Source: a virus. Taken from it: a DNA stretch of 64,000 nucleotides. The number at the start of each line of letters is the position of its first letter. Positions within the stretch are counted from its first letter, which is position 1. Where the stretch lies: the IMG/VR virus record IMGVR_UViG_3300024259_000012; one strand, written 5' to 3'. The position numbers and the translations under genes are program-made. Under the pieces are notes generated by a model. It was not told the DNA's origin, searched no databases, and saw nothing but the letters and a program-made list of their open reading frames with translations. This document shows positions 1-64,000 of the stretch, piece after piece.

Positions 1-641
1 ATTACAAGCACGTCCGCATTATTTGCATCAGCCCATTGTTTCCAACTATTGATTGCCAACTCGTATGACCCTGACCTACCATTATCAAGCTTGATATTTG
101 GTATGAAAATGATGTCCTTTGGTGGTGGACCCATTCGCTCAATGAGGTGTTCCATTAAAATTAGCGGCTTCAGTTTGGCGTTGTGGCTCGGCATCTCACC
201 CAACTTCTCAAGTGGATAAATGCTCTCCAAATCAATCAAGCTCAGTTCACCACCAATCTTAATGATGTTGGGTGGTACAAAATCATAAAAAACCAAGCCG
301 GTTCGTAGCATCGCCTTTTCTACAATGCGCCAAAATGAAGTTGGAACCAACTGTTGGTCGTATTCATTGTCGGACAACACCTCACCAATCGGCAATTTGT
401 ATCCAACCACCTCACCATCTTCATAAATATATTCAATGTCTGGGTGAACCAACCCATCAAAAAAGTTAGCGGCGAGTGCTTGGCGAAAATAGGGTAGCCT
501 TACATACTCAGGGTGGAATACTTTGTAATAGTGTGTAGCATCCTTGTAGATGGCACGCCCGTGATTTACAAATTTAACATAGTGGTTGTATTTGTCACGA
601 ACCACTTCCAATTTACTTAGGTCTAAATCTTTACGTTGCAT
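1..641 (-). CDS. Partial CDS running off the left edge: kinase-like N-terminal domain, probably fused to a glycosyltransferase-like region
   Basis: Not in ORF track. Manual translation from ATG at 641: MQRKDLDLSK...FYDFVPPNII...LSLIDLESIY... (D-x-x-x-x-N and IDL kinase-like motifs), open to the window edge. Confidence 0.55.
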   Translation of the reverse strand, partial: MQRKDLDLSKLEVVRDKYNHYVKFVNHGRAIYKDATHYYKVFHPEYVRLPYFRQALAANFFDGLVHPDIEYIYEDGEVVGYKLPIGEVLSDNEYDQQLVPTSFWRIVEKAMLRTGLVFYDFVPPNIIKIGGELSLIDLESIYPLEKLGEMPSHNAKLKPLILMEHLIERMGPPPKDIIFIPNIKLDNGRSGSYELAINSWKQWADANNADVLV

Positions 642-1717
642 ATATCTCCTACTAATTGTCCCATAATGAATAATTCCTGTATCTCCGGAAGCTCTGACAT
701 GTCCGGCCCTATCGTCAATCTAATCCAATTTTCTCGTGGGTCATGTGGTATTGAAACCCCACCTCTGTACGCAATATTGGGGTGCGCATCCAACACTGTT
801 GTAGCAAATGTATTATCAAATTCATCGTTGAAGTGTATCCAATTGGAATTTGTATTCATAACTTCATATCCGGATTCCACCAACAACTGACACATTTTCA
901 TTTTCTCTTTCAAGACACCGGCCACATACCCGTCTATCACCCGTGGGTGGTCTAAGACATATGAACCCCACCTTGCAGAAATGCCGGTGACCTCATGCAT
1001 CAGTCTCCATTTTGAAATATATTCCATCAAATTATCATGTGCAATAATGTATCCAATTCGTGCGCCTGCACTTCCTAATCCTTTGGAAAATGTCCTGCAG
1101 ATTGCGACATTCTCATAACGTAGTGTAAAAGCATGTTGTGGTCGCATCAAAAATTCATCGTATGCTTCATCAATCAATAGCGGGATGCCCAATCGGTGTG
1201 TTTCCTTTACAAGCGGTAACAATCCGCCGGTTCCCTTGGCATCTCCGATTGGATTATTTGGGTTGGCAACCATCACAAGTGACGTGTTTGAATTCAGCTT
1301 GGAAATCATGTCTGCTACCGACCATTCCATTTCTTCACTGTATTCTACACCCACAAATTTAGCACCATACAATTCCGAATACACTTTGTACATTGGAAAG
1401 CACGGGTCGGTTGAAACAACCTCACTACCGTGAGTGACTGAAACATCAAACATGGTGCGGATGGCAACATCGGAGCCAGGTGTTAAAAATACGTTTTTAA
1501 CCTCAACCCCATTCAATTCCGCAATCTTCTGCTTAAGCTCAAGGACATACGGATATGCTATGATATCTGTCTGCTTGATGCTGTCCAAGAAAGTATTAAA
1601 AAACTTATCAGAATATAATTCTGTGCGTTCGCTTTGGTCAAACCGATACTCTATTGAGCTTTTATCAACGTGGTCATCCTTGCGGTATATGCCTTGTAAC
1701 CATGGCTTTACTCTCAT
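623..1717 (-). CDS. PLP-dependent aminotransferase class I/II (HisC-like)
   Basis: GSD, NPNNPIG, IDEAY, RTFSKGLGSAGARIGY motifs. Confidence 0.85.
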   Translation of the reverse strand: MRVKPWLQGIYRKDDHVDKSSIEYRFDQSERTELYSDKFFNTFLDSIKQTDIIAYPYVLELKQKIAELNGVEVKNVFLTPGSDVAIRTMFDVSVTHGSEVVSTDPCFPMYKVYSELYGAKFVGVEYSEEMEWSVADMISKLNSNTSLVMVANPNNPIGDAKGTGGLLPLVKETHRLGIPLLIDEAYDEFLMRPQHAFTLRYENVAICRTFSKGLGSAGARIGYIIAHDNLMEYISKWRLMHEVTGISARWGSYVLDHPRVIDGYVAGVLKEKMKMCQLLVESGYEVMNTNSNWIHFNDEFDNTFATTVLDAHPNIAYRGGVSIPHDPRENWIRLTIGPDMSELPEIQELFIMGQLVGDICNVKI

Positions 1718-2628
1718 TAGTTATTTACTCCCAATTCTGTTAATATTGGAACCAACTCTTTGTATGAGCAATTCTTGCAATGGTCGGTTGGTTCGTTGGT
1801 CATGCAACCATGCTTGATTTTCATGAATGCATCGGTCTCTCGGATTTCATCAATGCTATCCACAAATATGTTTCCAACTGGGGTCGCCCCTGTATTCATG
1901 CAACATATTTTCACATCACCACTAACAGTCATGTACATTCCATTGTGTACCCAAAAGCAATCTTCAAAATCCCAAACAGATTTTCCCTTGATTGCAGGTA
2001 AGTATGTTTTCAAAAATGCAATTTGCTCGGGTATATAGCCCAGCGAGTCCTCAGCAGAAATCGTTGAATCTTCATCCCACGACTGAACAATATTTAACCG
2101 CAACTCACCTAAATCGTATTTTTCAATCAGACGTTCAACGTGTGGAATCTCAAACACATTGTCTGGATTCACGGTGTAGTTTACAACAACCTCACATCCC
2201 TGTCGGTCAATGTCTTTGAAATCCTCTAAGAATTTAATCAGCGTTGTCCATTTTGCAGGTGACCGGTCACGCTCATAGCTCTCTTCAAATCCATCTATTG
2301 AAAAATATAATTCATCAATGTATTCCAGCGAGCGTTTAAATTTGTCGCCCAATTTGTATTGACAATTTGTAGCAACTATGACCTTACACTTTGGGAAGGT
2401 TTGTTTGAATCTCTTACAAACCTCATCAAATTGAGGGTGCAATAATGGTTCACCCATTCCCATTAATTTGGCTTCTGCAATTGGGTGGTGCTTCAGCTTT
2501 TCCAGCACGATGTCCCATTTAACCAATGACATGTGGGAAAGCTTGCCAATAACCTCATGCCGATTACAGAATGAGCAATTGAGATTGCAATAATTTGTGG
2601 TTTCTAAATATGCGTATGTTATGCTCAT
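1717..2628 (-). CDS. Radical SAM protein with SPASM/twitch domain
   Basis: CNLNCSFC motif, GMGEPLLHP, C-terminal C...GDVKICC...GN...CKNC; likely start MSITYAY at 2628. Confidence 0.85.
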   Translation of the reverse strand: MSITYAYLETTNYCNLNCSFCNRHEVIGKLSHMSLVKWDIVLEKLKHHPIAEAKLMGMGEPLLHPQFDEVCKRFKQTFPKCKVIVATNCQYKLGDKFKRSLEYIDELYFSIDGFEESYERDRSPAKWTTLIKFLEDFKDIDRQGCEVVVNYTVNPDNVFEIPHVERLIEKYDLGELRLNIVQSWDEDSTISAEDSLGYIPEQIAFLKTYLPAIKGKSVWDFEDCFWVHNGMYMTVSGDVKICCMNTGATPVGNIFVDSIDEIRETDAFMKIKHGCMTNEPTDHCKNCSYKELVPILTELGVNN

Positions 2629-3341
2629 GTTGTGGTGGCTCCCCATTGGTTACCAAATTCGTAATTAAACATTTCTATATCTTTAGCGAATCGGGTTTCA
2701 ACAATGTGTCGTCCCTCATTGCTATACATTTCATGGTATGAATCTATTTTCTGAAAATACCCATCATGCGTTCTAATGTTGCTTCTCATTTGTGGCAACT
2801 CCGGCAATTCAAACATAGGCAGTCCCAGCCCCTCAAATAACTCAGCACAATTGGCTTCCAAATTTTCAAAGTGAACAATATAGTCAACCATTAGCTTGCC
2901 ATCATCGCCTGTAATCCAATCCGCACATGGACTTAAAATTCTGCGATTTGTGTGAGTCAATCCATCAATCGTTCGCTCTTCATAATCCGGTGAAATGTCG
3001 TGTGTAAATGCGTCTCTCAACCAATCATCAAATGATGCCTTCACATACGATAAGCTTTTTGGATTGCACACGTTCTTTCTGTACTGAGACAGCATTCTGT
3101 CCCATGGATTACGGACGATTGCAAATTTAATATAATCTTCCCAAGTTTCTCCGAGTGCCAACTTATACTCGTGAGCATCCCAATGTTGAGAATGTGGGAA
3201 TTTGATATCAGGATGACCGAATCCTTCGGTTGCCGCATACTTGAAACCATATGGCTCCAATGCTTGATTTACCGAATTTCCACCGGTCTTATTAATGTGT
3301 ACAAACACAAATTTGATTGGTGCGTTTTCATTAGCTATCAT
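2625..3341 (-). CDS. Sulfotransferase family 2-like protein
   Basis: FVHINKTGGNS (PAPS-binding) and VRNPWDRMLSQY motifs; ends at TGA in an ATGA overlap (only 2 more residues to TAA if read through). Confidence 0.8.
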   Translation of the reverse strand: MIANENAPIKFVFVHINKTGGNSVNQALEPYGFKYAATEGFGHPDIKFPHSQHWDAHEYKLALGETWEDYIKFAIVRNPWDRMLSQYRKNVCNPKSLSYVKASFDDWLRDAFTHDISPDYEERTIDGLTHTNRRILSPCADWITGDDGKLMVDYIVHFENLEANCAELFEGLGLPMFELPELPQMRSNIRTHDGYFQKIDSYHEMYSNEGRHIVETRFAKDIEMFNYEFGNQWGATTT

Positions 3342-3858
3342 TGAAAATTACTCCATGTAATTTTAGCAGGGAAACGTTGTGGTCTACACACACATCTTCA
3401 ACCCTACCGTTTAAATATAAATACAAATCTACGTCGTTCAACACGTTGGTATACAAGTCTTCCGAATCCAACATGATATGTTTTATTAACCCCGTGGCCA
3501 ATAGGCTGTCCAAATTTAATACACCCTTCAAGGTCTCAATCTTGGGCACGAACCCAACACCATCAGGCAGTGCATCACATATCACTTTTACTTCGGTCAC
3601 GTCCTCAACATTGGATACTGCGAAATATTCAATGTTGTCATGCTTGGCCATTTCAGTCAAAGTTTCGTTCAATGGAATTGTGGGAACGGGTGGTTTGGTT
3701 CTACCCTTTGGATAGTCCAAAAATACAGGGTGCCCGCACTTCAAAAATTTACGCAACTCCGCCATATCCTTGACATGCGCCATGTTGATACGAACCACCA
3801 CATCTTCCAACTTTTGAAATTGTGGTAGTCCTAACAAGTGATTAGATATTAGTATCAT
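3331..3858 (-). CDS. Pyruvate kinase/HpcH-type barrel-like protein
   Basis: VRINMAH and VPKIETLKGVLNLDSLL resemble PK/HpcH barrel motifs. Confidence 0.55.
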   Translation of the reverse strand: MILISNHLLGLPQFQKLEDVVVRINMAHVKDMAELRKFLKCGHPVFLDYPKGRTKPPVPTIPLNETLTEMAKHDNIEYFAVSNVEDVTEVKVICDALPDGVGFVPKIETLKGVLNLDSLLATGLIKHIMLDSEDLYTNVLNDVDLYLYLNGRVEDVCVDHNVSLLKLHGVIFNDS

Positions 3859-4195
3859 TTAATGCCTCCCGTATTTTCGTAGCCGAAATAGCTTCAATTT
3901 CTGCAGGCGGCTCATGTTCTATAATACCATACCCAACATCTCTACCATAATTAACCGATTCAATCGCCGGAATTACTGTCAACGATACAAGGTCAGCTTC
4001 AATTTCAGCTTCATATCGTTTTTGCAAATTCCCATACACCTCTCATGATGTGTAAATGTTTTTCTCACCATCGGGTTCCAAGTCCATAATAGCAATTGCT
4101 ACAAACTTACCCTCGTTCAACATCTTTGTAACCATTCACGCATGTCCATCATGGAACGGTTGAAATCTACCAATATACAATGACCACTTTTTCAT
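3842..4195 (-). CDS. Cytidylyltransferase-like (HxGH) protein, 117 aa with 2 in-frame TGA
   Basis: MKKWSLYIGRFQPFHDGHA*MVTK...YTS*EVYG...ISATKIRE; TGA at 4136-4138 and 4043-4045; TAATG coupling to upstream gene. Confidence 0.8.
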
Positions 4196-4986
4196 TATTC
4201 AACGTCTCCTTTGTATTCGCCCTTTAAAAATTCTATAAATGTGTCCACTTGAACAAACAACTGATTGTGTATTTCTGCGGACATCTCTTCATTTTCATCT
4301 TGGATATCTTCAAGTGACCTACCGGATTCTTCAGCCAATTTTCTGTCGGGTCGGGTTATCATATCCCGTGACCCTGCCCAATGATGATATATTTTATCCT
4401 CATACAATCCAAAATACAATGGATGGTAATTTACAACATTGCTCCGCTGTACTGGATAGTAATTAAATTTATCATTGTCCTTTAACCATTGCACAACACC
4501 ACCGAGCCAGTTACCTTGCGCACTTGTCATTTTTCTGCTCATTGGATAATCAATACCCTCGTTCAAATATTCTGCGGGGAAGCACCAAAAGGCACAGTGT
4601 GGAATCTTATGGTTTTGGTCCCACTCGTGGTTTGGCTCTTCCAGTCCAACAAATGGATACTCTTTCAACTTTCCAAGTGCCCACTCATCTATATCCTCTA
4701 CCGGAAATGCATCAGAATCAAACACCATAATGGTGTCGCCATCTTCCATGGCTTCCTTTACAATCGGAATCAATAATTTGAATGCGTCGCTTTGATGTGA
4801 AACTTCACCAACCTTGCCTTGTAAACATACGTCAAATTTGAAGCTGTTTCGCTCATACTCTCCCTCAGACATATTACCCAACCGAGTGTATGTTCTATAA
4901 TCTTGTTTGATATGTCGGGCGAAAGCACGGGTCTGAATATCAATCCAATGTTCAGATGCCCAATGTACTGTTAAAATATGAATCAT
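4195..4986 (-). CDS. Putative glycosyltransferase (GT-A-like)
   Basis: FDSDAFP DxD motif; glyco-island context. Confidence 0.5.
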   Translation of the reverse strand: MIHILTVHWASEHWIDIQTRAFARHIKQDYRTYTRLGNMSEGEYERNSFKFDVCLQGKVGEVSHQSDAFKLLIPIVKEAMEDGDTIMVFDSDAFPVEDIDEWALGKLKEYPFVGLEEPNHEWDQNHKIPHCAFWCFPAEYLNEGIDYPMSRKMTSAQGNWLGGVVQWLKDNDKFNYYPVQRSNVVNYHPLYFGLYEDKIYHHWAGSRDMITRPDRKLAEESGRSLEDIQDENEEMSAEIHNQLFVQVDTFIEFLKGEYKGDVE

Positions 4987-4994
4987 AATTTTCC

Positions 4995-5912
4995 TTACTG
5001 TATTGGCATGTCATTGAAACCGGACTTGCTCTTATCCAATTTTGATTGGTCTGCATCCACAAGCCTAAATCTTGCTTGAACCTCTGTATTTTGCCGAACA
5101 TACTCTTCCTCAAATCGCTCAAAATTGGCGATGTCAAATTTGGTGTTCGGTATGTATTCGGGATTCTTAAAGTATGCCCGCAATGCTTCCGTTTCAGTCT
5201 CCTGAAAAAATTCAAATTTTATTGCTTCTGCCAAGCCGCTCCTTTGCAACTGTGAATATATTTCATCATGTGGACTATGCAACACATCCGATACTGTCAT
5301 GTGTTCATACACGCCCGCTATCTTATTCACGTTAGCAGAACTTGAAAAGAAAAATGCGTCGTATAATCTCAATCGTTCAGCCTGAAATGCCTGTAGCCAC
5401 TTTTTAGTGTGGCAGTCGCAGGTTGTGTCTGTCCAATCACGGCTTTGAAATTCAGGTGCTCTAACACCATCAACCCAACCGTGCGGTTTGGTGTGTCTGA
5501 AATACACATATTGGTTATCAAATTTTTCAAAATTCAGGGGAACAAAAAACACATGGTCAAATCTATATACCATAACCCAATCATACTCAAATCCGTGTTC
5601 TTTCTCATACTCAGTTTTCAAATTTACAGACATTGCCGTTGAATACCAACGACTCGCTATTGCGTTGTCTCTAATTGTAGATTGCCCGAAATTTATCTGT
5701 GGCTCTACAATATAGTCTTTTGGATTGTATAAGTCAAGTAGTATTTTCTCATGGTCAACACTCCAACTGTGAATGAATACATCCACATCATTGTGCTCAA
5801 ATATATTTTTGTTGTGGAAGTAGTGCCCTAATCGTGGGTCAATGTCCTTACCCAACCCCATTCCGAAATTGGATGCCCCGACGATTCCTGGCAAGCATAG
5901 TGCGATTCTCAT
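4995..5912 (-). CDS. Hypothetical glycosylation-island protein (GT-like)
   Basis: MRIALCLPG...DVFIHSW...YDWVMVYRFD pattern typical of proteins in polysaccharide loci. Confidence 0.5.
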   Translation of the reverse strand: MRIALCLPGIVGASNFGMGLGKDIDPRLGHYFHNKNIFEHNDVDVFIHSWSVDHEKILLDLYNPKDYIVEPQINFGQSTIRDNAIASRWYSTAMSVNLKTEYEKEHGFEYDWVMVYRFDHVFFVPLNFEKFDNQYVYFRHTKPHGWVDGVRAPEFQSRDWTDTTCDCHTKKWLQAFQAERLRLYDAFFFSSSANVNKIAGVYEHMTVSDVLHSPHDEIYSQLQRSGLAEAIKFEFFQETETEALRAYFKNPEYIPNTKFDIANFERFEEEYVRQNTEVQARFRLVDADQSKLDKSKSGFNDMPIQ

Positions 5913-6985
5913 TATATCAATTCCTTTAGGTCATGTGAATTTCTAACCATGTTCACCGCTGTGGCTGTTGGGAATGAATTTGTTGGCGAGTAGTCGTTCA
6001 CCAATACCCTCTCACAATGCATCAGGTCAAATATAATTTGATGATAACGAATGTCCAATCTATCCAATTGCTTCAAGGTCACCTCTTTGAATGAACTCTT
6101 CCTGCTTGTGGTAATTATGACCCTCACTGTCCCACTATCATACATTTCATTGATGATATCCACATTTTCCTGTATAGCTCCGGTGGTGCCCCAAATTGGT
6201 TCAAACATCTCACTTGAACTGTTTACAAGCACACCATCCAAGTCAATGAATATCGTCTTGTAGCGTTCTTTGTATTTGTTCCAATCTGCAAGGGTGCCCC
6301 AATCTTCATAGTTGGTAACCTTAGAAGTTTTAAACAGTTTCCCATCAAGCACTTGCTCAAAAATAACGTGCGATATAAAAATTTCAGGGTCGGTGGACTG
6401 TGCGGGTCTACTGAATGATTGTGTAGCCTTCAGAGCCTTGAAGGTTTCCACGAACTGTTCTGCGCTACTGAAGCTATATCCACCACAACAAAACTTGTCG
6501 CTGATTATACGCTTCTCTACAATATTTGTGACGTTCTCCAAGTGGTCAACGGTTACATAGCTTTTGTTCTTGGCTATGACCTCTTCCATGTCATACAATG
6601 AATAAACCGATACCATGTTTGGTTCAATGGGTCCGGTAACAAAGTAGTCATCACAATCCTTGATGTAAATTTCACCTTCAATATTAGCCTTCTGAATTGT
6701 TATTGCTACCGTCTCGCTCTGTGAAGATGTTGGGGTGTCAAGACCAATCAATTCAAATGGTAGACCAAACTTTTCAAATGAGTCATATATTGCGGTTTGT
6801 AATCCATATTTTACAACATCATATCGCATGGCAGTCATCACAATCCTGTCAAAATTAGACAAGTCAATTCCAGACATACCTTCAACAATCATCAGTTCAC
6901 CATTTGGGTGAGTCAGTGACCATTTAGGTCGCATATTAGGATATCTTGTGCTTGCACCGGCGGCGGGTAATATTAACGTAAACAT
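5912..6985 (-). CDS. Sugar-phosphate nucleotidyltransferase fused to a HAD-family domain
   Basis: LPAAGASTRY...PKW N-terminus, DWGT, then FIDLDGVL HAD motif I. Confidence 0.8.
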   Translation of the reverse strand: MFTLILPAAGASTRYPNMRPKWSLTHPNGELMIVEGMSGIDLSNFDRIVMTAMRYDVVKYGLQTAIYDSFEKFGLPFELIGLDTPTSSQSETVAITIQKANIEGEIYIKDCDDYFVTGPIEPNMVSVYSLYDMEEVIAKNKSYVTVDHLENVTNIVEKRIISDKFCCGGYSFSSAEQFVETFKALKATQSFSRPAQSTDPEIFISHVIFEQVLDGKLFKTSKVTNYEDWGTLADWNKYKERYKTIFIDLDGVLVNSSSEMFEPIWGTTGAIQENVDIINEMYDSGTVRVIITTSRKSSFKEVTLKQLDRLDIRYHQIIFDLMHCERVLVNDYSPTNSFPTATAVNMVRNSHDLKELI

Positions 6986-7788
6986 AGTAAATTTATCTCC
7001 TTTAATAACATATCAATTATAACCTTGTCTGTTGCATACGGCACGATTCTCATCAAATTCAAAATCTGAAATGGAACGTAGTATTTTTTGTAATACTCCT
7101 CATCAGAAAACGTGGCCGTGAATTGCCTGTCTATGTATGTAAAAACCTGTTGCAGTCGTACTCTATGCTCCATGTTCCCCAATAGATACAATGACCAAAA
7201 ATAATGCGTGTCCTGCCTGACCTTAACAATGTCTTGCAATGGGCTGTCCAAGAAGGTATCCAAAAAATCTATTAATGCAACCTCATTATTATAAAACAGC
7301 ATATTTGAGAATGTCAAGTCTCCATGGCAATATCCCATTGGAATATCAATGGTGTCATCAAGCTCATAAAATAGTCAATCCAAATGGCTCATGACAATTC
7401 CATGCGCTTTGAAAATATCAGTCTTCACCGACTCAAACTTGTCAACCACAACCTTGCGACTAACCGACCCAACCGATTCAATGTTGGAACTAACAAATGC
7501 ACAAAGTCTTCCAATGAAAGCATCCAACTGGTCTTTTGTTGCTACTATGAAAAATTGGTCAAATGACTGATATGGTAATAATTCCATTTCAAATGAAAAT
7601 ATACCATCATCGGTAATATCAAAATCATAAACTTCAGGACAGCCGAAATACTCACTCTGAAACCGCTCCTGTTTTATTCATTGGTTTTTCAACCGATTTG
7701 AATATTTGGGCGAACCCGACCGTTTTACCAAATGGTCATTTACTATCTCAAATGTACAGCCGGAATGACTGAGTGCATCAAATTTCAA
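6973..7788 (-). CDS. Aminoglycoside/choline-kinase-like phosphotransferase, 271 aa with 2 in-frame TGA
   Basis: Joins track ORFs 7375..7587 and 6973..7338 plus upstream frame from TTG at 7788; TGA at 7678-7680 and 7375-7377; HGDLTFSN and LIDF motifs. Confidence 0.8.
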
Positions 7789-7789
7789 A

Positions 7790-8860
7790 TTAGACCTTTT
7801 CCCAAAAATCATCACCCGTTTGGGTGGTTGTCCAAAAAATAGCGGTCATCTCTCCAATGCCCGTGTTTGTAATATCATGCGTGTAAAATGTTGGCATGTC
7901 TATAACCTTAATATTGGTGCCGCTCACATCATATTCCAACACCTCGTCAGTACCAATTTTACGCATCCGTATAGTCGCTTCGCCCGAGACAACACAAAAC
8001 CTCTCAAATTTATGCAAATGGTAATGCCCACCTCGTGTAAATCTTGGGTTGGTGGTTGATGTAAAAACCTTGCCCCGTGACCCGAATTCAATAACTTCAT
8101 TTAGCGTTCCCCTGGTGTCACTATGTGGAACCGTAGGGAATGGTCTATTTTTAGGCAAAATAAAACTCCTAAAAGTATTGAACAATTTCAAATCAAAATG
8201 TGAAGAAAATTCAGGAACTACGCCGCCTTGAGAATATGTATCATGCCACCTATTGAATGTCCGCAACACTTCACTTACCATCATTCCTTGACCTCTGAAT
8301 GGAAGGGATTGACCATGTTCAATATAATATTTGAATGTCTTAACGACATCACTTACATGGGTCAGCCGAACATAAGCGTCTTCCAAAATCGTAGGCTCTT
8401 CACCATTGCAAATCTTGTGTGCAAATGTAGCAACAAATGAATTGTAATTGGGCTTGCCGAATTCACCAAATACATTTGGAATCCTAAAGGATTTGTGTTC
8501 ATGTAACACATGCTCAGCCTCTCGCTTACCTGCTCCGTATGCTTCACCATCTGCCAAGTATTTGCTCAACAACTCTGGCAACTCGTCAACCTTAGTTGAG
8601 GATGCAAATATTATTTTACAGTCGGGACTTACAGCATCCCTCAATTTATGAGCCAATAAAACATTAGTGCGATATATGCCTTGAGCAGAACCACGATTTT
8701 TACCTGCTAAGTGGATGACCCAATCACATTCTTTAATTTTGGGGTCGTCCCAAAAGTTCCGTTGGTTAAATGGGATGACTTCCCAATCGGTTGTAAGCCT
8801 CAGAGTGTGATACATGTGGTAACCAATGAACCCACCGGCTCCTGTGATTCCTACTTTCAT
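7790..8860 (-). CDS. NAD-dependent sugar reductase with C-terminal cupin (CapF/WbjC/FnlB-like)
   Basis: GAGGFIG, HLAGKNR, YGAGK, PNVFG...PNYNSFVATF, RGGHYHLHKFERFCVVSG. Confidence 0.85.
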   Translation of the reverse strand: MKVGITGAGGFIGYHMYHTLRLTTDWEVIPFNQRNFWDDPKIKECDWVIHLAGKNRGSAQGIYRTNVLLAHKLRDAVSPDCKIIFASSTKVDELPELLSKYLADGEAYGAGKREAEHVLHEHKSFRIPNVFGEFGKPNYNSFVATFAHKICNGEEPTILEDAYVRLTHVSDVVKTFKYYIEHGQSLPFRGQGMMVSEVLRTFNRWHDTYSQGGVVPEFSSHFDLKLFNTFRSFILPKNRPFPTVPHSDTRGTLNEVIEFGSRGKVFTSTTNPRFTRGGHYHLHKFERFCVVSGEATIRMRKIGTDEVLEYDVSGTNIKVIDMPTFYTHDITNTGIGEMTAIFWTTTQTGDDFWEKV

Positions 8861-9846
8861 TATCCATTCTCCGCAAAATCTTTGACTTTATTTAACAGGG
8901 CTTGCAATTCGTCACCTTCAGCTAAATGTAAATCAGACCGGTATGGCACCGCATCATAACTTTCCGTTGTGCGACCTTGACCAATTACATAATAATTCTG
9001 ACTGAATGGCCCGAATGTATGCATTAAAAGTCGTTGAAATTCAAACTTGCTAATCATTTCTTCATGAAGTTTTTCACCATCACGTATAGGAATCTTCTTA
9101 AATTCAATATCAGGGTTGCCCGAAGCTTCACCGATGGCTCGCATCATATCAACTATTTTCACAGCTTTAACCTTCGGGACAACAATATTTCCTTCAGATT
9201 TATCTGGATTATCAAGTGACCAATCTATGGTCGCTATTGCCTCATCCAAAGTTAATAGAAACCGTGTCATCTCCATATCCGTAATTGTAATGTAGTCTTG
9301 ACCTTCCATAATCAAACGCCTGAACAGTGGTATAATTGAACGTGTTGAATTCATGACATTACCATACCTGACAATGTGAACCTTTGTGTCTAATTGTCTT
9401 TTTGAAAAGTCAACATAAAGTTGTTCTGAAATTGCCTTACACATTCCATATACATTTATTGGATTACATGCCTTGTCTGTGGATACGAACACTAAACGCT
9501 GGACTGGATTTGGACTTTCCTCAACCGCATCAATTACATTTTGATGACCAATAATATTTGTCTTGACCGACTCATATGGGTTTGCTTGGCAAGTCCACAC
9601 AGTTTTGAGTGCGGCGGCTTGAATAACAATATCAGGTTGGAATGATAGCAATGCTCTGTCAATACTTTCACGGTCTTTTACATCACCCAAAATGCATCTG
9701 ACATCAGGCCATTTCAATTTTAAATCTTCTTGTTTATGCTCGTCCCTTGAAAAAACGCACACCACATTATCCTCTTTGTATCTTGCAACCAATGCTTGAC
9801 CCAATGCTCCGGAACCACCAATTATGAGTATCCGTTTATCTATCAT
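8860..9846 (-). CDS. UDP-GlcNAc 4,6-dehydratase (CapE/WbjB/FnlA/PseB-like)
   Basis: GGSGALG, FSRDEHKQ, STDKACNPINVYGMCKA, RYGNV, GEKLHEEM; likely start MIDKRIL at 9846. Confidence 0.85.
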   Translation of the reverse strand: MIDKRILIIGGSGALGQALVARYKEDNVVCVFSRDEHKQEDLKLKWPDVRCILGDVKDRESIDRALLSFQPDIVIQAAALKTVWTCQANPYESVKTNIIGHQNVIDAVEESPNPVQRLVFVSTDKACNPINVYGMCKAISEQLYVDFSKRQLDTKVHIVRYGNVMNSTRSIIPLFRRLIMEGQDYITITDMEMTRFLLTLDEAIATIDWSLDNPDKSEGNIVVPKVKAVKIVDMMRAIGEASGNPDIEFKKIPIRDGEKLHEEMISKFEFQRLLMHTFGPFSQNYYVIGQGRTTESYDAVPYRSDLHLAEGDELQALLNKVKDFAENG

Positions 9847-9857
9847 GTAACCTCCAA

Positions 9858-10766
9858 TTAAATATTTATATAATTTGTTGCTCTCACGTAATTTCCACTT
9901 TTCCAAGTGTTCCGCTCAACCTTCTCGGGCGTCCACAAATGAGCTAACATATACGATGGCGAGTATCTTGCTGTGGCCTCATTCATGCCGGTTTCATTCC
10001 CACAATTCATCTTTGCATTTGCCTTCAGATACAATTGCTGTCTAAGGTTCAATTTCATATCCTTTACGCTTATGAGATTCTTTAGAAAATCAAACTGCTT
10101 CATAACCTGTTCATCTTCACAGTAATATAACCAAGTGTCAATGGTGTTGTTCTCTTTCATGAAGTCCAAAAGGGGCTTAGCATGTGATGTCAATTCATAG
10201 GTAGATGACAGCATTAAATAACCATATTCCTTTGCAGGAATCAATTTTGAAAACTCAGCTTCCTCTTCCTCACTAAAATAAATATCAGGTGAAGAGTCCA
10301 AACGCTCATCTTTTTTGAAATTCCAGAAAATTAACATTTGTTCCAACAATGGAACCTTCCAATCGGTCTCATCATAAATGTGGTAATGGTCGTGAAACAC
10401 TTCTCCTGCAAATTCATCTACAAATTCATCCACATATGGGTTGTTAGCAAATATCAATTCAGGAACTATTGAAGCGTCAAATGTACCATAACCCCAAGTG
10501 CCCAAATATTCACCGAACACTTCCTTTAGCATTTTACCGGACGGCACAACTACTTTACAATTTGGATACTTTTGTTTAAGCAACCTTGGCATGGCGGATA
10601 AAATAACCCAATCACCAATTCCATGTGATGCTCGCATAACCATAAATTCTTGACGTTCTAAATACTCGGGCGGGATGCCGTAAGCCTCATCTGCAGGCCA
10701 ACCCAACATTTCAACCTCACCTGCTGAATAAACTGTGTTGTCATATATTCTAAAAAATACAGGCAT
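9858..10766 (-). CDS. Putative GT9-like (heptosyltransferase-type) glycosyltransferase
   Basis: HGIGDWVILSAMPRLLKQKYP and NNPYVDE motifs. Confidence 0.6.
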   Translation of the reverse strand: MPVFFRIYDNTVYSAGEVEMLGWPADEAYGIPPEYLERQEFMVMRASHGIGDWVILSAMPRLLKQKYPNCKVVVPSGKMLKEVFGEYLGTWGYGTFDASIVPELIFANNPYVDEFVDEFAGEVFHDHYHIYDETDWKVPLLEQMLIFWNFKKDERLDSSPDIYFSEEEEAEFSKLIPAKEYGYLMLSSTYELTSHAKPLLDFMKENNTIDTWLYYCEDEQVMKQFDFLKNLISVKDMKLNLRQQLYLKANAKMNCGNETGMNEATARYSPSYMLAHLWTPEKVERNTWKSGNYVRATNYINI

Positions 10767-10970
10767 TTATACCTTCCTTATGAACGTAGCAAGCCTATCA
10801 TTGCAAGACAATTCAATTGAAGATGTGTTGTCTTTAATGTAGCGCATGTCTTCGGGTGTTAAAAATGGGGTGTCAATAAACTCCCCACTTATTAGTGATG
10901 CAGTTACATAACAGTCTTTACCCTGCAGTATTGAATTGTCTCTACCTTTTACTGGCATTTGACCAACCAT
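10767..10970 (-). CDS. Small hypothetical protein
   Basis: Fills the gap in the minus-strand operon; TAA stop abuts the next start. Confidence 0.45.
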   Translation of the reverse strand: MVGQMPVKGRDNSILQGKDCYVTASLISGEFIDTPFLTPEDMRYIKDNTSSIELSCNDRLATFIRKV

Positions 10971-12523
10971 TGCTCATCATTGAACACGTTGAATGGATAC
11001 CCTTTATGGCTTTCCAACTCAAAGAATTCATGGATAGCTTCCCAATCTGAAACATCTCGGGGCGTGTTGTCAATATGCTTGCGTGAAAAATAGAAGCGGG
11101 GTTCTAAGAAATTATATCCAAGTGCGTTGCCGCTGAAATCAGAAATGGCTTCCTCATCGGTCGTGCATCCGAACTGCTTAAATTTATCATAATCCTTTGG
11201 AAACACCTCAATACCTCTACCAATTTTAAATCCCTCCGGCCCTCGCTTTAATGCTTCTCTCAATTTATCAGTTATGATAATATCCAAGTCATCATTTTTG
11301 CGAATACCCATGAGTGCTAAAATACCACTTTGGCACACGGTGTATTCACTGCGTGGAATTCCAAGTTGGTCAATCTCCTTTAGTCTGTCAACATGAAGTA
11401 TCGGATTTTCTATTCTGATTTTACCATCCTTGAATGGCGTGTCATACACATTCTCTCGCTTCATGTAAAATGGAATATATTTCTTACCCTCTGTGAGTCT
11501 GCCAATCATTGCACATGCCCTGTGATATCCATGCTTGACTATACCATTTTCAAAATCAACCGGATTCTCTTTCAAAAACTGAGCAATCTCTTCGTCTGAC
11601 ATTTCCTCAAGTGATGCGTAATATTCCTCTGACATGTTTTCCCAACCATGCTTGTGATGGTCTGCCACATTCTTTCTGAAGCCACCTCGCATAGCATTGT
11701 AGTATTGCCAAACCTGCGGGGTCAACATATTGCCGACTCCCATCTCCCCAGTCCAAAATTTAACCACTTCTTCAACGGTTCCTAAGCGACCTTCGGGGCG
11801 TTCATCTTGAGTTATAATCTCTTTCCCACCGCCACCTTTTGCAAGCTCCATTCCTAAGAAATACTCAAGACTAATTGGCACATATTCATCAGACCCATTG
11901 ATGGTGTCATAAAATAAATTTTGACTCACTTGTTTATCAATAGCTTTAATGTGCATCATACACCATTCTTCCTCAGCGGGCAGTCTTCCGATAACCTTCG
12001 CTCCGGTAATAAATTCATGCACTTTGTTTTTCCATTTGATGTGAGGGGCATTGCGATAGATGCGGGCTTGATAGTCGGGGAAATTCACCCAACCACTGTC
12101 ATTAACTTTCCAACCCCATTTAGTGATGTGTTCCTGTCTAAGACCATTTACAATATTTATGCGTGGAACCCAAATCATGTCAACTTCCGTATTGCCCGAC
12201 ATAACGCCGTGTAAATTTTCAATCAAATCCGGTTGGAAATATTCATCAGCGTCCACGTTCACAATATATTCACCGATACACTTAGAATTTGCAAAATTCT
12301 TTTGGCTTGCAAAGTCTTTATTTAAGTGACGTTTGAATATCTGAACCGTGTCCAAGGTTGCATAGTGTTCTAATATATTGAGGGTTTTCTCATCGGTGCT
12401 GTAATCATCAACGATAATTATTTCATGTTTATACAGCGGGGATGACACAGTTGTAATTTGGTTTAATAATTTTTCAAGTACATTACCTTCGTTATGCACC
12501 AATATACTAAATGAAATGTCCAT
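10949..12523 (-). CDS. Multidomain protein: GT2 glycosyltransferase plus ParB-like and nucleotidyltransferase-like regions
   Basis: N-terminal VDDYSTD, VDADE, FPDYQARIY (GT2); HGYHRA; SGILALMGIRKNDDLDII. Confidence 0.65.
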   Translation of the reverse strand: MDISFSILVHNEGNVLEKLLNQITTVSSPLYKHEIIIVDDYSTDEKTLNILEHYATLDTVQIFKRHLNKDFASQKNFANSKCIGEYIVNVDADEYFQPDLIENLHGVMSGNTEVDMIWVPRINIVNGLRQEHITKWGWKVNDSGWVNFPDYQARIYRNAPHIKWKNKVHEFITGAKVIGRLPAEEEWCMMHIKAIDKQVSQNLFYDTINGSDEYVPISLEYFLGMELAKGGGGKEIITQDERPEGRLGTVEEVVKFWTGEMGVGNMLTPQVWQYYNAMRGGFRKNVADHHKHGWENMSEEYYASLEEMSDEEIAQFLKENPVDFENGIVKHGYHRACAMIGRLTEGKKYIPFYMKRENVYDTPFKDGKIRIENPILHVDRLKEIDQLGIPRSEYTVCQSGILALMGIRKNDDLDIIITDKLREALKRGPEGFKIGRGIEVFPKDYDKFKQFGCTTDEEAISDFSGNALGYNFLEPRFYFSRKHIDNTPRDVSDWEAIHEFFELESHKGYPFNVFNDEQWLVKCQ

Positions 12524-12526
12524 TTC

Positions 12527-12991
12527 CTAATCCTTTATTATTTTTTTACCAACGAAACGTGGTGGATAATCATATGCAACCAAATAGATTGCGTTCATTT
12601 TCAATACGTCTGTATCAAATTTTCGGTAGATGTCCGTGCCTGCAAGTTTTGGGCTTAACTGTGGGTATGAATTTTTGATATTCCCGATTACGATATGTTG
12701 GTATTCTAAATTCTCGTGTTCCGACAGAATCGTTCCCCTAAAGTGATTCAGCATTCTATTGAGCTTCGGTCCCCGAATCTTCGGCTTACGACTCTCTTCC
12801 AACTGCAATGCATGAATTACTTTCATGCGGGTTCCATCTTTTTTTCGTGTCCATGATAGTGAATCCAATGGATGTGTCAGCACCAATACGGTTCGTATCC
12901 TCTTGCGCTTGTCACGACCATACATAAATTGTATAGTCATTCCTGGCTCAATTTGGTTCATGTTTATTTTAACTCTTTTTTCCCTTGGCAT
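12527..12991 (-). CDS. Hypothetical protein
   Basis: 154 aa ORF translationally coupled (TAATG) to upstream gene. Confidence 0.6.
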   Translation of the reverse strand: MPREKRVKINMNQIEPGMTIQFMYGRDKRKRIRTVLVLTHPLDSLSWTRKKDGTRMKVIHALQLEESRKPKIRGPKLNRMLNHFRGTILSEHENLEYQHIVIGNIKNSYPQLSPKLAGTDIYRKFDTDVLKMNAIYLVAYDYPPRFVGKKIIKD

Positions 12992-13461
12992 TACATATCC
13001 TTAGCTATGCCCATATCTCTTAAGGCATCTAAAAAGTTGAATTGCTCATATACAGCGGCGGATTCCAAGTCCAAAAAGCTGGTGTGGAATTTACCTTCTT
13101 CACCCTCTACTGGATATTTCTCTTCATCACCTTCAGGAACCGGATTTACCTTTGCGTATTTCCAATTCCAACTGTTCATGGCACCCTCGGGAAATATGAT
13201 TCCCAGTTTTCCCATATTGATAACACTTGGATACCAATATATCTCTCGCTCGGAATCAAAAATTTCCAAGTCATTTACTATTTTGGCAGTTGTCTCTTTG
13301 TGCTGTGCCAAATGTTTTGAACCGTCAGTGAAATATGAATTGCTCGTATATCCACAGTTGATACACAAATACGATTTCATGGTATTTCCGTCACCCTCAA
13401 GGATGTCCTCAAAACACTTGTCTTGGTTAAAACATATCGGGCAGTCTATTACTCTTTCCAT
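12991..13461 (-). CDS. Hypothetical zinc-ribbon protein
   Basis: CPIC...CINCG; likely start MERVID at 13461. Confidence 0.65.
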   Translation of the reverse strand: MERVIDCPICFNQDKCFEDILEGDGNTMKSYLCINCGYTSNSYFTDGSKHLAQHKETTAKIVNDLEIFDSEREIYWYPSVINMGKLGIIFPEGAMNSWNWKYAKVNPVPEGDEEKYPVEGEEGKFHTSFLDLESAAVYEQFNFLDALRDMGIAKDM

Positions 13462-13463
13462 AA

Positions 13464-14108
13464 TTATTCCTTTATTTCTATAAATTGACACCTAAGATGT
13501 TCAATTATTTCTTGCTTTCTACGCTTATCCCGTTCCACTTGATTTTGGTGAAAGGGTTCGTAGTATTCCAATACTATATTTTTCTCTTTGCTATAACCAT
13601 CAACCCAATATCCCAACTCTTTAATATGAAACTCACCACCATTTTCGGCGTGCTGTAAGTCTGTTATTCCAAGCTCTATTGCCATTGACTCAAGTATTGG
13701 AATTGCCTTGGGATTGTAGTTTGGAAATATTTGGCCTTCTCTTTTTTCAATCCTCGCTATGGCACTTATTCGCTGTCTGCGTTTGGACTCATTTAAGTAT
13801 TCAGTGCCGTTGTTCCGTCTGGTATCTCATATCTTTGCAACGCTATCCGGATTATTCATTGGATTTCATTTTAGCATTCGCTCCCTCTTCTTCTGGCGAG
13901 TCTCGTCGCTTTCTGTAAACCCAAATTTACTATGTGCATCTCCAAACTTACCATACATTGGATGTTTGGTTTTATCTTCTAATAGCTTCCTTCGCCCACA
14001 ACTTTTACATCGCAATCTATTCATTTTAATAGCCCGATTCATTATATACTTGGAGCCGAATTCTCTATCGGCTCCACAGTCAATGCATTGCAATTTATAT
14101 ATGTCCAC
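13464..14108 (-). CDS. Free-standing homing-endonuclease-like protein (Zn ribbon, NUMOD3-like, DUF559/Vsr-like nuclease), 2 in-frame TGA
   Basis: Joins track ORFs 13866..14144 and 13464..13685; TGA at 13866-13868 and 13827-13829; HAENGGEFHI...YWVDGY...EYYEPFH; probable GTG start at 14108 after AGGAG. Confidence 0.75.
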
Positions 14109-14155
14109 TTTACTTCTCCTGTTAGATTCATATATAAATAGCACATAATTAAATT

Positions 14156-15514
14156 TTACACCTTTTTAAGTTTGGGTAAAACTTTCTTTTGCGGCACACC
14201 TTTTAACTTTGGAAGCTTTAGGTCAGGTATTGCGCCTTTCTTTTTCAACTTGGGTAGTGCCAGTGGAGCCTCGTGCGTAAACTCTGGGAGATGCTTGTCC
14301 AAAATAGCCTCAAAAGCTTTAGTCATTGCATCCAATGAAAACCGGCTCTTGGTTATATTGGCGAACGTCTTGAGATTTTTATTATATTTGCCATAGTTCT
14401 TATGTATGTCTTTCAACACATTTTTAGCAAATCCATAGTTCACAGTATACCATTGCGCCCCATCAACAACCAATCCTTTTTGAAGGCTGTCCTTTGGAAC
14501 GTCTGTCATTGCTCCTGGTAATAGCGTGACAAATTTTGAATTTAGGAAATCCACATGCCCACTCCAATTTGGAGCTACAATTGGTTTTTCACTAAAGATT
14601 GCTTCTGCCAATGGACGACCATATCCTTCACCGTGTGTGAATGAAATATGAGCCTTTACCTTTGGTTGGTTATACAGGTCATTCATTTCTTCATCCGTGA
14701 AGTCTCCATGTATCAAGTAAACATTTGGTAGGGTTGTAGCTTCTACCGTGTTTTTGATTTGCTCAATTTTTGTCAACAAATCTTCACGGTCTAAAATGGA
14801 GAACCCTGCGCCGCTTGTTTTCATCAACAATGCCGGTGCCTTGGTTTGATTCTTGAACGTTTCCAAGAATGTCTTAACCATCATGCCGGTGTCCTTTCGG
14901 TCACGACCCATTCCACCTTGCAACCAATGACCCACGTATAAAAATACAAATGACTCTTTTATTGCAGACAATTCCTTTTTCAACGCCACGTCATGCTTGA
15001 CAACCTTCTTATAAATGTTGGTGTCTGCGCCTTCAAATAGAACTTCCATTGGCTTATTCAATTTATGCTCACTCAATATTTTGTCGGTGTTATTCTTATC
15101 ACGCTCTTGAATTACAATAGACTCAAACATATTCTTACCGAACTTGGACGGGACGATATTCAGATTCATTCGGTTGAGTCCTGCTATCCAATCTGCGGGG
15201 CATAGGGTTGTTTCCAGCCCAGCCGTTATACCTATGTTATATGTTCCCATTGGTCTAAATTCGTTTGGAACCGACATTTGAATAAATACATCGGGCAGTC
15301 TTTCAATCACACCATCCAAAACCAAGCTGTCAATTATCTGCTTGTCGGTTTCCGGATTTAATGCATCTCGGGCGGTTGTGCCTCAAGGCATTGGCAAGAT
15401 TTTAATATCAAATTTGTCCATATCAAATAGAGACCTTGCGATATCACGCATGTGGTTTCCATATCCGGAGCGGGTTTCAATTGGACCCATAAGTGCTACA
15501 AATGTTCGCTTCAT
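14156..15514 (-). CDS. GT4-type glycosyltransferase, 1 in-frame TGA
   Basis: Start MKRTFVALMGPIETRSGYG at 15514; PMP*GTT TGA at 15383-15385; GEGYGRPLAEA motif. Confidence 0.85.
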
Positions 15515-15515
15515 A

Positions 15516-17117
15516 TTATGCTCCCTTTCTATTGGGTATCGTTATGTTACCCTCAACTATGTCTTTTGTGGTCTGTAATCCGGCGTTCATTGATTTATGT
15601 GGCTTTGGGATTTCAAACAATTTATATCGCTGTCTTGGTTTCCAAGTTTTGAATGTGGTATCCATGTCTTTCAAAAACCGAGAACACATTTCTGTGGCGG
15701 TCATACCCACTTCGGGAATTTGTACAAATTCATGCCCCTTCATTCCGGCTTCGGCTCTGTCTTCGGGTGACGTGTTATACCATTCCAACATTCTAATTGC
15801 AATGTCTTGCCAATCACACCTATCATCGGCAATATATGGAGTTGGAACCGAACCAACTATACTCCGTGTCAATGGCCATACGGGCTTTGCCCACTCACCA
15901 TGCTTGGTGTATTTTGCATCATGGTTGGAACCCCAATTGCCCTCGTAATCGTTTGCTGTTAAATATTCCCCCTTATCAGTTTTGAATCCCATTTGGTCTT
16001 GCATTCCACCGGTGGTGTTTGCAATTATCGGGACGCCTGCGGACAATGATTCTGCAAGTGCCAATCCAAACCCTTCATTTGAACTTGCCATGGCTGTAAC
16101 GTCCGCCATGTTGTACAAATAATTCAACTGTGCAGTGTGCAATTTATTTGCTGAAAATAGCACATTGTAGTCAGGACACAACTCTGCAATAACTGCAGGT
16201 AAATCTGTTCCATTCTCATCTACCGGTGTGGTATGTAGCAACAACACACATTTGTCAGCTTCCTCTTTGGATAGCGTATCACAAAATGTCTTGTATGCAT
16301 AAATTAAGTCAGTAGTCATTTTCCTACGGATATTTCTACTGTTGTAAAATATAATAAACTCAGGCTTTGCGTCACCCAACATCTGCTTCTTAAACTCCGA
16401 GTATTTGTCCCACTCAGGATGCAATGCATCAATGGGGTAAAATTCGTCTTGATTAATACCATGCGGCACATAGCTAACATTTACAGTTTCACCCGACCGC
16501 TTGGTGGAAACTTCACCGTGCATCAAATCAATAACTTCAACGGCGGTGTTGTCTGCCAAAACCTTTTTATGGATGTAATGAGACTGCTTTGAAATGCCCA
16601 TGATTAGGTCACAGCTTTCATAAAATCTTGCATTGTAACTTGGCGTTGGGATGTCATCCCAAATAGCATAATAAAAAATTGGAATGTGCTGTCTAATCTC
16701 GTGCTCCATCTGATACAACCAACCCCAAAATCTTGGGTCTGTGTAGTGAAGAATAGCGTCCGGCTTTGGGTCGTAATTTGACAAAATTTCTCTTACGAGT
16801 TGTGGGTTGCCGTATCCACTAACTGGAAATATTTTAACATCACAATCTGGGACGCCCGTTTCATCGCCCATTGATTCTGATATGTCCATGACCTTACCGG
16901 CATCGGGGTGATTGATTGCACCACCAACTTGAATTATGTTATATTGATGTACAATGCCCATTACAATTTCACGGGTCATTGTACCGATTCCGCTATGCAT
17001 TCTTAAATCATCTGCTAAGACTAATAATGTTTGGCGTTCGGATTTTGGCAACACCGGATATCCGTTTCGCATTGCTCCGATTTCAAATTTTGCTATATTA
17101 TTCACTTTCTTTACCAT
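15516..17117 (-). CDS. GT4-type glycosyltransferase
   Basis: NEGFGLALAESLSAGVPII motif; RNIRRK. Confidence 0.85.
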   Translation of the reverse strand: MVKKVNNIAKFEIGAMRNGYPVLPKSERQTLLVLADDLRMHSGIGTMTREIVMGIVHQYNIIQVGGAINHPDAGKVMDISESMGDETGVPDCDVKIFPVSGYGNPQLVREILSNYDPKPDAILHYTDPRFWGWLYQMEHEIRQHIPIFYYAIWDDIPTPSYNARFYESCDLIMGISKQSHYIHKKVLADNTAVEVIDLMHGEVSTKRSGETVNVSYVPHGINQDEFYPIDALHPEWDKYSEFKKQMLGDAKPEFIIFYNSRNIRRKMTTDLIYAYKTFCDTLSKEEADKCVLLLHTTPVDENGTDLPAVIAELCPDYNVLFSANKLHTAQLNYLYNMADVTAMASSNEGFGLALAESLSAGVPIIANTTGGMQDQMGFKTDKGEYLTANDYEGNWGSNHDAKYTKHGEWAKPVWPLTRSIVGSVPTPYIADDRCDWQDIAIRMLEWYNTSPEDRAEAGMKGHEFVQIPEVGMTATEMCSRFLKDMDTTFKTWKPRQRYKLFEIPKPHKSMNAGLQTTKDIVEGNITIPNRKGA

Positions 17118-17281
17118 TCCATGCTCCCTGTAATTTCTGCATATTTTTCATTAATCAATTCCACAACCGCTTCTCGCACGGATACTATTTTTTGCCTATC
17201 TTTACTGTAGTGTGCCAAAATCTTCAAGAACTTATTATACTCAACGTCTTGCAAATCAAATGGCGAAATTTTCTTACTCAT
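17111..17281 (-). CDS. Small hypothetical protein (56 aa)
   Basis: MSKKISPFDL...SMEW; GGAG SD and TATTTATA motif upstream; below ORF track cut-off. Confidence 0.55.
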   Translation of the reverse strand: MSKKISPFDLQDVEYNKFLKILAHYSKDRQKIVSVREAVVELINEKYAEITGSMEW

Positions 17282-17347
17282 ATTTTCTCCAATCTATATT
17301 CTTTATATTACACATATAAATAGTATAAAACTTAAAAATATGACCAA

Positions 17348-17543
17348 TTAAAATTTAGAATCATCTTCATCTGGTACTGGCTGTGACAGCAACTCCTCCC
17401 GAAATGCCGCATCGTGAACGAATTTATGTAATGTTCTATTTACCAGCTTCTGAAGCGTAAAATCATTGGTAATTGATTGTATCTTGAATTTCCGATAACA
17501 ACCATCAAGAACTTTTACTGTGGTTAATTTTGTCTTATCCATA
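17348..17543 (-). CDS. Small hypothetical, possibly ribbon-helix-helix DNA-binding protein
   Basis: MDKTKLTTVKV...FTLQKLVNRTL. Confidence 0.5.
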
Positions 17544-17552
17544 CTACCCTTT

Positions 17553-17963
17553 CTAATCAAACACAAGAGTCTTTTTATTTGATTTTTCAGCACACTCTAA
17601 AGCGTGTGCGGTTCCGGAAGTAACCTCTCCGTTGGTGACAAATGCTAATACAATGTCACTGTATTCCACAAGCTGTTTATTGCGAGTGAAAAAATATCGT
17701 ACATGGTATGGTTTCCCATACTTTGTGTGCTCCAAGATGCAATGCTGATTCCATTGAAAATGAGCAGGTGGAAACTCAACATATTTCATGTTCAAGTCCA
17801 GTGCGGCTTTCTTTGCAATCCCATCTGCACCCTTTGGTTGACCGCCGCTTACAATTTCAACCTCTGCGCCATACTTATTCTTAAGCTTGTATAGCATGTC
17901 TTTAATTTTTCGACGATTATCATACGTGCGACTGCCAACAAATGCAACTTTAAGCATAATCAT
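17553..17963 (-). CDS. SLOG-superfamily (YspA/DUF2493-like) protein
   Basis: VAFVGSR, IVSGGQPKGAD, RNKQLVEYSD, SGTAH. Confidence 0.75.
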   Translation of the reverse strand: MIMLKVAFVGSRTYDNRRKIKDMLYKLKNKYGAEVEIVSGGQPKGADGIAKKAALDLNMKYVEFPPAHFQWNQHCILEHTKYGKPYHVRYFFTRNKQLVEYSDIVLAFVTNGEVTSGTAHALECAEKSNKKTLVFD

Positions 17964-18372
17964 TCCTCTTCTGCTTTCTAACTGTTTTGTCAGAATAACA
18001 AAATGTTACAGCGTGAGCAAACTTATCCAACCCCGTATGAATTCCCTCTATTACGTTACCGGTGAACACATATTCAAAATTATAATGCAACTTTGGATTT
18101 GTGTATTTTTGACCAACAATGTTGAAAAATATAGACTCATTAAATTTAACGGTATCGGTTGCAACCACCCGAGTTTTATTTTTTAGCCGTGATTCCCACG
18201 TCTTCAAAAAATCACCAACACGAGTCGCAGAAAGGTGACCTTCAGGATACCACAACAATAATTCAAATGCCATTGGCAACGATACATGCAAATCACAAAT
18301 TTTCAACATGATATCATCCTCGGCAGTCGTGCCTATAAAGTCTGACAATTTCAAACGTAGTTTAAGTGACAT
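17950..18372 (-). CDS. Hypothetical protein
   Basis: 140 aa ORF within operon. Confidence 0.55.
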   Translation of the reverse strand: MSLKLRLKLSDFIGTTAEDDIMLKICDLHVSLPMAFELLLWYPEGHLSATRVGDFLKTWESRLKNKTRVVATDTVKFNESIFFNIVGQKYTNPKLHYNFEYVFTGNVIEGIHTGLDKFAHAVTFCYSDKTVRKQKRNDYA

Positions 18373-18374
18373 AA

Positions 18375-19265
18375 TTACTCCTTCAATCTATCAATTGGGT
18401 CGCAGTGTTCTGGTTGGTCAGCGAATTCACACCAGCGACAATTCTTTTTATTTTTACCGGCGACTGCGATATAATTTCGCTCAGTTTTATATGCTCCACT
18501 TTCATCAAATGCCGCATCCAAAAATGCTTCAAAGGTTCGCAATACTTTACCAATTGACGGCTTTCCGCTTGCCGGTTTTACCTTTTGGAAACGCTTTTGA
18601 TAGTAGTCAACATTTTCATACAATTTGCGCTTCACTATTAAGAATTCAACCTCGATATCTTTCAACTCTACTTCATATAATTTTGAATAAAAATGCTTGT
18701 ATAGCAACAATTGATTTGTCTTGCCCTTGTCGGCCTTCTGCCATTTATTCCAACCATTGGTTGAGGTTTTCAAGTCCATTATTTTGATTGTGTTTGTTGC
18801 CTCATTTAATATAACAACATCCAAATACCCGATGAAATTCAGACCATCATTGATGGGGTCACTCAGAGATTTTTCGATGCCAAGCAATCTGTGATTCTTT
18901 TTTGGGAAATATTCATTTTGATGGGAAACCAAATAATTCAATATTTTTTCACCATCATAGAAAAACTCCAACATCTCCTCTTTGGTTGCTGGGAATGTAC
19001 CCTGCTTTTCATATGCACTTGTGAACCGCTTTTTCATATCGGTCTCCAACATTTCCATAAGTGGAAGCTCATTGGCCTCTCGCACTGTGGACGCATATAG
19101 AGTTTTCAAATATGACTGTATCACATTATGCATGGCGATTCCAAATATAAGATGAATACTTGATTCTCGCTTTGCTAATTTATCTATGTACGATAATTTC
19201 CATTGTCTTGGACACGCATCATACATTGATAACTGTGACCATGATACTACTTTTTTACGTGGCAC
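18375..19265 (-). CDS. PD-(D/E)XK nuclease (RecB/Cas4-like)
   Basis: SWSQLSMYDACP, FGIAMH, GYLDVV, IMDLKTS, QLLLY, C-terminal CRWCEF...C. Confidence 0.85.
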   Translation of the reverse strand: MPRKKVVSWSQLSMYDACPRQWKLSYIDKLAKRESSIHLIFGIAMHNVIQSYLKTLYASTVREANELPLMEMLETDMKKRFTSAYEKQGTFPATKEEMLEFFYDGEKILNYLVSHQNEYFPKKNHRLLGIEKSLSDPINDGLNFIGYLDVVILNEATNTIKIMDLKTSTNGWNKWQKADKGKTNQLLLYKHFYSKLYEVELKDIEVEFLIVKRKLYENVDYYQKRFQKVKPASGKPSIGKVLRTFEAFLDAAFDESGAYKTERNYIAVAGKNKKNCRWCEFADQPEHCDPIDRLKE

Positions 19266-19872
19266 TTTGCCCTCCTATCGCATCAATCATACCGTATTTC
19301 AAGCATGTCTCTGCATCTAAATATAACTCCTTTGTTAAGCCATCAGTCCAAAACTTCTTGGTCTTTTTTGTATGCTTAACAAGCATTGTCAACATGGTGT
19401 CTCGAATCCACTGCATTTGAGTTGCTGTGCTTATCATGTCCGACGTTTTACCGTCCATGGCCGTGGCACCCTCGTGAATCAGCAATGTGGCATTTTTGCC
19501 CATGTAGCGTTTTCCAGTCAAACAGGTCAATAACCATGCACCGGATGACATTGCCGCACCAAATGCAAACCCATTTACCTTTACTGGAAGTGAGTGAATA
19601 TAATCAATCAAACTAAACAATGCATACGCCTCTCCACCATAAGATGATATGCGCAGGTTGATGTCCATTTCTGGGTTGTGCAACATTAGGAAATCCATAC
19701 GAATCATTAACGCCTCAACGGTTTCCAATGTGAATTCACCAGAAAAATTTACGGTGTTGGTCACCAAATTAATAAAATAATCCAAATGCAATGCTGTTAA
19801 ATCAATATGTGCTTCAATTGCGGTTGGGATGCCAGCATCTTCTTCTACTTTTTCTACTTTTTCTGTTGTCAT
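19255..19872 (-). CDS. ClpP-like protease subunit
   Basis: ISSYGG, AAMSSG (catalytic Ser), LLIHE (His), YLDAETCLKYGMIDAI. Confidence 0.8.
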   Translation of the reverse strand: MTTEKVEKVEEDAGIPTAIEAHIDLTALHLDYFINLVTNTVNFSGEFTLETVEALMIRMDFLMLHNPEMDINLRISSYGGEAYALFSLIDYIHSLPVKVNGFAFGAAMSSGAWLLTCLTGKRYMGKNATLLIHEGATAMDGKTSDMISTATQMQWIRDTMLTMLVKHTKKTKKFWTDGLTKELYLDAETCLKYGMIDAIGGQSAT

Positions 19873-19874
19873 AT

Positions 19875-20051
19875 TTACAGTTTCAACTTTCTAATTTGTT
19901 TTGGGTCAACTCCACTTTTTATAAGAATCCCACGAATTTCTTGTCTACCTTGTTCTGTCATCATATAAGCCTCTACATGCTGTAAGGCTTCTTCATCTGT
20001 TAAATTCCAATATCTTTGTATCGGCTCTACCACCCATCTTGGATATCCCAT
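19875..20051 (-). CDS. Small hypothetical protein (58 aa)
   Basis: MGYPRWVVEP...RKLKL fills the gap exactly; resembles the C-terminal half of the upstream gene product. Confidence 0.55.
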   Translation of the reverse strand: MGYPRWVVEPIQRYWNLTDEEALQHVEAYMMTEQGRQEIRGILIKSGVDPKQIRKLKL

Positions 20052-20052
20052 G

Positions 20053-20487
20053 TTAAAGCCCTTTCAAATATTTCTTTTTCTGTTTGTCATCAAGACCATA
20101 TAAACCAATTATACGCTCTATTTCAGTTTTGTCCATCAATTCTATATATGCTCGGACATCCGACGTGCCCAATTCAAAGTATTTGCACAACAACTCAATC
20201 AATTCCGAACTGTAGTTTACCGATTTCTTACCCTTTATATATTTGAGCCATATCCGGCTTTTTGGTAATACATCAATATAAAATGCATACATCAATTTAG
20301 GTGAAACGTCCAAGGTCTGCGCATAATTTACAACACCTGCCCAATCCGGATTCATAGATAGAAATCTATGTACCATATAACTTGACCATGTTTTTTTATC
20401 ACCATCTGTCAAGGTGTCCCAATAGTTGGGGTCTTGCGTTTGCGTTATAGCTGTTATGTGATTGAATAACGTTTTTATTTTAGTCAT
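20053..20487 (-). CDS. Putative clamp loader small subunit (gp62-like)
   Basis: YMVHRFLSMNP...LPK...WLKYIK pattern; near the clamp loader ATPase. Confidence 0.6.
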   Translation of the reverse strand: MTKIKTLFNHITAITQTQDPNYWDTLTDGDKKTWSSYMVHRFLSMNPDWAGVVNYAQTLDVSPKLMYAFYIDVLPKSRIWLKYIKGKKSVNYSSELIELLCKYFELGTSDVRAYIELMDKTEIERIIGLYGLDDKQKKKYLKGL

Positions 20488-21151
20488 TATTCATCTCCCA
20501 CGCTTTAAGTTCAATAAACTTACACCCATATGTTTTCATAATTCACCGTTTTCTATTTTTGTCATATATACTATTACGTTGTTTTTTATGAAATGGTTCA
20601 TAATATTCTATAACAACATTATTTTCTTTATCATAACCATCAACAAAATACCCACCCAAAGTAACTTCTCCACCATTCATTGCATGTTGAAAGGTATAGC
20701 CATGTTTTTTGCCAAATTCATCAATAATTTTGCACGCTTTTGGGTTAAAACTTGGAACAATGGGAGCACCCATCTTTTCAACCTGTTTAGCTCATGCAAG
20801 TTGATGTTTTTTTCGTGTTTCATCACTTACTTTTCTACCAACCATCACATTTAATCAATTCTTATTTGTTGTATTTCTCTTGATTGACATACAACTTCTA
20901 CACAAACTGTGTTTTCTATCGGCACGAAGCAATGAATCTTTTAATTTATATGTAATAGTATTGTGACAAGATGGACATTCTCTTACCAATTTCTCAATGT
21001 GATATTTCACTGTAAATTTACCATCTTCTCTAATAACAGTTTTCCTGGAACAACTTCTACATAATTCAGAATTTGACCACTGCTCGGTAATAATGACATG
21101 GGCGCAGTTAGGACACACCCTCTCCCATTTCCCGTCGTTTCTTCTCTTCAT
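20480..21151 (-). CDS. Free-standing homing-endonuclease-like protein, 3 in-frame TGA
   Basis: Joins track ORFs 20855..21229 and 20543..20773; TGA at 20855, 20792, 20543; two CxxC...CxxC ribbons; HAMNGGE...YFVDGYD...EYYEPFH; ends TAA 20480. Confidence 0.75.
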
Positions 21152-21272
21152 AATACTTCTCCATTTTTTTACGATTGAGTTCTTTCTTATTGCGATGGTA
21201 GTATTCAAGAGCTTTCTTACGATTAGCATTTTTTAATTCTTCTTCTGTTTTATATTTCTTTTTACGACCCAT
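21108..21272 (-). CDS. Small basic helical protein (MGRKKKYKTEEE...)
   Basis: SD GAGGAG upstream; similar to 31888..32070. Confidence 0.6.
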   Translation of the reverse strand: MGRKKKYKTEEELKNANRKKALEYYHRNKKELNRKKMEKYYEEKKRREMGEGVS

Positions 21273-21324
21273 TATACTACTCCTCTCAATAATAAATATC
21301 AGTAAAGTAAAAAAAGTAAAGTAA

Positions 21325-21519
21325 TTATTTATTTTTTTTAGGATAATCTGTGATGTGAAACCCTGTACCTCTGAATTGAGGTCTCCCAACTTGAGACACC
21401 GACCGTTTCATTGGAAGCATACAATCCACACATATCGGAAAATTATTCCGGTCATCATACGAACATATGCGCTCCGCTTTATAGTCACACGTCGTACAAT
21501 AGTATTCGTATATGGGCAT
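21325..21519 (-). CDS. FmdB-family zinc ribbon protein
   Basis: MPIYEYYCTTC...CVDC...FRGTGFHITDY. Confidence 0.8.
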   Translation of the reverse strand: MPIYEYYCTTCDYKAERICSYDDRNNFPICVDCMLPMKRSVSQVGRPQFRGTGFHITDYPKKNK

Positions 21520-21794
21520 TAGCCAATCCGTGCTTCAGACGCAATCTTTAAAAATCGTTCGGGGACGGCACCACATGCTACACAGCTAAATACTGGGACC
21601 GGTGCAATTTCCTCATTCCCAGTACCACTCATGATGGGTGATATAATTTTTAAAATTACGCTGTCTTCAAACAGCCCACTTCCACATTCTGTACATACCA
21701 CACTATCACATTTTGACAGGTCTACCTTTGGTGGCGTCGCCGACGATGCATGTGGTAAGTTCTCTAAAAAATTATTATCTACTGGTGTATCCAT
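21519..21794 (-). CDS. Hypothetical zinc-binding protein
   Basis: CTECG...FSCVACG. Confidence 0.65.
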   Translation of the reverse strand: MDTPVDNNFLENLPHASSATPPKVDLSKCDSVVCTECGSGLFEDSVILKIISPIMSGTGNEEIAPVPVFSCVACGAVPERFLKIASEARIG

Positions 21795-21805
21795 TATTCT
21801 ATCTC

Positions 21806-22726
21806 CTATTTAATCTCGTTTAATATTTCAATTAGTGTTGCCATAAAGCAAATTTCTTTATCTATAACCAAGGCGTCCGCCTTTTGTCCTTCATTTAAAA
21901 TCATAATAATCTGCGCCAAATGGTCGGTTGCAAAGTCATCAAGATTGCTATATAAAAATGCATACATCTCGCTAAATTGTGTTATGGAGTTGTCTGCGAG
22001 CAGTTGTCTTGAATTTTTGAATGCATCCTTCTTATTGTCCGTTTTCAATATTTCAAGTATTTTCAATTTGTAATCATTTTCGATAACTGCGTGCGTATCC
22101 ACAGTTAATGTCCCATCAACAGACTGCTTTTGTAAGTTATTGATAACCCGCCTGATATCTGGATAACTACTGTTCACAATCAACGCAATATCCTTGATGT
22201 CAAATTCAACATTTTCCCGAGCTAACACGGACGTGGCGTGAACCGCAACTTCCTTCTTTGATGGTGGAATGATTTCAAATATTTGACATCTACTTTGTAC
22301 GGGGTCGATTATGCGCTCCACATAATTGCAAGTCAAAATGAATCGAGTTGTTCTACTGAACGTCTCCATGGTATTTCTAAGTGCGGCCTGTGCATTCGGC
22401 GTTAAGAAATCAGCTTCATCTAAAATAACAAGCTTCAAATCTTTAAAGCCAACTGAGCTTGCAAATGGTATAATCTCATTTCGAATGAAATCAACCCCAC
22501 CCTTATCGGATGCATTGATATACATGTGGTCACACTCTATCGAATTGTGAAGCATTTTTCCAAGAGTTGTCTTGCCTGTTCCGGCTGGTCCATATAACAA
22601 TAAATGTGGAACGTCCCCACTGTCTAAGAAACGTTGAAGTTTCTCTTTGAGGTGAACATTGCCCACGAATGTGTCCAATGTTGTTGGGCGATACTTCTCC
22701 GCCCAAAGTGAATTTTCTCTAACCAT
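21806..22726 (-). CDS. Clamp loader AAA+ subunit (RFC/gp44-like)
   Basis: LWAEKYRP, GPAGTGKT, NASD, LDEAD, QSRC. Confidence 0.92.
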   Translation of the reverse strand: MVRENSLWAEKYRPTTLDTFVGNVHLKEKLQRFLDSGDVPHLLLYGPAGTGKTTLGKMLHNSIECDHMYINASDKGGVDFIRNEIIPFASSVGFKDLKLVILDEADFLTPNAQAALRNTMETFSRTTRFILTCNYVERIIDPVQSRCQIFEIIPPSKKEVAVHATSVLARENVEFDIKDIALIVNSSYPDIRRVINNLQKQSVDGTLTVDTHAVIENDYKLKILEILKTDNKKDAFKNSRQLLADNSITQFSEMYAFLYSNLDDFATDHLAQIIMILNEGQKADALVIDKEICFMATLIEILNEIK

Positions 22727-22789
22727 AACTGTTCTTCCTTTATAACCTTATATACTTATATATAAATAGTGTGTCAATTCCTCAAACGA

Positions 22790-25282
22790 TTAAAAAAATC
22801 GGTCAAGCGTGTATTTTTTATTTTGGGGCATGTCCCAATCCAATGCATCATACAATTTCTGAATCTTGCCGTTCAACAGCTTTTCATACATTTTGCCATA
22901 ATCAATATATTCATTGAGGAATGTTAAGATTTCCTTGGGGTCTTCGTAGCCCTTGTATGCAAGCGAGTTAATTTTAAATATGTTGTCCTTGAGATATACA
23001 ACCTTTATCTTATCACCGCCTCGTATTGGAAGGTATGACCCTCCGATGTTCATGTGTACCAATAAGTCATTATATGCCAAGGCAGACTTCACATGAATTG
23101 GCGTTCCCTTTTTATATTTATGAAATAACCCACCCTTTGCATTCTGATATTTTTTAAGAGTTTTGACCCCCGTTGGCCCTGCGATATCATCCACCGGTAA
23201 AAATTCAACCCCGTCTTTAAAATCAATAATACGCTCATCTATTTTATCCTTTGGAACATTGGCTAAAATATCTTCAAGTATGTTTTGCAGGTTGCCCCTG
23301 AAAGCGGATGGAAAATTACTACGAACCGTATCAAGCCCCTTAACCTCAAGCTTATCGACCTTAACACCATTGTCATTGATAATTCTCAGACCATAGCGTT
23401 TTTTGGTTACGAAAAACCCAGACTTGGCAATCAATTCTTGCTTAATCTCAAACCGGTGCGCCCCTCGAACATTGCAAAACCTCTGCGCAAAATAATTATA
23501 CGAATTATTGATATACGCCTGAACTTCACCGGCAATCAGCCGGATATTTTCGGCCATTAGCACATCATTCATTTTCTTCTTCGGAAACTTATGTTTTATA
23601 AGTGGAACCGAGCTTAAAAATAAGGAATCAGTATCAACGTATATTACATAATCCTTATCCGTTCCCAACGTGTCATTATAATAATGATTTGCAATTTTCT
23701 TGGAAAATTTAATTAAATCCACCCCCGTTGCAGTTACTGCAAGGGCATTGTCAAGGTCATAAAATCTAAATCCTGGGAGTCCCAATGTTCCATACAAAGA
23801 ATTCAATAGAATCTTTTGAATATGCTGTCTGCGATTGAAATAATCGTACTTAACATTGTCGCCCGCATCGGCATATTTCTTGGCAAGTTTTCGAAACTCT
23901 ACACGACTCTCAAACCAATCAACAAGCAGTGATGGAACCAATCCACGTTTTGTGGTTTTGTATAGTATTCCATTAGACGAAATTGAACATGGCGTTCGCT
24001 TAAAAAACGTTTTCAATTCGTCCGATGATAGATGTTGCATGGCGGCAGTTTTGTATTTAACATCATATATCGCCTCAGTGTCCCCGACAAAGTTTCCAGT
24101 ATCCCAATTTTTCACATATCCAACTTTAGTCTCTGGAGAAATATTAAGGGACATAATGATGCTTGGATACATGGACGTTAAATCCAAATCGTATATCCAA
24201 TCCCATCTACCCTTTTGGGGTGGTTGGATATATGCTCCGGCGAAGTGCGAATCTTCATTATCATTGGCCACTCGATTTGGTGCTACGATACCGTGGCGTT
24301 TTAAATACACGAGCATTGCACCTTCCAAGAAGCGGCTTGAAAAATATACGTCCTCGTATGGAACGTGCCCCAAATGGCATGTTCCTCGTGCGATTTCAAT
24401 GAAATTCAACTTATCATCAAGCAGTTTTATTAGCCTAACATCATGAATATTGTATTCCACGAATTTCTCAATATCATCTTCATAAAGCGTTACCAACGTG
24501 CCGTCATATTCAATTTTTTGGCCAACCTTTTCGTGCTGTCCAACAGCGTCCAATCGGTAGCTACTTAACTGACTGAATGTAAAATTCTTGTACAGTTTCA
24601 AATAATCTAAGCATGACACGCCCGCAATCTTATACCCACCTTTGAAATCATTCCACTCCACTATCCCGATAGGTGATAACGAATTGGCTATTTCATGGTC
24701 AACCACTTGAAGTGACCTGTTATAAATGTATGGTATATCAAATCCATCAATGTTCCATCCAGTTAAAATGGTCGGAGCCAATTCATCATAAATCTGATAG
24801 AACCTATGCAACAAATCCTTCTCAGTGTCAAACACTTCTATAGACTCATTCTCGGTTTGCGAATCATGAATGCGATTATGCTCGTCCAACACAACGGTAT
24901 AATATTTATCAGCCGCCATGTCACATAATGTTATGGCATTAATTCTATCTGAAGCGATTTCAGGATATGGAAACCCATCCGTTACCTCAACTTCAATATC
25001 AAGCGCAACAACGGTGTGGCCGGTGGACGGCTCATCATCCGCCATATATGTGTCAATTAGCACACGAGTTGCGGGCGAAACATCACTTTCAAACAAATCT
25101 TTATCAGTTTTGTTCCATTGAGTTACCCGCTGTAATTTATCACCATACAATGAAACGGCAGTGCCATTTGAACTTTTCTTGTATGCATATTTTTTATACG
25201 GAAACGTCGTATATCCATCTACATCGTCCCATAGATGAACCTTTGGACGACCGCTGTAATCCACGTAAATATTTTTATAAAT
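22790..25282 (-). CDS. Family B DNA polymerase, probable ATT start
   Basis: DIEV exo I, DLTSMYPS, KILLNSLYG, YVDTDS, KKRY; AGGAG 6 nt before ATT at 25282. Confidence 0.95.
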   Translation of the reverse strand: MYKNIYVDYSGRPKVHLWDDVDGYTTFPYKKYAYKKSSNGTAVSLYGDKLQRVTQWNKTDKDLFESDVSPATRVLIDTYMADDEPSTGHTVVALDIEVEVTDGFPYPEIASDRINAITLCDMAADKYYTVVLDEHNRIHDSQTENESIEVFDTEKDLLHRFYQIYDELAPTILTGWNIDGFDIPYIYNRSLQVVDHEIANSLSPIGIVEWNDFKGGYKIAGVSCLDYLKLYKNFTFSQLSSYRLDAVGQHEKVGQKIEYDGTLVTLYEDDIEKFVEYNIHDVRLIKLLDDKLNFIEIARGTCHLGHVPYEDVYFSSRFLEGAMLVYLKRHGIVAPNRVANDNEDSHFAGAYIQPPQKGRWDWIYDLDLTSMYPSIIMSLNISPETKVGYVKNWDTGNFVGDTEAIYDVKYKTAAMQHLSSDELKTFFKRTPCSISSNGILYKTTKRGLVPSLLVDWFESRVEFRKLAKKYADAGDNVKYDYFNRRQHIQKILLNSLYGTLGLPGFRFYDLDNALAVTATGVDLIKFSKKIANHYYNDTLGTDKDYVIYVDTDSLFLSSVPLIKHKFPKKKMNDVLMAENIRLIAGEVQAYINNSYNYFAQRFCNVRGAHRFEIKQELIAKSGFFVTKKRYGLRIINDNGVKVDKLEVKGLDTVRSNFPSAFRGNLQNILEDILANVPKDKIDERIIDFKDGVEFLPVDDIAGPTGVKTLKKYQNAKGGLFHKYKKGTPIHVKSALAYNDLLVHMNIGGSYLPIRGGDKIKVVYLKDNIFKINSLAYKGYEDPKEILTFLNEYIDYGKMYEKLLNGKIQKLYDALDWDMPQNKKYTLDRFF

Positions 25283-25291
25283 GTTCGACTC

Positions 25292-25600
25292 CTATTCGTT
25301 GATAAATAACATTCCTGGGTAGTGCTCCACAAGTATGTCATGCTGGTCAATGTCACTTTCGAAATATGTATCCATTAGTGGCAGTGATTCCAACACTGCG
25401 AGTTTATGTTCAACAATTGTTTTAAATGTAACCAGTGAGTTTGGTGCGGGGTTATAATATACAACATTATAAATGCCCTTTGAATATAATAGCTTATTAA
25501 ATTTGATAGCTTCTTCATAACTGATGCCAGTTATAATAATGTCATCATCCTTTAAAGTGTTATATTTTCCTTCCAAGCTTGGAAATGAAAATCCTCTCAT
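25292..25600 (-). CDS. Hypothetical protein (degenerate HAD-like)
   Basis: IIITG and YFESD motifs, but no DxD motif I. Confidence 0.5.
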   Translation of the reverse strand: MRGFSFPSLEGKYNTLKDDDIIITGISYEEAIKFNKLLYSKGIYNVVYYNPAPNSLVTFKTIVEHKLAVLESLPLMDTYFESDIDQHDILVEHYPGMLFINE

Positions 25601-25602
25601 TC

Positions 25603-27603
25603 TTACTCCTCGTTTTCTGGCTGTGCAACAACATCTTCAATTAAGCACGTCTGTGAATCACAGAATCGCTCAATTTCAGCTTCTTCCCCTCTGACCTTAA
25701 CAAAGCTAAGGTATTTCAAATTGCTACGTTGTTTGGCGTACTCTTCTTCTGTAATCTCTTCGTATGGCATCTGCTTGTAGGCACCTACCTCAGTCTTTGG
25801 TAAGAAGGAAATTCCCTTCAATTGATACTGAAAAAAGTTCAGTGCAAATGGCAGTTGGTGACCTTCGGTTTCTGGGTCAAATGTAATGGTTGAACTAACC
25901 TGATTGTCCGACCAATATTTTTGCATGAAAGCTGTCAATGACAACTGTTCCCACATTGATAGGTCGCTTACCGTGCGTATTCCAGCACCAACATCAACCG
26001 GAATCTCAACTACAACCGTTGACTGCTCTGAGCCAAAGGCGGGTTCAATTTTATACCCCGCATTTTTCAATGGCGTCAACAATTTACTGTGATTAGATAA
26101 CCTAACCCTGCGAATATAAAATCGTGATTCCGGATAGTGTAATCCAGGGGTGGCACCTGCTAATAATGATACTGTCCCGCTTGGCTTGATAGACGTTAAT
26201 TTAATGCTCCGTGGTATTGCAAACCAATCGGAATAAACTTCATCCCACCGTTGCAACTCTTCATACCCATGTTCTGCCCAATCCTTTAATTCATGGATGC
26301 CACGGTTCGTAATGAACTGAGCAATGCCACTCATTGAAGTTCCTATTCTGCGATTTCTGAGCATGACTCTATTTGTCTCAGGCCAATGAGTTTGTCCTAA
26401 TGTGACAGTTTTGGCATACAGATACGCATACTTTAATGTTCGTAAATAATCTTCTCTTGATGTATGATTTTCGGGAAATGTTTCAACGAGACAACAAAGC
26501 TCGTATGATTCTAACGACTGTTCAAGGCAAGGGTTCCCACCTTTTACTCGCTTGTCTTTCCAATCTTTTCCATTCCGCATACGGGAATAGCTTTGCATGT
26601 TTTCCAACCATGCAAATCCTGGCTCTCCATTGTCATTGATTCTCTCACATACTGGAGCATAATCCATGCCAAGTTCTGCGAATATAGAATTATTTGATGT
26701 CCACCCATATTCTTCTCGCTGTGGGTTTACTTCATAATTTTTAAGGTCAAGGTATTCATCATCTGTGGGGTCACCAAATACAATTTCAGCAGTGCGTCTC
26801 ACATTGCCTGCCACAACACATTTTCCAATAAGATTCATAATGTCCACAATTGTCGTAATCGTAAGCGGGCTTCCGGAATTTCCATCCAATGTTTTACGCA
26901 CAGTTTCAATAGCCTCTTCTAAGGGCTTGTAGCCGCTACTGGTGCCACCGAACCCTTTAATGGGGTCTCCCTCTGGCCTCACCAACGAATAGTCGTATTC
27001 GAGCACTGAGGTGCCTTGAAAGTAACTTTCAATCAACAGCTTCATTGCTTCAACCCAACCTTCACGAGTATCCGGAACTTGAAACGTCTCCACCTGCCTC
27101 GTTGCGTTTGGTCCTTTTACAATAATCTTACCTGCACCCTTGGTATCAAATCCAACTCCAACTCCAAGCATCGAAGCGTCCATGAGAAAGGTGAATGGCT
27201 TTGCCAAATCGTCTTTGATTGTTTCGGTGGATACAAATGCACAGTTATTGAGTGCCGCATACAAATTCTTCTCTTCAGTAATCGGCGTCCCCATTGCCCA
27301 CAATCCACGACCTGGCGGTAAAAATTTCATCTCGAAAATACGCTCATACATCTCTTGCGCCGACCTCTGCGCTTGCCAAGCGTTCCATTGCAATTGCATA
27401 CCATCAATCCATTTTTTCTGCATGTTGTATGTACCTTCAACTACACGCTTGACGGTTTCCCACCATTGTTCATTTGAACCATCTTCTTTAATACGTGAAT
27501 AGGTTCTCATGTATACCAATGCACCCAACCCGTTAAACCCAAATGGTGCTCTTTTTCTTTTATACCCATTCAGAAAATTATCTGATAAGCTAAATTTTGT
27601 CAT
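25603..27603 (-). CDS. nrdJ: Class II (adenosylcobalamin-dependent) ribonucleotide reductase, monomeric RTPR type
   Basis: FLPPGRGLW, LNNC, GNVRRTAE, GGNPCLEQ, IKPSGTVS, C-terminal FCDSQTC. Confidence 0.92.
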   Translation of the reverse strand: MTKFSLSDNFLNGYKRKRAPFGFNGLGALVYMRTYSRIKEDGSNEQWWETVKRVVEGTYNMQKKWIDGMQLQWNAWQAQRSAQEMYERIFEMKFLPPGRGLWAMGTPITEEKNLYAALNNCAFVSTETIKDDLAKPFTFLMDASMLGVGVGFDTKGAGKIIVKGPNATRQVETFQVPDTREGWVEAMKLLIESYFQGTSVLEYDYSLVRPEGDPIKGFGGTSSGYKPLEEAIETVRKTLDGNSGSPLTITTIVDIMNLIGKCVVAGNVRRTAEIVFGDPTDDEYLDLKNYEVNPQREEYGWTSNNSIFAELGMDYAPVCERINDNGEPGFAWLENMQSYSRMRNGKDWKDKRVKGGNPCLEQSLESYELCCLVETFPENHTSREDYLRTLKYAYLYAKTVTLGQTHWPETNRVMLRNRRIGTSMSGIAQFITNRGIHELKDWAEHGYEELQRWDEVYSDWFAIPRSIKLTSIKPSGTVSLLAGATPGLHYPESRFYIRRVRLSNHSKLLTPLKNAGYKIEPAFGSEQSTVVVEIPVDVGAGIRTVSDLSMWEQLSLTAFMQKYWSDNQVSSTITFDPETEGHQLPFALNFFQYQLKGISFLPKTEVGAYKQMPYEEITEEEYAKQRSNLKYLSFVKVRGEEAEIERFCDSQTCLIEDVVAQPENEE

Positions 27604-27817
27604 TATTATTTCTCCTCGTTTCTCCGCCTATTAATATTTGCTCAGCCATCTTTTTCAATCGCTGTCTATCTCGTTCTATTTGGTCTGGATGTGGAATAGA
27701 TGTCGGCTTCCCCATATATGCCTTCGGAACCGCAAGCGACTCCAACATTTTCTTTTGAAGATATTCTATATCAGATATTGGAACAACTTCATACATCCTA
27801 TAATTACACCACGCCAT
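27590..27817 (-). CDS. Small protein containing a portal-protein-like segment
   Basis: DIEYLQKKMLESLAVPKAYMG; TAATG coupling to helicase. Confidence 0.55.
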   Translation of the reverse strand: MAWCNYRMYEVVPISDIEYLQKKMLESLAVPKAYMGKPTSIPHPDQIERDRQRLKKMAEQILIGGETRRNNNDKI

Positions 27818-29196
27818 TATTCAAATCCACCCGTTTTCTCCTCATCAACAACAAGCGTTTGATATTTCTTTGACAATTCTCTACGCTTGAATTCTTCTCG
27901 GTCATCCATGCGACCCTGTTGCTTTTGACCGTTATGTGACAGCTCCTCATACATCTCAAAGATGCCCGAGTCGGTATTCATCTTCATTGGTAGTGTTATT
28001 CCGTCCCGACCAAAGCGATTTTTGATTATGTGACACCTTCCAGTGTCCGCAATCTTATCTTCAACTTTACGACTGATTGACATTACAAAATCTGCGGTCA
28101 TCACCTTTGAATAATCTTCGGCGATTTTCTCTGCACCAATTATGTCCTCTTCCAATGAACTCCTTGAGGACTGTGAAGCTGTCCAAACTGGAACTCCAAG
28201 TTCTCCGGCCATTCCACGTAAATCTTCATAAATACGTCGTAATTGAAATCTTAAATCTTTTGCTCCGGATGTGTCTCTGAGCAAATCAGCATAGTCCACG
28301 ACAATCAAATCGGGCTGTATTTGCTGTAATTCCATTTGCTTGATATGCGCCATCAGTGTAGTCACTCCGGCACCACGCTGTGGATAATATTTAACAGTCA
28401 TGTTACCGGCCAAACCACTGAGTGCCTTTGCAACATCTTCTTTGTGATATTTAATATTCGCCGTTGGGACGTGACTAAAAATAGTATCGAACCGTGTACC
28501 CACATAATGCTCATTCAATTCCAACGTATAATAAACTACCTTCAATCCGGCTCTAATCCCTGCGGCGGCGATTGCTTGAAGTATCCACGACTTACCAATA
28601 CCTGCGGGTGCAACCACAACCCCAAGTTCTCCGGCGGCCAGCCCACCGTCCATCAATTCTGAAAGTGCATTCCATGGTGTCGCTATTGTATCTCTTACAT
28701 TTTTTGTCAATCTTGCTTCCAATCCTGTTATATAATCATGTCCCAAATCTCTCGGGGCACCCGCCTTCATGGCTTCATCAATCAAACCTTTGATTGCGTC
28801 GTATTCTCCTGATTCCAACAAATCTACCGAATCAATAATTGCAGTTTTTAACACCTGATTTTTACAGAATTCAAGTATCTTTTCCTGCACAAATTCCAAG
28901 TCGGTTGCTTCCAACTGAGACCACGCCGCTTTCAGTTTCTCTATAACTGATACCTGTAAGATATCATTCTCAATATCATCGACCTGAATCTTTAATACGT
29001 CCAATGTTGGAATGTGCTTATACTTGAAAAAGTATTCTGAAATGTGCTCGACCAACCATTTGTTGCCGTCGCTGTCAAACATATCAGGATTGAGAATATC
29101 ACCTATTTGTTGAATAAAAGATGTGTCCTTCAGCAGTGATGTTACAACTTTGGTTTGGAATGAATTTCCAAATCTGCTTAGAGTTTCCTCTGACAT
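27817..29196 (-). CDS. Replicative DnaB/gp41-like helicase
   Basis: APAGIGKS, YTLEL, VVDYADLL, VWTASQ, IKNRFG. Confidence 0.92.
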   Translation of the reverse strand: MSEETLSRFGNSFQTKVVTSLLKDTSFIQQIGDILNPDMFDSDGNKWLVEHISEYFFKYKHIPTLDVLKIQVDDIENDILQVSVIEKLKAAWSQLEATDLEFVQEKILEFCKNQVLKTAIIDSVDLLESGEYDAIKGLIDEAMKAGAPRDLGHDYITGLEARLTKNVRDTIATPWNALSELMDGGLAAGELGVVVAPAGIGKSWILQAIAAAGIRAGLKVVYYTLELNEHYVGTRFDTIFSHVPTANIKYHKEDVAKALSGLAGNMTVKYYPQRGAGVTTLMAHIKQMELQQIQPDLIVVDYADLLRDTSGAKDLRFQLRRIYEDLRGMAGELGVPVWTASQSSRSSLEEDIIGAEKIAEDYSKVMTADFVMSISRKVEDKIADTGRCHIIKNRFGRDGITLPMKMNTDSGIFEMYEELSHNGQKQQGRMDDREEFKRRELSKKYQTLVVDEEKTGGFE

Positions 29197-29200
29197 ACCA

Positions 29201-29812
29201 TTACCTATTTTTTACGTTGCACATGGTGGTTGCTTTTTGTCGCTCACACTCAAATACAAATCGCCAAATTCGTTTTACCTTCTGCACATCAACCAACTTA
29301 ATCAAATACCAGTTCCTAAGTGCCATATCGGTTAGCACGCCGGTAACATCACCTATAGTTGGGCGGGATGACCGCCAAAAATTTATGAAGTGTTGCTCCA
29401 TAATTCCATTCAAACAGTTGACCCCGACCACAGGAAATGTAAATACTAAACCGGCTTTGGGCTTCATCATTTCAAAGACAACAGGAAAAAATAGGTCTGG
29501 ATACCCATATGAATCAATATCAATAAAATCATATTTTTTTCGCTCTCCACGCAATTTGTAAATTGCATCGAAACTGCTCCCAAATTCTTCCTTGGTCATC
29601 GGCGTAACCTTACCATGCTCTTGATAATATTTTGTTAAATTTCCCTGCCCCGCAAAGACTTCCAAAATGTTGCCATGTATCAAATCTAAGTGATTATCTA
29701 ACTGCGCCATCTTTTCATCTGGGTGGTGGTACTCATCCTCGTTTCCCGCTTGCTTAGCTCGGGTTTCCTTGTGTGTCTCTTTAGTGTGCCCTACCATCGG
29801 TATCCTCTTCAA
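29201..29812 (-). CDS. Class I SAM-dependent methyltransferase-like protein
   Basis: ILEVFAGQG motif I; YDFIDIDSYGYP. Confidence 0.65.
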   Translation of the reverse strand: MKRIPMVGHTKETHKETRAKQAGNEDEYHHPDEKMAQLDNHLDLIHGNILEVFAGQGNLTKYYQEHGKVTPMTKEEFGSSFDAIYKLRGERKKYDFIDIDSYGYPDLFFPVVFEMMKPKAGLVFTFPVVGVNCLNGIMEQHFINFWRSSRPTIGDVTGVLTDMALRNWYLIKLVDVQKVKRIWRFVFECERQKATTMCNVKNR

Positions 29813-30194
29813 GCACGTCTAAAATTTTACGTGCGTATACTCTATCGTATTCTTTAATTTCGTCTGTTAATTCTTCATATGGAACCCAATAGGATTCCCA
29901 GTTTTTTAATTTATCAGAAATTTTCTTTTTCATTCTTAGTGATGCCCTATTATTCTGCCCGTCGGGGAGTGAATCATGTGCTTCCTGTAATAATTCTGCA
30001 ATTGACTTGCTCCAAGCTTCCCACTGTTGGTGTTCTAAATCTGATAATTTTTCTAACATATCAGCACTTTTTAATAACTCTATAACGTCGGTAAATTTAA
30101 CATATGCTCCTCCGCCATACTTGCCAAATTCTGTTTCATCGGTGCCGCCGTAAACATCACTAACACCGTGCATTCCATATCTTTGTAGTTTCAT
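29781..30194 (-). CDS. Hypothetical protein with RyR-like motif
   Basis: EHQQW...VPYEELTDEIKEYDR. Confidence 0.55.
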   Translation of the reverse strand: MKLQRYGMHGVSDVYGGTDETEFGKYGGGAYVKFTDVIELLKSADMLEKLSDLEHQQWEAWSKSIAELLQEAHDSLPDGQNNRASLRMKKKISDKLKNWESYWVPYEELTDEIKEYDRVYARKILDVLEEDTDGRAH

Positions 30195-30245
30195 AACATT
30201 TCTCCTTGTTTCTTTGCGTATAAATACTTATCATATATACTGTTA

Positions 30246-31898
30246 TTAAACGACCTTAAATTCATTTTTCCATTTATTTTTCGGACTGAAAAACAATCGA
30301 GCAATGTTGCTGTCCAATGCGTATGACATTGAGAAGTCTTTGTTATTTCGTGTTGACCTCCCCAATCCCTGTATGATTTTGTATATGGTCATTAGCTCAT
30401 ATATGTCAGGATAATTATCAAATATGTATCGTATCCTCTTATCACCCAATGACGGGTATGGTGCCTTCGTAAGAATTTGAAACCGTGATTCATCGTCAGG
30501 CAAATCAATACCCTCAAATAACGACGGTGATATCAAAACCGACGGCTTGCCGTTTGTCTTGTGGTCATGCACAGAATCAGCCAATAAGCTTCCACGCTCA
30601 TGCTCAACCAAGTTTCCCGCCCTGCGTTTTCTAATTACATTCGCCACCTGCTCGGTAAGCTTAAATGATGATGTCAATATTATACCATTCACATCAGCAT
30701 GTTCTTTGATAATGTCCGCTACAACGTTTCCGACCTGATTCACAAAGGCGGGGTTGTTCAAATTTTTATAATTGTAACTACCGTGCTTCAAAAATGCTAC
30801 ACTCTTACTCTCCTGCTTGAACACCGGCGATGACTTAATAAATTTTATGTCACTGCGTGGGATTCTCAATGTCTGTGAAATAAATGAAGCATCAATCGTA
30901 GCAGACATAAATAATGAATAATCTGTTGTGCGAAGACGCTTGAACATGCTACCAACAAAAATTGGAGTTATGATGAGTCCATTATCTTGAATGTCGATTG
31001 CATATTCATTTTTCTGTGTTTGCACTTCAAAAATATTACCGGATATGCTCTTAAACATCTTGATAATTTTAGCATAAGATGTATACGCTTTCATATTATT
31101 TGCACCAAAATATCGCTTGGCCTGTTCCTCATATTCTGCGATGATTTCCTCACATAGCTGTTTCATGGCTTCAATGTATGTGCCATAATTTGACAGGGTG
31201 ACCCTGCCGGTGTGCAACGCCGATGAAAATTTATCAATGCGTGGAGCGAAGCCGTCAAATCCCTCAGTCTGGAAGGTATTCATCCGAGACTTCCAAAATT
31301 TCAAATTGGACATGGTGAGCTTAAGTGCCATATGATTGCTAAACGTGTCGTTAATTAAATGCGCTTCGTCAAATACTGCTATTTGCCGTTGTTGAAATTG
31401 TTGGTTGTACATCGCTGATATGAAGTAGTATGAATAATTTGTGATAAAATGGCTCGCCTTGTATTTGCGCTCCTTTAATTCTTTAAACTCACATGCATCA
31501 CATTTCAGCCTATTGACACCTTTCAATTCTTTCATAATGCAGTGCTCAGCGGTGTCCTGCAATACAGCACACCCATAGTTGTTGGCACCCTTCACCGTAA
31601 CAAAGGCATTTCCATACTTTGAAAATGATTCCCTATACTGCTTGGTCAGCGTATTTGTGCTCATTAAAATGTATGAGCTTGGTGCAGGAACGTCTGTTAA
31701 TTTTGCTATACATTCCGCTACAATCACAGCAACGATAGATTTACCGGTTCCCGTTGGGGCGGACAGCACCACATATTCCTTCTTTTCGTCAATATATGCC
31801 ACTACAATATCATTGACTAAAGACAACTGATTATCTCTTGGCTTCAAATCAAATTTTCTGAAGCAATCCAGTATCAATTTTTCATATTTAATCTTCAT
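30246..31898 (-). CDS. DinG/XPD-like SF2 helicase
   Basis: APTGTGKS, four Cys (possible Fe-S), DEAH, MSAT, EGIDLPD, QGLGRSTR. Confidence 0.88.
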   Translation of the reverse strand: MKIKYEKLILDCFRKFDLKPRDNQLSLVNDIVVAYIDEKKEYVVLSAPTGTGKSIVAVIVAECIAKLTDVPAPSSYILMSTNTLTKQYRESFSKYGNAFVTVKGANNYGCAVLQDTAEHCIMKELKGVNRLKCDACEFKELKERKYKASHFITNYSYYFISAMYNQQFQQRQIAVFDEAHLINDTFSNHMALKLTMSNLKFWKSRMNTFQTEGFDGFAPRIDKFSSALHTGRVTLSNYGTYIEAMKQLCEEIIAEYEEQAKRYFGANNMKAYTSYAKIIKMFKSISGNIFEVQTQKNEYAIDIQDNGLIITPIFVGSMFKRLRTTDYSLFMSATIDASFISQTLRIPRSDIKFIKSSPVFKQESKSVAFLKHGSYNYKNLNNPAFVNQVGNVVADIIKEHADVNGIILTSSFKLTEQVANVIRKRRAGNLVEHERGSLLADSVHDHKTNGKPSVLISPSLFEGIDLPDDESRFQILTKAPYPSLGDKRIRYIFDNYPDIYELMTIYKIIQGLGRSTRNNKDFSMSYALDSNIARLFFSPKNKWKNEFKVV

Positions 31899-32070
31899 CG
31901 TATAACCTTTTCATTCGCTCCTGCTTGCCCTTTTCGAGCTTTTTGCGTTGATACGTTTCTCTCGCCTTGCGAAGGATTTCACTTTTATTTCGTTCGTAAT
32001 GTTCCGCTTGTCATTTGCGCTGAGCCTTTCGGCGTTCCGCATCTGACTTATATTTAAGCTTTCTACCCAT
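31888..32070 (-). CDS. Small basic protein (60 aa), 1 in-frame TGA
   Basis: MGRKLKYKSDAERRKAQRK*QAEHYERNK; TGA at 32011-32013. Confidence 0.65.
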
Positions 32071-33115
32071 TATGCTCTTTCGCAAATTTGTCCAACCCAA
32101 TAAAACACATGGTTAGTCACGTTTCCAAATTTGGCAATGCTTGATGGATTTGGTCTTCAAGTACCATCTTCTCAAATGCAAATTTATTCAGCGTTGGTAT
32201 GTCACCCTTGACCAAGCCTCTCAGTGTAGATTTGGCGTGCGAGCTTATGTCAACATCATGCAATTGCATCAATTTATAATTGAGACCAAGCACATCCTTG
32301 CTGTTCAATATGTTCTCATGTACAGCCAACGAGCCGGTCTCAGCCGCTTCAAATAAATCATTCACCGTAAATACTGCAGGTTCAACAATTTCAGGAAACC
32401 TCTTAACCAGCGTTTTCAGTCCGACGCCTTTGACGCCAGGAATATTATCAGATTTGTCACCCTCAAGAATTCTATACATCAAAAAATTGTGTGGTGGAAT
32501 TTCATAATCCCGTTGCACAGCAAGTGGATTGTATAAAACCTTTTTGGTTGGAGACCACACGGAAATCCGGTCATTTACAAGTTGTAAGAAATCCTTGTCC
32601 GTGCTCATTATAACTATATTACTTTCGGTCAGCAACTGCTTGGAAATATAAGCCATTGAATCATCGGCTTCTATATTTTCAATCGTCACAATTGTCATTG
32701 GAAGATGTTTGAGATATTCCAATGCTCGCTGAATCTGCATGTACATGGACTGTTTTTCATCCTCAACAGAACTGAATTCATCCGACCTATTTACTTTTGA
32801 TGCAATCTTGCGATTTGCTTTATATTCGGGAAATAGTTTCTTGCGCCGCTTTGACCCGCCCTTACCATCAAATGTGATAATGACACGAGTTGGTTGTATG
32901 GTTTTTATTGCATACCCAACCGAGCGTAAAAATCCCGTGATGCCACCCACATGAACCCCATTTACATTGGTAGTTGGGGTCACCGCAAAAGCACGGATAA
33001 ATGTGTTTAGACCATCTATTATTAAAACCTTGCTGTCAGTTTCAAGGCTGTCAGCGTTTTCATGCTCATCTTTTAACTGAGTCATGATATTATTAAAAAT
33101 CTTTCTATCAATCAT
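32063..33115 (-). CDS. 5'-3' exonuclease / RNase H-like flap nuclease, 1 TGA near C-terminus
   Basis: IIDG, FDGKGG, YKANR, EADD, STDKD, GDKSDNIPGV; NLET*LTMCF TGA at 32117, next stop TAG 32063. Confidence 0.9.
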
Positions 33116-33264
33116 ATTATACCCGTTTCCAAGACAAACGAACGGGTATTTTATACTTTTTTATGTAACCATATATTTATACAAGAACATACAACCTAAT
33201 AAAATACCCTATTTCGTTTATCACCTAAGTAGATTTTCTTAGCCGCCAAGCCTTCTACTTAATT

Positions 33265-34356
33265 TTATTCATCAACGATTTCAATATCCTCTTCATCATG
33301 GACTTCGGCATCGCTTTTGTATTCCATTATTAAAGCACCACATATCAAATCATATATGTACTCTTCAAGACCTTCATTCTCTGCAAGAGCTTCTTTAAAT
33401 TTCGCAGGGGTGAATTTAATCACCTTATCGTTGAACTCAACAACATACGAATTTTTCTCTTTCTTACACAATTTGTAGTCTTTTAGCACCACAAGCCAAC
33501 TCGCATAATCATCTATACCAGAATCAAAATACATGTGGAACTCCGCTTTTCTTAACGGTGGACCCAATCTGTTTTTTGTGATTTCACACTTGGTTTTCAT
33601 ACCAACGATTTCTTCACTTTTCTTAATTCTTCCAAGATTTGAAAGACGGATGCGAACCGATGCGTGGAATGGCAATGCTTTACCACCCGATGTTGTATAT
33701 TTATCACCGAACATTGCACCTAATTTGTCACGCAATTGATTAGTAAAAACTATTGCAATTTTTTCTTTGCTGATTAAATTGGTAATTTTTCTCATAGCCT
33801 TAGACATGATAATTGCTTTTGCCGTAGCCCAGCCTTCCTTATCAAAATCTTGCTCCATTTCTACCTTTGTGGATGCGCCCGCCACGCTATCAACTAAAAT
33901 AGCAACAAGCCTGTCGCTATCACCTTCACGAACCTTGGCAATAATGTCTTCAATTGTTTCAAAAACATCTTCCATAGTTTCCGCTGGGACATACACCATC
34001 TCTTGTGTATTAACACCAATTGCATTTAAAAATTGTCGGCTAACCGCAGATTCAGTATCAATGTATACTGCGATTCCACCTTTTTTCTGACACTCTGCCA
34101 GAATGTGTGCGCCAACCAAACTTTTACCGGACGCTTCAAGGCCATTAATTTCACATATTCTACCAACTGGTATTCCACCATGTGGCATATTTGCAATGCG
34201 TAAATCTAATATACTTGAGCCGGTTGAAATTCAATCGGAAATATCAGCGGGATTTTCATCATCAAGAAAATGTGCAACCTTTAGTCCGCCACCTGAATTC
34301 AAGGAATCTGCAATTGAATTAACAAGCACATCTTCCCTATCTATTGTATCTGTCAT
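33265..34356 (-). CDS. RecA/UvsX-like recombinase, 1 in-frame TGA
   Basis: Start MTDTIDRE at 34356 after GGAG; ISD*ISTGS TGA at 34231-34233; GLEASGKS, DSVA, NQLR, SGGKAL. Confidence 0.92.
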
Positions 34357-34377
34357 ATTTTTCTCCATCATGTAATT

Positions 34378-34399
34378 GGGGCGAAGTTGCCTCCGCCCC
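34378..34399. other. GC-rich hairpin between SSB and recombinase genes
   Basis: ggggcg...cgcccc inverted repeat; no clear U-tract on the coding strand. Confidence 0.5.
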
Positions 34400-34416
34400 T
34401 GTTATTACTTTACCGT

Positions 34417-35196
34417 TTATGCTGTTGCCTTGGCCTTGTTGAACAGGTCATCGAAATCAGCGGCGGTTGCAGACTGGGATGTAACCTCAGCCTGTTGTGG
34501 TGATGGAGTGTCGGTTACTTCAGTATCTTCTTCTTCATCCGTTGGATTCAGATATTGGACTAAAGCATCCTTCAAGTCATCATATGTTAATTCCTGATAG
34601 ACTTCCCTAATATCCTTTTGGTTATTAAGTAGTGCATCCAACTGAGCTTTGTTCTCAGTCAATGGTGTCTGATTAGGTTTAACACGGATTGTTGTTTTTG
34701 GAAAGTTTGCGCCGGTTTCTTCCTTTGGAATGAATTTCACCGTGATGTCACGACCGTTTAACGGGTCTGAAATATCACCATAATCTTCATCAAGAAAGAA
34801 TTCCATTAGCTCAGTATTAACTAACTTTCCAAAGCCCCAAAACTTAACACCTTGAGCTTCTTCACCACGAACAACTACAGGTAGAAATGTACGTGTTTTG
34901 GCCTCAAGTTTACGAGCCATTTGATAAGAATCCTTATCTCCGTTTGCTCTTAGTTTAATTGCGAATTCTTCGATTGGGTCAGGACGACCGAATGAAAGGG
35001 GTGACAAGTATGTTTTTCCACCAATGTCATAGTGGAATTGCATTTCAATAAATGGATTATCCGGTACGTGCTTATATGGTACTACACGAATGACCGTTTC
35101 ACCATTAGTTGGTTTTCACAGGCTTGTGGTTTTGTTTGACTCGCTGTTTAATTGTGTTAGTTTTTTACGAAGTGCATCAAGATTGATTGCTCCCAT
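34417..35196 (-). CDS. Single-stranded DNA-binding protein (gp32-like), 1 in-frame TGA
   Basis: MGAINLDALRKKL...TSL*KPTNGETVIRVVPY; TGA at 35116-35118; KFWGFGK, YGDISDP..GRDI, acidic tail DFDDLF. Confidence 0.88.
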
Positions 35197-35346
35197 GGGT
35201 GTTCTCCTCTTTTGTTATTTGTCATTTGTCTTTTGTCGATGGCCATTAGTTGTCTTGCAACCTTTTCCATACATTAATATATAGCATATATATTCGCCAA
35301 ATGCACGTTTATTTTGGGTTTTTTTGAATTATTTTTGAATTATTTT

Positions 35347-35565
35347 TTAGTAAATCTGGGATAGGATGCTTTCATAAACAAAGTCAGCGTCCTCGTTAAC
35401 CCAATCAAGCTCCTGCTCAGTTAGGTCACGTCCGTCTATACTCGCCTGTGAAATGAACGCATCACAATAATCTGGGGCGTCTTTGGAATTGATATCTTCT
35501 ACATAAACATCTTCTAATTTTGATAAGTCTACCACGAACCATGTTCTCCTATAATTACACCACAT
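35347..35565 (-). CDS. Hypothetical acidic protein
   Basis: DAPDYCDAFIS...LTEQELD; own sigma70-like promoter upstream; start may be GTG at 35535. Confidence 0.6.
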   Translation of the reverse strand: MWCNYRRTWFVVDLSKLEDVYVEDINSKDAPDYCDAFISQASIDGRDLTEQELDWVNEDADFVYESILSQIY

Positions 35566-35589
35566 ATGTTGTCATTTCCCTCACACCCT

Positions 35590-35618
35590 ATAATACAACA
35601 TTTTTCTGCGATATGCAA
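35590..35618 (-). promoter_or_regulatory. Sigma70-like promoter TTGCAT-17-TATTAT
   Basis: Same hexamers and spacing as 41207-41235; A-rich upstream tract. Confidence 0.65.
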
Positions 35619-35637
35619 GAACTATTTTGAATTATTT

Positions 35638-35847
35638 TTATACAATCCATTCTTCATCTACTCGTGTTTTGCCACATTTAACGCATGTGTAAGTAACCGC
35701 AAATCCACGCTTCCTTACATACGTCCCAAACAGCGACACATAGCCGTACGAACGTTCCAATGAACGGGAGTCAGTTTTCTCATAGATGTGTGAATAGCAC
35801 CTATTTTTGAACCAATTTAGTCCCAACATGATTTCGTCCATTCCCAT
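35638..35847 (-). CDS. Small hypothetical protein
   Basis: C-x-x-H...CVKCG. Confidence 0.45.
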   Translation of the reverse strand: MGMDEIMLGLNWFKNRCYSHIYEKTDSRSLERSYGYVSLFGTYVRKRGFAVTYTCVKCGKTRVDEEWIV

Positions 35848-36161
35848 TGACCATCTTCACGGAGTTGAATTCGCACGTCACCTTCGGAGTAATCCTTCTG
35901 ACCTTCAAAATATGCATATTCCATCGCTTTGCGAACGCTTGCTTTGATGGTTGTTGAATTTGAGGCATCTACTTCTATGGCCGATGACTCGCTGATAATA
36001 TCATCAGTTACTATAATTGTAGTTACCGGTGCCGTAGACGTGAGCGTACCATTAATGATTCCAATATGGTCGTGCGACCCATCACATCCAGCACTCTGCG
36101 CAGTTATCGCCGATGTGAACCCTATAAAGCGTGCTATCAGGCTCGTCCCATTCATAACCAT
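35817..36161 (-). CDS. Hypothetical protein (start uncertain)
   Basis: C-terminal AMEYAYFEGQKD...GDVRI...WTKSCWD looks protein-like. Confidence 0.45.
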   Translation of the reverse strand: MVMNGTSLIARFIGFTSAITAQSAGCDGSHDHIGIINGTLTSTAPVTTIIVTDDIISESSAIEVDASNSTTIKASVRKAMEYAYFEGQKDYSEGDVRIQLREDGQWEWTKSCWD

Positions 36162-36270
36162 TGTGCTTATTGATGTGATGTCCTGGCTCTATTTCTTCTC
36201 GGATTTTCTTGTCAACTCTCGCTTTATGAAAGTCCGACAAGTCCCTATAATCGGTCATTGTCATTGTGCA
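36082..36270 (-). CDS. Small hypothetical protein ending at or reading through TGA
   Basis: MTMTDYRDL...CAECWM; next TAA is 10 codons after the TGA. Confidence 0.35.
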   Translation of the reverse strand, partial: CTMTMTDYRDLSDFHKARVDKKIREEIEPGHHINKHNGYEWDEPDSTLYRVHIGDNCAECWM

Positions 36271-36517
36271 CTCCATTTTTAGGCTTCTCAAGCAACTGCT
36301 TCACAACATCAACAATTGCCAATAGTTCATCTATTTCCTCAAACTTCAAAACTTGGTCGCCCTCATCATTCAGTTGAGTGAGCTTAATAATTTCACCGCC
36401 GCCCTCATCATCCAATGCGACCTCAGTTACGAGGTCGCCGAATATTGGACTTGTTTCAGACATTGGGAACACATTAATTTGTATCACCTTTGATTTATAT
36501 TTTTTAGACATCTTCAA
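36245..36517 (-). CDS. Hypothetical protein
   Basis: VALDDEGGGEIIKLTQ. Confidence 0.55.
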   Translation of the reverse strand: MKMSKKYKSKVIQINVFPMSETSPIFGDLVTEVALDDEGGGEIIKLTQLNDEGDQVLKFEEIDELLAIVDVVKQLLEKPKNGVHNDNDRL

Positions 36518-36992
36518 CCTTCGTTAAAGCAACACCATCTGGGTGCTCATGAGAAAGCTTCGCAAGCTTGCCCACACGGGTGCTAAGTCTAATCACCATT
36601 CGCATGATGTATAGTCCTGCCCAAACTGCTCCGATGAGTAAGAATAGCGGCCATATCAAGAATACGATAATCCAACTCACTCCGCCGCCAAGGCCAACCA
36701 ACATCAAACCAAGAGCGTCCCATGTATATTGTGTAGGTGCCCCTGAGTCTGAATAATTTCCATAGGGTTCAACGCCCATTTGCAGTCCGTATTCATCCTT
36801 GAAAAACCACTTGAACGGGGTGGCGTAAATTGAAACCTGCTTCCACCAATTTGGTGCAAAGGCACGGTCACCATCATAAAGATATTGTTTCAGTTTTGAC
36901 AGCATTGGCAACACTATGGTCAAAAATGCTAAAACTGTGGTGGACACTATTATACCATACATACCAAGTGTATCATAAATTTCAAATAACAT
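36504..36992 (-). CDS. Membrane protein, paralog of 36994..37467
   Basis: About 3 hydrophobic segments; shared motifs KLxQYxxDG, PxWW, WPL, HxHP. Confidence 0.7.
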   Translation of the reverse strand: MLFEIYDTLGMYGIIVSTTVLAFLTIVLPMLSKLKQYLYDGDRAFAPNWWKQVSIYATPFKWFFKDEYGLQMGVEPYGNYSDSGAPTQYTWDALGLMLVGLGGGVSWIIVFLIWPLFLLIGAVWAGLYIMRMVIRLSTRVGKLAKLSHEHPDGVALTKVEDV

Positions 36993-36993
36993 A

Positions 36994-37467
36994 TTAATCT
37001 CCTACCATTGTGTGTTCAACATCCTTTGGATGCTTGTGTGCAAATTGTGCGAGCTTGACAACTTTCTTGGTGAGTCTGGTGACTGCACGTAAAAGGTACA
37101 GGGCACCCCATAATGACAAGCATACAATCACAAGTGGCCATAAAAGAATTACAGCCGCCCAAGAAATCGCATTTAACATACTTACAAACATTTCCTCACC
37201 GTCCCAGCTTGCGGGCGATGGCGTGTCCGTATCATCATAATCATACTTTGGACTGACCCCATAATACTTATCGTCCTCTATCCACTTATACGGAAATACA
37301 AATCGTGAGAGGGGAACCCACCATTTTGGAACGTGGGCATAGGTGCCATCATTGATATACTGTACAAGCTTGGTGGCTATTGGCACCAACATTGTCATGA
37401 ATATCATTGCTGACCCCGCTACAATAGCGGCGTATTCAGCTACGGCTTTGTAAATTTCTTGGTACAT
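36994..37467 (-). CDS. Membrane protein, paralog of 36504..36992
   Basis: Same motifs; AAGGAG SD. Confidence 0.7.
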   Translation of the reverse strand: MYQEIYKAVAEYAAIVAGSAMIFMTMLVPIATKLVQYINDGTYAHVPKWWVPLSRFVFPYKWIEDDKYYGVSPKYDYDDTDTPSPASWDGEEMFVSMLNAISWAAVILLWPLVIVCLSLWGALYLLRAVTRLTKKVVKLAQFAHKHPKDVEHTMVGD

Positions 37468-37598
37468 GTTGTTTTCTCCTTTATTTGTTTTAGCAAGTCG
37501 CTTGCCTCTGTCAACCCATAGTTGAAAAGCATTTCTTCAAGCGGTGCTATCAGTTTTTTCAATTTCCGAACTTGATGTGGGCTTAGTCCGCTTTTCAT
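37440..37598 (-). CDS. Small hypothetical protein (52 aa)
   Basis: MKSGLSPHQVRKLKKL... fills the gap. Confidence 0.4.
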   Translation of the reverse strand: MKSGLSPHQVRKLKKLIAPLEEMLFNYGLTEASDLLKQIKEKTTCTKKFTKP

Positions 37599-37609
37599 TT
37601 CATACCACG

Positions 37610-38560
37610 TTAGAATTGGCCGTACTCCACTTGGAAAGTTGGTATTCCAACTACCTCTCTCCAGTGTTCAATCATTTGGTCACGGTCATCCAAAATGAAC
37701 AACACATTGTATTTGCCCTTGATTTCAGCTTCATACAATTCATCCTTGATAATTGAATCTCTCCTTGAATCGTTTGGTGCTCTCATAAATAAGTTGTCAC
37801 CATACTTTACAGTAAAGGCGGTCTTATCTCTGAACCACCGAAGTGTTTCGTCACGGGCGTTTCCATCACGACCTGATAAGAATATGATTTTAACTCGTTC
37901 ATGCTGTTCATCCCATGGTAACATATCATTGTGAAATTGATATGTTTCTAATATATGTTGAACTGGGGCATTCACATCATCCTCGTACACAGCAGACCAA
38001 TCAAATGGACTTCTACCAGTCATCTTAGCGATGGTTCCGTCAATGTCAACCAAGATACATTTTGGCAATGACTCATCTTGGTCAATGTAAAATGACTCAT
38101 TCTTTGTTGGTGGATAGTATGTCTCAGGAACCAACAAAAGCTTTCCTGGCTTGATATACTTGTTATAGAACGTATCTACCACATCCGGTGGAACTGCATC
38201 TTCACGGTTGTCATTCCGCCTGTGAGCCTCTTTCAAGGTCACTTCAACCATTGTTTCAACTACCTTCACATCACCAACTTTTTGAGCGATGGCGTGCCAT
38301 TCGTTGACAGTCTTTTGACGCAAGTTTGTATCATCGGTTACAACATTCAACCCCTTTTTCAAAGCGTCAAACGCCATAGCTTGGGTTGCCTTCGTGATTA
38401 TGGTCTCATTTTTCTGAGTGAAAACTGACATGTTCATCATTTTTCTAAACTCATCACGATTGATTCTAACCCAAGATTTTGGGTTTTTAGCAACAAATTT
38501 ACGTGCTTCTGTTGATTTTCCGGATGCCGGAATTCCTCTATATATTCTAAGTGTCTGCAT
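37610..38560 (-). CDS. pseT: Polynucleotide 5'-kinase/3'-phosphatase (T4 PseT-like)
   Basis: GIPASGKST P-loop, RINRD, DIDGT, SGR, DDRDQ. Confidence 0.9.
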   Translation of the reverse strand: MQTLRIYRGIPASGKSTEARKFVAKNPKSWVRINRDEFRKMMNMSVFTQKNETIITKATQAMAFDALKKGLNVVTDDTNLRQKTVNEWHAIAQKVGDVKVVETMVEVTLKEAHRRNDNREDAVPPDVVDTFYNKYIKPGKLLLVPETYYPPTKNESFYIDQDESLPKCILVDIDGTIAKMTGRSPFDWSAVYEDDVNAPVQHILETYQFHNDMLPWDEQHERVKIIFLSGRDGNARDETLRWFRDKTAFTVKYGDNLFMRAPNDSRRDSIIKDELYEAEIKGKYNVLFILDDRDQMIEHWREVVGIPTFQVEYGQF

Positions 38561-38783
38561 TTATAATTCCCGCCTCCAAATCCTTAATATATTCAACCGC
38601 CAAGTCAATGGCTTTCATGGCACACCCCTGTCTTGACTGTGTGCCGTCTTTATGTGTCCGCAACTCACCGTTGCCATCCATTGGGTCGTATTCAAATTCT
38701 GCGAGTGGAATCTTTGAATCTTCACTCTCAACTATAATAGTGTCGTTAGCTTCAAAATCCCACCAATATTTACTTGACATCAT
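38547..38783 (-). CDS. Hypothetical protein
   Basis: AAGGAG SD; ATGA overlap with upstream gene. Confidence 0.55.
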   Translation of the reverse strand: MMSSKYWWDFEANDTIIVESEDSKIPLAEFEYDPMDGNGELRTHKDGTQSRQGCAMKAIDLAVEYIKDLEAGIINADT

Positions 38784-39313
38784 GCTATCTCCTTGTATTC
38801 AAACAATTCGTCCAGCATTTTCCACGCTTTGGCAAACTGATTTCCACGCTTCAGTGCAAACCTGAATACCGGATATTCTCTACGATACTGCGAATATAGT
38901 CGGTGACCCTCAGCTTTTGAATTACTTCCATTTGCATAGCGGTCACACATTTTCAAAAAGGTTCCCAATCGGCTATCACGGGTCTTTGGCAGGGTCTTGA
39001 ACATGCGTTCAATTCTGTTCTTCCCAGATTCATCTGTGACTGAGAAAATAACATCGGCTTCGTCTGTACCAAACTTAGATTCAACCTTGTTGTATGACAT
39101 ACCAGTGTCTTCAATCAAATCGTGACCAAATACAGCCCGAATTAAAATCTCATAATCGTGCTTCGAAAGACTGTCATCCATGAATAAATCAATAATTTCA
39201 CGAACCATATCCAAATGAACACTGTATGATTTTCCAGTACCATATGTCTGTTTAACTTGGTCGTGCTTACTCTTAGCAAACGCTCTCAATTCTTTGATGT
39301 CATTTATTATCAT
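38780..39313 (-). CDS. HD-domain hydrolase (SpoT/Mesh1-like)
   Basis: H...Y...Y..HL, HDLIEDT, SVTDE, KMCDRYAN; ends at TGA in an ATGA overlap. Confidence 0.8.
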   Translation of the reverse strand: MIINDIKELRAFAKSKHDQVKQTYGTGKSYSVHLDMVREIIDLFMDDSLSKHDYEILIRAVFGHDLIEDTGMSYNKVESKFGTDEADVIFSVTDESGKNRIERMFKTLPKTRDSRLGTFLKMCDRYANGSNSKAEGHRLYSQYRREYPVFRFALKRGNQFAKAWKMLDELFEYKEIA

Positions 39314-40175
39314 AAAGCACATCCAATAACTTTTTGTAAAATGCCAATGGGTTGGCAGTTGTTGCTAAGCCAGATACCTCTCCGGCTCCTGTCTCTAATA
39401 TAAACGGTTTTTTGTCTCCTGCAAGTGCAAAATCAATTGTCATGAATGTTGAGTCAAGTTCATTTGCGATGCGTAATAAAATATTTGGAACAATCGGGTC
39501 AAAGTGAACACCCTCTTCATTGTTCGCATCAATGGAAATTATTTGACCATTGAGAATGAACGCACGAAATTCCTGCTTGATACCATCTATTTCATTTATA
39601 GGGATGTATTCCTTTGAAACGATGCCTTTATTGAAGCCGTACATTTTCCGACTTTCAATCATATTTTCAATTGTACGTCTTGCCGCCTTGGCATCCATTG
39701 GTTTTTTCACATGCATGGCGTTTTCAACACCCTTTGCAGACTTGACCCAATCCTTGACAATATACGGCTTGTAATCAAGATGTATTGCTATGGACTGCGT
39801 GTGAAATTCCTCTCCAACAATTATGTCAGTGTTTGGGGAATATTGGTGCAGGGTGTCGGAATATTTGTATGCGTATGGAAAATAATGCACAGTTACATAT
39901 TGGTCAGTTCGTTGCAACGTCGTAAATCCAACCCCTCTAAGACCATTTTCAAATCTATTGTATTGCTCTTCGGTCAGCATCCAACCCCGATACAAAATTG
40001 TAGTAGCCTGTGCTCTAACCCTGAAAGGATTTACCCACTCTTCGTCGTTTAGCAGTGCATCATAATCAAATAATATAACCGCTTCACCGAGCAATTGTAG
40101 GGCTTCCCACTCAGCGTGGAAATCGTAATCCGGCTGTCGCTTGTTTATCGGGTTCCATGGCATTGCAAAAATCAT
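39300..40175 (-). CDS. ATP-grasp (R2K-like) domain protein
   Basis: LYRGWML, IVKDWVKSAK, EFRAF, TIDFA...ILETGAGEVSG; ends at TGA. Confidence 0.75.
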   Translation of the reverse strand: MIFAMPWNPINKRQPDYDFHAEWEALQLLGEAVILFDYDALLNDEEWVNPFRVRAQATTILYRGWMLTEEQYNRFENGLRGVGFTTLQRTDQYVTVHYFPYAYKYSDTLHQYSPNTDIIVGEEFHTQSIAIHLDYKPYIVKDWVKSAKGVENAMHVKKPMDAKAARRTIENMIESRKMYGFNKGIVSKEYIPINEIDGIKQEFRAFILNGQIISIDANNEEGVHFDPIVPNILLRIANELDSTFMTIDFALAGDKKPFILETGAGEVSGLATTANPLAFYKKLLDVLYDNK

Positions 40176-40179
40176 AATG

Positions 40180-40399
40180 TTACCAATCTATTTTATTTGA
40201 TTGTATTGAGGCAATTCCCCATATACATGTGACTGCGATATCTTCCAATTCCGCAATAATTTTCTCATGGTCATTTGCATGAATTTCATCTTTGAATTCA
40301 CGAACTTCCTCATCTAAAACTCCCGAGATTTCATGAATGGTCTACAGCTACAATCGCATATTCTCGGATTGTTATTTCCTCGTGTTTACATTCACCCAT
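40180..40399 (-). pseudogene. Frame-disrupted MazG-like (NTP pyrophosphatase) remnant
   Basis: HEISGVLDEEVREFKDE...IIAELEDIAV lies in a frame with no start codon, +1 relative to the ATG at 40399. Confidence 0.5.
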
Positions 40400-40641
40400 T
40401 ATCTGCTCCCGTCCTTAAATGCTTCTTTTGTCTTGTCTGAAAATTTCTTGATGTCTTCCATTTCCATGTCAAATTTACGCCAAACGTATTGTTCTATGGC
40501 CCCGTACAAATCTGCCAATTCACATAATTGAAGTACCAAATCGTCCTGCTCCCAAGCATCTTCAAGCTCAACAAACTCTTCCTTGATTTTTGAAAAGTGT
40601 CCGTACTTGCCTCTTGGTATGTCTTTCTTGTGGTAGCCCAT
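40399..40641 (-). CDS. MazG-like/HisE-like nucleotide pyrophosphatase
   Basis: KIKEEFVELEDA...ELADLYGA. Confidence 0.7.
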   Translation of the reverse strand: MGYHKKDIPRGKYGHFSKIKEEFVELEDAWEQDDLVLQLCELADLYGAIEQYVWRKFDMEMEDIKKFSDKTKEAFKDGSR

Positions 40642-41201
40642 TATTTATCCCGTTTTGTGTTTTTGTTCATTATAACCCTTGACAGCCTTGGCTCCGCACA
40701 TCCCGTGCCGTAAATCCAAGTCAAAAATTCTGATTGTCGGATTCCATAGCTCCCAAGTTCATAGCCATTGTATTTGATATCATACCCATCAGCGGTTACG
40801 AATCTCTCAAATTTGTTTGGCGTCTTGAGGTATTTCGCAAAGAAATCTTCTGCCGCAATCAACACTTGCATAAGTGCATCCCGAGACACATCATCGGTTT
40901 TTATCAATTCATTTTTTAAGAAATATTTACCATGCATGGCGTCTCGTGGGTCTCTCCTAAAACATGGGGTGACCGTTTGAAATTGCCCAAGTGGAAGAAA
41001 GCCCTTGAGATACAATTCAAGAAATGACTGTTCACCCGATGCAACTAAATTTTTTCCGGTTGATACTTGGTATGGCAAAGTGTGTTCTGGCCTCGTGATA
41101 CTATCTATGTATTCAGAGACCGTCCACGGGGCTTCTATGCGCTTAAAACCGCATTCCTCGTAGTATGTTATGGACTCTGCTATGTATTTATAATTTATCA
41201 T
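40641..41201 (-). CDS. Minimal class II aminoacyl-tRNA synthetase-like catalytic domain
   Basis: GFKRIEAPW (motif 1-like), LVASGEQ, TPCFRRD...YFLKNEL (motif 2), ELGSYG, GTGCAEPRL (motif 3). Confidence 0.7.
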   Translation of the reverse strand: MINYKYIAESITYYEECGFKRIEAPWTVSEYIDSITRPEHTLPYQVSTGKNLVASGEQSFLELYLKGFLPLGQFQTVTPCFRRDPRDAMHGKYFLKNELIKTDDVSRDALMQVLIAAEDFFAKYLKTPNKFERFVTADGYDIKYNGYELGSYGIRQSEFLTWIYGTGCAEPRLSRVIMNKNTKRDK

Positions 41202-41206
41202 GCTGT

Positions 41207-41235
41207 ATAATACAAAAAAATCCCTGCAGATGCAA
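41207..41235 (-). promoter_or_regulatory. Sigma70-like promoter TTGCAT-17-TATTAT
   Basis: -10 ends 5 nt before the ATG at 41201. Confidence 0.65.
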
Positions 41236-41269
41236 GGATTATTTTATTAGGTTGTGTTGTGTGATGTTA

Positions 41270-41683
41270 TTAAATGTTGTTCTCCCATTCAATCGTATTG
41301 ATGATAGTGTGAATCTTGGTGTGAATGTGCTTGAATCCATCTTTGGTGGTGAGCAACAAACTGTTCTGAAATTCACTTCAATCAATCGGAAATGACTTGT
41401 CCAAGACGCCATTGTTTTTTCTCCGTATAACTTCGTTTAGGCTATTGATGGTGTATAGCGTGTTGGTCTGCTTTTTCCTGTGCAACGATATTGTGTCGCT
41501 ATTGGTTATGAAATCATCACCTGCAAATTCAACATTGTATGTGCATACCAACTGAGTAGGTTCGGCCACATTATAGAATACATATATTTTATTAAATACA
41601 ATATTATGATATCCAACTATTACATCAATCGTATCATTCAATTGTTCTACTTTAGAAAACGTCGCCAACAAACTTGTACGCAT
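41270..41683 (-). CDS. Phage hypothetical protein, 1 in-frame TGA
   Basis: LHRKKQTNTLYTINSLN...FPID*SEFQNSLLL; TGA at 41378; TAA at 41270. Confidence 0.7.
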
Positions 41684-42162
41684 TAGTCAGTTACCTCTAT
41701 ATCATCTACTGATACCCATTCAGAACCAGGCTTCTCTTCTTTAAGAATGCCGGTTGAAGTTTCTGAATCATCCGAGCCTGTGATTTGATAATCAGGAAAC
41801 GGGCTATCGGCAACAACAAAAGTGGAACCTGTGATTTGGATTTCCGTTCCATCAATTAGTGCATCAGATTCTACAAGACCCGCTTCACCCAATTCTATGG
41901 ATTCTTCAAGCGTAGTTCCAATTCCAACAAAAAGGTTTTCACCAAGAATTGGTATTGGTGGTGTGGCAGGAATCGGTTCCACACGGTCACCCTTCAAATT
42001 TGTAATAAATTCATTTATCGCTTGAACCGGCCATTCAAATTCAACCAATACTTCTCGCAATAACATTTGATGTCCGAAATTTTTTGGGTCGGGCTTTCCA
42101 TCAGATACTTTAAACGCTCACTCTGTTAATATGTTCTCCAACATTCCTTCATAATCAGTCAT
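41683..42162 (-). CDS. Hypothetical acidic protein, 1 in-frame TGA
   Basis: MTDYEGMLENILTE*AFKVSDGKPDP; AGGAG SD; TGA at 42118-42120. Confidence 0.7.
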
Positions 42163-42183
42163 AACTTTCTCCTTTGTATATAA

Positions 42184-43485
42184 CTATTGAGTAAAATAAT
42201 TATCAATGTTTTTCATGTCACCGTAATTTTTACCCATCTTAGCACTCACCCGCTTGTTTCCGAACTCCAATATTCTCTTGATTTCAAACAATGTTTCAGA
42301 CCCATCATCGGGGTGAAAATCAAATAACATTGAATCATACAGATACAATATAAATTTGGTTTGCCTTGGTCTCAAGAAGGAATTCAGTTCAGCAAAGGTG
42401 TCTTGCATTTCTTCAAATTCTATCAATTGAAGCAGGTAATTAAATAATTTCTGTGAATTCATTTTGTCAAGGTTTCGTGACAGTATCCGCTTTTTAGTAA
42501 TCGGAGATTCAATATAACCTTGAGCCTTGTACGTGCTCCATAGCTTTCGTATATACATATTAACTTTTTTAAAAAAGTCTATTTTTTCAAACTCTTCATC
42601 AATTCCACCGTATAACAACCTAAATGAAATCACCTTTGAATCGGTGTACTGCTCGGGCGTTAATTCGTCTACATCAAAATACAGCTTCCCAAGATATTTA
42701 TGTGGGTTGACACCTTCGGGGAATGCGTGTCCAACCAACTCAGAAATAATCATCAAGTGATTTGCGGTGTAATCAAAATCCACAAGATATCCACTCTCAT
42801 GTCTTGAAATATATTTGTTGCGGGTTTCGTCCTTTTTGTTCATTGCTGAGAAGTTGACCCCACCATATCTATTTGATGCACGACCGGTTGCCGTGAACAT
42901 ATTGTAGTTTGTATATGTCAGTCCTGTTGCGGTCTGCAATCCTTGCGTTTCAAGCTCCCACAAATTTTCAACTATCGTATCGTTATAAATCTCCATATAA
43001 TATTTATCATCAATAAACCGCTCAAGCTCGGTCACCAATTTGCGGCAATATTCCAAGTGCTTTGTTAGTGGAATAATGCTGTTCACATTGGCAACATTAT
43101 AATATTTGACGTGGAAAAATTGATGTGCGGTTGTGGAGATGTGGTCTATTTCAAGTGCTTTGTTTGTTCTCATATAATGCATCAGATTGACATCAACCAA
43201 CCCATTAAGTGCAAGGGTGTGTAGCATGAATTTTTTGTCAAATACATACTTGCGATTATCAACATTTAATTGTGTCATGTAACTCGGTGGAAGGTTCAAT
43301 GATTCGCTGTGCTTGAATGGTAAAATGTAGTCCGACTCGCACCCTATCAGTTTTACATACAATGCACAGATTGAGTTTTCAAGCGGGTGCAATTTGGTGT
43401 CGGACAAAATGGGTATAAGAATCCAGTCATGCTTTGCGGCACGTTCTATGAATTTATCAAATTGTGTGAGGGTTTCAACAATCAT
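42184..43485 (-). CDS. Short, divergent family A DNA polymerase-like protein
   Basis: TATGRASN, DFDYTANH (motif A), KVISFRLLYG (motif B), YLYDS (motif C). Confidence 0.75.
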   Translation of the reverse strand: MIVETLTQFDKFIERAAKHDWILIPILSDTKLHPLENSICALYVKLIGCESDYILPFKHSESLNLPPSYMTQLNVDNRKYVFDKKFMLHTLALNGLVDVNLMHYMRTNKALEIDHISTTAHQFFHVKYYNVANVNSIIPLTKHLEYCRKLVTELERFIDDKYYMEIYNDTIVENLWELETQGLQTATGLTYTNYNMFTATGRASNRYGGVNFSAMNKKDETRNKYISRHESGYLVDFDYTANHLMIISELVGHAFPEGVNPHKYLGKLYFDVDELTPEQYTDSKVISFRLLYGGIDEEFEKIDFFKKVNMYIRKLWSTYKAQGYIESPITKKRILSRNLDKMNSQKLFNYLLQLIEFEEMQDTFAELNSFLRPRQTKFILYLYDSMLFDFHPDDGSETLFEIKRILEFGNKRVSAKMGKNYGDMKNIDNYFTQ

Positions 43486-43520
43486 CCCAATATAACCTTT
43501 TTAGTAAATATACTACATTT

Positions 43521-44105
43521 TTATAGCAGATGCAACCTTTTTAATGTTTCTTCTTTTGGTGTTAATTCGTGTTGCCAATATTTCAAAATATCCAAATTGA
43601 ACCTCTCCGAATCAAAATACTCCTGCACCTCTTGAAGTGCAATATAGTTGTTCTTGGAAACTACACTTTTTTCACCAACAATCAACCATTTTATTTTCAA
43701 TTTTGAATAAAATGTCAATGGGGTGGAATATGCGCTATCCTTGATTTCAATTATCGGGGCGAGTTTATTATTGGCCTGTCTAACAAAATACCTATACATG
43801 AATCCACCCTTCCTATTTTTCTTAGTAACCTTTGGCTCATATGGTGTGGCAAATTTAGTTGGTGTTAACGTATTGGACGATGATGCTTTATATCGTGTGA
43901 ATGCGCTTCGGGACTTCATATTGTATATCCTGCGTGGAATAATACTATCGGTTATGTAAAACTCTTCCATATCAGATGTGTAATATATGGTGTATGCAGT
44001 GTCCGGCTTGACCCACGAAACCGTAGTATATCTGAATTCATTCTCACCGGCGATTCCCGCTATTTTGCGAGTAGCACTGTCCATTATTTCTTGTAAGGTT
44101 TTCAT
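43521..44105 (-). CDS. Hypothetical protein (end of baseplate cluster)
   Basis: GFMYRYFVRQAN...IIEI...IKWLIVG; abuts upstream structural gene. Confidence 0.6.
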   Translation of the reverse strand: MKTLQEIMDSATRKIAGIAGENEFRYTTVSWVKPDTAYTIYYTSDMEEFYITDSIIPRRIYNMKSRSAFTRYKASSSNTLTPTKFATPYEPKVTKKNRKGGFMYRYFVRQANNKLAPIIEIKDSAYSTPLTFYSKLKIKWLIVGEKSVVSKNNYIALQEVQEYFDSERFNLDILKYWQHELTPKEETLKRLHLL

Positions 44106-46568
44106 TTAACCCTCCTGTGGCAATATTGCATCGCCCCATGGATTTCCCTGCTCTTCAGGTGCGGGTGGCCCCGTCTCACCGTCTGCCGGTTCAACATTCT
44201 GTGCAGGTTGCGCAAGTGGTGGACCCGCTGGACGTTGTGGCGGTGGGGTGTTTGGGTTCAGCTTGGACATATCAACTCTGATTTGACCACTAATTGTAGT
44301 TTTCCAACCGGAGCTATCAATTTCATGGGTAGCCGACGTTATTTGAAATAGTGTTTTTTCCTTGTATGATTTTGGGACATAATCGCTTCCAAAACAATTT
44401 CCAGGATATACTCCGCTTATACCATCCAATGTCAATTCCAAACTAAGTGGAATCAGTGGTGCCGAATCATACATGACCGAATCTTTGGGGTCACCATTGA
44501 TTAAATACTTCATTGTATCCAAGTATTTATAGTCCGCCGTATTGAGCATTGTTCCATCCTCGTTATATGTTACATTTTTTAATTTTTTTGCAGATTTCCA
44601 AGCATACAGATTTTCTGCGGTCAATGTGATTTTCTTGCTTTCTTCCGTAACTTCAGTCACTGCTTCTTTAGTACCAGATGTTACTGCCTCCTCCGGTGGG
44701 TTCAACTTAGCCAAAAGTTCCGAATCGTGTGGTGGTAAGAAAAATCCATTATCGGTTTTTAGCGGCACATTTGCCGAACCAACCTTACTTCCAAATCGTA
44801 TAAATTTATATGCGGGCTTCAGGTCTGCCAATATTTTATCCTTTGAACGCTTGCTCATTCCTCCCAAAGCAATTCCTTGTATTCCACCTGCTTTACCCAA
44901 GTCCGGAGTACCACTATTGCCGGAGTACATCGACGCCACCGCCATGGAGCTTGGGAGCTTGCCTGATAATTGCTGGGACAATACAATACTACCCTTTCCC
45001 CACGTAGGAAACATGAATAGTGCGCCGGTTGCATCTTCTCAGTTTGAGGATATTGCGCTTTCATTTTCAAGTAAGGTTGTAATTGAAATTGGGGTCAAGG
45101 CCATATCAATCACCTTAAGCCGTGACTCATCATCCGGCGCAGAAATCACCGACAAGTCCCATAATCCAACTTCCGTATTCATTTTCGTAAATAGAGATTT
45201 CAAAACCGATGACATATCATTGGCACCCTTGAAAATGTTGTCCATTAAATATTGCCAATTGAATAAAATGTTCCTAACATATCCATGTGTGCGAGCACTA
45301 TTATGTGACGGCACTTCAGCACTTGCATCAAAAAATGCAGTTTTCGGTAAATTTAATATTGGGTGTTCCAACACATCCCGAGTACTTTTAAGATGCTGAC
45401 CTGGCAATATGAAAAATTTATAATTTGGTGCCATCAATTGGGCGTGATTTGAAATGGTGGATGACCGATATGCAGTTTGTGATTCATCAATTTTATGTTT
45501 CTTCAACTCATCTTTTTCCCACGGTGGCATTTTATCCAATGCATCAGCAATGGTGATAAAATTTCCATCCTCATCCATTCACGGTTCAATGCTTCTAAGG
45601 GAACCGCCAATTTTATTGTCGGACGACAGCCAGCCCATATATCTACTAAATACGTTATCTTCCAGTCAACCCCAACTCACATAAATTTCTCGCTTTGGTG
45701 GTTCTCCCAAAAAGAATACATTGGTATTGCGAGCATTTCACTTACCGGACGTGTCTAATGCCCTATTGTGCTTCAACCACTTATCCATATCATCCACGAA
45801 ATCATAAAACGAAGGTGTTGATTCTGGATTTCCAGTTTCGGTATCCATTGAAATATTTGTGGTGTTTGCTGGGATGGTTTGTTGCTTCAGCATATTAACA
45901 CCAAGTGAAGTCAAGGTGGTTGAACAATCAATTCCACCATCGTCACGCACCGACCATTCATAAGAGCTAATAATTCCAAGCATAGCATCATACGTGCCAC
46001 CGGATTGTTTAACTTTATCTGTTATAGCTTGATATATGTTGGTAATTGTCATATCAGAATCTGCAAGCAATGGAACGTTCGTTTTATTGTATGACCAACC
46101 CCATTCAATCAGAACGGTCTTTCCGTGCTGTAAAAAATTGGGCGTGTATTCTTCCAATTCTTCCAATGTCCAAACTGTCCAACTAATGGTTGCTTGTCGC
46201 AAGGATGACAAATTTCCCTTGAATTCTACACTTATACTTTTCACACCTGGAATTGGTCTTCAAGTTTTTGAGCCATCACTCTGTGGTCTCGTGTAAATGT
46301 CATCAAATCCAAATGCTGTGGTGCCATCGTCTGCTAATGCGCCACCTTGTATAATCCTTGGCTTGATTCCGTTATCATCGTTTGCCTCTAAGAATGAGGA
46401 CATACGCAATCACGTTGCCTTTGAAAATATATTATTCATATCCGCTTTTGGTCCAGCACCGCTTGTGGTCTGCGGGTCTGCAAAGTTCGGACCTTCCCTA
46501 TTCAACGTCAATTGTCTACGATGTAGTTCTGCTCTAACCTTGGAGTTGATGGGTGCAAGATTAATCAT
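44106..46568 (-). CDS. Large baseplate/hub-like structural protein, 820 aa with 6 in-frame TGA
   Basis: Joins track ORFs 45738..46244, 45039..45578, 44106..45014; TGA at 46410, 46260, 45738, 45666, 45579, 45039; C-terminal LELTLDGISG.YPGN...FQITSATHEIDSSGWKTTISG. Confidence 0.75.
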
Positions 46569-46570
46569 TA

Positions 46571-46879
46571 TTAAAACCCTTTATTTATTTGTTCCAAATC
46601 GGATAATATTTTTGGTATATCAGATGGAATTCTCAATTCTATTCCAGGCTTCACAGTAAATGTGGCCTTCGTGATATCATTAGCAACCGCAATGACCCAC
46701 CACAGTGAAACATCACTATAATATTTATTAGCAAGTAAATCCAACCTATCACCGCCTCCGCCTCGTGTTATTATAAAAATATCTCTATCGTCTATTTTTA
46801 TCACTGGATATAGTGTTGGCTTGTACACTCTATTGTTGTCCTTATCCTTGCCTATTTTTGTATATGAATATCGTTTCAT
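46571..46879 (-). CDS. LysM-like baseplate protein (gp53/tail X-like)
   Basis: GDRLDLLANKYYSDVSLWWVIAVAN...GIELRIP. Confidence 0.8.
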   Translation of the reverse strand: MKRYSYTKIGKDKDNNRVYKPTLYPVIKIDDRDIFIITRGGGGDRLDLLANKYYSDVSLWWVIAVANDITKATFTVKPGIELRIPSDIPKILSDLEQINKGF

Positions 46880-46888
46880 TTAATGCTC

Positions 46889-49279
46889 CTAATCCGGTTG
46901 ATTCAATTCAGCAAATAAATCACTCAATACGGCGGCATTCTTTGCAGTTGCCTGACCTGTTCTCAATGGGTAATTATCAAACACCGGACCCGCTATCCAA
47001 TCAAGCTCATAGTGTAGTCCTTTAGCATCTGGTTTGTATTTGCCGATATATGTGAAATCAATATTAACCGAAATAAATTTTGGTAGCTGAAAGTGTATGT
47101 CATATTCCCACGTGCTATTATCCTCAACCGTGATAGATACGCTGTCAAGCTTTCCTGGGGTGTCTTTCCATAAATTGCCGATTGTCAATTCCATAAATGG
47201 TGCAACCATTCTATCAGATTTGTCCCATGATGGATAACACATACCAACCAAGTAATTTAACTTCTCCCACAAGATTGGCAACTCTTGTTTTGTCTTTGGA
47301 TATATTTGAAATTGGAAACTGACTTTTCTATCAACACCCTGGTATGTATAAACTTTGTCCGGACGGCCGATGTATTTTTCCTCAGACCATTCGGGTGAAA
47401 TGCTATCGGATATTCCGGATAATGATGCCCTGAAAATAATCCATTTTTTATTGACCTTATCATAAAATTTGAAAGGTATGAAATCTTTACCGATGCTCGG
47501 GTCTTTCCCCTTGGTTGAACCATATGGAGTTGCATTGACCTTATCAACTTTAGACGTGATATATTTTGCGTCTCCAAAATTGTCTGTGAGTGTTGCCCCA
47601 AGCTTGGTTAAATCATAATTCATGTGAACAACACCTGGGGTGCCTTGGTCACCGGTGTCCAATGATGCTTGCTTTAATGAATTGAATGCAAATGATTCAT
47701 CATCCAATTGTCGGCTTTGCTCCGGACCGGCACCAAAAGAAATACCTCGTGCTTGTGCGAGTTTGTTAATCAAATCTCCACCACCACGATTGAATTTTAG
47801 TATTGCTTCCTCTTTATCAAAATGTGAAATCAGAGACGTTTTAGCCGGTTCAGGTGCTTTACCTTCCGGTGAGCGCAATCCTTTTAATTTTCCTTCCGCC
47901 CATCCATAGGGATTACGTGCTAAAATTGCCAAGTCATGCATGGCCGACTCATCAGAAACGTCAACATGCCGTCTAACATGAATTGTAGGGACGGCTGAAC
48001 CAAAAATTGAAAGTGGGTTCCATGTGCGGGTTTCCGCCTTGGTGTTGAACCGTTGCAATACCAATTGTTTAGCACCAAATAATATTCCTCGTGTGGTTAG
48101 TATAAATTTCCCCAAACGTAGCTCATCGGATAGTGTCCGTGCTATGGCTGTATTTATTCCACCTCTAACAACGCCCATGTCTAAATCACCAAGAGCATCT
48201 ATACCCCATCTATCACCAACATCTTTAGTAATGAAAGGCTGGCTGAATCCCAGCGTATCATCTTTTAATTGAAATTTATTGTATATTCCACCTTTGTCAA
48301 AGAATCCAGTTCCCTTCAACCTATCGCCATATTTCAAATTTCCAAATATTGAAGTATCTGAATATTTATCTAATAAATACCCACCATCTGAATATGCTTT
48401 AGTTGATGAAAATCCAAGATTATTAAAGTCCGGTGAACCGTCTCCCAATTGAGTATCAGTACTAAATTTTCCAAGAGTCAACACAGCCGAGTCTGGTGGA
48501 CTCGGAGAATATTGACTTGAATATTCAGATAATGGGCTGGTTGTAAATACGCTGTTATGCGCATTTGGAACCACCATTGTTGTGTTCAATGTGCTTTGAT
48601 ATGTCTCATTACCAAATGGACCAGACACTGTAATCTGTGGGATGGTATGCATTTTGGAATCTAATACCATTCTGCCACTCTTAACTAACTGTGATGTAGA
48701 AGTTTTTTTAACAAATCCGGTAGGCTTTGAATGGAATCCCCAGAGTCCCATGGTTCCACTAAAATAATTTACAGTTCCTAATGTTGCACCAACCTTTACA
48801 GGCGTGCTTGCAGGAACAACGCCAATATCAAGCAATGAGTGGGTTGATGGGTGTGGCGTCAATGCGCCGTCTACCAATTCTCCACCATGTCGTCCGCCAA
48901 GTGCGCTTAGATTGGTAACGCCCCTTCCAAGTTTAATTGGTGTTGTAGCGGGCGTATCCAAGCTATCAAATGCTGAGTGTACAAGTGGATGTATTGGAAG
49001 CCCTCCAACTTCAGTTCCACCATGTCGTCCACCGAATGCGCTTAAATTGACAATGTTGGTTCCGTCTGTATGCCGTCCGCTAAGTGGGCTTGAATTAAAA
49101 ACGTCCCAACCAAGTTTAACTGGGGCACCACCAAGTGATGACACACCATCCAATGATGAATGTATAGCGGGATGAACTGGAAGCCCTCCAACTTCAGTTC
49201 CACCATGTCGTCCACCCTGTGAACTAAAATTGGTTCCTGCGCCTACTGCTAAGTCACTTGTTAAATCTATCAAACCCAT
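46889..49279 (-). CDS. Baseplate/tube-initiator-like protein with N-terminal His/Gly repeats
   Basis: C-terminal FRASLSGISDSISPEWSEEKYIGRPDKVYTYQGVDRKVSFQF; position between tape measure and LysM genes. Confidence 0.65.
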   Translation of the reverse strand: MGLIDLTSDLAVGAGTNFSSQGGRHGGTEVGGLPVHPAIHSSLDGVSSLGGAPVKLGWDVFNSSPLSGRHTDGTNIVNLSAFGGRHGGTEVGGLPIHPLVHSAFDSLDTPATTPIKLGRGVTNLSALGGRHGGELVDGALTPHPSTHSLLDIGVVPASTPVKVGATLGTVNYFSGTMGLWGFHSKPTGFVKKTSTSQLVKSGRMVLDSKMHTIPQITVSGPFGNETYQSTLNTTMVVPNAHNSVFTTSPLSEYSSQYSPSPPDSAVLTLGKFSTDTQLGDGSPDFNNLGFSSTKAYSDGGYLLDKYSDTSIFGNLKYGDRLKGTGFFDKGGIYNKFQLKDDTLGFSQPFITKDVGDRWGIDALGDLDMGVVRGGINTAIARTLSDELRLGKFILTTRGILFGAKQLVLQRFNTKAETRTWNPLSIFGSAVPTIHVRRHVDVSDESAMHDLAILARNPYGWAEGKLKGLRSPEGKAPEPAKTSLISHFDKEEAILKFNRGGGDLINKLAQARGISFGAGPEQSRQLDDESFAFNSLKQASLDTGDQGTPGVVHMNYDLTKLGATLTDNFGDAKYITSKVDKVNATPYGSTKGKDPSIGKDFIPFKFYDKVNKKWIIFRASLSGISDSISPEWSEEKYIGRPDKVYTYQGVDRKVSFQFQIYPKTKQELPILWEKLNYLVGMCYPSWDKSDRMVAPFMELTIGNLWKDTPGKLDSVSITVEDNSTWEYDIHFQLPKFISVNIDFTYIGKYKPDAKGLHYELDWIAGPVFDNYPLRTGQATAKNAAVLSDLFAELNQPD
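48830..49216 (-). repeat. Intragenic GGRHGG...HP..HS..D repeats (3 copies)
   Basis: 39-bp exact repeat at 48995-49033 and 49178-49216; third diverged copy near 48880. Confidence 0.85.
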
Positions 49280-52086
49280 TATGCTACTCCCAAGTCTCCT
49301 GTTGTTTTTATTAATTTACTCATCAATTTGTCATTTTGGTCAAGCAACTTTTTATTGAAATCAACCATCTGTGTTAATAATTTATTTGTCTCGGTCATGT
49401 CCGTTGAAGATGACCCCACGTTTGCTTCTTGCTTCAATTGGTTCGGCTGGCCAACAAATTCACCCTTGTGAACCTCCGCCATGCCTGTTTGTTTTATAGT
49501 GCCTCCACCTGCTAATTTAGGAGCGTCCATTGGCGTTGGGTTTGACCCACCGAAAAAATCTCCAATTAAATTTCCAACAGAAGCTATCTTATCAATAACC
49601 CATTGAATTGGGGCGAATGCGGTTATGAACATATCTGCAATCCAACCACCCACAGATTTTATAGTGTCCCACATGCTTGTTACGCCGTCTGCAATTCAAG
49701 AAAATGCCTGCCCAGCTACAACTTTAACTTTATCAAAATTTTTCCATAATAGATACAATCCAGCGACCAGTGCAACAACCCCAAGAACTATTGCTGGGAT
49801 ACCTGTGGCATTTAATGCAATTGCAAGTGCTCCTGCGGCGGTTGTTGCCAACCACGTAACTGCAGTCCATGCGCCCATTGCTATGGTTCCAATGCCGGTT
49901 GCTATGCTCAAAGCCCCTTGGGCCAATGTTCTTGCTCCTGTTGCTACGGTGGATGCTACCATTGCGGCAATATTTTTGTAAGTTTCTGCGCTTGATAATG
50001 TAATCCAAAACACACCAAGTTTGTCGGCCATGGCTGATGCTCTACTAACAACTATTTTTGACCACATGGTTGCTATGTATGTTCCAAGCCTACCTATATT
50101 TTTTACAAGTGCCGAACCCTTTAAATTTTCCCACATCAGACTGGCTTTTGATGCTATACTATCCTTTATAGTGGCCAGTGCTTTTGACCACATTTCTTTT
50201 ATGTATATTCCAAGTCGCTTGGTATTTCTCACAAGTGCAGACCCTTTTAGATTCTCCCACATCGTACTTATTTTTGATGCAGTCCCATCCTTTTGTGTCA
50301 CGAAAATCTTTGACCACATTTGTTTTACATACGCTATAATGGATTTGTATGTTGATATAATTGAGTTTTTAAACCCGACCATGCCCGCATAAGTAGCTTC
50401 AAGAATCGCTGGTAAAAATACTGCTGTCAATATACCACCAACCCACAATAGCGTTTTACCGATGATGCTCAAATGTTCAATAATTCAATTAATAGGTACA
50501 AACATCAAACTCAATGTCTTTGTAATTGCTTGATATGCCGAATCTACCGCTTTCAACACATTTGCTTTTGATTCTTGCACTGCAATATCTTGTACAGTCA
50601 TCTCACTAATTTTCTGTTGGTTCATAATCATTTTGGACAATTCATCCACACCAACACCAATTGAATCCGCAAGTGCTCTACGTTGGATTACGTTCATCGC
50701 TTCAAATTCTGATTGACTACCAACCAATGACAAGACCTCTTGCTGAAGTCCAACCATGTCACCCGAGAATGCCAATCCACGAGCCTTGTCTAAATTTATA
50801 TTTCTACCCAATAATACAGATGCTTCCATTTGCTTTTCAATGGAGCCTTCAAAGTCTAATAATGAATCTGCTATTTTGGCTGTGGTTCCCAAGCTCAATC
50901 CAAGCTTGCGTGCTTGCACTGCGGCAACCCCTAAATTTTTTCCTCCATCCTTAGCAAAGGATGCAAAGAACTCCGTGTTCTCAGCCATGTCTTCCAAAAC
51001 AGCCGCTGGAGCCACGCCTTCTGCTCTTGCAAGCTCTCCGACCATCCCAATGGTACTTTGTGCCGCTTGTGCTGTTAAGCCTGATACTGCCATCATTTGT
51101 GACATTAATTTTGCAGTAGAGTCTGCGGATATTCCATATTGAAATGATAGTGCTTTCATGCCTATCAATGTTTCATTTGTTATCGTATCAAGAGTTCCGA
51201 ACTCACCTAATAATGCCTTGGCTTCATCTCCTGCAATCAATAGACCAGGACCCAATTTTGCAACTTGTGCATATGACAATCCCGATTCGTTTGCAAAATC
51301 TGCCATTTTTTTAGCCGATGCAACGATTCCCACTCCAATAGCCAAGATACCAACCTTCATAGCAGTTAGTGGATTTTGAACGATGCTCATTGCAGTTGCT
51401 TTTACATCATTTCATTTATCATTCATAGCCTTAACTTTTGCATTCATCTCATTTGTTTTATCATTGGTCAATGATTGAAAATCAGCGATTTCCTTAAAAG
51501 CTTTAACTTGGTCAATATAAAAATCAACTTGGTCAATCAAAGCCTCACCAAGTTCCGTATTTGACCCTGTATAATTTTTTTGTATAAGTTGACGCTTTTC
51601 TAATAATGCATTTAATTGATTTGAGGTATCTACCGCACTAAACTGTTCCGTTCCGATTTGCTCTTCTGCTCTAACCATAGAGATTGCCAAATCCCGTTGG
51701 TCTGTTGCCAAATCATTAACCAGCTCATGAGTTTTAGTTTTTCGCTCAGCGGTATCAACAACACGTCGGGACAAGTCTGCATAATGATATTCATTCTTTA
51801 AAATTTCTTTTTGTTTATCTGACAGTGACCCAAATTCACGAGCCAACTTTCCACGCATACTTGCTTGTTTACTAACTTGCTTTTCAACTTGTCTATTTTG
51901 GGACAATTCCTCACGCTTCAGTTTCAATTGTCGCTCGTATGTGGCAAGCTGAACCTCCTGCTTGGCAGTGATTCCAGCTTCAAGCTTTGACTTTTTCTTC
52001 AATTCATCAATTTGCGCTCTAATCTCTACAGTTTGCGCTCTTAATATTTTGAGGTCAGCGGAAGTTTTTTCATTTACTTTAGCCAC
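49279..52086 (-). CDS. Tape measure protein, 935 aa with 3 in-frame TGA
   Basis: Joins four in-frame track ORFs via TGA at 51412, 50485, 49696; coiled-coil N-terminus, LLDFEGSIEKQMEASVLLGRNINLDKAR, hydrophobic W-periodic repeats. Confidence 0.85.
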
Positions 52087-52100
52087 ATGATTTTCCTAAT

Positions 52101-52310
52101 TTATTTTTTGCCTACTATAACATCTCAAGATTTGTTAGCCTTGTCTAACGACTTCTCAGCCTTGGCCAATTTCTTTTTTATTTCTTTTTTATGCTTTTTT
52201 AATTCTGGATGATTTTTAACAAATTTCTTTGCCGCATCTTTATCATTCTTGATAATAAATACCAAAAATTTATCAATGATATCCAGAATTCCCTCGTCTA
52301 ATTTACTCAT
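52101..52310 (-). CDS. Small basic protein, 1 TGA near C-terminus
   Basis: MSKLDEG...ANKS*DVIVGKK then TAA at 52101. Confidence 0.55.
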
Positions 52311-52578
52311 ACTTTTCTCCAATTAAATCTGCAATTATATCAGCGACAATATCTGATTGCTCATCATCTATGGCATGTAAGTCTGATAAATAATGCCCAA
52401 ATAGATGTCTCGCTTGATATACGGAATCGCATGATTGCTCTTTTATTCGTATGAAATGTGGTGGATTGGTGGTATCGCATTTATCATCAATAAATGCAGG
52501 TTCAATGTTCGGAACGTCTATTGAGTATACATCACACAGTCGTTCAAATTCAATCTTAATTATTTCATACGAACTCAT
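52303..52578 (-). CDS. Hypothetical protein with HxxxH motif
   Basis: HLFGHYLSDLH; TATTTATA motif upstream. Confidence 0.55.
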   Translation of the reverse strand: MSSYEIIKIEFERLCDVYSIDVPNIEPAFIDDKCDTTNPPHFIRIKEQSCDSVYQARHLFGHYLSDLHAIDDEQSDIVADIIADLIGEKYE

Positions 52579-52618
52579 AGGTTGTTCCTAACATATATAA
52601 ATATCAGTTTTCCAAATT

Positions 52619-52840
52619 TTACTTAGCCCAAGATGGTTTGGTATGTGGGGAATCTTTTTTGGTTGCATCATCGTTCCGCTTTTGCTCCTCAGCATGAGTT
52701 TTCTGAATCTGCTTTAAATAGAAACGACGGAGCCACACAGGCATAGAATATACCTCTGAATGTGTGAATCCGCCCTTTCCGTAGTAACACAAGTTGTAAA
52801 TCTCCTCGTGTACAATTACCTTATACTCTGGTGGAAGGCC
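52619..52840 (-). CDS. gp51-like/tail chaperone second frame (73 codons), probably reached by frameshift
   Basis: GLPPEYKVIVHEEIYNLCYYGKGGFTHSEVYSMPVWLRRFYL... starts right after a T7 run. Confidence 0.7.
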   Translation of the reverse strand, partial: GLPPEYKVIVHEEIYNLCYYGKGGFTHSEVYSMPVWLRRFYLKQIQKTHAEEQKRNDDATKKDSPHTKPSWAK

Positions 52841-53591
52841 AAAAAAATCGTACCGTCATTGGGACGGCAACCTCCTCTTCGTATGCACATAATGAACATT
52901 CGAAGTTATAGCTCATGTCTATATCCGGAGTGATTGATTTTAAATATTCTCGGAGTGCTAATGAATCCACGGCAAGAAAAGTTGTATCTACAAATTTGTT
53001 GATAACTGCCCGCTCGGTCTTACCGTCAACCTCAATCAATACCTTCTTCAAGCGAGTTGTGACTTCCTTCTCTGCCTGTCCCTTAGAAAGCTTTTTCAAC
53101 GCTTTCAATTCAGCATCAATATCTCGCTCATCCGATTGAGTGAGCAATTTGAATTTGATTGGTATTTTTGAATTTGGGAGTGTCCACGAATACTCATTTA
53201 CTCCCTTTTCAAGACCATCAAAATTGATTTTCTTTTCTTCCAATGTGGTTAAATCCACAGTGTCCTTATTATGCTCTGCACATGCAGGGCAGTCTAACTC
53301 AAAGTCATAAGCTTTGCCATATCCTAATACACGGGCCGCTACCATCAATGCATTTTTGTCACCAATCAGCATTGAATCCAAATTAATGGATTTGTCAACA
53401 ACAAGAGACTTTAATAACTTGTCGATAACCACCCCCCTCCGTATTAAATTTTGTGAGGTTAATATATCTTCGTGAGATGCATTCATATACATCATTTCTA
53501 CTTCACCCGATGCCAATGGATTGTCTTCTGGGTAGAAGAATCCTTTGGATGGAAGTGAGATTATCTCGCTTGGGTATTTAGTTTCTGCCAT
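52821..53591 (-). CDS. Baseplate hub/tail assembly chaperone (T4 gp26-like)
   Basis: LPSKG.FYP, EDILT, CPAC, CSLC, ends RFFWP; between tube and tape measure genes. Confidence 0.75.
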   Translation of the reverse strand: MAETKYPSEIISLPSKGFFYPEDNPLASGEVEMMYMNASHEDILTSQNLIRRGVVIDKLLKSLVVDKSINLDSMLIGDKNALMVAARVLGYGKAYDFELDCPACAEHNKDTVDLTTLEEKKINFDGLEKGVNEYSWTLPNSKIPIKFKLLTQSDERDIDAELKALKKLSKGQAEKEVTTRLKKVLIEVDGKTERAVINKFVDTTFLAVDSLALREYLKSITPDIDMSYNFECSLCAYEEEVAVPMTVRFFWPSTRV

Positions 53592-54282
53592 GGTATAACT
53601 CCTTTACCGTTTGTTTTAATTTATTGTAATCAAACGAATCCTGCTCAACCCTCAGAAACGTACACTGTAGGTGTTCAGTTATTTCGTTTTGTCTCATTGC
53701 ATCTTTTTCTTTTTGATAGCTGTGATACGCTTCATCTCATTCTATTACCAAATTTAATTCTGGTACATAAAAATCAACCCAATATCCCAACTGTTTAATA
53801 TAAAACTCGCCGCCATTTTCGGCATGTTGTCCATTTAATGATAATTCTGAATTGAGCCTGTCAAAGGCAATGCACGATGTTTCATTATAGTTCGGAAAAT
53901 TTTGCCCATATTTTCGCTGAATGTTATTGATTTGCGCTAATCTCAATTTGCGCTTGTGCTCATCTGATTTAGGGATTCCTTTGAATCTGGCACTTGTTTC
54001 CTGCTTGTCCTTGGCCGACATTTTCCTACCGAATCCTGGGTGGTCTTTTCCAAATTTTCCATATAATCCGCTCTTTTCACCGACATTTGTACCGATACTA
54101 TTTTTACTCATAAGAGCTAAAGTTTCTTTTGTGTGGGTTTTACCATACATCGGATTCCGGTTACCAGATATTGCGCACGGTCTACATGCCGTATTTTTTG
54201 CTATGGCACGAGCCAACAAATATTTATTAGAATACGATAGCTGAATATTACAATTTGGACAGTTCCGAGAAAACTTACTCAT
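53578..54282 (-). CDS. Free-standing homing-endonuclease-like protein, 1 in-frame TGA
   Basis: CPNC..CRPC, NPMYGKTHTKET (NUMOD3-like), HAENGGEF, YWVDFY, VIE*DEAYH TGA at 53737. Confidence 0.78.
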
Positions 54283-54433
54283 TATCTTCTATCCAAGATT
54301 TCAATAACGATTCCACCAACATTGATTTGTTGATACATTTCTTCCCTGCCAATTCCTTAAATTCCTCAAGAATCTTGTCGTTTATAGACACGGATAATAA
54401 TTTTTTGTTTTTTGTAATATGTGTTGCCACCAC
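54275..54433 (-). CDS. Ribbon-helix-helix-like DNA-binding protein (52 aa)
   Basis: LLSVSINDKILEEFKELA...INKSMLVESLLKSWI; AAGGAG SD before GTG. Confidence 0.6.
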   Translation of the reverse strand: MVATHITKNKKLLSVSINDKILEEFKELAGKKCINKSMLVESLLKSWIEDNE

Positions 54434-54499
54434 TTTCTCCTTATATTTCTACATATAAATATAAGAAAGTTTTATTTTCGTAACTTATTTGTTAAAACT

Positions 54500-54832
54500 T
54501 TATTTTGGCATGTTTCCGCTGATACCCTTTGACCAGTTACCATTTCACTTTTCATTGGGGTAATTTTTGATACAATATTTTCAAATTTGGGATGAAAGCT
54601 TGTCAAGTTGAGTTGACATTTTTTGCAAATCTTTATCTCCGTTGGGGTGACTCTTGGATATGTTGGGGACATTCAACATCTTCGAGACATTTCTAATAGC
54701 CTCAGCACCATCAGACATATGATACATAGCGTTCTTTAGCTCTCCGCTGTGTAAAATATCACCAAGGGATTCTATCTCGTATTCCTTCAACAATTCTTCC
54801 TTAATCATTTGTCGCAGTTCGGATTTTTTCAT
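54500..54832 (-). CDS. MKKSEL-leader protein, 2 in-frame TGA
   Basis: MKKSELRQMIKEELLKE...; TGA at 54581 and 54545; TAA at 54500. Confidence 0.65.
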
Positions 54833-55022
54833 TATGCTCCCTTTGTTGCTTAAAAGCGGCGGCACCATGTTCTATACCATTACCGGCTACATACAAACCC
54901 CACACGACTTGAGTGAAATCTGCTCATTGGTCAAAGGTTGCTAAATCTGTAAGGAACAATATCGCTGTTGCTGTTGCAAATAATACGGATGCTCCTGTTA
55001 ATTTTCGTTGCTGTACGTTCAT
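54801..55022 (-). CDS. Putative holin (two hydrophobic segments), 1 in-frame TGA
   Basis: Not in track. MNVQQRKLTGASVLFATATAILFLTDLATFDQ*ADFTQVVWGLYVAGNGIEH; TGA at 54924-54926; AAGGAG SD. Confidence 0.6.
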
Positions 55023-55025
55023 TAT

Positions 55026-55262
55026 TTACTCCTTAACATATTTCTTAACTTTTCCCCGTGGAATCAATACAAAATATCCACCGTCGCCAAAATCACTAAG
55101 GAACATATATCCATTAGTAGTGTAATCCTTACCCAAATATTTCGCATCTTGGTGCCACTCACCGTTAGTGGCATTGTATACTTCATACTCCTGACCCTGT
55201 TTGAACGTCGCTTCATTCAAAAGCTCTTCTTTAATCATTTGACGCAGTTCGGATTTTTTCAT
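55026..55262 (-). CDS. MKKSEL-leader protein
   Basis: MKKSELRQMIKEELLNE... Confidence 0.65.
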   Translation of the reverse strand: MKKSELRQMIKEELLNEATFKQGQEYEVYNATNGEWHQDAKYLGKDYTTNGYMFLSDFGDGGYFVLIPRGKVKKYVKE

Positions 55263-55276
55263 TTACTGTCTCCCGA

Positions 55277-55765
55277 TTAGAATTGAAGTATCCAGTAGTC
55301 AGCACGAAGTGTCAAAGAAACCTCTGCAGGTTCGCTTGATGACCAATCTAAATCTGAAAAGTTTGCTTCCTGAATCCAACATCCTTTACCTGTCCATTCT
55401 TCAACTTTGTCTCCAACTGGACCCAGAACATCAATTGTGACATCCTTCTTATAAAAATCAGAGTAGCCATCTCGGCCTGTTACTGATTCGTGTGATAGAC
55501 GAACCCATTCCATGACAGCCTGTGCGGCAGAAGGAACAACTGGTGCATACAATGTGATTTCAATCGTACCCCATTCTCCTTTACCTTTCACATATCGCTT
55601 GACATTCATGTGTTCTAATGTTATCTCTTCAAATGTAATAGTTGGTCTATTAGCAGTCTTGATTAGATATGCTGGTAATCCCTCAACATACATGATGAAA
55701 CGGTTTGCTACCTGTGGCTCAAACGGCGTAAACATTATTTCTGAAGGGTCAATTAAATCTGCCAT
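55277..55765 (-). CDS. Tail tube protein (gp19-like)
   Basis: MADL...FEPQVANRF, KGKGEW, AVMEW, TGRDGYSDFYKKD, GPVGDKVEEW. Confidence 0.88.
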   Translation of the reverse strand: MADLIDPSEIMFTPFEPQVANRFIMYVEGLPAYLIKTANRPTITFEEITLEHMNVKRYVKGKGEWGTIEITLYAPVVPSAAQAVMEWVRLSHESVTGRDGYSDFYKKDVTIDVLGPVGDKVEEWTGKGCWIQEANFSDLDWSSSEPAEVSLTLRADYWILQF

Positions 55766-55883
55766 GTATTTTCTCCTAAAAAAGTTTGTGTATTCATATT
55801 CATATATAAATATCAAAAACTTAAAAAATATGACAGACTGTATTAATTTCGTCTTAGAAGTTTTTTAGAAGTTTTATAAAAAC

Positions 55884-55906
55884 AAAAAACCCCACCGAAG
55901 TGGGGT
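55884..55906 (-). terminator. Intrinsic terminator
   Basis: Minus strand ACCCCAC-TTCG-GTGGGGT followed by a T-run. Confidence 0.8.
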
Positions 55907-55932
55907 CTTGGCTGTAACGAGAAGGAAAAGCT

Positions 55933-56328
55933 TTAATAATTGTAGTCGTAGAATTCTTGCGCTTTGCCAATTGAAACTTTAGTATCTCCGGCGGCGTAGT
56001 ATCGACCATCAACACGGAGCCAAGCCTTTATAGTGGGATTGGCAGGGTTTGATTTAAGTTCCCACTCTTGAGTGTGATTGTCAAAATGTGCCGCAAATCC
56101 ACCGACGCCAATCAATTCAGCATTCTTAGTTCGTTCAGCGTCCATCTGACGAATGGTGATTGATTTGCGAGACTTGGAGACACCGATTACCTCAAAGGCA
56201 TGAGAGTCTGAGTAGTAACATCGAGTTGCCCCGACGAACTCCCCACGCTCAACCTTTTCAAAAAGCGGTTCCAATTTAGTAAGTGCTTTTGGCTGTCGGC
56301 TGTCTGAATATTTGTCATAGATGCTCAT
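55933..56328 (-). CDS. Hypothetical protein (early-type island)
   Basis: Likely start MSIYDKY after GAGGT SD; GAT..YYSD.HAFEVI. Confidence 0.65.
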   Translation of the reverse strand: MSIYDKYSDSRQPKALTKLEPLFEKVERGEFVGATRCYYSDSHAFEVIGVSKSRKSITIRQMDAERTKNAELIGVGGFAAHFDNHTQEWELKSNPANPTIKAWLRVDGRYYAAGDTKVSIGKAQEFYDYNY

Positions 56329-56341
56329 ATTAATTACCTCT

Positions 56342-56659
56342 TTATAAGTAGTTTGGGCCGGTCCAAGCAAACCAATTTTGCGACTCAGCATAGATGGAAC
56401 CACGAACGTGTTTGGCCGGTGCTCGATATGAAGCGGCCTTGAAAACATCACCCTCTTTATAAGGGAGTCCTTTAAATTCACCATCGGCCTTGGCAATGAA
56501 GCCCCAAACTGAACGGTCAGAAATCAGCTTATCAAATTTACGACCAGCGGATACTGTAATTTCCTGTGGCTCTTGATATGTAAATCCTGCGGTGAAGCGT
56601 GAATAATCCACTCGAATTCCCTCTATCAATCGCTCTATTGCTTCCTCATACTTTGACAT
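56342..56659 (-). CDS. Phage hypothetical protein (early-type island)
   Basis: GRKFDKL...SVWGFI...GDVFKAASYRAPAKHVRGSI. Confidence 0.7.
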   Translation of the reverse strand: MSKYEEAIERLIEGIRVDYSRFTAGFTYQEPQEITVSAGRKFDKLISDRSVWGFIAKADGEFKGLPYKEGDVFKAASYRAPAKHVRGSIYAESQNWFAWTGPNYL

Positions 56660-56885
56660 TTTTAAATCCTTTATTTTAGTTAGCTTTCTCATTACGTTAG
56701 TAAGTTAATACCACACAATGAGAAAGCAAGGACTTTTTAATTAATAATGAAATGCTCTGTGCTCAGCAAGACGTAAATGTTGTATTGCCATATATATCCG
56801 AGCATAATTTTGTCTTAATTCCATTTTCAAACTTGGGAATTTTTCCCTCACCAACTCATATAATTCCATTAAATCAATGTTCATT

Positions 56886-57083
56886 TTACTCCTCCGAAAC
56901 GGTTATTGGCTCCACCCAAAATTTTGGTTTTGAATTGCGGTCGGCGGATACTATCCGTGCCTGTCGCTCAAGAGTATCCTTCCGTGAATTTGCAATGTCT
57001 CTTGTAGCGTAAGATGTTCCAGTTGAATAGGTGTCCTTGTCACCTTTCGTGTTCTGTCTTAGGATGATAAATACTTTTCTCAT
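56886..57083 (-). CDS. Small hypothetical protein
   Basis: AAGGA SD; sigma70-like promoter upstream. Confidence 0.5.
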   Translation of the reverse strand: MRKVFIILRQNTKGDKDTYSTGTSYATRDIANSRKDTLERQARIVSADRNSKPKFWVEPITVSEE

Positions 57084-57112
57084 GGGATTCCTTTCAATTT
57101 TTGGTTGAAATC

Positions 57113-57141
57113 AACTTACAAAAAAATTCATCCGAAGTCAA
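57113..57141 (-). promoter_or_regulatory. Sigma70-like promoter TTGACT-17-TAAGTT
   Basis: Hexamer match and spacing. Confidence 0.5.
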
Positions 57142-57180
57142 GAGCTCTCTGCTATATGTAATGAATTTTTACCCTTGTCA

Positions 57181-57615
57181 TCAATCAACCCTCTTTGCAC
57201 ATTCGGGTCCAATACCTGAAATGATTGATTCTGGCACGGTTAATTTCCGCCCACATCTACCGCATGTACCTGAATGAAATATTGCTATCAGGGATGACAA
57301 CCGCTGAGTAATGAGTTTGCTAAAAATGTATTGAAATACTTTTTCTGACTGTGCGGATGCCGCTATTTTGCTCTTTTTACCATGATAGTAATCTTTTGAA
57401 TTGAAAATTGTTCCCAAATATTGATATGAATCGGTGCCGGACATTACTGACACAAAATGAACAGTCGCATCCTTTTCCTTGGGTTTGCGGACTTTGAATG
57501 TAAACCTGTTTCTGGATTCAGTATTTTTAACGGTGAAGGTTGAATTTCCCGCTAAAATATACTTTAGTGCATCGGTTTGGGTTAGTGCGGTCATATTGTT
57601 GGTCTCCTCTTCCAT
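57181..57615 (-). CDS. Hypothetical protein with DUF6011-like C-terminal zinc finger
   Basis: CGRCGRKLTVPESIISGIGPECA; followed by tandem TGA TGA. Confidence 0.7.
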   Translation of the reverse strand: MEEETNNMTALTQTDALKYILAGNSTFTVKNTESRNRFTFKVRKPKEKDATVHFVSVMSGTDSYQYLGTIFNSKDYYHGKKSKIAASAQSEKVFQYIFSKLITQRLSSLIAIFHSGTCGRCGRKLTVPESIISGIGPECAKRVD

Positions 57616-57620
57616 GTCAC

Positions 57621-57649
57621 AATATAAGACTACACATATCCCAGTGCAA
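57621..57649 (-). promoter_or_regulatory. Sigma70-like promoter TTGCAC-17-TATATT
   Basis: Hexamer match and spacing, just downstream of the sheath terminator. Confidence 0.6.
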
Positions 57650-57656
57650 GCATAAA

Positions 57657-57687
57657 AATAAAAAAGCCCCGAAAAAATCGAGGCTTT
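57657..57687 (-). terminator. Intrinsic terminator after tail sheath
   Basis: Minus strand AAAGCCTCG...CGGGGCTTT followed by a T-rich tract. Confidence 0.7.
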
Positions 57688-57709
57688 AGGTTTATATTAG
57701 GTTGTATTG

Positions 57710-60058
57710 TTATGCTGAGAAAGTAGCTCCTGTTGGCATGACTGTGAAATCAAGCACTATGAATTCCGCTGTGCGGGTAGGCTGAATCCAAATCTGACCA
57801 ATAAGCTTGTTACGGTCAATTACCTCTGGGGTATTGTTACTCTCGTCCATGATAACTCGGAAAGCGGTCAAACCACTATTCTGTTGCACTGACTCAAGAT
57901 ATGGATTAACCATATTCAAGAAGCGTGTACGTGTCACAGAATCGTTGCCTTCAAATACCAAGTAACGACTTGAAGATGCAATGTATTTCTTCAACTTAAT
58001 TAAAAGTCTACGAACATTGATTCTATCAAGAGCCGATGGCAATGATTGAAGTGTCTTCTGACCCCAAGCTACTGTTCCTTGACCTGGGAAGGTTGCGATT
58101 GGATTTACACGGTTCTCGTATAAGTCGTCACGTTCTTCATGTGTCAAGCGTGTCTTAGGTTCAAGCACGGTTGTAAGACCTCCACGATTCAAGCCTGCGG
58201 GTGCAAACCATTCGTGAGAAACCTTATCGGTGTATGCAATAACACCACCCATTACAACTGAAGGTGGAACCCAGAGTGGCAATGCTGTGTTTCTATCCAC
58301 AATCTTAACCCATGGATAGTATGTTCCTGCATAGTTAGTGTCCAATGATGCGATATTATTTGTTGCGGTTGAAACACTATCGTCAATATCCGATGAATCC
58401 ATTGGATAGAATGTGTCTCCACGAGCCTCAATTTTCGTAATAGCATGATTGGTTACCGAGCTATGGAATTTGTGAAGTACCCCAGGAATCAACATCAAAT
58501 TGATATCAAATTCGTCTGGATTACTTACGGCATTAATAGCACGTTTGTATGCCACTGAACCACTTGAAAGTGAGTTTGCACAATCAAATCCTTGAGTGTT
58601 AGTTGTTGCGATATTCGCACCAGTCAATTTTGGATTTGCGGGATTGTCTCCGTCAAAACCACCTTGAAGTGGTACTGAGAATTTACGCTGTTTGATATGC
58701 GAGTTAGCTAATGTGACTGCCTGTGAAGCGGATGCATATGGTGTACCCAAGGTACTTGCATCAGCCGTTCCGGTCATATCTTCTAAACTCATTGATACGT
58801 TACTACCGGTTCCTGCCGACGTTGGAATTGCTCCCAAATATTGCCTGTTATCAGCATTGGTAAAATCATAGCCAAAGTAGTAGTTTGAATTGAACGAACT
58901 ATTATTGTCTGTCTGTGATGTCACAAATGATGCTGAAGGTACAGCGGTTGTCGTTGGGGCAGTGTTGCTAATTGCCGCAAATCCCATTGGTGAAACGATT
59001 TTAGGAATACTTGCGTCCGCAATGTCGCCAAAATCACTAACATAAATATGATTTGACAGGTTAGGCCAATCACCATTATACGTGAGGTTTCCGTTGGAAT
59101 CTGTTGTTACATATCTGTCACCGATGACACGTGCAAAATAATTTACACTTGTTGGGTCAAAGGTAAGACTATCCCACGATTCAACAATTACTTCATCTGA
59201 TTGCTTCCATGAGTTAGGTTTTAACTTACGAACCTGCAATGTAAATGAACCATAATCTGTACCAGTTATTGTTCCAGCGGCCTTTACATCAGAAATAACA
59301 ACATTATATTTGTCATTGATGTCAGTACCATGTGAGCGAGTTTTAACCTTGAACAGGTTATACCTTGCACCATTGATTAACTGTGATTGAATGTATGGGG
59401 TATATGCGTTTGAATAATCTATTCCGGAGAAATCCAATGATGCGGATGCGATAGACGCACTTGCATATTGGTCCAGTCCAGTTGAAGATTGAAATGTTTT
59501 ATAGTTCTTATACAGGTAGACTTCTACTGTATTCAATCCTGATTTTTGAACTTGTGGACTATCACTAAATACGTTGGTAATATAGTTTGCACTACCTGTA
59601 TTGAATGAAATTGTGTATGCCCGTGATGTTGCACCGGCTACGGTTAGTGCGGCGGATGCCCAGCCACCTGTAATGCTACTACCTGTCAATGTTGCGGTTC
59701 CGTCGCTTCCACCTCGTGATGGTGCAAGAACTGCGGCTGTTTCCAAACCACGAGAGCTTGAAAGTTGAAGTGCCATATAGTCACTTGAGTAACCACCAAT
59801 TCCAAGAACCCTAACTACTGTTACTGTTCCTGCGCTTTGCAAATATTGCTCAACTGCATATGGTGTATAAAAGCGTGAATCCGTACTCCCGAACATATCT
59901 TCAAATTCAGGTCAAGACCTGATAATGGTTGGAACAAACGCTGGACCTTTAATGGTCGGCCCGATGATTGCGGCTCCAATCTCTGAAATACCTTGGGGAA
60001 GGAAAGACGCATCAGTTTCAGATGTAAAGACACCTGGTGAGACGATTCGTTCTGCCAT
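57710..60058 (-). CDS. Contractile tail sheath protein (gp18-like), 1 in-frame TGA
   Basis: MAERIVSPGVFTSETD...KGPAFVPTIIRS*PEFEDMFG (TGA at 59912-59914); YYPWV, WFAPAGLNRG, WGQKTL, DRINVRRL, PTRTAEFI. Confidence 0.95.
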
Positions 60059-60085
60059 TTAATTTCTCCTTGTGTTAATTTCTTG

Positions 60086-60093
60086 TATAAATA
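60086..60093 (-). promoter_or_regulatory. TATTTATA motif (representative copy), putative phage late promoter element
   Basis: Same octamer upstream of minus-strand genes at 14133, 17315, 22761, 30219, 52596, 54454, 55805, 60523. Confidence 0.6.
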
Positions 60094-60126
60094 GAATACT
60101 TTCTTCTACTATAATAAATATAAAGC

Positions 60127-60160
60127 AAAAATGCCAAAACATATTATTTTGGCATTTTTT
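60127..60160. terminator. Inverted repeat, possible bidirectional terminator
   Basis: aaaaatgccaaaa...ttttggcattttt. Confidence 0.55.
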
Positions 60161-60196
60161 TTCAGTTTTACGTGATTTTTTTTAGGTTTGTGCTAA

Positions 60197-60493
60197 TTAC
60201 TCCGCTTTTGGAGCCTCTGGGGATGGTGTAAACTCTCCGGTCTCCGGATTCAGCGTACCAGGGCCATATTGGTCGGTTAGCTCTTTAACCAAAGTTTGCT
60301 CGGTCTGAGTGTTCTCAACATACAGTGCTTCAAGTTCAGCTTCACGGGCTTCGATTGCATCGCTCTCACGAGTCAACACTAAGCTTCGCACGGTAAGTGC
60401 TCCAAATTCTGCTTGAATCTGTTGGTATGTTTGATTAAGAGTTTTAAGTGATTCCATCTGTTCATCTGTAAATTTAATTGCATTATCGGCCAT
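60197..60493 (-). CDS. Small coiled-coil phage protein
   Basis: YGPGTLNPETGEFTP C-terminus; AGGAG SD. Confidence 0.7.
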   Translation of the reverse strand: MADNAIKFTDEQMESLKTLNQTYQQIQAEFGALTVRSLVLTRESDAIEAREAELEALYVENTQTEQTLVKELTDQYGPGTLNPETGEFTPSPEAPKAE

Positions 60494-60540
60494 AACATTT
60501 CTCCTTTATTGTTGTTATTTAATATAAATAGTATAAACTT

Positions 60541-61335
60541 TTATTTTATGATTGTTTTTTCTCCAAATGACATAATTGTTTTTGTAGGTGAAAAAACCCT
60601 TTGTGTTGTTATCTGTTCGTTGAATGACTCGGGTAATAAGTACCCTGAAATGGTCAACGAGAATGTAGTTTTATTTATACGCTCGCCGTCGCCCACTTCC
60701 GTGCTATCATCAAAGCTTGAAATTTCTGAGCGGAATTTGAACCGTCCTGGCTCGCCTCAATATGCCCCACTTGAATAATTAATTTTTTCGGTGAGTTTGT
60801 TCATCTGCTCAATGTAGGTCGCCCACATAATGCAATCGTATTCGACGGTCACATATTTTGGGACGGCGACTTTATAAAATTCTCGGGACGCCTGCTCACC
60901 TTGAAGCAATGGAAGTTGGTTGTATCTGTTCTTATCGGAATATCTCTGCTCGAACACGTAATGAAGTTTGGGGTCATTTGCATCCAATGCGTTCATAGAC
61001 ATTGCATCATCGTTAGCTGTGGTTGTGCGCCTGAATGTGATTGCCGGTAAAATTATTTGACGTTTATTGTCTCGAATGTATCCATCAATCTGTGCAGATT
61101 TCCAACGCTCGGGGTTGGAATATAAAACCGGCACCTGAACCATCTCTCCGTTATCAACAACTGAAGGTTTGATGACCTCCGCAAAATAATACATCACAGC
61201 AGAATCTATATCCATCAGTCCGACGGATACGTTATTCGTTGTATCATCTCTGCGTGATACCTGTTCTGCCCGATTAACTACACGACCGGTTGTGTGTCGT
61301 TCGTCTACTGGGAGTGGTTTACTGCGTGATGCCAT
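60541..61335 (-). CDS. Tail completion/sheath stabilizer-like protein (gp15-like), 1 in-frame TGA
   Basis: VPVLYSNPERW, LPAITFRR, EQMNKLTE, GAY*GEPGRFKF (TGA at 60757), GYLLP; TAA at 60541. Confidence 0.75.
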
Positions 61336-61340
61336 TTAGG

Positions 61341-61676
61341 TTAGTCTTTCATCAATTCAGATTTCTTTTTCTTTTCCATTGCCTTGATAAGCTTAGCAAC
61401 GATTTTACCATTAGCGTCATCATATATTTCATGAGACCTACCCACCTGTCCAGTAAACTCTTTTCCACCACGGGCGAATTGAACATTGCCGTCTGGGGTC
61501 TCTAAATAAAACTCGCCAAATCCCATGTGTTTCAATTCTGAGTTTGGTAGGGCACCTTGACTAAATTGTACGAACCCAGTATCGCCGTACCACTTCTTTC
61601 CATATTTATAGTGATGGCCTCCCGATTCCTTCAATATTTCTTCTCTAATCATTTGTCTTAATTCTGATTTTTTCAT
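61341..61676 (-). CDS. MKKSEL-leader protein
   Basis: MKKSELRQMIREEILKE... Confidence 0.65.
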   Translation of the reverse strand: MKKSELRQMIREEILKESGGHHYKYGKKWYGDTGFVQFSQGALPNSELKHMGFGEFYLETPDGNVQFARGGKEFTGQVGRSHEIYDDANGKIVAKLIKAMEKKKKSELMKD

Positions 61677-61691
61677 TATTTTTCTCCACAA

Positions 61692-62330
61692 TTATTTATT
61701 GAAATGTTGGATAGCAAACGCTAAATCAGTTGCTGTTTCCTTCATTCGCTTTGGTGTAGGCTCTACTTTATAATCGGTGTAATTCACGATTATGTCATCC
61801 CTACCAGCTTTAAGCTTAAATTTTTTCATTAATGCACTTACATCTTTTTGAATTTTTTTCTCAAATGCCGCGGTGATTTTGGTTGAATTTTCAATATCGC
61901 CAGTATGTTTCTTATCAAGCTCTTTGAAAATTTTTACCAATACATCAATATAATATTGTTTGTCATTTTCAGATAATACTTGAATTTCTTCCCTAATCAT
62001 CTGCCTTAATTCTGATTTTTTCATTTGTGTCGATTCCTTTTTCATATTGCGCTTTAGGATAACCGTCCATTTCTTTATTACATCTGGTTTATCAAACTGA
62101 CCATCCCTGTAATCATGGTAAACTTGTGCCAACTCACCTGCAAGAAATTCATGAAATCCAAGTTCAGCTCTAAGAGCATTTTTTACTTTATTCCAATCCG
62201 TTACCTTTTTGGTGTTATATTTAGTTTTAGTTTTATCCAAAGTATTAACAATTCAAGTTAATTCTGATTTTGTTAATGGTTTAACTTTGACCTTCTCACT
62301 CAAAATCGTAAGTAATTCTGATTTTTTCAT
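61692..62330 (-). CDS. Protein with N-terminal and internal MKKSEL motifs, 1 in-frame TGA
   Basis: [10 protein letters not shown]...KSELT*IVNTL (TGA at 62253); internal MKKSELRQMIREE at 62024. Confidence 0.65.
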
Positions 62331-62815
62331 TATTTGCTCCTAACGCGCTCTATGTTTAAATTTGATTTTCTTATTCTGTGGCATGTACAGTTGAATGACC
62401 AATTCTTGTCTGGGTCACCTGCCAATAATTGATTTTCATTTATTGCATTGATTTCAAAATATGCTGAGTTCCACTCAAATATATCACCCAAGTTTGGGAC
62501 AATAACCAAGTCAATCAAATTCTGTCGTAATATAAAAAACTGTACATTCTGATTTTCATCGGCTCCGAATTCTTCATTGTTTCAGTCGAAGTCGTCCGCT
62601 TCAATGATACATGCTAATTGTACCCCAGAATTGTAAACTCTACCCTCTATAGATTCGCCGTACATATTCACTTTAGTATCAGTGACTGATATCGTATATC
62701 ATATGGCAGTCTGATTGATGAACCCGTCTCTATTTTTAGTGGGTTCGCCTAACAGTTCACCATTCATTGTTTCAAATAAATTCATGTCTCGGGTTGATAC
62801 AAAGCGTCCTGGCAT
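62330..62815 (-). CDS. Neck/head-closure-like protein (gp14-like), 2 in-frame TGA
   Basis: [10 protein letters not shown]...NMYGES...[16 protein letters not shown]; TGA at 62699 and 62582. Confidence 0.7.
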
Positions 62816-63444
62816 TATTTATTCTTCTTTATATACTCTTGTACGTGGGCGACCAATCGCTTAGCAAAGGCTGGAGTGTACAGTTTGCCCAATGCTTTCA
62901 TGGTTTCTTTTTTATTAGGATTCCAATAATGTTCACTACGATAGCCCTTGTTTTGTATTGGGCCTCCCTCTAATGAGTATCCTTTATCGTCAGTGGTCAT
63001 CAAATGACCATTTTCATCAAATTCGTGGTCAGCTTCTGAAAGTCTGGCGGAATATCCAGTACGAACCGTTACCACAGCATTTCCATCTCTGTTAGATTTC
63101 AAAGACCCAATAACTACACCAAAGGATTCTCCGGTTTTATTATTTCGACCTTTAACGGCGGCTTCAGTTAATCCCTCTTTGAATGATTTTTTATCTACTG
63201 CGGATGTCAATGCATCTCGCATTTTATCTAATTCCGTTCCCTCAGCACTTGCAAGCTTCTTTTCACCTGGCGTTTTGGCTTTCGTGTATTTAGAATAATT
63301 TGCCTTTTTCAATTTTTCATTTTGAGTTTGAAGTGCTCTTAATTTTTTCAATGGAAGTTTAGACAATTTAGAAACATTGGCATCCATTTCATTCAATCTC
63401 TGAATTTCTTCCCTAATCATATCTCTTAATTCTGATTTTTTCAC
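62815..63444 (-). CDS. MKKSEL-leader protein
   Basis: GTG start, [19 protein letters not shown]. Confidence 0.65.
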
Positions 63445-63453
63445 AGTGGTCTC

Positions 63454-64000
63454 CTATCCAATAAACACGTACAAGGGAACGCCTTTAAGCTTCTCTTGAA
63501 GGTTGTCGGCTTCCTCTTTATCGTTTTCCATTAATGTTTTGCGACTGACCGCTTCAAGGGTCTCACGCAATTCTGTAATTAGTTGTTCCTTGTCTGCTAT
63601 TGCCTCAGCACGCAATGTTTCACCATCCAAATTAACTTCAGCATTTGGTATTGGGAGTGATTGGTATTTGCTACGAACCATGCCCAACATTTCTTTAACA
63701 AGTGCCAATCCATATTTTCGTATCCACTGCCTTCCAACTGAATTGATTTCAGCGTATGTCATATTATTATATGGTACGTTGGAATAGTCTGAGATTACAT
63801 TTGGGTCGCTTCCCGATGCCTGTGCCGTTGGGCTTCTATCGCTCTTAACGATATACTGAAAAAATACGTTAAATTTGTAGGTAGGTATTGGGAACAATTT
63901 TATTTTGTTGTTGATTATTTCAAAATGATATCCACTTTTTCGGATAGTGTCATTGAACTCAATGGCTTGAATTCTAAGTAAATCTGCATAGATAGGCATC
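63454..64000 (-). CDS. Neck protein (gp13-like), partial
   Basis: WIRKYGLALVKEMLGMVRSKY..PIPNAEVNLDG...PLYVFIG. Confidence 0.8.
   Translation of the reverse strand, partial: MPIYADLLRIQAIEFNDTIRKSGYHFEIINNKIKLFPIPTYKFNVFFQYIVKSDRSPTAQASGSDPNVISDYSNVPYNNMTYAEINSVGRQWIRKYGLALVKEMLGMVRSKYQSLPIPNAEVNLDGETLRAEAIADKEQLITELRETLEAVSRKTLMENDKEEADNLQEKLKGVPLYVFIG

Follow-up and report, generated by a model that had tools for sequence, protein, structure and literature searches.

In-frame UGA codons probably translated as tryptophan in a subset of genes of a marine T4-like phage

The stretch of DNA analysed here (the window; 64,000 nucleotides of IMG/VR record IMGVR_UViG_3300024259_000012) is part of the genome of an uncultured marine T4-like myovirus. 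The rebuilt genome composite comprises 142,286 nt of a full genome that is probably 165-200 kb long, so that about a quarter is unsampled. The phage stretch is present in more than 13 seawater DNA runs, as well as in metatranscriptomes. An earlier, sequence-only reading of the window had called the phage T4-like, and both the virion and the replication modules place it there: we found Pfam families of the gp13, gp19 and baseplate types (Phage_T4_gp13, a weak Phage_T4_gp19, and T4_baseplate), an SSB of the gp32 type, and a PolB that shares about 31% identity with cyanophage gp43, along with the T4-type labels RNA_lig_T4_1, T4_Rnl2_C and HAD_PNKP. As recombinase, the phage has a bacterial-type RecA rather than UvsX. 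The nearest cultured relative, Microcystis phage Mel-JY01 (PP395634), shares the T4-like gene set and is 48% identical in the sheath and 44% in PolB, over full length, but is too distant to bear on the genetic code.

Genes on the minus strand of the window contain in-frame sense TGA codons. Homologue alignments or Pfam/PHROG domains cross 27 of these codons in 17 genes (25 sites in 15 genes by homologue alignments, and two more sites in two more genes by Pfam domains), and about ten further sites are supported by ORF structure alone. The earlier count of 35 TGA codons in 21 genes was about right, our recount being some 37-39 sites in some 23 genes. Genes carrying such codons include the following.

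3842..4195, minus strand: cytidylyltransferase-like gene, 117 aa; sense TGA at 4138 and 4045
6973..7587, minus strand: APH-type kinase, 204 aa; sense TGA at 7377 joins two code-11 ORFs
13464..14144, minus strand: probable homing-endonuclease-like gene; TGA at 13868 and 13829, from ORF structure only
14156..15514, minus strand: GT4 glycosyltransferase, 452 aa; sense TGA at 15385
20480..21229, minus strand: homing-endonuclease-like gene; TGA at 20857, 20794 and 20545
30246..32042, minus strand: DEAD/Helicase_C_2 helicase, 598 aa; TGA at 31913 (codon 44), crossed by one homologue alignment
32063..33115, minus strand: 5'-3' exonuclease, 350 aa; sense TGA at 32119 (codon 333)
33265..34371, minus strand: RecA, 368 aa; sense TGA at 34233 (codon 47)
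34417..35196, minus strand: gp32-type SSB, 259 aa; sense TGA at 35118 (codon 27)
41270..41683, minus strand: conserved 137-aa protein; sense TGA at 41380
41683..42162, minus strand: 159-aa protein; sense TGA at 42120 (codon 15)
44106..46568, minus strand: 820-aa virion-module protein, several fragments becoming one ORF in code 4; six sense TGA, at 46412, 46262, 45740, 45668, 45581 and 45041
49279..52086, minus strand: 935-aa protein, four code-11 ORFs in one frame becoming one in code 4 through three TGA (51414, 50487 and 49698)
53578..54282, minus strand: NUMOD3/DUF559 homing endonuclease, 234 aa; sense TGA at 53739
57710..60058, minus strand: tail sheath, 782 aa; sense TGA at 59914 (codon 49)
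60541..61335, minus strand: 264-aa protein (the 'gp15-like' protein of the earlier reading); sense TGA at 60759
61692..62330, minus strand: 212-aa protein; TGA at 62255, from ORF structure only
62330..62815, minus strand: 161-aa protein; sense TGA at 62701 and 62584

All the examples named earlier were found in place on the minus strand (sheath, 59914-59912; SSB, 35118-35116; RecA, 34233-34231; gp15-like, 60759-60757; endonuclease, 53739-53737; AT*LRM, 46412; SWG*LED, 45668; MP*GT, 15385), and the code-11 pieces do fuse through TGA only, with no TAA or TAG between them. The restored starts are likewise preceded by strong Shine-Dalgarno sequences, as had been claimed, and the alternative code-11 starts by none: AAGGAGA lies upstream of the sheath, 42162 and 4195 starts, GAGGAGA upstream of the SSB start, and AAGGGAG before the code-4 start of the glycosyltransferase. 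For the 212-aa protein, AGGAG precedes the code-4 start, nothing similar precedes the code-11 start, and coding scores are high both before and after the TGA. With its code-4 start, the helicase lies 21 nt rather than 165 nt from the upstream gene.

Domain matches run across several of the sites. In the cytidylyltransferase-like gene, the Pfam CTP_transf_like match (residues 6-47) crosses the TGA at residue 20; in the kinase, where the coding score is high on both sides of 7377, residue 71 lies inside both the Choline_kinase match (residues 45-108) and the APH match (69-124); and in the homing endonuclease, a DUF559 match (residues 166-227) crosses residue 182. The RecA codon is spanned by Pfam RecA (residues 37-287) and that of SSB by a PHROG SSB match (residues 5-242). 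Homology also continues beyond TGAs near the 3' end, through a conserved 17-aa tail of the exonuclease that includes the motif LDKFAKEHNG, and through a 36-aa tail of the 41270..41683 protein. Homologue alignments cross all six TGAs of the 820-aa protein and reach all three of the 935-aa protein, where 49698 meets only a gap in a single homologue and a weak PHROG endolysin-domain match (residues 780-883) crosses residue 797. The names 'hub-like' and 'tape measure' given in the earlier reading are without family support, and the 820-aa protein matches no Pfam or PHROG family. Among the homing-endonuclease-like genes, relatives of 20480..21229 stay in frame beyond 20857 with a similar repeat motif, while 13464..14144 consists of two code-11 fragments in one frame, has similar copies in a related phage (G001, below), and has TGAs that no homologue alignment crosses. 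Other TGAs listed under code 4, at 7490-7681, 40193-40399, 9918-9996, 21537 and 25639, are off-frame or 5'-extension artefacts and not sense codons.

Are these codons genuine? Independent ENA, Logan and JGI assemblies of other samples, which cover most of the sites, read TGA at every covered site, and a 98.6%-identical variant likewise reads TGA; assembly error is therefore excluded, including the consensus error that had been raised as a concern. Metatranscriptome contigs cross ten sites, RecA and SSB included, with TGA unchanged, which makes RNA editing unlikely. An account of the TGAs as artefact or decay, whether by assembly error, by pseudogene formation in a defective phage or by UGA-to-UGG editing of mRNA, could draw on the bare presence of stops inside genes and nothing else; it must also contend with the recurrence of the stretch in the many seawater DNA runs and with TGA sites that are conserved in relatives or swapped there for TGG. 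It is largely refuted, and its remaining probability is negligible.

Homologue columns and codon exchanges in related phages both support the claim that TGA stands for Trp. In a Codetta-type test of homologue columns, W was the best fit at 11 of the 20 testable TGA columns, against 96 of 129 in a control on TGG columns. Summed BLOSUM62 scores were 101.5 for W, 18.9 for Y and 12.1 for F, and were below zero for every other residue, Gly and Cys included. The earlier description of the sites as Trp-type positions holds for six columns in which 11-22 relatives each have W: RecA (W 22, TGA 3, V 1), SSB (W 21, TGA 1, Y 1), the exonuclease (W in 17 of 17), 41380 (W 18, TGA 3), the glycosyltransferase (W in 13 of 13) and the gp15-like protein (W in 11 of 11, TGA 1). 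W also occupies the column in 3 of 3 relatives at both 42120 and 4138. The description does not extend to every site, since the sheath codon, in a gene for which 80 relatives align over residues 1-780, falls in a Phe column (F 78, W 1, Y 1, TGA 1). About eight further columns are variable and do not indicate the inserted residue. Site 4045 meets E in 3 of 3 relatives; 45668 meets W 9, TGA 3, F 2 and Y 1; 46412 meets W in 5 of 9, the other four columns of the 820-aa protein being variable; and in the 161-aa protein 62584 meets W 4 and F 2, and 62701 meets L 4, I 1 and W 1.

The same columns dispose of glycine (code 25, as in phages of Gracilibacteria and Absconditabacteria), selenocysteine and cysteine as the meaning of TGA. 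Oxygen-poor seawater can harbour Gracilibacteria, and the recoded relatives carry unusual tRNA-Gly genes. However, the anticodons of these tRNAs are UCC and ACC, not UCA; Gly is the top residue at one variable TGA column only and Cys at none; W, Y and F alone among the 20 residues have positive summed scores; and there is no extra structure downstream of TGA such as a SECIS hairpin of selenoprotein genes would give (mean folding energy -9.06 kcal/mol, vs. -9.32 after TGG). This reading is refuted by the homologue columns, in agreement with the poor fit of Gly and Sec noted earlier, and we assign it virtually no probability.

Three related IMG/VR phages (G001, G002 and G003) interchange TGA and TGG with the window. 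Relatives have TGA opposite a window TGG 10, 15 and 12 times, respectively, and TGG opposite a window TGA 10, 6 and 5 times; in the homologue-column test, TGA codons of relatives stand opposite a W of the window 46 times. The ratio of TGA to TGG falls with sheath identity, from 73:444 at 67% or more, to 3:415 at 62-67%, to 0:856 below 62%. The sense-TGA trait is thus inherited and common to at least three related IMG/VR phages, and distant relatives have only TGG. Since relatives below about 67% sheath identity do not interchange the two codons, recoding is confined to a young sub-clade that has close standard-code relatives, as for a recent, clade-limited change.

Within genes, the TGAs are unevenly placed. 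Of 19 genes, 13 have TGA as their first Trp codon (7.4 expected; P=0.006), and the following base is A at 12 of 25 sites, compared with 31% after TGG. An A after a stop codon is a weak termination context, so this bias, the skew towards the 5' end and the failure to find a decoder (below) would suit a UGA that remains a leaky stop, read through at a few percent by host tRNA-Trp, with the TGAs acting as attenuators rather than as a reassigned codon. Yet one ORF has six TGAs and another has three, over which the yield of leaky readthrough would drop multiplicatively; sheath and SSB are needed in large amounts; and relatives exchange TGA and TGG freely, as if the two were synonymous. We regard leaky termination as very improbable.

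TGA nevertheless seems, on indirect evidence, to double as a stop in the same genome, and it is probably still a stop in many small genes. The features concerned include two in the window.

38780..39322, minus strand: 180-aa gene with an apparent end at TGA 38782-38780, overlapping the next start as ATGA
57180..57185, minus strand: tandem TGA TGA at the end of a DUF6011 gene (57181-57615), followed by two more codons and then TAA

The 180-aa gene has no Pfam match, and its orthologues in G001, G002 and G003 have TAA or TAG one codon ahead of the phage TGA position; orthologues of a gene at -66227 similarly end in TAA/TAG within one codon of the phage TGA. The tandem TGA TGA is probably a true stop. 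Thirteen ORFs that finish with TGA share an ATGA with the following start, and the 25 codons at the ends of ORFs are enriched in TGA relative to TGG (odds ratio 2.0, P=1e-4), in an ORF set that includes spurious ORFs. Because of these TGA stops in small genes, the phage seems to use two codes, and the earlier proposal of code 4 for at least part of the cycle is plausible, given that other genes appear to end at TGA.

Recoding is also sparse. In the window, about 12% of Trp codons (about one in eight) are TGA, a share that rises to about 30% within recoded genes, which encode RecA, SSB, the exonuclease, the helicase, several virion proteins, sugar-modification enzymes and homing endonucleases. 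TGA is missing from PolB, RNR and DnaB and from large virion genes (46889-49279 and 55277-55816), and the sugar cluster as a whole is nearly free of it. Recoded genes occur one at a time between unrecoded neighbours on one strand, in no long blocks. In this phage we did not find recoding gathered in late structural and lysis genes while replication genes keep the standard code. The recoded set is not restricted to late or lysis genes, which departs from the published model and counts against the reading favoured below.

Might the host itself use code 4, having no RF2 and reading UGA always as Trp, so that the phage follows without any switch and the terminal TGAs are read into short, harmless tails? 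Each apparent TGA stop does have a TAA or TAG within 0-41 codons after it, neither 142 kb of the phage nor its relatives yielded a suppressor tRNA, RF1 or TrpRS, and many code-4 phages share their host's code (Cook et al., PMC11210395). Such a host would, however, be hard to square with the low share of TGA among Trp codons and its near absence from PolB, RNR, DnaB and the sugar cluster, with sister lineages from the same kind of seawater that use no sense TGA, and with the 13 ATGA stop-start overlaps and the orthologues that end where TGA lies. In addition, we know of no free-living pelagic bacterium in which UGA means Trp. We consider a code-4 host improbable.

We therefore favour, at a probability of roughly 85%, the reading in which this marine T4-like phage translates UGA as Trp in an inherited subset of its genes, probably with a switch in mid-infection. 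Because TGA still seems to terminate many small, early-type genes, UGA probably changes meaning during infection; it would act as a stop early and as Trp later. A TGA near the 5' end would then serve as a gate, leaving the gated genes untranslated until the code switches. The sequence comparisons show the Trp reading in these genes and its inheritance; the change of meaning and the gating are inferred.

None of tRNA-Trp(UCA), TrpRS and RF1, the decoding factors for which the sequence-only reading suggested looking, turned up in 142 kb of phage genome. ARAGORN (with and without intron mode) and scans for T-arms and UCA hairpins did not detect a single tRNA in the 142,286-nt composite, and Rfam at E<=1 gave no tRNA in the window plus seven loci (L133, L129, L126, L181, L182, L185 and L189). 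None of the genes called in the phage itself carries a Pfam label for RF1, RF2 or TrpRS, none of the three was found in G001-G003 (no PF00472 or PF00579), and a 140-kb relative yielded no suppressor tRNA, RF1 or TrpRS. The tRNAs of the recoded relatives are of the Gly type only.

Under the favoured switch to Trp, the decoder might be a suppressor tRNA encoded in the remaining, unsampled quarter, or host tRNA-Trp(CCA) might read UGA once host RF2 is disabled. We tentatively extend the second option to a clade without a tRNA of its own, in which an early product would disable host RF2, host tRNA-Trp(CCA) would read UGA, and a TGA at the first Trp codon would time middle and late genes; this more specific scheme is possible but, at present, rather unlikely. 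It would place the gate TGA at a gene's first Trp codon, inside roughly the first 60 codons, with small early genes still ending at TGA.

Phages that read TGA as Trp are already known, as the sequence-only reading had stated (bioRxiv 10.1101/2021.08.26.457843; PMC11210395). As in the code-4 gut phages (Agate, Jade, Sapphire and some crAss-like phages; Borges et al.; Yutin et al., PMC7886860; Cook et al.), in-frame TGA here lies at Trp positions in genes that are otherwise intact, TAA or TAG closes the recoded genes, the trait is clade-limited with close standard-code relatives, and part of the genome looks standard. Unlike them, this phage is a distant T4-like myovirus of pelagic seawater with sparse recoding, which affects recombination, replication and homing-endonuclease genes and shows no concentration in those for lysis and structure; its TGAs are skewed to the first Trp codon, and its 142 kb yielded no suppressor tRNA, RF1 or TrpRS. 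Among code-4 phages, a suppressor tRNA was found in only 35% (Borges, bioRxiv 10.1101/2021.08.26.457843) or 15% (Cook, PMC11210395), and RF1 and TrpRS as helpers of the code change only in two Jade phages. In published surveys, 65-85% of code-4 phages lack a detectable suppressor tRNA, and our results bear on how such phages decode their genes; a recoded sub-clade beside standard-code sisters, with 142 kb devoid of any tRNA gene, makes a useful test case.

Our results also add an abundant pelagic T4-like lineage to the gut phages in which TGA-to-Trp recoding is known. With only about one Trp codon in eight being TGA, the code may go unnoticed. Under standard annotation, essential genes are broken up in this phage and in its relatives, so such phages are under-annotated; as anticipated, public calls fragment virion genes, giving a 728-aa sheath and two large virion proteins in 3-4 pieces each, and they give a RecA of 307 aa (368 aa in code 4).

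Phages with block codes described with Mgcod (bioRxiv 10.1101/2022.06.29.495998) resemble ours in combining sense-TGA and TGA-stop genes in one genome, but differ in having long code blocks where ours has single recoded genes. Finally, in the E. coli strain 'Ochre' (PMC11903333), with RF2 weakened, about 80% of the residues inserted at UGA are Trp, delivered by native tRNA-Trp(CCA), and the same paper cites Hirsh and Gold (1971) for the reading of UGA by this tRNA. Trp at UGA without a UCA tRNA would fit the lack of tRNA genes here, although 'Ochre' is an engineered bacterium, and a phage factor acting on RF2 is, for the marine phage, a hypothesis only.

Fragments that are separate ORFs under code 11, in which TGA is a stop, fuse in frame via TGA without intervening TAA or TAG when TGA is read as sense (code 4), and full-length genes are restored as the sequence-only reading had proposed; every example it had named was found in place. 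Strong Shine-Dalgarno motifs precede the restored starts, as it had also claimed, and none precedes the code-11 alternatives. In addition, Pfam and PHROG domain matches bridge the TGA codons.

Restored genes, start signals and bridging domains
49279–52086: 935-aa ORF, four ORFs fused through 3 TGA
44106–46568: 820-aa ORF, 6 TGA read as sense
AAGGAGA Shine-Dalgarno: before the sheath, 42162 and 4195 starts
GAGGAGA Shine-Dalgarno: before the SSB start
AGGAG Shine-Dalgarno: before the 62330 start
RecA domain, residues 37–287: spans TGA codon 47
SSB match, residues 5–242: spans TGA codon 27
DUF559, residues 166–227: spans TGA codon 182
APH and choline-kinase matches: span TGA codon 71
CTP_transf_like: spans TGA codon 20

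Homologues or domains back 27 sense TGA sites in 17 genes, and ORF structure alone points to about 10 more, which is close to the 35 sites in 21 genes counted earlier. TGAs at 7490–7681, 40193–40399, 9918–9996, 21537 and 25639 were rejected as sense codons, because they belong to false 5′ extensions or off-frame ORFs; a codon-usage coding score told frames apart weakly. Three homing-endonuclease-like genes (13464–14144, 20480–21229 and 53578–54282) carry in-frame TGA, so these mobile genes are written in the phage's own code. Among the three, only 53578–54282 has Pfam support (NUMOD3, DUF559).

We next consider which amino acid is placed at TGA. TGA codons of the code-4 ORFs were translated as X, and tblastn then aligned the products with some 120 IMG/VR loci, which had been retrieved with four anchors (sheath and RecA among them), and with three whole contigs of relatives.

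Residues of relatives aligned to window TGA codons (minus strand)
34233, RecA: W 22, TGA 3, V 1
35118, SSB: W 21, TGA 1, Y 1
32119, exonuclease: W 17/17
41380, 137-aa protein: W 18, TGA 3
15385, GT4: W 13/13
60759, gp15-like: W 11/11
45668, 820-aa protein: W 9, TGA 3, F 2, Y 1
4138, cytidylyltransferase-like: W 3/3
42120, 159-aa protein: W 3/3
59914, sheath: F 78, W 1, Y 1

The TGA columns are enriched in Trp: by BLOSUM62 column scoring W was top at 11 of 20 sites, with summed scores over the TGA columns of 101.5 for W, 18.9 for Y and 12.1 for F, and the same scoring on window TGG columns, as a control, gave W at 96 of 129. About eight TGA sites lie in variable regions of two large virion proteins. 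Since the column scores favour W, Gly, Cys and Sec are ill-suited to TGA, which bears out the earlier judgement on Gly and Sec. No extra structure was found 3′ of TGA (mean folding energy −9.06 kcal/mol after TGA vs. −9.32 after TGG). In the exonuclease, a 17-residue tail past codon 333 is conserved in the relatives' sequence and must therefore be translated. Thus, the main interpretation, that TGA encodes Trp, holds.

Most sites are covered by contigs of independent assemblies, and every covered site is TGA, a 98.6%-identical variant included, so assembly error is excluded. Contigs of three metatranscriptome runs span ten sites with zero changes (34233, 35118, 41380, 42120, 45581, 45668, 45740 and further sites, on the same contigs), so the major RNA form keeps UGA; since this RNA evidence consists of contigs and not reads, rare variants would escape notice, and DNA may be present in RNA libraries. 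Differences in depth among RNA contigs were not taken as evidence of expression. High-depth contigs (63x, 33x) from two RNA runs match the window solely at 41534–42020, with a joint that skips 41554–41993 and flanks that differ from the window. They are probably from a related, highly represented variant of the 41683–42162 gene.

The lineage is that of a pelagic T4-like myovirus. The window has a GC content of 39.5%, with nearly all genes on the minus strand, and modules were assigned from Pfam labels of public gene calls and our own scans. These comprise a replication and recombination module (PolB, class II RNR, DnaB-type helicase, clamp-loader-like AAA protein, RecA, 5′-3′ exonuclease, DEAD helicase and gp32-type SSB), an RNA-repair set (PNKP inside the window, Rnl1 and Rnl2 upstream of it) and a T4-type tail module (sheath, gp19, T4 baseplate protein, gp13). 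Among cultured phages, Microcystis phage Mel-JY01 is the nearest (sheath 48%, PolB 44% identity); PolB is about 31% identical to gp43 of T4-like cyanophages. Megablast against GenBank phages found no near-identical phage. Many seawater assemblies in ENA, Logan and JGI contain the same phage (98.6–100% identity), which was detected in more than 13 DNA runs and several metatranscriptomes. A scan of genome contigs for the host gave no usable assignment, only a 4.6-kb contig of an 'uncultured Actinomycetes' MAG (56% identity) and an unrelated archaeal match.

A walk along the phage's own genome yielded a composite from about −77.5 kb to +64.8 kb relative to the window start, with the head-gene side expected beyond it. 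A metagenome pattern scan lengthened the sequence by just 1.7 kb, and a scan begun at the start of the 140-kb relative found no recoded contigs reaching further.

Several other regions of the genome were observed. A large sugar-modification cluster, almost without sense TGA, occupies 623–12523 and runs on for about 19 kb upstream (L123 and L126, loci of the walk); it encodes an aminotransferase, a radical SAM/SPASM protein, a sulfotransferase, epimerases, glycosyltransferases, APS kinase and UDP-glucose dehydrogenase. Besides PolB at 22790–25264, a 433-aa protein at 42184–43485 has a family A DNA polymerase domain (PF00476, E = 1.4e-9). The 186-aa protein at 40641–41201 has no Pfam match at E ≤ 0.01 and sits next to genes for an R2K ATP-grasp protein, a PRA-PH/MazG-like protein and PNKP. 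At 55933–56692, in the interval from the sheath to the tube genes, public calls place two overlapping ORFs in different frames; frameshifting or a miscall may account for this:

56342–56692: DUF7717, public gene call
55933–56391: 152-aa ORF, public gene call

The recoding is common to three related contigs, G001 (140 kb), G002 (39 kb) and G003 (72 kb). A relative's TGA is aligned with window TGG 10, 15 and 12 times, respectively, window TGA with a relative's TGG 10, 6 and 5 times, and TGA with TGA 4, 7 and 5 times. Over all loci, TGA:TGG at aligned Trp positions drops with distance, from 73:444 at ≥67% sheath identity to 3:415 at 62–67% and 0:856 at <62%. The reassignment is thus recent and limited to one sub-clade within a large group of marine phages that use the standard code. 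In the relatives, one or two insertions interrupt RNR, and PolB of G001 is split as well, with an ORF resembling the window's homing-endonuclease-like genes between its parts; both genes are uninterrupted in the window (RNR, 25603–27603; PolB, 22790–25264).

Interrupted RNR/PolB regions
G001: 76548–80755 and 83420–86990
G003: 39915–42920

TGA probably has a dual use, as a stop in small early-type genes and as Trp elsewhere. In the composite, 52 code-11 ORFs end in TGA without in-frame fusion to another ORF, a set that includes several confirmed sense sites (e.g. 60759, 53739, 41380, 32119), and 13 of the 52 overlap the next start as ATGA. For two genes, recoded relatives have orthologues whose TAA or TAG stop lies at most one codon away from the TGA:

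38782: TGA end of a 180-aa gene
about −66227: gene with a TGA end

Within the final 25 codons of ORFs, TGA is overrepresented relative to TGG (odds ratio 2.0, P = 1e-4), in an ORF set that is noisy. An ATGA four-mer census and a control on TAA/TAG ORF ends were given no weight, because of off-frame ORFs and alignments sliding over gene junctions; that control, confounded by off-frame ORFs, showed no consistent amino-acid column at real TAA/TAG gene ends.

Sense TGA is also skewed towards the 5′ ends of genes. Of 19 curated genes, 13 have TGA as their first Trp codon vs. 7.4 expected with labels shuffled within genes (P = 0.006), a test that hinges on correct start calls; so do 11 of 16 homologue-supported genes (P = 0.011), and the first 60 codons hold 13 TGA vs. 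8 TGG. This skew is suggestive of a gate that aborts translation early while UGA is still a stop.

To account for the decoding, the sequence-only reading had proposed a search for tRNA-Trp(UCA), TrpRS or RF1. ARAGORN, with and without intron mode, detected no tRNA gene in the window or the composite, and Rfam detected none at E ≤ 1 in the window and seven walk loci, a part of the composite; 234 ARAGORN matches at lowered thresholds were meaningless and were discarded. A scan for UCA hairpins returned five isolated hairpins, none with a tRNA body, and a T-arm scan returned two motifs, of which the convincing one lies within a tRNA-like RNA:

L133 (walk locus) 6322–6530, minus strand, about 33.7 kb before the window start: tRNA-like RNA of about 200 nt

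This RNA has its own promoter (TTGACA-17-TATTAA), a terminator and the sole good T-arm in 142 kb (GTGAG TTCGAGC CTCAC). It contains no UCA loop, its acceptor stem has just 5 bp, it folds weakly (z = −2), Rfam gave no match and the relatives have no copy; it was rejected as the suppressor. G001 and G003 have only glycine-type tRNAs, in a small cluster between RNR and PolB, where the window instead has a 102-aa ORF (25292–25600):

L138 (G003 locus) 1500–1655 and L139 (G001 locus) 1333–1574: small tRNA cluster

The cluster consists of tRNA-Gly(UCC), an unusual tRNA-Gly(ACC) with A34, and a Gly-identity tRNA with a 6-nt anticodon loop (UUUCCA). Because these tRNAs carry the glycine identity set and have UCC or ACC as anticodon, they were rejected as UGA decoders and cannot explain Trp at UGA. 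No RF1, RF2 or TrpRS was seen in the relatives or among the Pfam labels given to genes of the phage itself.

Two routes to Trp at UGA were weighed. CheckV gives the 140-kb relative a completeness of 71%, so roughly a quarter of the genome lies outside the sampled sequence and a phage suppressor could still exist. Suppressors were detected in only 35% (Borges et al., bioRxiv 10.1101/2021.08.26.457843) or 15% (Cook et al., PMC11210395) of code-4 phages. Alternatively, a phage factor might disable host RF2 and thereby yield a code with Trp at UGA. In E. coli with weakened UGA recognition by RF2, native tRNA-Trp(CCA) puts Trp at about 80% of UGA codons (PMC11903333); this engineered strain inserts Trp at UGA without a UCA tRNA, and such a route would need no phage tRNA. 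By this analogy we regard an RF2-disabling phage factor as a tentative and rather unlikely explanation, at perhaps one chance in four.

TGA-to-Trp recoding in phages is of an already published kind, and the recoding in the gut phages of Borges et al. (bioRxiv 10.1101/2021.08.26.457843) is likewise limited to clades, matching the pattern here. Particular to this case are the zero tRNA genes in the 142 kb examined, the sparse and 5′-skewed recoding, the presence of recombination genes and homing endonucleases among the recoded genes, and the lineage itself, a pelagic T4-like myovirus.

Follow-up and report, generated by a model that had tools for sequence, protein, structure and literature searches.

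The 64,000-nucleotide stretch of viral DNA analyzed here (IMG/VR record IMGVR_UViG_3300024259_000012; hereafter the window) is part of a T4-like (Straboviridae-type) myovirus. All the marks of this group are present: a gp43-type DNA polymerase (PolB), a gp32-type SSB, a clamp loader, and a contractile tail sheath and tube. The functions of the named replication and tail genes (Table 1) are supported by Pfam and PHROGs. The recombinase matches Pfam RecA over residues 37 to 287 (4e-59), and the exonuclease was recognized through 5_3_exonuc_N and 5_3_exonuc. The SSB was missed by Pfam and had no match in a PDB sequence search; PHROGs provided its identity, with phrog_1192/224 matching residues 5 to 242, the TGA site included. 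The small open reading frame (ORF) between the exonuclease and the helicase had no family match in PHROGs.

Functions equivalent to those of the T4-type module (gp43 polymerase, gp32 SSB, UvsX, gp41 helicase, gp44 clamp loader, and RNase H) lie in a single co-oriented block of the window. Unlike the T4 module, this block has a class II ribonucleotide reductase (RNR), recoded SSB and RecA genes, and a recombinase with signatures of the RecA family but no clear ones of UvsX. PolB is 44% identical to that of Microcystis phage Mel-JY01 and about 31% identical to those of T4-like cyanophages; megablast of the window against GenBank phages gave no match, nor did scanning viral contigs with PolB as the sole protein.

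Table 1. Replication, early-type, and tail features of the window, with their Trp codons
Feature	Coordinates	Strand	Details
Family B DNA polymerase (gp43 type)	22790..25264	(-)	824 aa; TGG 9, TGA 0; Pfam DNA_pol_B and exonuclease domains
Class II (B12-type) ribonucleotide reductase	25603..27603	(-)	666 aa; TGG 16, TGA 0; Pfam RNR_Alpha, RNR-II_ins_dom, Ribonuc_red_lgC
DnaB-type replicative helicase	27817..29196	(-)	459 aa; TGG 5, TGA 0; Pfam DnaB_C
TATTTATA motif (coding strand)	30219..30226	(-)	25 nt before first gene of DnaB-RNR-PolB operon
DEAD/ResIII-type helicase	30246..31898	(-)	550 aa from ATG 31898; TGG 2, TGA 0; Pfam
Small basic conserved ORF	31888..32070	(-)	60 aa; overlaps exonuclease end and helicase start; sole Trp codon TGA (32011-32013)
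5'-3' exonuclease (RNase H/FEN type)	32063..33115	(-)	350 aa; 2 Trp codons, last TGA, codon 333 (32117-32119)
RecA/UvsX-type recombinase	33265..34371	(-)	368 aa; 3 Trp codons, first TGA, codon 47 (34231-34233)
gp32-type SSB	34417..35196	(-)	259 aa; 2 Trp codons, first TGA, codon 27 (35116-35118)
Early-type block	35347..41201	(-)	aaRS-like, ATP-grasp, HD, PNK, and membrane genes; sigma70-like promoters; internal TGA 0
Probable TGA stops of two early-type genes	39300-39302, 38780-38782	(-)	within block 35347..41201
820-aa tail or baseplate protein	44106..46568	(-)	TGA 6/21 Trp codons
796-aa baseplate-region protein	46889..49279	(-)	TGG 12, TGA 0; no family match
935-aa protein	49279..52086	(-)	weak tape-measure and lysozyme-like matches; TGA 3/16 Trp codons
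Tail tube	55277..55765	(-)	phrog_4542; TGG 6, TGA 0
Tail sheath	57710..60058	(-)	782 aa; phrog_23 3.5e-74; 10 Trp codons, first TGA, codon 49 (59912-59914)

The lineage and its genetic code

In-frame TGA codons lie inside conserved genes of the window, opposite Trp in the homologs, as defines a TGA-recoded phage, and their alignment with the TGG of other genomes at conserved Trp columns shows by homology that TGA encodes Trp. We compared the window with two recoded relatives, REL (JBGCVJ010308632.1; 80.8 kb), assembled by seven stepwise contig searches, and G3 (39 kb). TGA is a minority Trp codon throughout, at 12% in the window and about 25% in the two relatives. The wider relatives keep the standard code, so that the recoding is a derived trait of a small lineage. 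Among 80 standard-code loci covering the RecA neighborhood, the codon corresponding to SSB codon 27 is TGG in 77 of 79 and that corresponding to exonuclease codon 333 is TGG in 71; RecA position 47 is occupied by F in 55 loci and by W in 24. Conserved alignments were free of in-frame TGA in 78 of these 80 loci and in the outgroups L009 and L172 to L182, in which TGA serves as a stop (7 of the 28 stops of L009) and is found inside no conserved gene. An ARAGORN search returned no tRNA in the window, the 80.8 kb of REL, the 39 kb of G3, L011, or L013, and a suppressor tRNA was thus unseen in these stretches.

The window resembles the TGA-recoded gut phages Agate, Jade, Sapphire, and Topaz (Borges et al., bioRxiv 10.1101/2021.08.26.457843) in its in-frame TGA codons, its standard-code relatives, and the concentration of recoding in structural genes. 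Unlike these gut phages, it is T4-like, has relatives that include marine (Tara) metagenome contigs, shows a low TGA share (12%), and comes with no suppressor tRNA in the stretches searched.

The early-type block tiles compactly under code 11, with a terminator-like hairpin upstream (41219-41240), and its Trp codons are never TGA, be it in the window (0/19), REL (0/23), or G3 (0/7). A scan for the sigma70 consensus gave 64 matches versus 56.5 in shuffles, no better than expected. The stops of the 84 curated window genes are TAA in 69 cases, TAG in 12, and TGA in 3, all 3 of them in early-type genes. The relatives' proteins terminate at or slightly before the two putative TGA stops of the block. 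Gene counts and stop positions point to an early region in the standard code next to late regions that are recoded, and we infer that the code may switch during infection. Alternatively, the host itself might read UGA as Trp (code 4), in which case there would be no switch, and TGA would be a rare synonymous codon spread by codon-usage selection and mutation alone. The absence of a suppressor tRNA from every stretch searched would suit this explanation, as would the merely 8 to 15 residues that read-through of the early-type TGA stops would add. We nonetheless consider it quite improbable, because TGA is a stop in relatives at 55 to 64% protein identity and accounts for only 9 to 25% of Trp codons versus 58 to 69% for A-ending two-fold codons. 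Moreover, TGA occupies 0 of 44 Trp codons in the early-type genes, the TGA stops of the window coincide with the ends of the relatives' proteins, and the 5' skew described below is consistent with costly decoding.

The motif TATTTATA also precedes the sheath, the tube, and other genes, as well as their orthologs in REL and G3. We regard it as a putative promoter motif, different from the TATAAATA of T4 late promoters. The leaders of the SSB and exonuclease genes are conserved and, unlike those above, fall outside the TATTTATA class.

Distribution of TGA among genes

TGA occupies 38 of the 318 Trp codons of the curated set of 84 genes, and its spread is uneven. A single rate is rejected by per-gene permutation (p=0.0006) and when the genes are divided into five modules (p=0.00005): structural genes carry 21/104, early-type genes 0/44, the SSB-to-helicase segment 4/10, the DnaB-RNR-PolB operon 0/38, and the rest 13/122. 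Per-gene rates also differ in REL (p=0.004), with TGA at 28/73 Trp codons in structural genes versus 20/123 in the rest (p=0.001). In-frame TGAs lying in N-terminal extensions of the ORFs ending at 30246, 8860, 41270, 35347, 56886, 25292, 19875, and 20053 were discarded as not genic, as were those of ORFs 40193-40399 and 7490-7681.

The sequence-only reading had described the replication and tail modules as split, each into TGA-free and TGA-bearing genes. Our recount agrees with the underlying observations: PolB (9), RNR (16), and DnaB (5) use TGG at all 30 Trp codons; SSB, RecA, and the exonuclease have one TGA each, at codons 27, 47, and 333, read as Trp by homology; the tube (6 TGG) and the 796-aa protein (12 TGG) are TGA-free, and the sheath, the 935-aa protein, and the 820-aa protein carry 1, 3, and 6 TGAs. 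The probability that PolB, RNR, and DnaB are all TGA-free is 0.017, and their contrast with SSB, RecA, and the exonuclease (0/30 versus 3/7) gives p=0.0045. For the whole operon (22790-30194, 0/38), the probability is 0.005, uncorrected. This value and the contrast leave room for some lineage-specific selection, beyond the two general rules of placement proposed below.

The effect of the named split is modest once its post hoc choice is allowed for, because 12% of permutations contained a TGA-free stretch at least as long as the longest one observed, 42 Trp codons (p=0.12). In addition, per-gene heterogeneity gave p=0.13 in a conservative, ortholog-aligned set (18/195 TGA). One could attribute everything to chance, with one TGA rate and the split as a post hoc pattern. 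These two p values and the absence of the split from REL are what such an explanation would predict; however, it is already largely refuted by the per-gene and module tests on the full set, by the per-gene test in REL, and by the first-Trp bias found in three genomes, and we give it very little credence.

A gp32-type SSB is required for all T4-type replication, as is gp32 in T4. A single TGA in SSB is thus enough to make the entire pathway depend on TGA decoding, which leaves a TGA-free set of Pol, RNR, and DnaB without a gating logic of its own. Recoding that varies across replication genes has already been described (bioRxiv 10.1101/2021.08.26.457843).

Conservation and position of TGA codons

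The replication split, real in the window, is for the most part absent from the two closest relatives. The expectation that the same orthologs would be TGA-free or TGA-bearing in related genomes failed on both sides. RNR has TGA at W76, W332, and W348 in REL and at least one, at W48, in G3, so that the sites differ; DnaB has TGA at its first Trp (W47) in REL and TGG in G3; the tube has TGA at W147 in REL and at W104 in G3; and the 796-aa ortholog carries 5 TGAs at conserved Trp positions in REL (7/14 Trp codons overall) and 3 in G3. Conversely, exonuclease codon 333 is TGG in both relatives, and the gene is without TGA in either. Accordingly, the replication contrast is 4/29 versus 2/8 in REL (p=0.59). 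All eight aligned Trp codons of PolB are TGG in REL, a count biased by the discovery of REL through a PolB intact under code 11; the G3 contig stops short of PolB. At the gene level, TGA is also found in REL for 9/11 TGA-bearing window genes and for 11/31 TGA-free ones.

Other genes vary as well. TGA makes up 10/17 Trp codons of the 820-aa ortholog in REL and 7/16 in the aligned part of G3. The frame of the 60-aa ORF is kept in the relatives, its Trp being TGA in REL and TGG in G3. The DEAD-type helicase ortholog has TGA at W591 in G3; in REL it starts at the equivalent Met, with a true in-frame stop upstream. The TGA at 31911-31913, upstream of this helicase in the window, lies outside the gene, which starts at ATG 31898, and the 60-aa ORF runs there in another frame.

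TGA favors the first tryptophan of a gene in all three genomes. The first Trp is TGA in 9/13 informative genes of the window versus 4.4 expected (p=0.007), in 16/22 of REL versus 9 (p=0.001), and in 8/13 of G3 versus 4.6 (p=0.04), the tests being not fully independent since the genomes are related. Several of these TGAs, such as REL DnaB W47, are lineage specific. TGA makes up 28% of Trp codons within codons 1 to 30 but 8% beyond codon 250, and its share is 37 to 53% at the first conserved Trp versus 10 to 25% at later ones; position along the gene and being first are statistically inseparable in these data. A-ending Lys, Glu, and Gln codons reach 58 to 69%, and the first-Trp TGA share is lower but near. 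These codon shares fit a weak counter-selection that grows along the gene. Furthermore, T is depleted as the base after TGA (3/37).

Some TGA sites do persist. Among the genes named in the split, only the TGAs at SSB codon 27, RecA codon 47, and sheath codon 49 are kept in the window, REL, and G3; together with 60541-codon 193 and 41270-codon 114, five TGAs are common to the three genomes, whereas independence would predict 0.9 and a correction for the synonymous baseline about 1.9. Such numbers would, for their part, also suit selected gates.

Under this last explanation, single early TGAs in SSB, RecA, the sheath, and two unknown structural proteins would be kept by selection, so that replication, recombination, and tail assembly await the reading of UGA as Trp, with other TGAs left to drift. 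The five sites hold identical positions amid variable flanks, synonymous sites being otherwise nearly randomized among the three genomes. Four of the five are first Trp codons, so that a product terminated there would have only 26 to about 100 residues; the TGA-free early-type genes with their TGA stops and the distinct SSB and exonuclease leaders point the same way. However, the four shared first-Trp TGAs compare with 1.75 expected under independence and about 3.7 once this bias and a phylogenetic inflation like that of Lys, Glu, and Gln codons are modeled, and the frequency of first-Trp TGA lies under the neutral A/G expectation. The search pattern RSWPEFE brought up sheath relatives having W at position 49, and the sheath of another recoded clade carries TGG at W49 and TGA at W133, with the caveat that a pattern requiring TGG at W49 had served in part to find these loci. 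Retention of the SSB, RecA, and sheath TGAs is accounted for by the general first-Trp bias; having modeled the first-Trp class, we no longer regard the fact that SSB and RecA keep their TGAs as proof of selection. Selected gates of this kind thus seem unlikely to us. Of the earlier proposal that a few parts per pathway are gated, the non-uniform TGA usage, the shared SSB, RecA, and sheath TGAs, and the TGA-free early-type genes stand; the supposedly code-independent set is not conserved, and retention equals the first-Trp expectation.

Proposed placement rules and their meaning

We moderately favor the explanation that two general rules, gene class and position, set the placement of TGA, with no replication-specific design. 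By the first, early-type genes have no internal TGA and apparently use TGA as a stop, and structural genes carry the most. By the second, TGA is tolerated chiefly near the 5' end of a gene, most of all when it is the gene's first Trp codon. This probably reflects a competition between decoding and termination by a release factor, a failed read being costlier further along the gene. The two-rule explanation would make the SSB and RecA codons old first-Trp TGAs under both rules, and the TGA-free DnaB-RNR-PolB operon, tube, and 796-aa protein may be a snapshot of a TGA-poor lineage, eroded in the relatives. With no suppressor tRNA in the stretches searched, the decoding mechanism and the release-factor competition are putative.

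In codon-usage theory, the position-dependent cost of nonsense errors (e.g., PLoS Genet 2026, PMC13271495) predicts that termination-prone codons are tolerated early and avoided late in a gene. Along genes, TGA drops from 28% to 8% of Trp codons, in agreement with this prediction, and the two may be linked. Unlike the codons considered there (PMC13271495), the error-prone codon here is a reassigned stop and not a slow sense codon. A text search of the gut phage study (bioRxiv 10.1101/2021.08.26.457843) found no mention of a first-Trp or 5' bias.

The first Trp codon could itself be a selected checkpoint, an idea that we regard as tentative and rather doubtful. A single early UGA in SSB, RecA, the sheath, and other non-early genes would then cheaply delay whole pathways until UGA means Trp, and such checkpoints would recur independently in each lineage, as in DnaB of REL.

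Recoded phages are thought to time late functions by a reassigned stop, and a T4-like lineage now joins this picture. The study of such phages by Borges et al. reportedly appeared later in Nature Microbiology (2022). Over the three genomes compared here, the absence of TGA from early-type genes, its enrichment in structural genes, and its preference for the first Trp are stable, and the TGA-free status of the polymerase-operon and tail genes is unstable. The first-Trp bias could serve to separate regulation by selected gates from mere cost avoidance. If the first Trp codon were indeed a checkpoint, the recoding of a stop codon would act as a regulatory device based on position and would be more than a property of gene modules.

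Sense of TGA and reach of the recoding

The genes of the window, all on the minus strand (GC ~0.40), are uninterrupted when TGA is taken as a sense codon. Pfam and PHROGs place in the stretch 22790-35196 a family B polymerase (PolB), a class II ribonucleotide reductase (RNR), DnaB-type and DEAD-type helicases, a 5'-3' exonuclease, a RecA-family recombinase and a gp32-type SSB, with tail sheath, tube and baseplate genes upstream; a clamp-loader gene and numerous sugar-modifying genes follow downstream. The virus is a T4-like myovirus, its PolB sharing 44% identity with the Microcystis phage Mel-JY01 enzyme and ~31% with those of T4-like cyanophages. At the head of the early-type block, a 186-aa protein matches phrog_4806 "histidyl tRNA synthetase" (5.6e-36).

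Two relatives were compared: REL, the nearest (NCBI contig JBGCVJ010308632.1; PolB 72% identical), found via its polymerase and walked for 80.8 kb, and G3 (IMGVR_UViG_3300035698_011925; 39 kb). Alignment columns with conserved Trp pair TGA of one genome with TGG of another, e.g., at exonuclease codon 333, DnaB 47 and RNR 76, 332 and 348. Among 80 more distant standard-code loci, SSB codon 27 is TGG in 77 and exonuclease 333 in 71, while RecA 47 encodes F in 55 of the loci and W in 24. Homology shows the sense of TGA to be tryptophan. Since these loci use the standard code and TGA serves as an ordinary stop in the outgroups, the recoding is derived and restricted to a small lineage. Among the sheath relatives, another recoded group (L011-L014, L091-L094 and L099; sheath 70-72% identical) has TGA at sheath W133 and baseplate-hub W136; its sheath W49 is TGG. 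TGA also stands in two otherwise standard-looking loci, L216 and L264, at the position matching codon 114 of gene 41270-41719. No suppressor tRNA was found in the window, REL (80.8 kb) or G3 (39 kb).

Uneven use of TGA in the window

The sequence-only reading had set TGA-free PolB, RNR and DnaB against SSB, RecA/UvsX and exonuclease with one TGA each, and its per-gene TGA/TGG counts proved exact on recounting. Our curated set holds 84 genes and 318 Trp codons, 38 of them TGA, spread over 23 genes; several other in-frame TGAs were rejected as genic, lying within spurious N-terminal extensions as judged by ortholog start sites. A conserved 60-aa basic ORF with its own TGA overlaps, in another frame, the exonuclease stop and the DEAD-type helicase start; code-11 gene callers miss it in the window and in REL, where its single Trp codon is TGA.

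A single TGA rate was rejected in the curated set, both per gene (p=0.0006) and over five modules (p=0.00005): structural, 21/104 Trp codons; early-type, 0/44; SSB-to-helicase, 4/10; DnaB-RNR-PolB operon (30194 to 22790), 0/38; rest, 13/122. Per-gene heterogeneity stood in this set but not in the conservative ortholog-aligned one (p=0.13). The chance of zero TGA is 0.017 for PolB, RNR and DnaB together and 0.005 for the whole operon, and the longest TGA-free run was equalled in 12% of permutations of the curated set. The split is present and modestly unusual; the strongest non-uniformity is that of the early-type and structural genes.

The TATTTATA motif lies 18-47 nt ahead of the start codons of sheath and tube, of several small structural genes, of the clamp loader and of the leading gene in the DnaB-RNR-PolB operon, among others; the REL and G3 orthologs have it too. 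The motif is probably a promoter of the phage's own, distinct from the T4 late motif, TATAAATA. Genes behind sigma70-like promoters have no TGA inside; three have TGA as their stop, at the point where the relatives' proteins terminate, and in one of them the stop is tandem. The promoters of 40641-41201 and 57181-57615 end 5 nt ahead of the ATG, suggesting that transcripts there are leaderless. Conservation of the SSB 5' leader is strong across the window, REL and G3, with repeated AATGACAA units ahead of the ribosome-binding site; on the model of T4 gene 32, whose autoregulation is known, the leader may be an operator for autoregulation.

Coordinates of promoters, leader and other elements in the window
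Feature	Positions	Strand	Detail
TATTTATA motif	60086-60093, 60523-60530, 55805-55812, 54454-54461, 52596-52603	minus (coding)	
TATTTATA motif, further sites	30219-30226, 22761-22768, 17315-17322, 14133-14140	minus (coding)	
Sigma70-like promoters	41202-41240, 57616-57660, 35536-35637		TTGCAT or TTGCAC, 17 nt, TATTAT or TATATT
SSB 5' leader	35197-35346		
Tandem stop	57178-57183		TGATGA
60-aa ORF	31888-32070		
186-aa protein gene	40641-41201		
Homing-endonuclease-like gene	53578-54282		phrog_655/314

The proposed split in relatives

The TGA share is 48/196 in REL and 27/107 in G3, about twice that of the window. The TGA-free set was not kept: four of the five genes named as such (RNR, DnaB, tube and the 796-aa protein) carry TGA in relatives. 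The contrast between the two replication groups, 0/30 versus 3/7 in the window (p=0.0045), becomes 4/29 versus 2/8 in REL (p=0.59). PolB is TGA-free in REL too, a biased point given that REL itself was found through an intact PolB; the G3 contig ends before PolB.

TGA in orthologous genes of the three genomes
Gene	Window	REL	G3
RNR	none	W76, W332, W348	W48
DnaB	none	first Trp (W47)	none
Tube	none	1 (W147)	1 (W104)
796-aa protein	none	5-7	3
Exonuclease	333	TGG	TGG
DEAD-type helicase	none	none	W591

At gene level, 9 of the 11 TGA-bearing window genes carry TGA in REL too (p=0.013), an overlap that comes largely from shared ancestral sites; the three genomes are related to each other, and some searches were skewed to intact or TGG-bearing genes. 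The REL RNR gene (L002:10699-14157) is split by a ~1-kb insert that has a DUF7487 ORF preceded by a TATTTATA motif and resembles an intron or homing-endonuclease insertion. Between RNR and PolB, REL has dUTPase, PTPS, radical SAM and GTP cyclohydrolase I genes (7-deazaguanine-type pathway) that the window lacks. The homing-endonuclease-like gene within the window's tail module has one TGA, and its top REL match sits elsewhere in that genome.

The preprint by Borges and colleagues reports phages recoded at TGA or TAG in which structural and lysis genes are recoded, and states that the DNA replication machinery uses the alternative code to a variable degree, extensively so in Lak phages (bioRxiv 10.1101/2021.08.26.457843). 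Variable recoding of replication genes is already known, and the present case adds a T4-like lineage of the same kind.

First-tryptophan bias and decoding of UGA

Five TGAs occupy identical positions in the window, REL and G3 (SSB27, RecA47, sheath49, codon 193 of 60541-61335 and codon 114 of 41270-41719), against 0.9 expected under independence, and the synonymous sites flanking them vary. For Lys, Glu and Gln codons, shared ancestry gives twice the matches expected, which raises the expectation for TGA to ~1.9. In all three genomes TGA is far more frequent at the first Trp of a gene than at those that follow: it stands first in 9 of 13 informative window genes (4.4 expected; p=0.007), 16 of 22 in REL (9 expected; p=0.001) and 8 of 13 in G3 (4.6 expected; p=0.04). 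TGA is avoided at the last Trp of genes, and in the window its share drops from 28% within codons 1-30 to 8% past codon 250. In non-early genes, the first conserved Trp is TGA in 37%, 53% and 47% of cases in the three genomes, and later Trp codons in 10%, 25% and 18%. Given these frequencies by class, the 4 first-Trp TGAs that are shared compare with 1.75 to 3.7 expected; the general pattern explains the five shared TGAs, and the conservation in SSB and RecA therefore adds little to it. The rival reading, that first-Trp TGAs are selected gates, seems to us rather unlikely, though its chance is far from negligible. In the parts of the recoded-phage literature searched, no description of a first-Trp or 5' TGA bias was found.

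TGA is disfavored as a Trp codon: between the window and REL, TGG stands opposite TGA at 20% of conserved sites, against 60% for AAG opposite AAA. In the whole window, in-frame TGA (37 cases) is followed by A 18, G 10, C 6 and T 3 times, and TGG by A 80, G 102, T 56 and C 26 times (p=0.035); T is depleted after TGA. Decoding of UGA may be conditional or incomplete and compete with termination, so that a failed read would be cheap near the gene start and costly further along; this would yield the 5' skew with no need for pathway design. The same cost logic, premature termination being costlier later in a gene, appears in codon-usage theory on nonsense errors (PMC13271495).

Under such decoding, gating would be a by-product, any TGA-bearing gene having to wait for decoding. 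A gp32-type SSB is required for all T4-type replication, and a single TGA in SSB would therefore render the pathway TGA-dependent regardless of the codons used in Pol, RNR and DnaB. This dependence may be the reason that genes of the latter type have been free to gain TGAs in relatives.

Follow-up and report, generated by a model that had tools for sequence, protein, structure and literature searches.

TGA as tryptophan codon and as apparent gene end in a lineage of marine T4-like phages

In a lineage of seawater T4-like myoviruses, TGA is read as tryptophan in replication, recombination and structural genes, is absent from an operon behind a host-type promoter, and appears to lie at the natural ends of a few genes in this operon and in a second small island. 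With a probability of roughly 0.6, the best explanation is that the host follows the standard code and has a UGA release factor, that early genes avoid TGA, that TGA ends terminate translation, and that UGA is later decoded as tryptophan. The host code, the timing and actual termination at the terminal TGAs are what we infer in this explanation. The window, that is, the whole stretch of 64,000 nucleotides analysed here (IMG/VR record IMGVR_UViG_3300024259_000012), is part of one such genome and carries every gene on the minus strand; its PolB and sheath proteins are about 44-46% identical to those of Microcystis phage Mel-JY01. Cyanobacteria and Flavobacterium are the hosts of the cultured relatives. 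The window was compared with two syntenic relatives, referred to as the 39-kb and the 162-kb relative. Features are listed in Table 1.

Table 1. Position of the features discussed in the text.
Feature	Coordinates	Strand	Remarks
Sheath control	59912..59914	-	Sense TGA, codon 49 of tail sheath; TGA in 3/3 phages; Phe in unrecoded relatives
Promoter-like site	57622..57649	-	TTGCAC-16-TTATAT; just past the sheath gene's terminator; ATG 6 nt further
DUF6011 gene	57178..57615	-	144 aa; tandem TGA TGA at 57183-57178, then CAA GGG TAA
Operon promoter	41207..41235	-	Sigma70-like TTGCAT-17-TATTAT; overlaps terminator hairpin
Class II aaRS-like protein	40641..41201	-	186 aa; first gene of operon; 2 TGG, no TGA; TAA stop
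MazG-like gene	40399..40641	-	80 aa; TAA stop; TAATG junction
Decayed gene	40193..40399	-	About 44 nt absent relative to the intact 87-aa orthologue of a relative
R2K ATP-grasp gene	39300..40175	-	291 aa; 5 TGG; TGA-C stop at 39302-39300; TAA 8 codons further
ATP-grasp read-through tail	39273..39299	-	HQRIESVC + TAA; overlaps start of HD gene; no counterpart in orthologue
HD-domain hydrolase	38780..39322	-	177-180 aa; weak SpoT/RelA-hydrolase-like matches; TGA-T at 38782-38780
HD read-through tail	38732..38779	-	CQVNIGGILKLTTLL + TAG; inside next gene, other frame
78-aa gene	38547..38783	-	AAGGAG-led ATG overlaps the HD gene's TGA (ATGA)
Polynucleotide kinase-phosphatase (PNKP)	37610..38560	-	316 aa; 6 TGG, no TGA; TAA stop
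Two paralogous membrane-protein genes	36504..37467	-	157 and 162 aa; 7 TGG each, no TGA; TAA stops
58-aa gene	36082..36258	-	Ends CAECWM-TGA (TGA-T, 36084-36082); TGA at ~75-nt deletion junction relative to a relative
Lipoprotein-like gene	35817..36161	-	Own start and signal peptide lost in ~75-nt deletion; frame open back to ATG 36161
Second promoter-like site	35590..35618	-	TTGCAT-17-TATTAT
72-aa gene	35347..35565	-	TAA stop; lower end of the finding
SSB and UvsX controls	34231..35118	-	Sense TGAs, conserved, in the early part of SSB (35118) and UvsX (34233)
Exonuclease control	32117..32119	-	Apparent code-11 stop of RNase H-like exonuclease; TGG in both relatives; 17-aa continuation conserved

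The reading of TGA as tryptophan is plain from dozens of aligned columns in which TGA and TGG replace each other. Eight window TGAs stand opposite TGG in the 39-kb relative, and 14 TGAs of that relative stand opposite TGG in the window. Against the 162-kb relative, the swaps number 29-32 and 5-6, and 12-21 further columns have TGA in both genomes. In the latter comparison, the residue opposite TGA is tryptophan in 29 and 5 columns and glycine in only 1-2, which argues against code 25 (TGA as glycine) of phages infecting Gracilibacteria and Absconditabacteria. Selenocysteine or a single programmed read-through site does not agree with swaps at many sites in many genes. In phages of Mollicutes, with host-matched code 4, TGA is the major tryptophan codon and occurs in nearly all genes; here it is a minority tryptophan codon, with a share of about 14% in the window and about 26% in a relative (about 14-26% for genes outside the early operon), and is carried by roughly a third of the genes. 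For comparison, TGA makes up 80-90% of the tryptophan codons in genuine code-4 genomes (10.1101/2022.06.29.495998), and in-frame TGA is found in about 90% of the genes of host-matched recoded phages and in 26-71% of those of recoded phages of standard-code hosts (10.1101/2021.08.26.457843).

Sense TGAs are also skewed towards the 5' ends of genes. Among aligned codons, the median position is codon 47 for TGA and 159 for TGG (P = 0.0008), and TGA is the first tryptophan column in 11 of 15 genes, against 6.3 expected. Conserved sense TGAs are present in the genes for SSB, UvsX, the RNase H-like exonuclease and a helicase, so recoding is not concentrated in structural and lysis genes with replication genes left in the standard code; in a relative, ribonucleotide reductase and a DnaB-like helicase carry them as well. 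Variable recoding of replication genes has been described in some clades by Borges et al. (10.1101/2021.08.26.457843).

On the other hand, the first-pass annotation had proposed that the early operon contains no internal TGA and writes every tryptophan as TGG. This is what we found in the curated genes of the operon (41201-35347, minus strand), with 42 TGG and no in-frame TGA, and the counterpart operons of the two diverged relatives repeat the pattern (48/0 and 38/0). Given about 14% TGA elsewhere in the window, 0 of 42 corresponds to P of about 0.002 if codons are taken as independent, with the reservation that TGAs cluster by gene. In tryptophan columns conserved between the window and the 162-kb relative, TGA occurs in 1 of 21 within the early operon versus 59 of 188 in the rest (P = 0.0095). 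TGA-free stretches are not specific to the operon, as PolB, ribonucleotide reductase and a 796-aa gene of the window also lack TGA. A sigma70-like promoter is found at the same place ahead of the operon in both relatives. Judged from this promoter-like sequence, the operon would represent an early-expressed subset of genes free of the recoded codon. Its first gene may be leaderless, because the ATG at 41201 is only 5 nt past the -10 box; the encoded aaRS-like protein has 1633 homologues of about 180 aa, part of them matching PF00152. One gene of the operon is decayed: with about 44 nt missing its frame is broken, and its six frame-0 TGAs are out-of-frame letters.

The same first-pass annotation had placed TGA at the ends of genes at 39300, 38780 (in an ATGA overlap) and 36082, and in tandem at 57181. 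All of these are in the sequence, and the ATP-grasp, HD, 58-aa and DUF6011 genes each have TGA as their first in-frame stop. Comparison with homologues indicates that TGA sits at the natural C-termini of three of the proteins, ATP-grasp, HD and DUF6011, whose homologues end near the TGA and have no counterpart of the read-through tails. In the ATP-grasp protein, the Pfam R2K_3/R2K_2 match ends at residue 283, and the relative's orthologue stops at a TAA 3 residues before the window's TGA. The TGA of the HD gene overlaps the ATG at 38783, with a TAG 15 codons further, and the homologues P0002, P0003 and P0004 end at most 2 residues from the TGA column. The HD gene of the recoded relative stops at TAG, and an HD remnant in the 39-kb relative, which lacks the ATP-grasp gene, ends EYKEI-TAA in DNA that is 94% identical. 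The ATP-grasp and HD genes are the only orthologue pairs between window and relative with a TGA-led, unaligned C-terminal tail. In the DUF6011 family, many of the best 150 of 3840 homologues end within a few residues of query residue 141-144, as read from target coordinates. The TGA at 36082 is a deletion junction. A fifth and independent case comes from the early operon of the 39-kb relative. There, TGA-T closes the gene at 29038-29370, and the following gene, which is preceded by an SD sequence, starts in an ATGA overlap with it. Stop-start junctions in the window have the form TAATG 17 times; ATGA is limited to the HD gene, with 2627 as a possible second.

Sense and terminal TGAs are moreover split by the base that follows. 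T comes after 11 of 132 validated sense TGAs and after 84 of 446 TGG codons (P = 0.003), and after four of the five terminal TGAs (P = 0.0005 versus sense TGAs), in statistics that treat related genomes as independent; after TAA and TAG stops its frequency is 40%. Our recount of the internal TGAs of the window came close to the figures given previously: liberal gene calls yield 46 in-frame TGAs, followed by A in 23, G in 12, C in 6 and T in 5, and the 26 validated by orthologues are followed by A in 12, C in 6, G in 6 and T in 2.

A different explanation, which we regard as rather unlikely, is that TGA always means tryptophan, through a code-4 host or suppression from the start of infection, and that the terminal TGAs are neutral accidents with harmless short tails. 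Such accidents could be TAA-to-TGA changes, a deletion junction or imports from standard-code phages. Indeed, the TGA at 36082 was made by a deletion, and the early islands gain and lose genes between relatives. In the counterpart operons, TGA ends none of 18 genes in the 162-kb relative and 1 of 19 in the 39-kb relative; genes thus seldom stop at TGA, and drift could account for those that do. Genome-wide, we found no excess of TGA close to ORF ends. The TGA at 32119, an apparent further gene end, is really tryptophan, which shows that a TGA near the end of a gene, here the exonuclease gene, can be sense. Another TGA near a gene end, in the sulfotransferase-like gene (2627), lies outside the early islands. 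Nor did we find a suppressor tRNA that would signal a switch: searches returned no tRNA in the window, the 39-kb relative, 119 of the 162 kb of the 162-kb relative or the contigs of five further relatives. Rfam at gathering thresholds gave no match on 58 kb, and RF1 and TrpRS are absent among the Pfam matches listed for the called genes of the tRNA-searched stretches. Finally, a TAA or TAG follows 2-16 codons past the terminal TGA in all five cases, so that read-through would be harmless. However, 62% of genes have another TAA or TAG no more than 16 codons past their genuine stop. The nearby stops, raised as a caveat in the first-pass annotation, are therefore uninformative either way.

Several observations are left unexplained if TGA is always tryptophan. 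The operon is free of TGA in three phages despite dozens of TGG/TGA swaps elsewhere, T is avoided after sense TGAs and present after terminal ones, and TGA has a low share and a 5' skew. A tandem TGA exactly at the C-terminus of the DUF6011 family is unlikely as Trp-Trp, and we know of no free-living marine bacteria that use code 4. The low share, the promoter-led operon, the T avoidance and the skew indirectly favour a host that reads the standard code and terminates at UGA by a release factor.

It is improbable, in our estimation, that there is no temporal switch and that each UGA is contested throughout infection between RF2 and a tRNA that inserts tryptophan, with context deciding the outcome. 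The next-base split is what this would predict, as a following U and a position at the gene end would favour release, and A, G or C decoding. TGA would be avoided in any gene, early or late, whose full output is required; TGA-free genes outside the early set include the major capsid protein of a relative (10 TGG, 0 TGA) and the PolB and ribonucleotide reductase of the window, probably bulk or essential products. In addition, sense TGA occurs in replication genes that T4 expresses early. Yet the 5' skew and the use of TGA as first tryptophan resemble gating rather than mere tolerance, and it is a conserved host-type promoter that stands ahead of the TGA-free operon. Continuous competition overlaps largely with the code-switch explanation, and sequence alone cannot separate the two.

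We consider it similarly doubtful that UGA carries both meanings during a single infection, depending on time and next base, with no need of a canonical suppressor tRNA because the TGA-free operon itself would reprogram host tRNA-Trp, RF2 or the ribosome; the class II aaRS-like protein, R2K ATP-grasp, SpoT-like HD hydrolase, PNKP and, in a relative, an RNA ligase would be the products involved. Assembly or sequencing errors or pseudogenes are a most improbable source of the TGA ends and in-frame TGAs: one operon gene (40399-40193) is truly decayed, but two relatives keep the in-frame TGAs or have TGG in their place, in reading frames that are otherwise unbroken, and contigs from independent seawater runs match the window over 37700-40365 and 56507-57279 with 0 differences, so the letters at these sites are not assembly errors.

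In the explanation we prefer, the host would use the standard code and retain a UGA release factor. Genes expressed from sigma70-like promoters immediately after injection, which would comprise those of the operon 41201-35347 and of the small island that follows the sheath gene, would be translated by the unmodified host and so would have to avoid internal TGA. A TGA at a gene end would terminate, aided by the following U and, at the HD gene, also by the ATGA stop-start overlap. A putative UGA-decoding activity would appear later, or else compete with the release factor all along, and TGA would then mean tryptophan in replication, recombination and structural genes, where it lies mostly early and T is avoided next. 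With suppression active, the four early proteins would at most be extended by 4-16 residues. The earlier proposal that early genes are read in code 11 and the code is switched later is partly supported; taken broadly, however, early genes do not all agree with code 11, given the sense TGAs in SSB, UvsX, exonuclease and helicase. Speaking against the preferred explanation, the early islands are mosaic, and their TGA ends may come from standard-code phages.

Our results agree with, and partly support without proving, the model of code switching already known for phages (Ivanova 2014; Borges 2021; Pfennig 2022), here in a marine lineage new to it. As in the recoded gut phages (crAss-like, Lak, Jade and Agate among others), in-frame TGA aligns with tryptophan, only part of the genes are recoded, some operons are compatible with the standard code, and TGA is rare as a stop; the model is also the same, with early genes in the host code and recoded genes awaiting suppression (10.1101/2021.08.26.457843). 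The present case differs in being a seawater T4-like myovirus whose replication and recombination genes are recoded too; the stretches searched yielded neither a suppressor tRNA nor RF1 or TrpRS, and TGA also occurs at homologue-supported ends of genes of the unrecoded operon. The 'dual-coded' blocks described with Mgcod by Pfennig, Lomsadze and Borodovsky similarly set an early block with near-equal proteins in code 11 and code 4 beside code-4 blocks, and small C-terminal extensions are treated there as equivalent predictions (10.1101/2022.06.29.495998). Here, in contrast, the islands are small, on one strand and behind individual promoters rather than in two genome halves, and comparative evidence is added on which reading matches the natural protein ends. 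Mycoplasma, Spiroplasma and their phages also read TGA as tryptophan, but there it is the main tryptophan codon and never a stop, whereas in the present lineage most tryptophan codons are TGG, and TGA is missing from whole operons and located at natural gene ends. In ciliates, stop codons reportedly serve also as sense codons with position-dependent termination, as Swart et al. are said to have described in 2016. The resemblance is in logic only, one codon with two meanings in one genome settled by context: theirs is eukaryotic, with eRF1 and closeness to the mRNA 3' end, and the proposal here involves expression time and next base.

Ivanova et al. reportedly described stop-codon-recoded phages in 2014 and proposed a code switch during infection. 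So far, such switching is known mainly by inference from gut phages rather than from experiment. With the lineage studied here, TGA-to-tryptophan recoding extends to T4-like myoviruses that are abundant in seawater. Its sites are unusually clean ones for a test, with four natural TGA gene ends beside conserved sense TGAs early in essential genes, and next-base preferences that are opposite in the two classes. Correct annotation of the proteins is obtained neither with table 11 nor with table 4 when used alone. Termination at the early TGAs, if demonstrated, would be direct evidence of one codon changing its meaning within a single infection.

Comparison with two syntenic relatives shows that TGA is a tryptophan codon in the lineage of this phage. 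The first relative, a 39-kb IMG/VR contig, covers window 27241-64000 at a DNA identity of 66-95% (mostly 68-82%). The second is a 162-kb metagenome contig reached via a homologue of the HD protein, and most of the window is collinear with it; 119 kb of this contig was read in twelve overlapping pieces, with no conflicts among them. Eight TGAs of the window face TGG in the 39-kb relative, and 14 TGAs of the latter face TGG in the window. The same counts for the 162-kb relative come to 5-6 and 29-32, and in 12-21 columns both sequences have TGA. Glycine, the code-25 meaning of TGA, is almost never the partner residue. Altogether, TGA accounts for ~14% of the Trp codons in the window and ~26% in the 162-kb relative. 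The TGA of the exonuclease gene, a stop under code 11, is TGG in both relatives and the next 17 residues are conserved; it offers a useful positive control for real read-through. The tail sheath TGA, at codon 49, lies within a conserved N-terminus; its partner is Phe in relatives without in-frame TGA in the sheath gene.

The first-pass annotation held that the early operon is free of internal TGA. Curation bears this out: the operon of the window comprises one decayed and 14 intact genes, with TGG at 42 positions and TGA nowhere in frame. The counterpart operons of the two relatives are also TGA-free (TGG/TGA 48/0 and 38/0), with the exception of one inserted gene for a GIY-YIG homing endonuclease, which has six TGAs and one TGG. 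An HNH-like endonuclease gene of the window also carries a TGA. Where Trp columns are conserved, TGA use in the operon departs from that elsewhere in the genome (P = 0.0095, window versus 162-kb relative). However, TGA avoidance is not exclusive to early operons: in the window, the PolB and reductase genes also lack TGA, as does the capsid protein gene of a relative.

It had also been proposed that TGA stands at real gene ends. Homologue ends uphold this for HD, ATP-grasp and DUF6011, whose terminal TGAs are placed by the alignments at natural protein ends. In three homologues of the HD protein, the C-terminus falls no more than two residues from the TGA column; the HD gene of the recoded 162-kb relative has a TAG stop, and the remnant in the 39-kb relative reads ...EYKEI-TAA. 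The ATP-grasp orthologue of the 162-kb relative ends with TAA three residues ahead of the TGA of the window, with the Pfam domain complete. The Pfam match of the DUF6011 protein stops one residue short of TGA TGA, and many of the best 150 of 3840 homologues end no more than a few residues from this point (coordinates read by eye). Among orthologue pairs of the window and the 162-kb relative, only ATP-grasp and HD show an unaligned tail led by TGA. In contrast, the TGA of the 58-aa gene arose at a deletion junction: ~75 nt between ATGTG repeats are gone, and with them the tail of this gene and, in the lipoprotein gene that follows, the start and signal peptide. The lipoprotein frame is now open back to an upstream ATG, reading MVMNGTSLIARFIGFTSAITAQSAGC|DGSHDH, and MVMNGTSLIARFIGFTSAITAQSAGC resembles a newly formed lipobox signal peptide overprinted on the gene upstream.

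A fifth TGA end closes a 110-aa gene in the early operon of the 39-kb relative; this TGA-T forms an ATGA overlap with an SD-led next gene and is followed by a TGA and a TAG, 6 and 7 codons further on. Outside the early islands, a sulfotransferase-like gene ends in ...TTT-TGA-GCA-TAA, with its TGA overlapping an in-frame ATG of the radical SAM gene that comes next, and is possibly another case. The letters at the terminal TGAs were confirmed by independent metagenome runs; as for strain variation, four runs gave the same letters, with no TGG, TAA or TAG variant.

We consider it probable, at roughly 60%, that the TGAs at these gene ends terminate translation early in infection. Counted against this reading is the rarity of such ends, which close 3 of 14 operon genes in the window, 1 of 19 in the 39-kb relative and none of 18 in the 162-kb relative. 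Genome-wide, TGA is not in excess near ORF ends, and in a relative it is even depleted. The terminal TGAs might instead be read through constantly and harmlessly, an explanation that we regard as unlikely. The caveat that TAA or TAG lies nearby was correct, since a backup stop lies no more than 16 codons beyond each terminal TGA, but it is uninformative: chance predicts this for 62% of genes, and so it weighs neither way. Neither the window nor the sequence read from relatives (39-kb contig, 119 kb of the 162-kb contig, others) yielded a tRNA.

Indirect tests (next base, position, codon share and junctions) point the same way, toward termination at early TGAs. The initially noted next-base split persists: with three related genomes counted as independent, T follows 4/5 terminal TGAs (P = 0.0005), 8% of the sense TGAs validated by an aligned orthologue and 19% of TGG in the same genes (P = 0.003 for TGA versus TGG). 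After ordinary stops, T stands in 40% of cases. In E. coli, UGA followed by U reportedly favours RF2 release, and UGA followed by A is said to favour read-through by tRNA-Trp (Poole 1995; Engelberg-Kulka 1981); our literature search on the bacterial UGA-N hierarchy returned eukaryotic data only. Next-base selection makes sense only with a competing release factor, and thus only in a host with RF2. Such preferences could also arise from context-dependent competition at UGA with no temporal switch, which we find improbable.

Termination early in infection also fits the position of sense TGAs, which are concentrated window-wide in the first ~50 codons (median aligned codon 47, P = 0.0008 against the 159 of TGG). 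In 11 of 15 genes, TGA occupies the first Trp column, where 6.3 such genes would be expected. This 5' placement would suit a gate that stops translation at little cost as long as suppression is off. Regarding junctions, TAATG occurs 17 times in the window and ATGA only at the HD gene, perhaps also at 2627; ATGA junctions were judged by hand, the automatic count being swamped by off-frame ORFs. Moreover, the TGA share and the share of TGA-carrying genes fit published recoded phages of standard-code hosts (10.1101/2022.06.29.495998; 10.1101/2021.08.26.457843). Published TGA figures for phages that share the code of a recoded host are, in contrast, unlike the low share here.

A further point against early termination is that the early islands are mosaic, and hence the TGA ends may be imports from standard-code phages. 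Of the HD gene, the 39-kb relative retains no more than the final 24 codons. This remnant is 94% identical in DNA, versus 66-76% in neighbouring regions, and it is followed by two inserted extra genes, which points to recent recombination at the HD junction. The decayed gene of the window lacks ~44 nt relative to an intact 87-aa orthologue of the 162-kb relative, so that its conserved C-terminal part is not in frame with the 22-codon N-terminal piece. A +1 frameshift at TCA TGA A was rejected here, given this deletion and because the TGA does not fall in the frame of the conserved part. A 186-aa class II aaRS-like protein was likewise discarded as a recoding-specific device: it has 1633 matches of ~180 aa, mostly from metagenome sources. 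Some family members match PF00152 (JGI name aspartyl/asparaginyl-tRNA synthetase), and a PDB search by sequence gave no match.

The early operon of the window is preceded by a terminator hairpin and a TTGCAT-17-TATTAT site, and each of the relatives carries a sigma70-like promoter at the equivalent position (TTGACT or TTGACA, spacer, TATATT). In both islands, the first gene starts 5-6 nt past the -10 box with no SD, and may therefore be leaderless; in relatives, the same gene has a leader with SD. The motif TATAAATA occurs 16 times in the window against 5 expected. Nine matches lie on the + strand, that is, TATTTATA on the gene strand, and several of these precede gene starts by ~20-40 nt, that of the sheath gene among them. 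It is a candidate phage promoter motif. A T4-type late promoter role for TATAAATA on the gene strand is unsupported, the reverse complement standing upstream of several genes instead.

All long ORFs of the window lie on the minus strand and encode a T4-like gene set. The nearest cultured phages are Microcystis phage Mel-JY01, with 44% identity for PolB and 46% for the sheath, and Flavobacterium phage immuto, with 51% for the C-terminal part of the sheath. A named-phage DNA search with window 35000-42000 returned short PNKP matches only, and the ATP-grasp protein had no close relatives in IMG/VR. The aminotransferase gene of the window is absent along the 162-kb record, whose ribonucleotide reductase gene is split by an inserted element.

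Features of the window and its relatives (L001, 39-kb contig; L005, L091 and L093, pieces of the 162-kb contig; other positions, window)
Feature	Position	Strand	Remark
Early operon	41201-35347	-	
DUF6011 gene, second early island	57178-57615	-	
Terminal TGAs	39300, 38780, 36082, 57181	-	ATP-grasp, HD, 58-aa gene, DUF6011
Starts of first island genes	41201-41235, 57613-57649	-	
TTGCAT-17-TATTAT, second copy	35618		
TATAAATA	60086, 60523, 54454, 52596, 30219, 22761, 17315, 14133	+	
Conserved sense TGAs, examples	59914, 35118, 34233, 31913, 15385		several TGA in all three phages
Exonuclease TGA	32119		
GIY-YIG gene	L005 12084-12800; L001 7680 onward		after PNKP in both relatives, not in window
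HNH-like gene	54282-53578		TGA at 53739
aaRS-like gene	40641-41201	-	
Decayed gene	40193-40399	-	
~75-nt deletion	35817-36258 vs L005 13017-13542	-	lipoprotein ATG 36161
HD remnant	L001 6001-6072 vs 38786-38858		
Sulfotransferase-like gene end	2619-2646	-	radical SAM ATG 2628
Additional genes of 162-kb relative	L091 8426-8629 and neighbours; L093 16588-19262		bS21; QueD/QueE/FolE (7-deazaguanine synthesis); Cpn10; Apyc1-like nuclease
Replication/recombination genes			PolB, class II ribonucleotide reductase, helicases, SSB, UvsX, RNase H-like exonuclease
Structural genes			tail sheath, tail tube, baseplate hub
Other genes			PolA-like protein, PNKP, R2K ATP-grasp, sugar-modification cluster

The favoured reading corresponds to a published model, a code switch in recoded phages (10.1101/2022.06.29.495998; 10.1101/2021.08.26.457843), and early blocks with the same proteins under both codes were already described in the Mgcod paper (10.1101/2022.06.29.495998). 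Many seawater metagenomes carry DNA near-identical to the window. What our analysis adds is the lineage and the habitat of TGA recoding. It further contributes a comparison-based demonstration that natural ends of early genes bear TGA, and the observation that terminal and sense TGAs have opposite next-base preferences.
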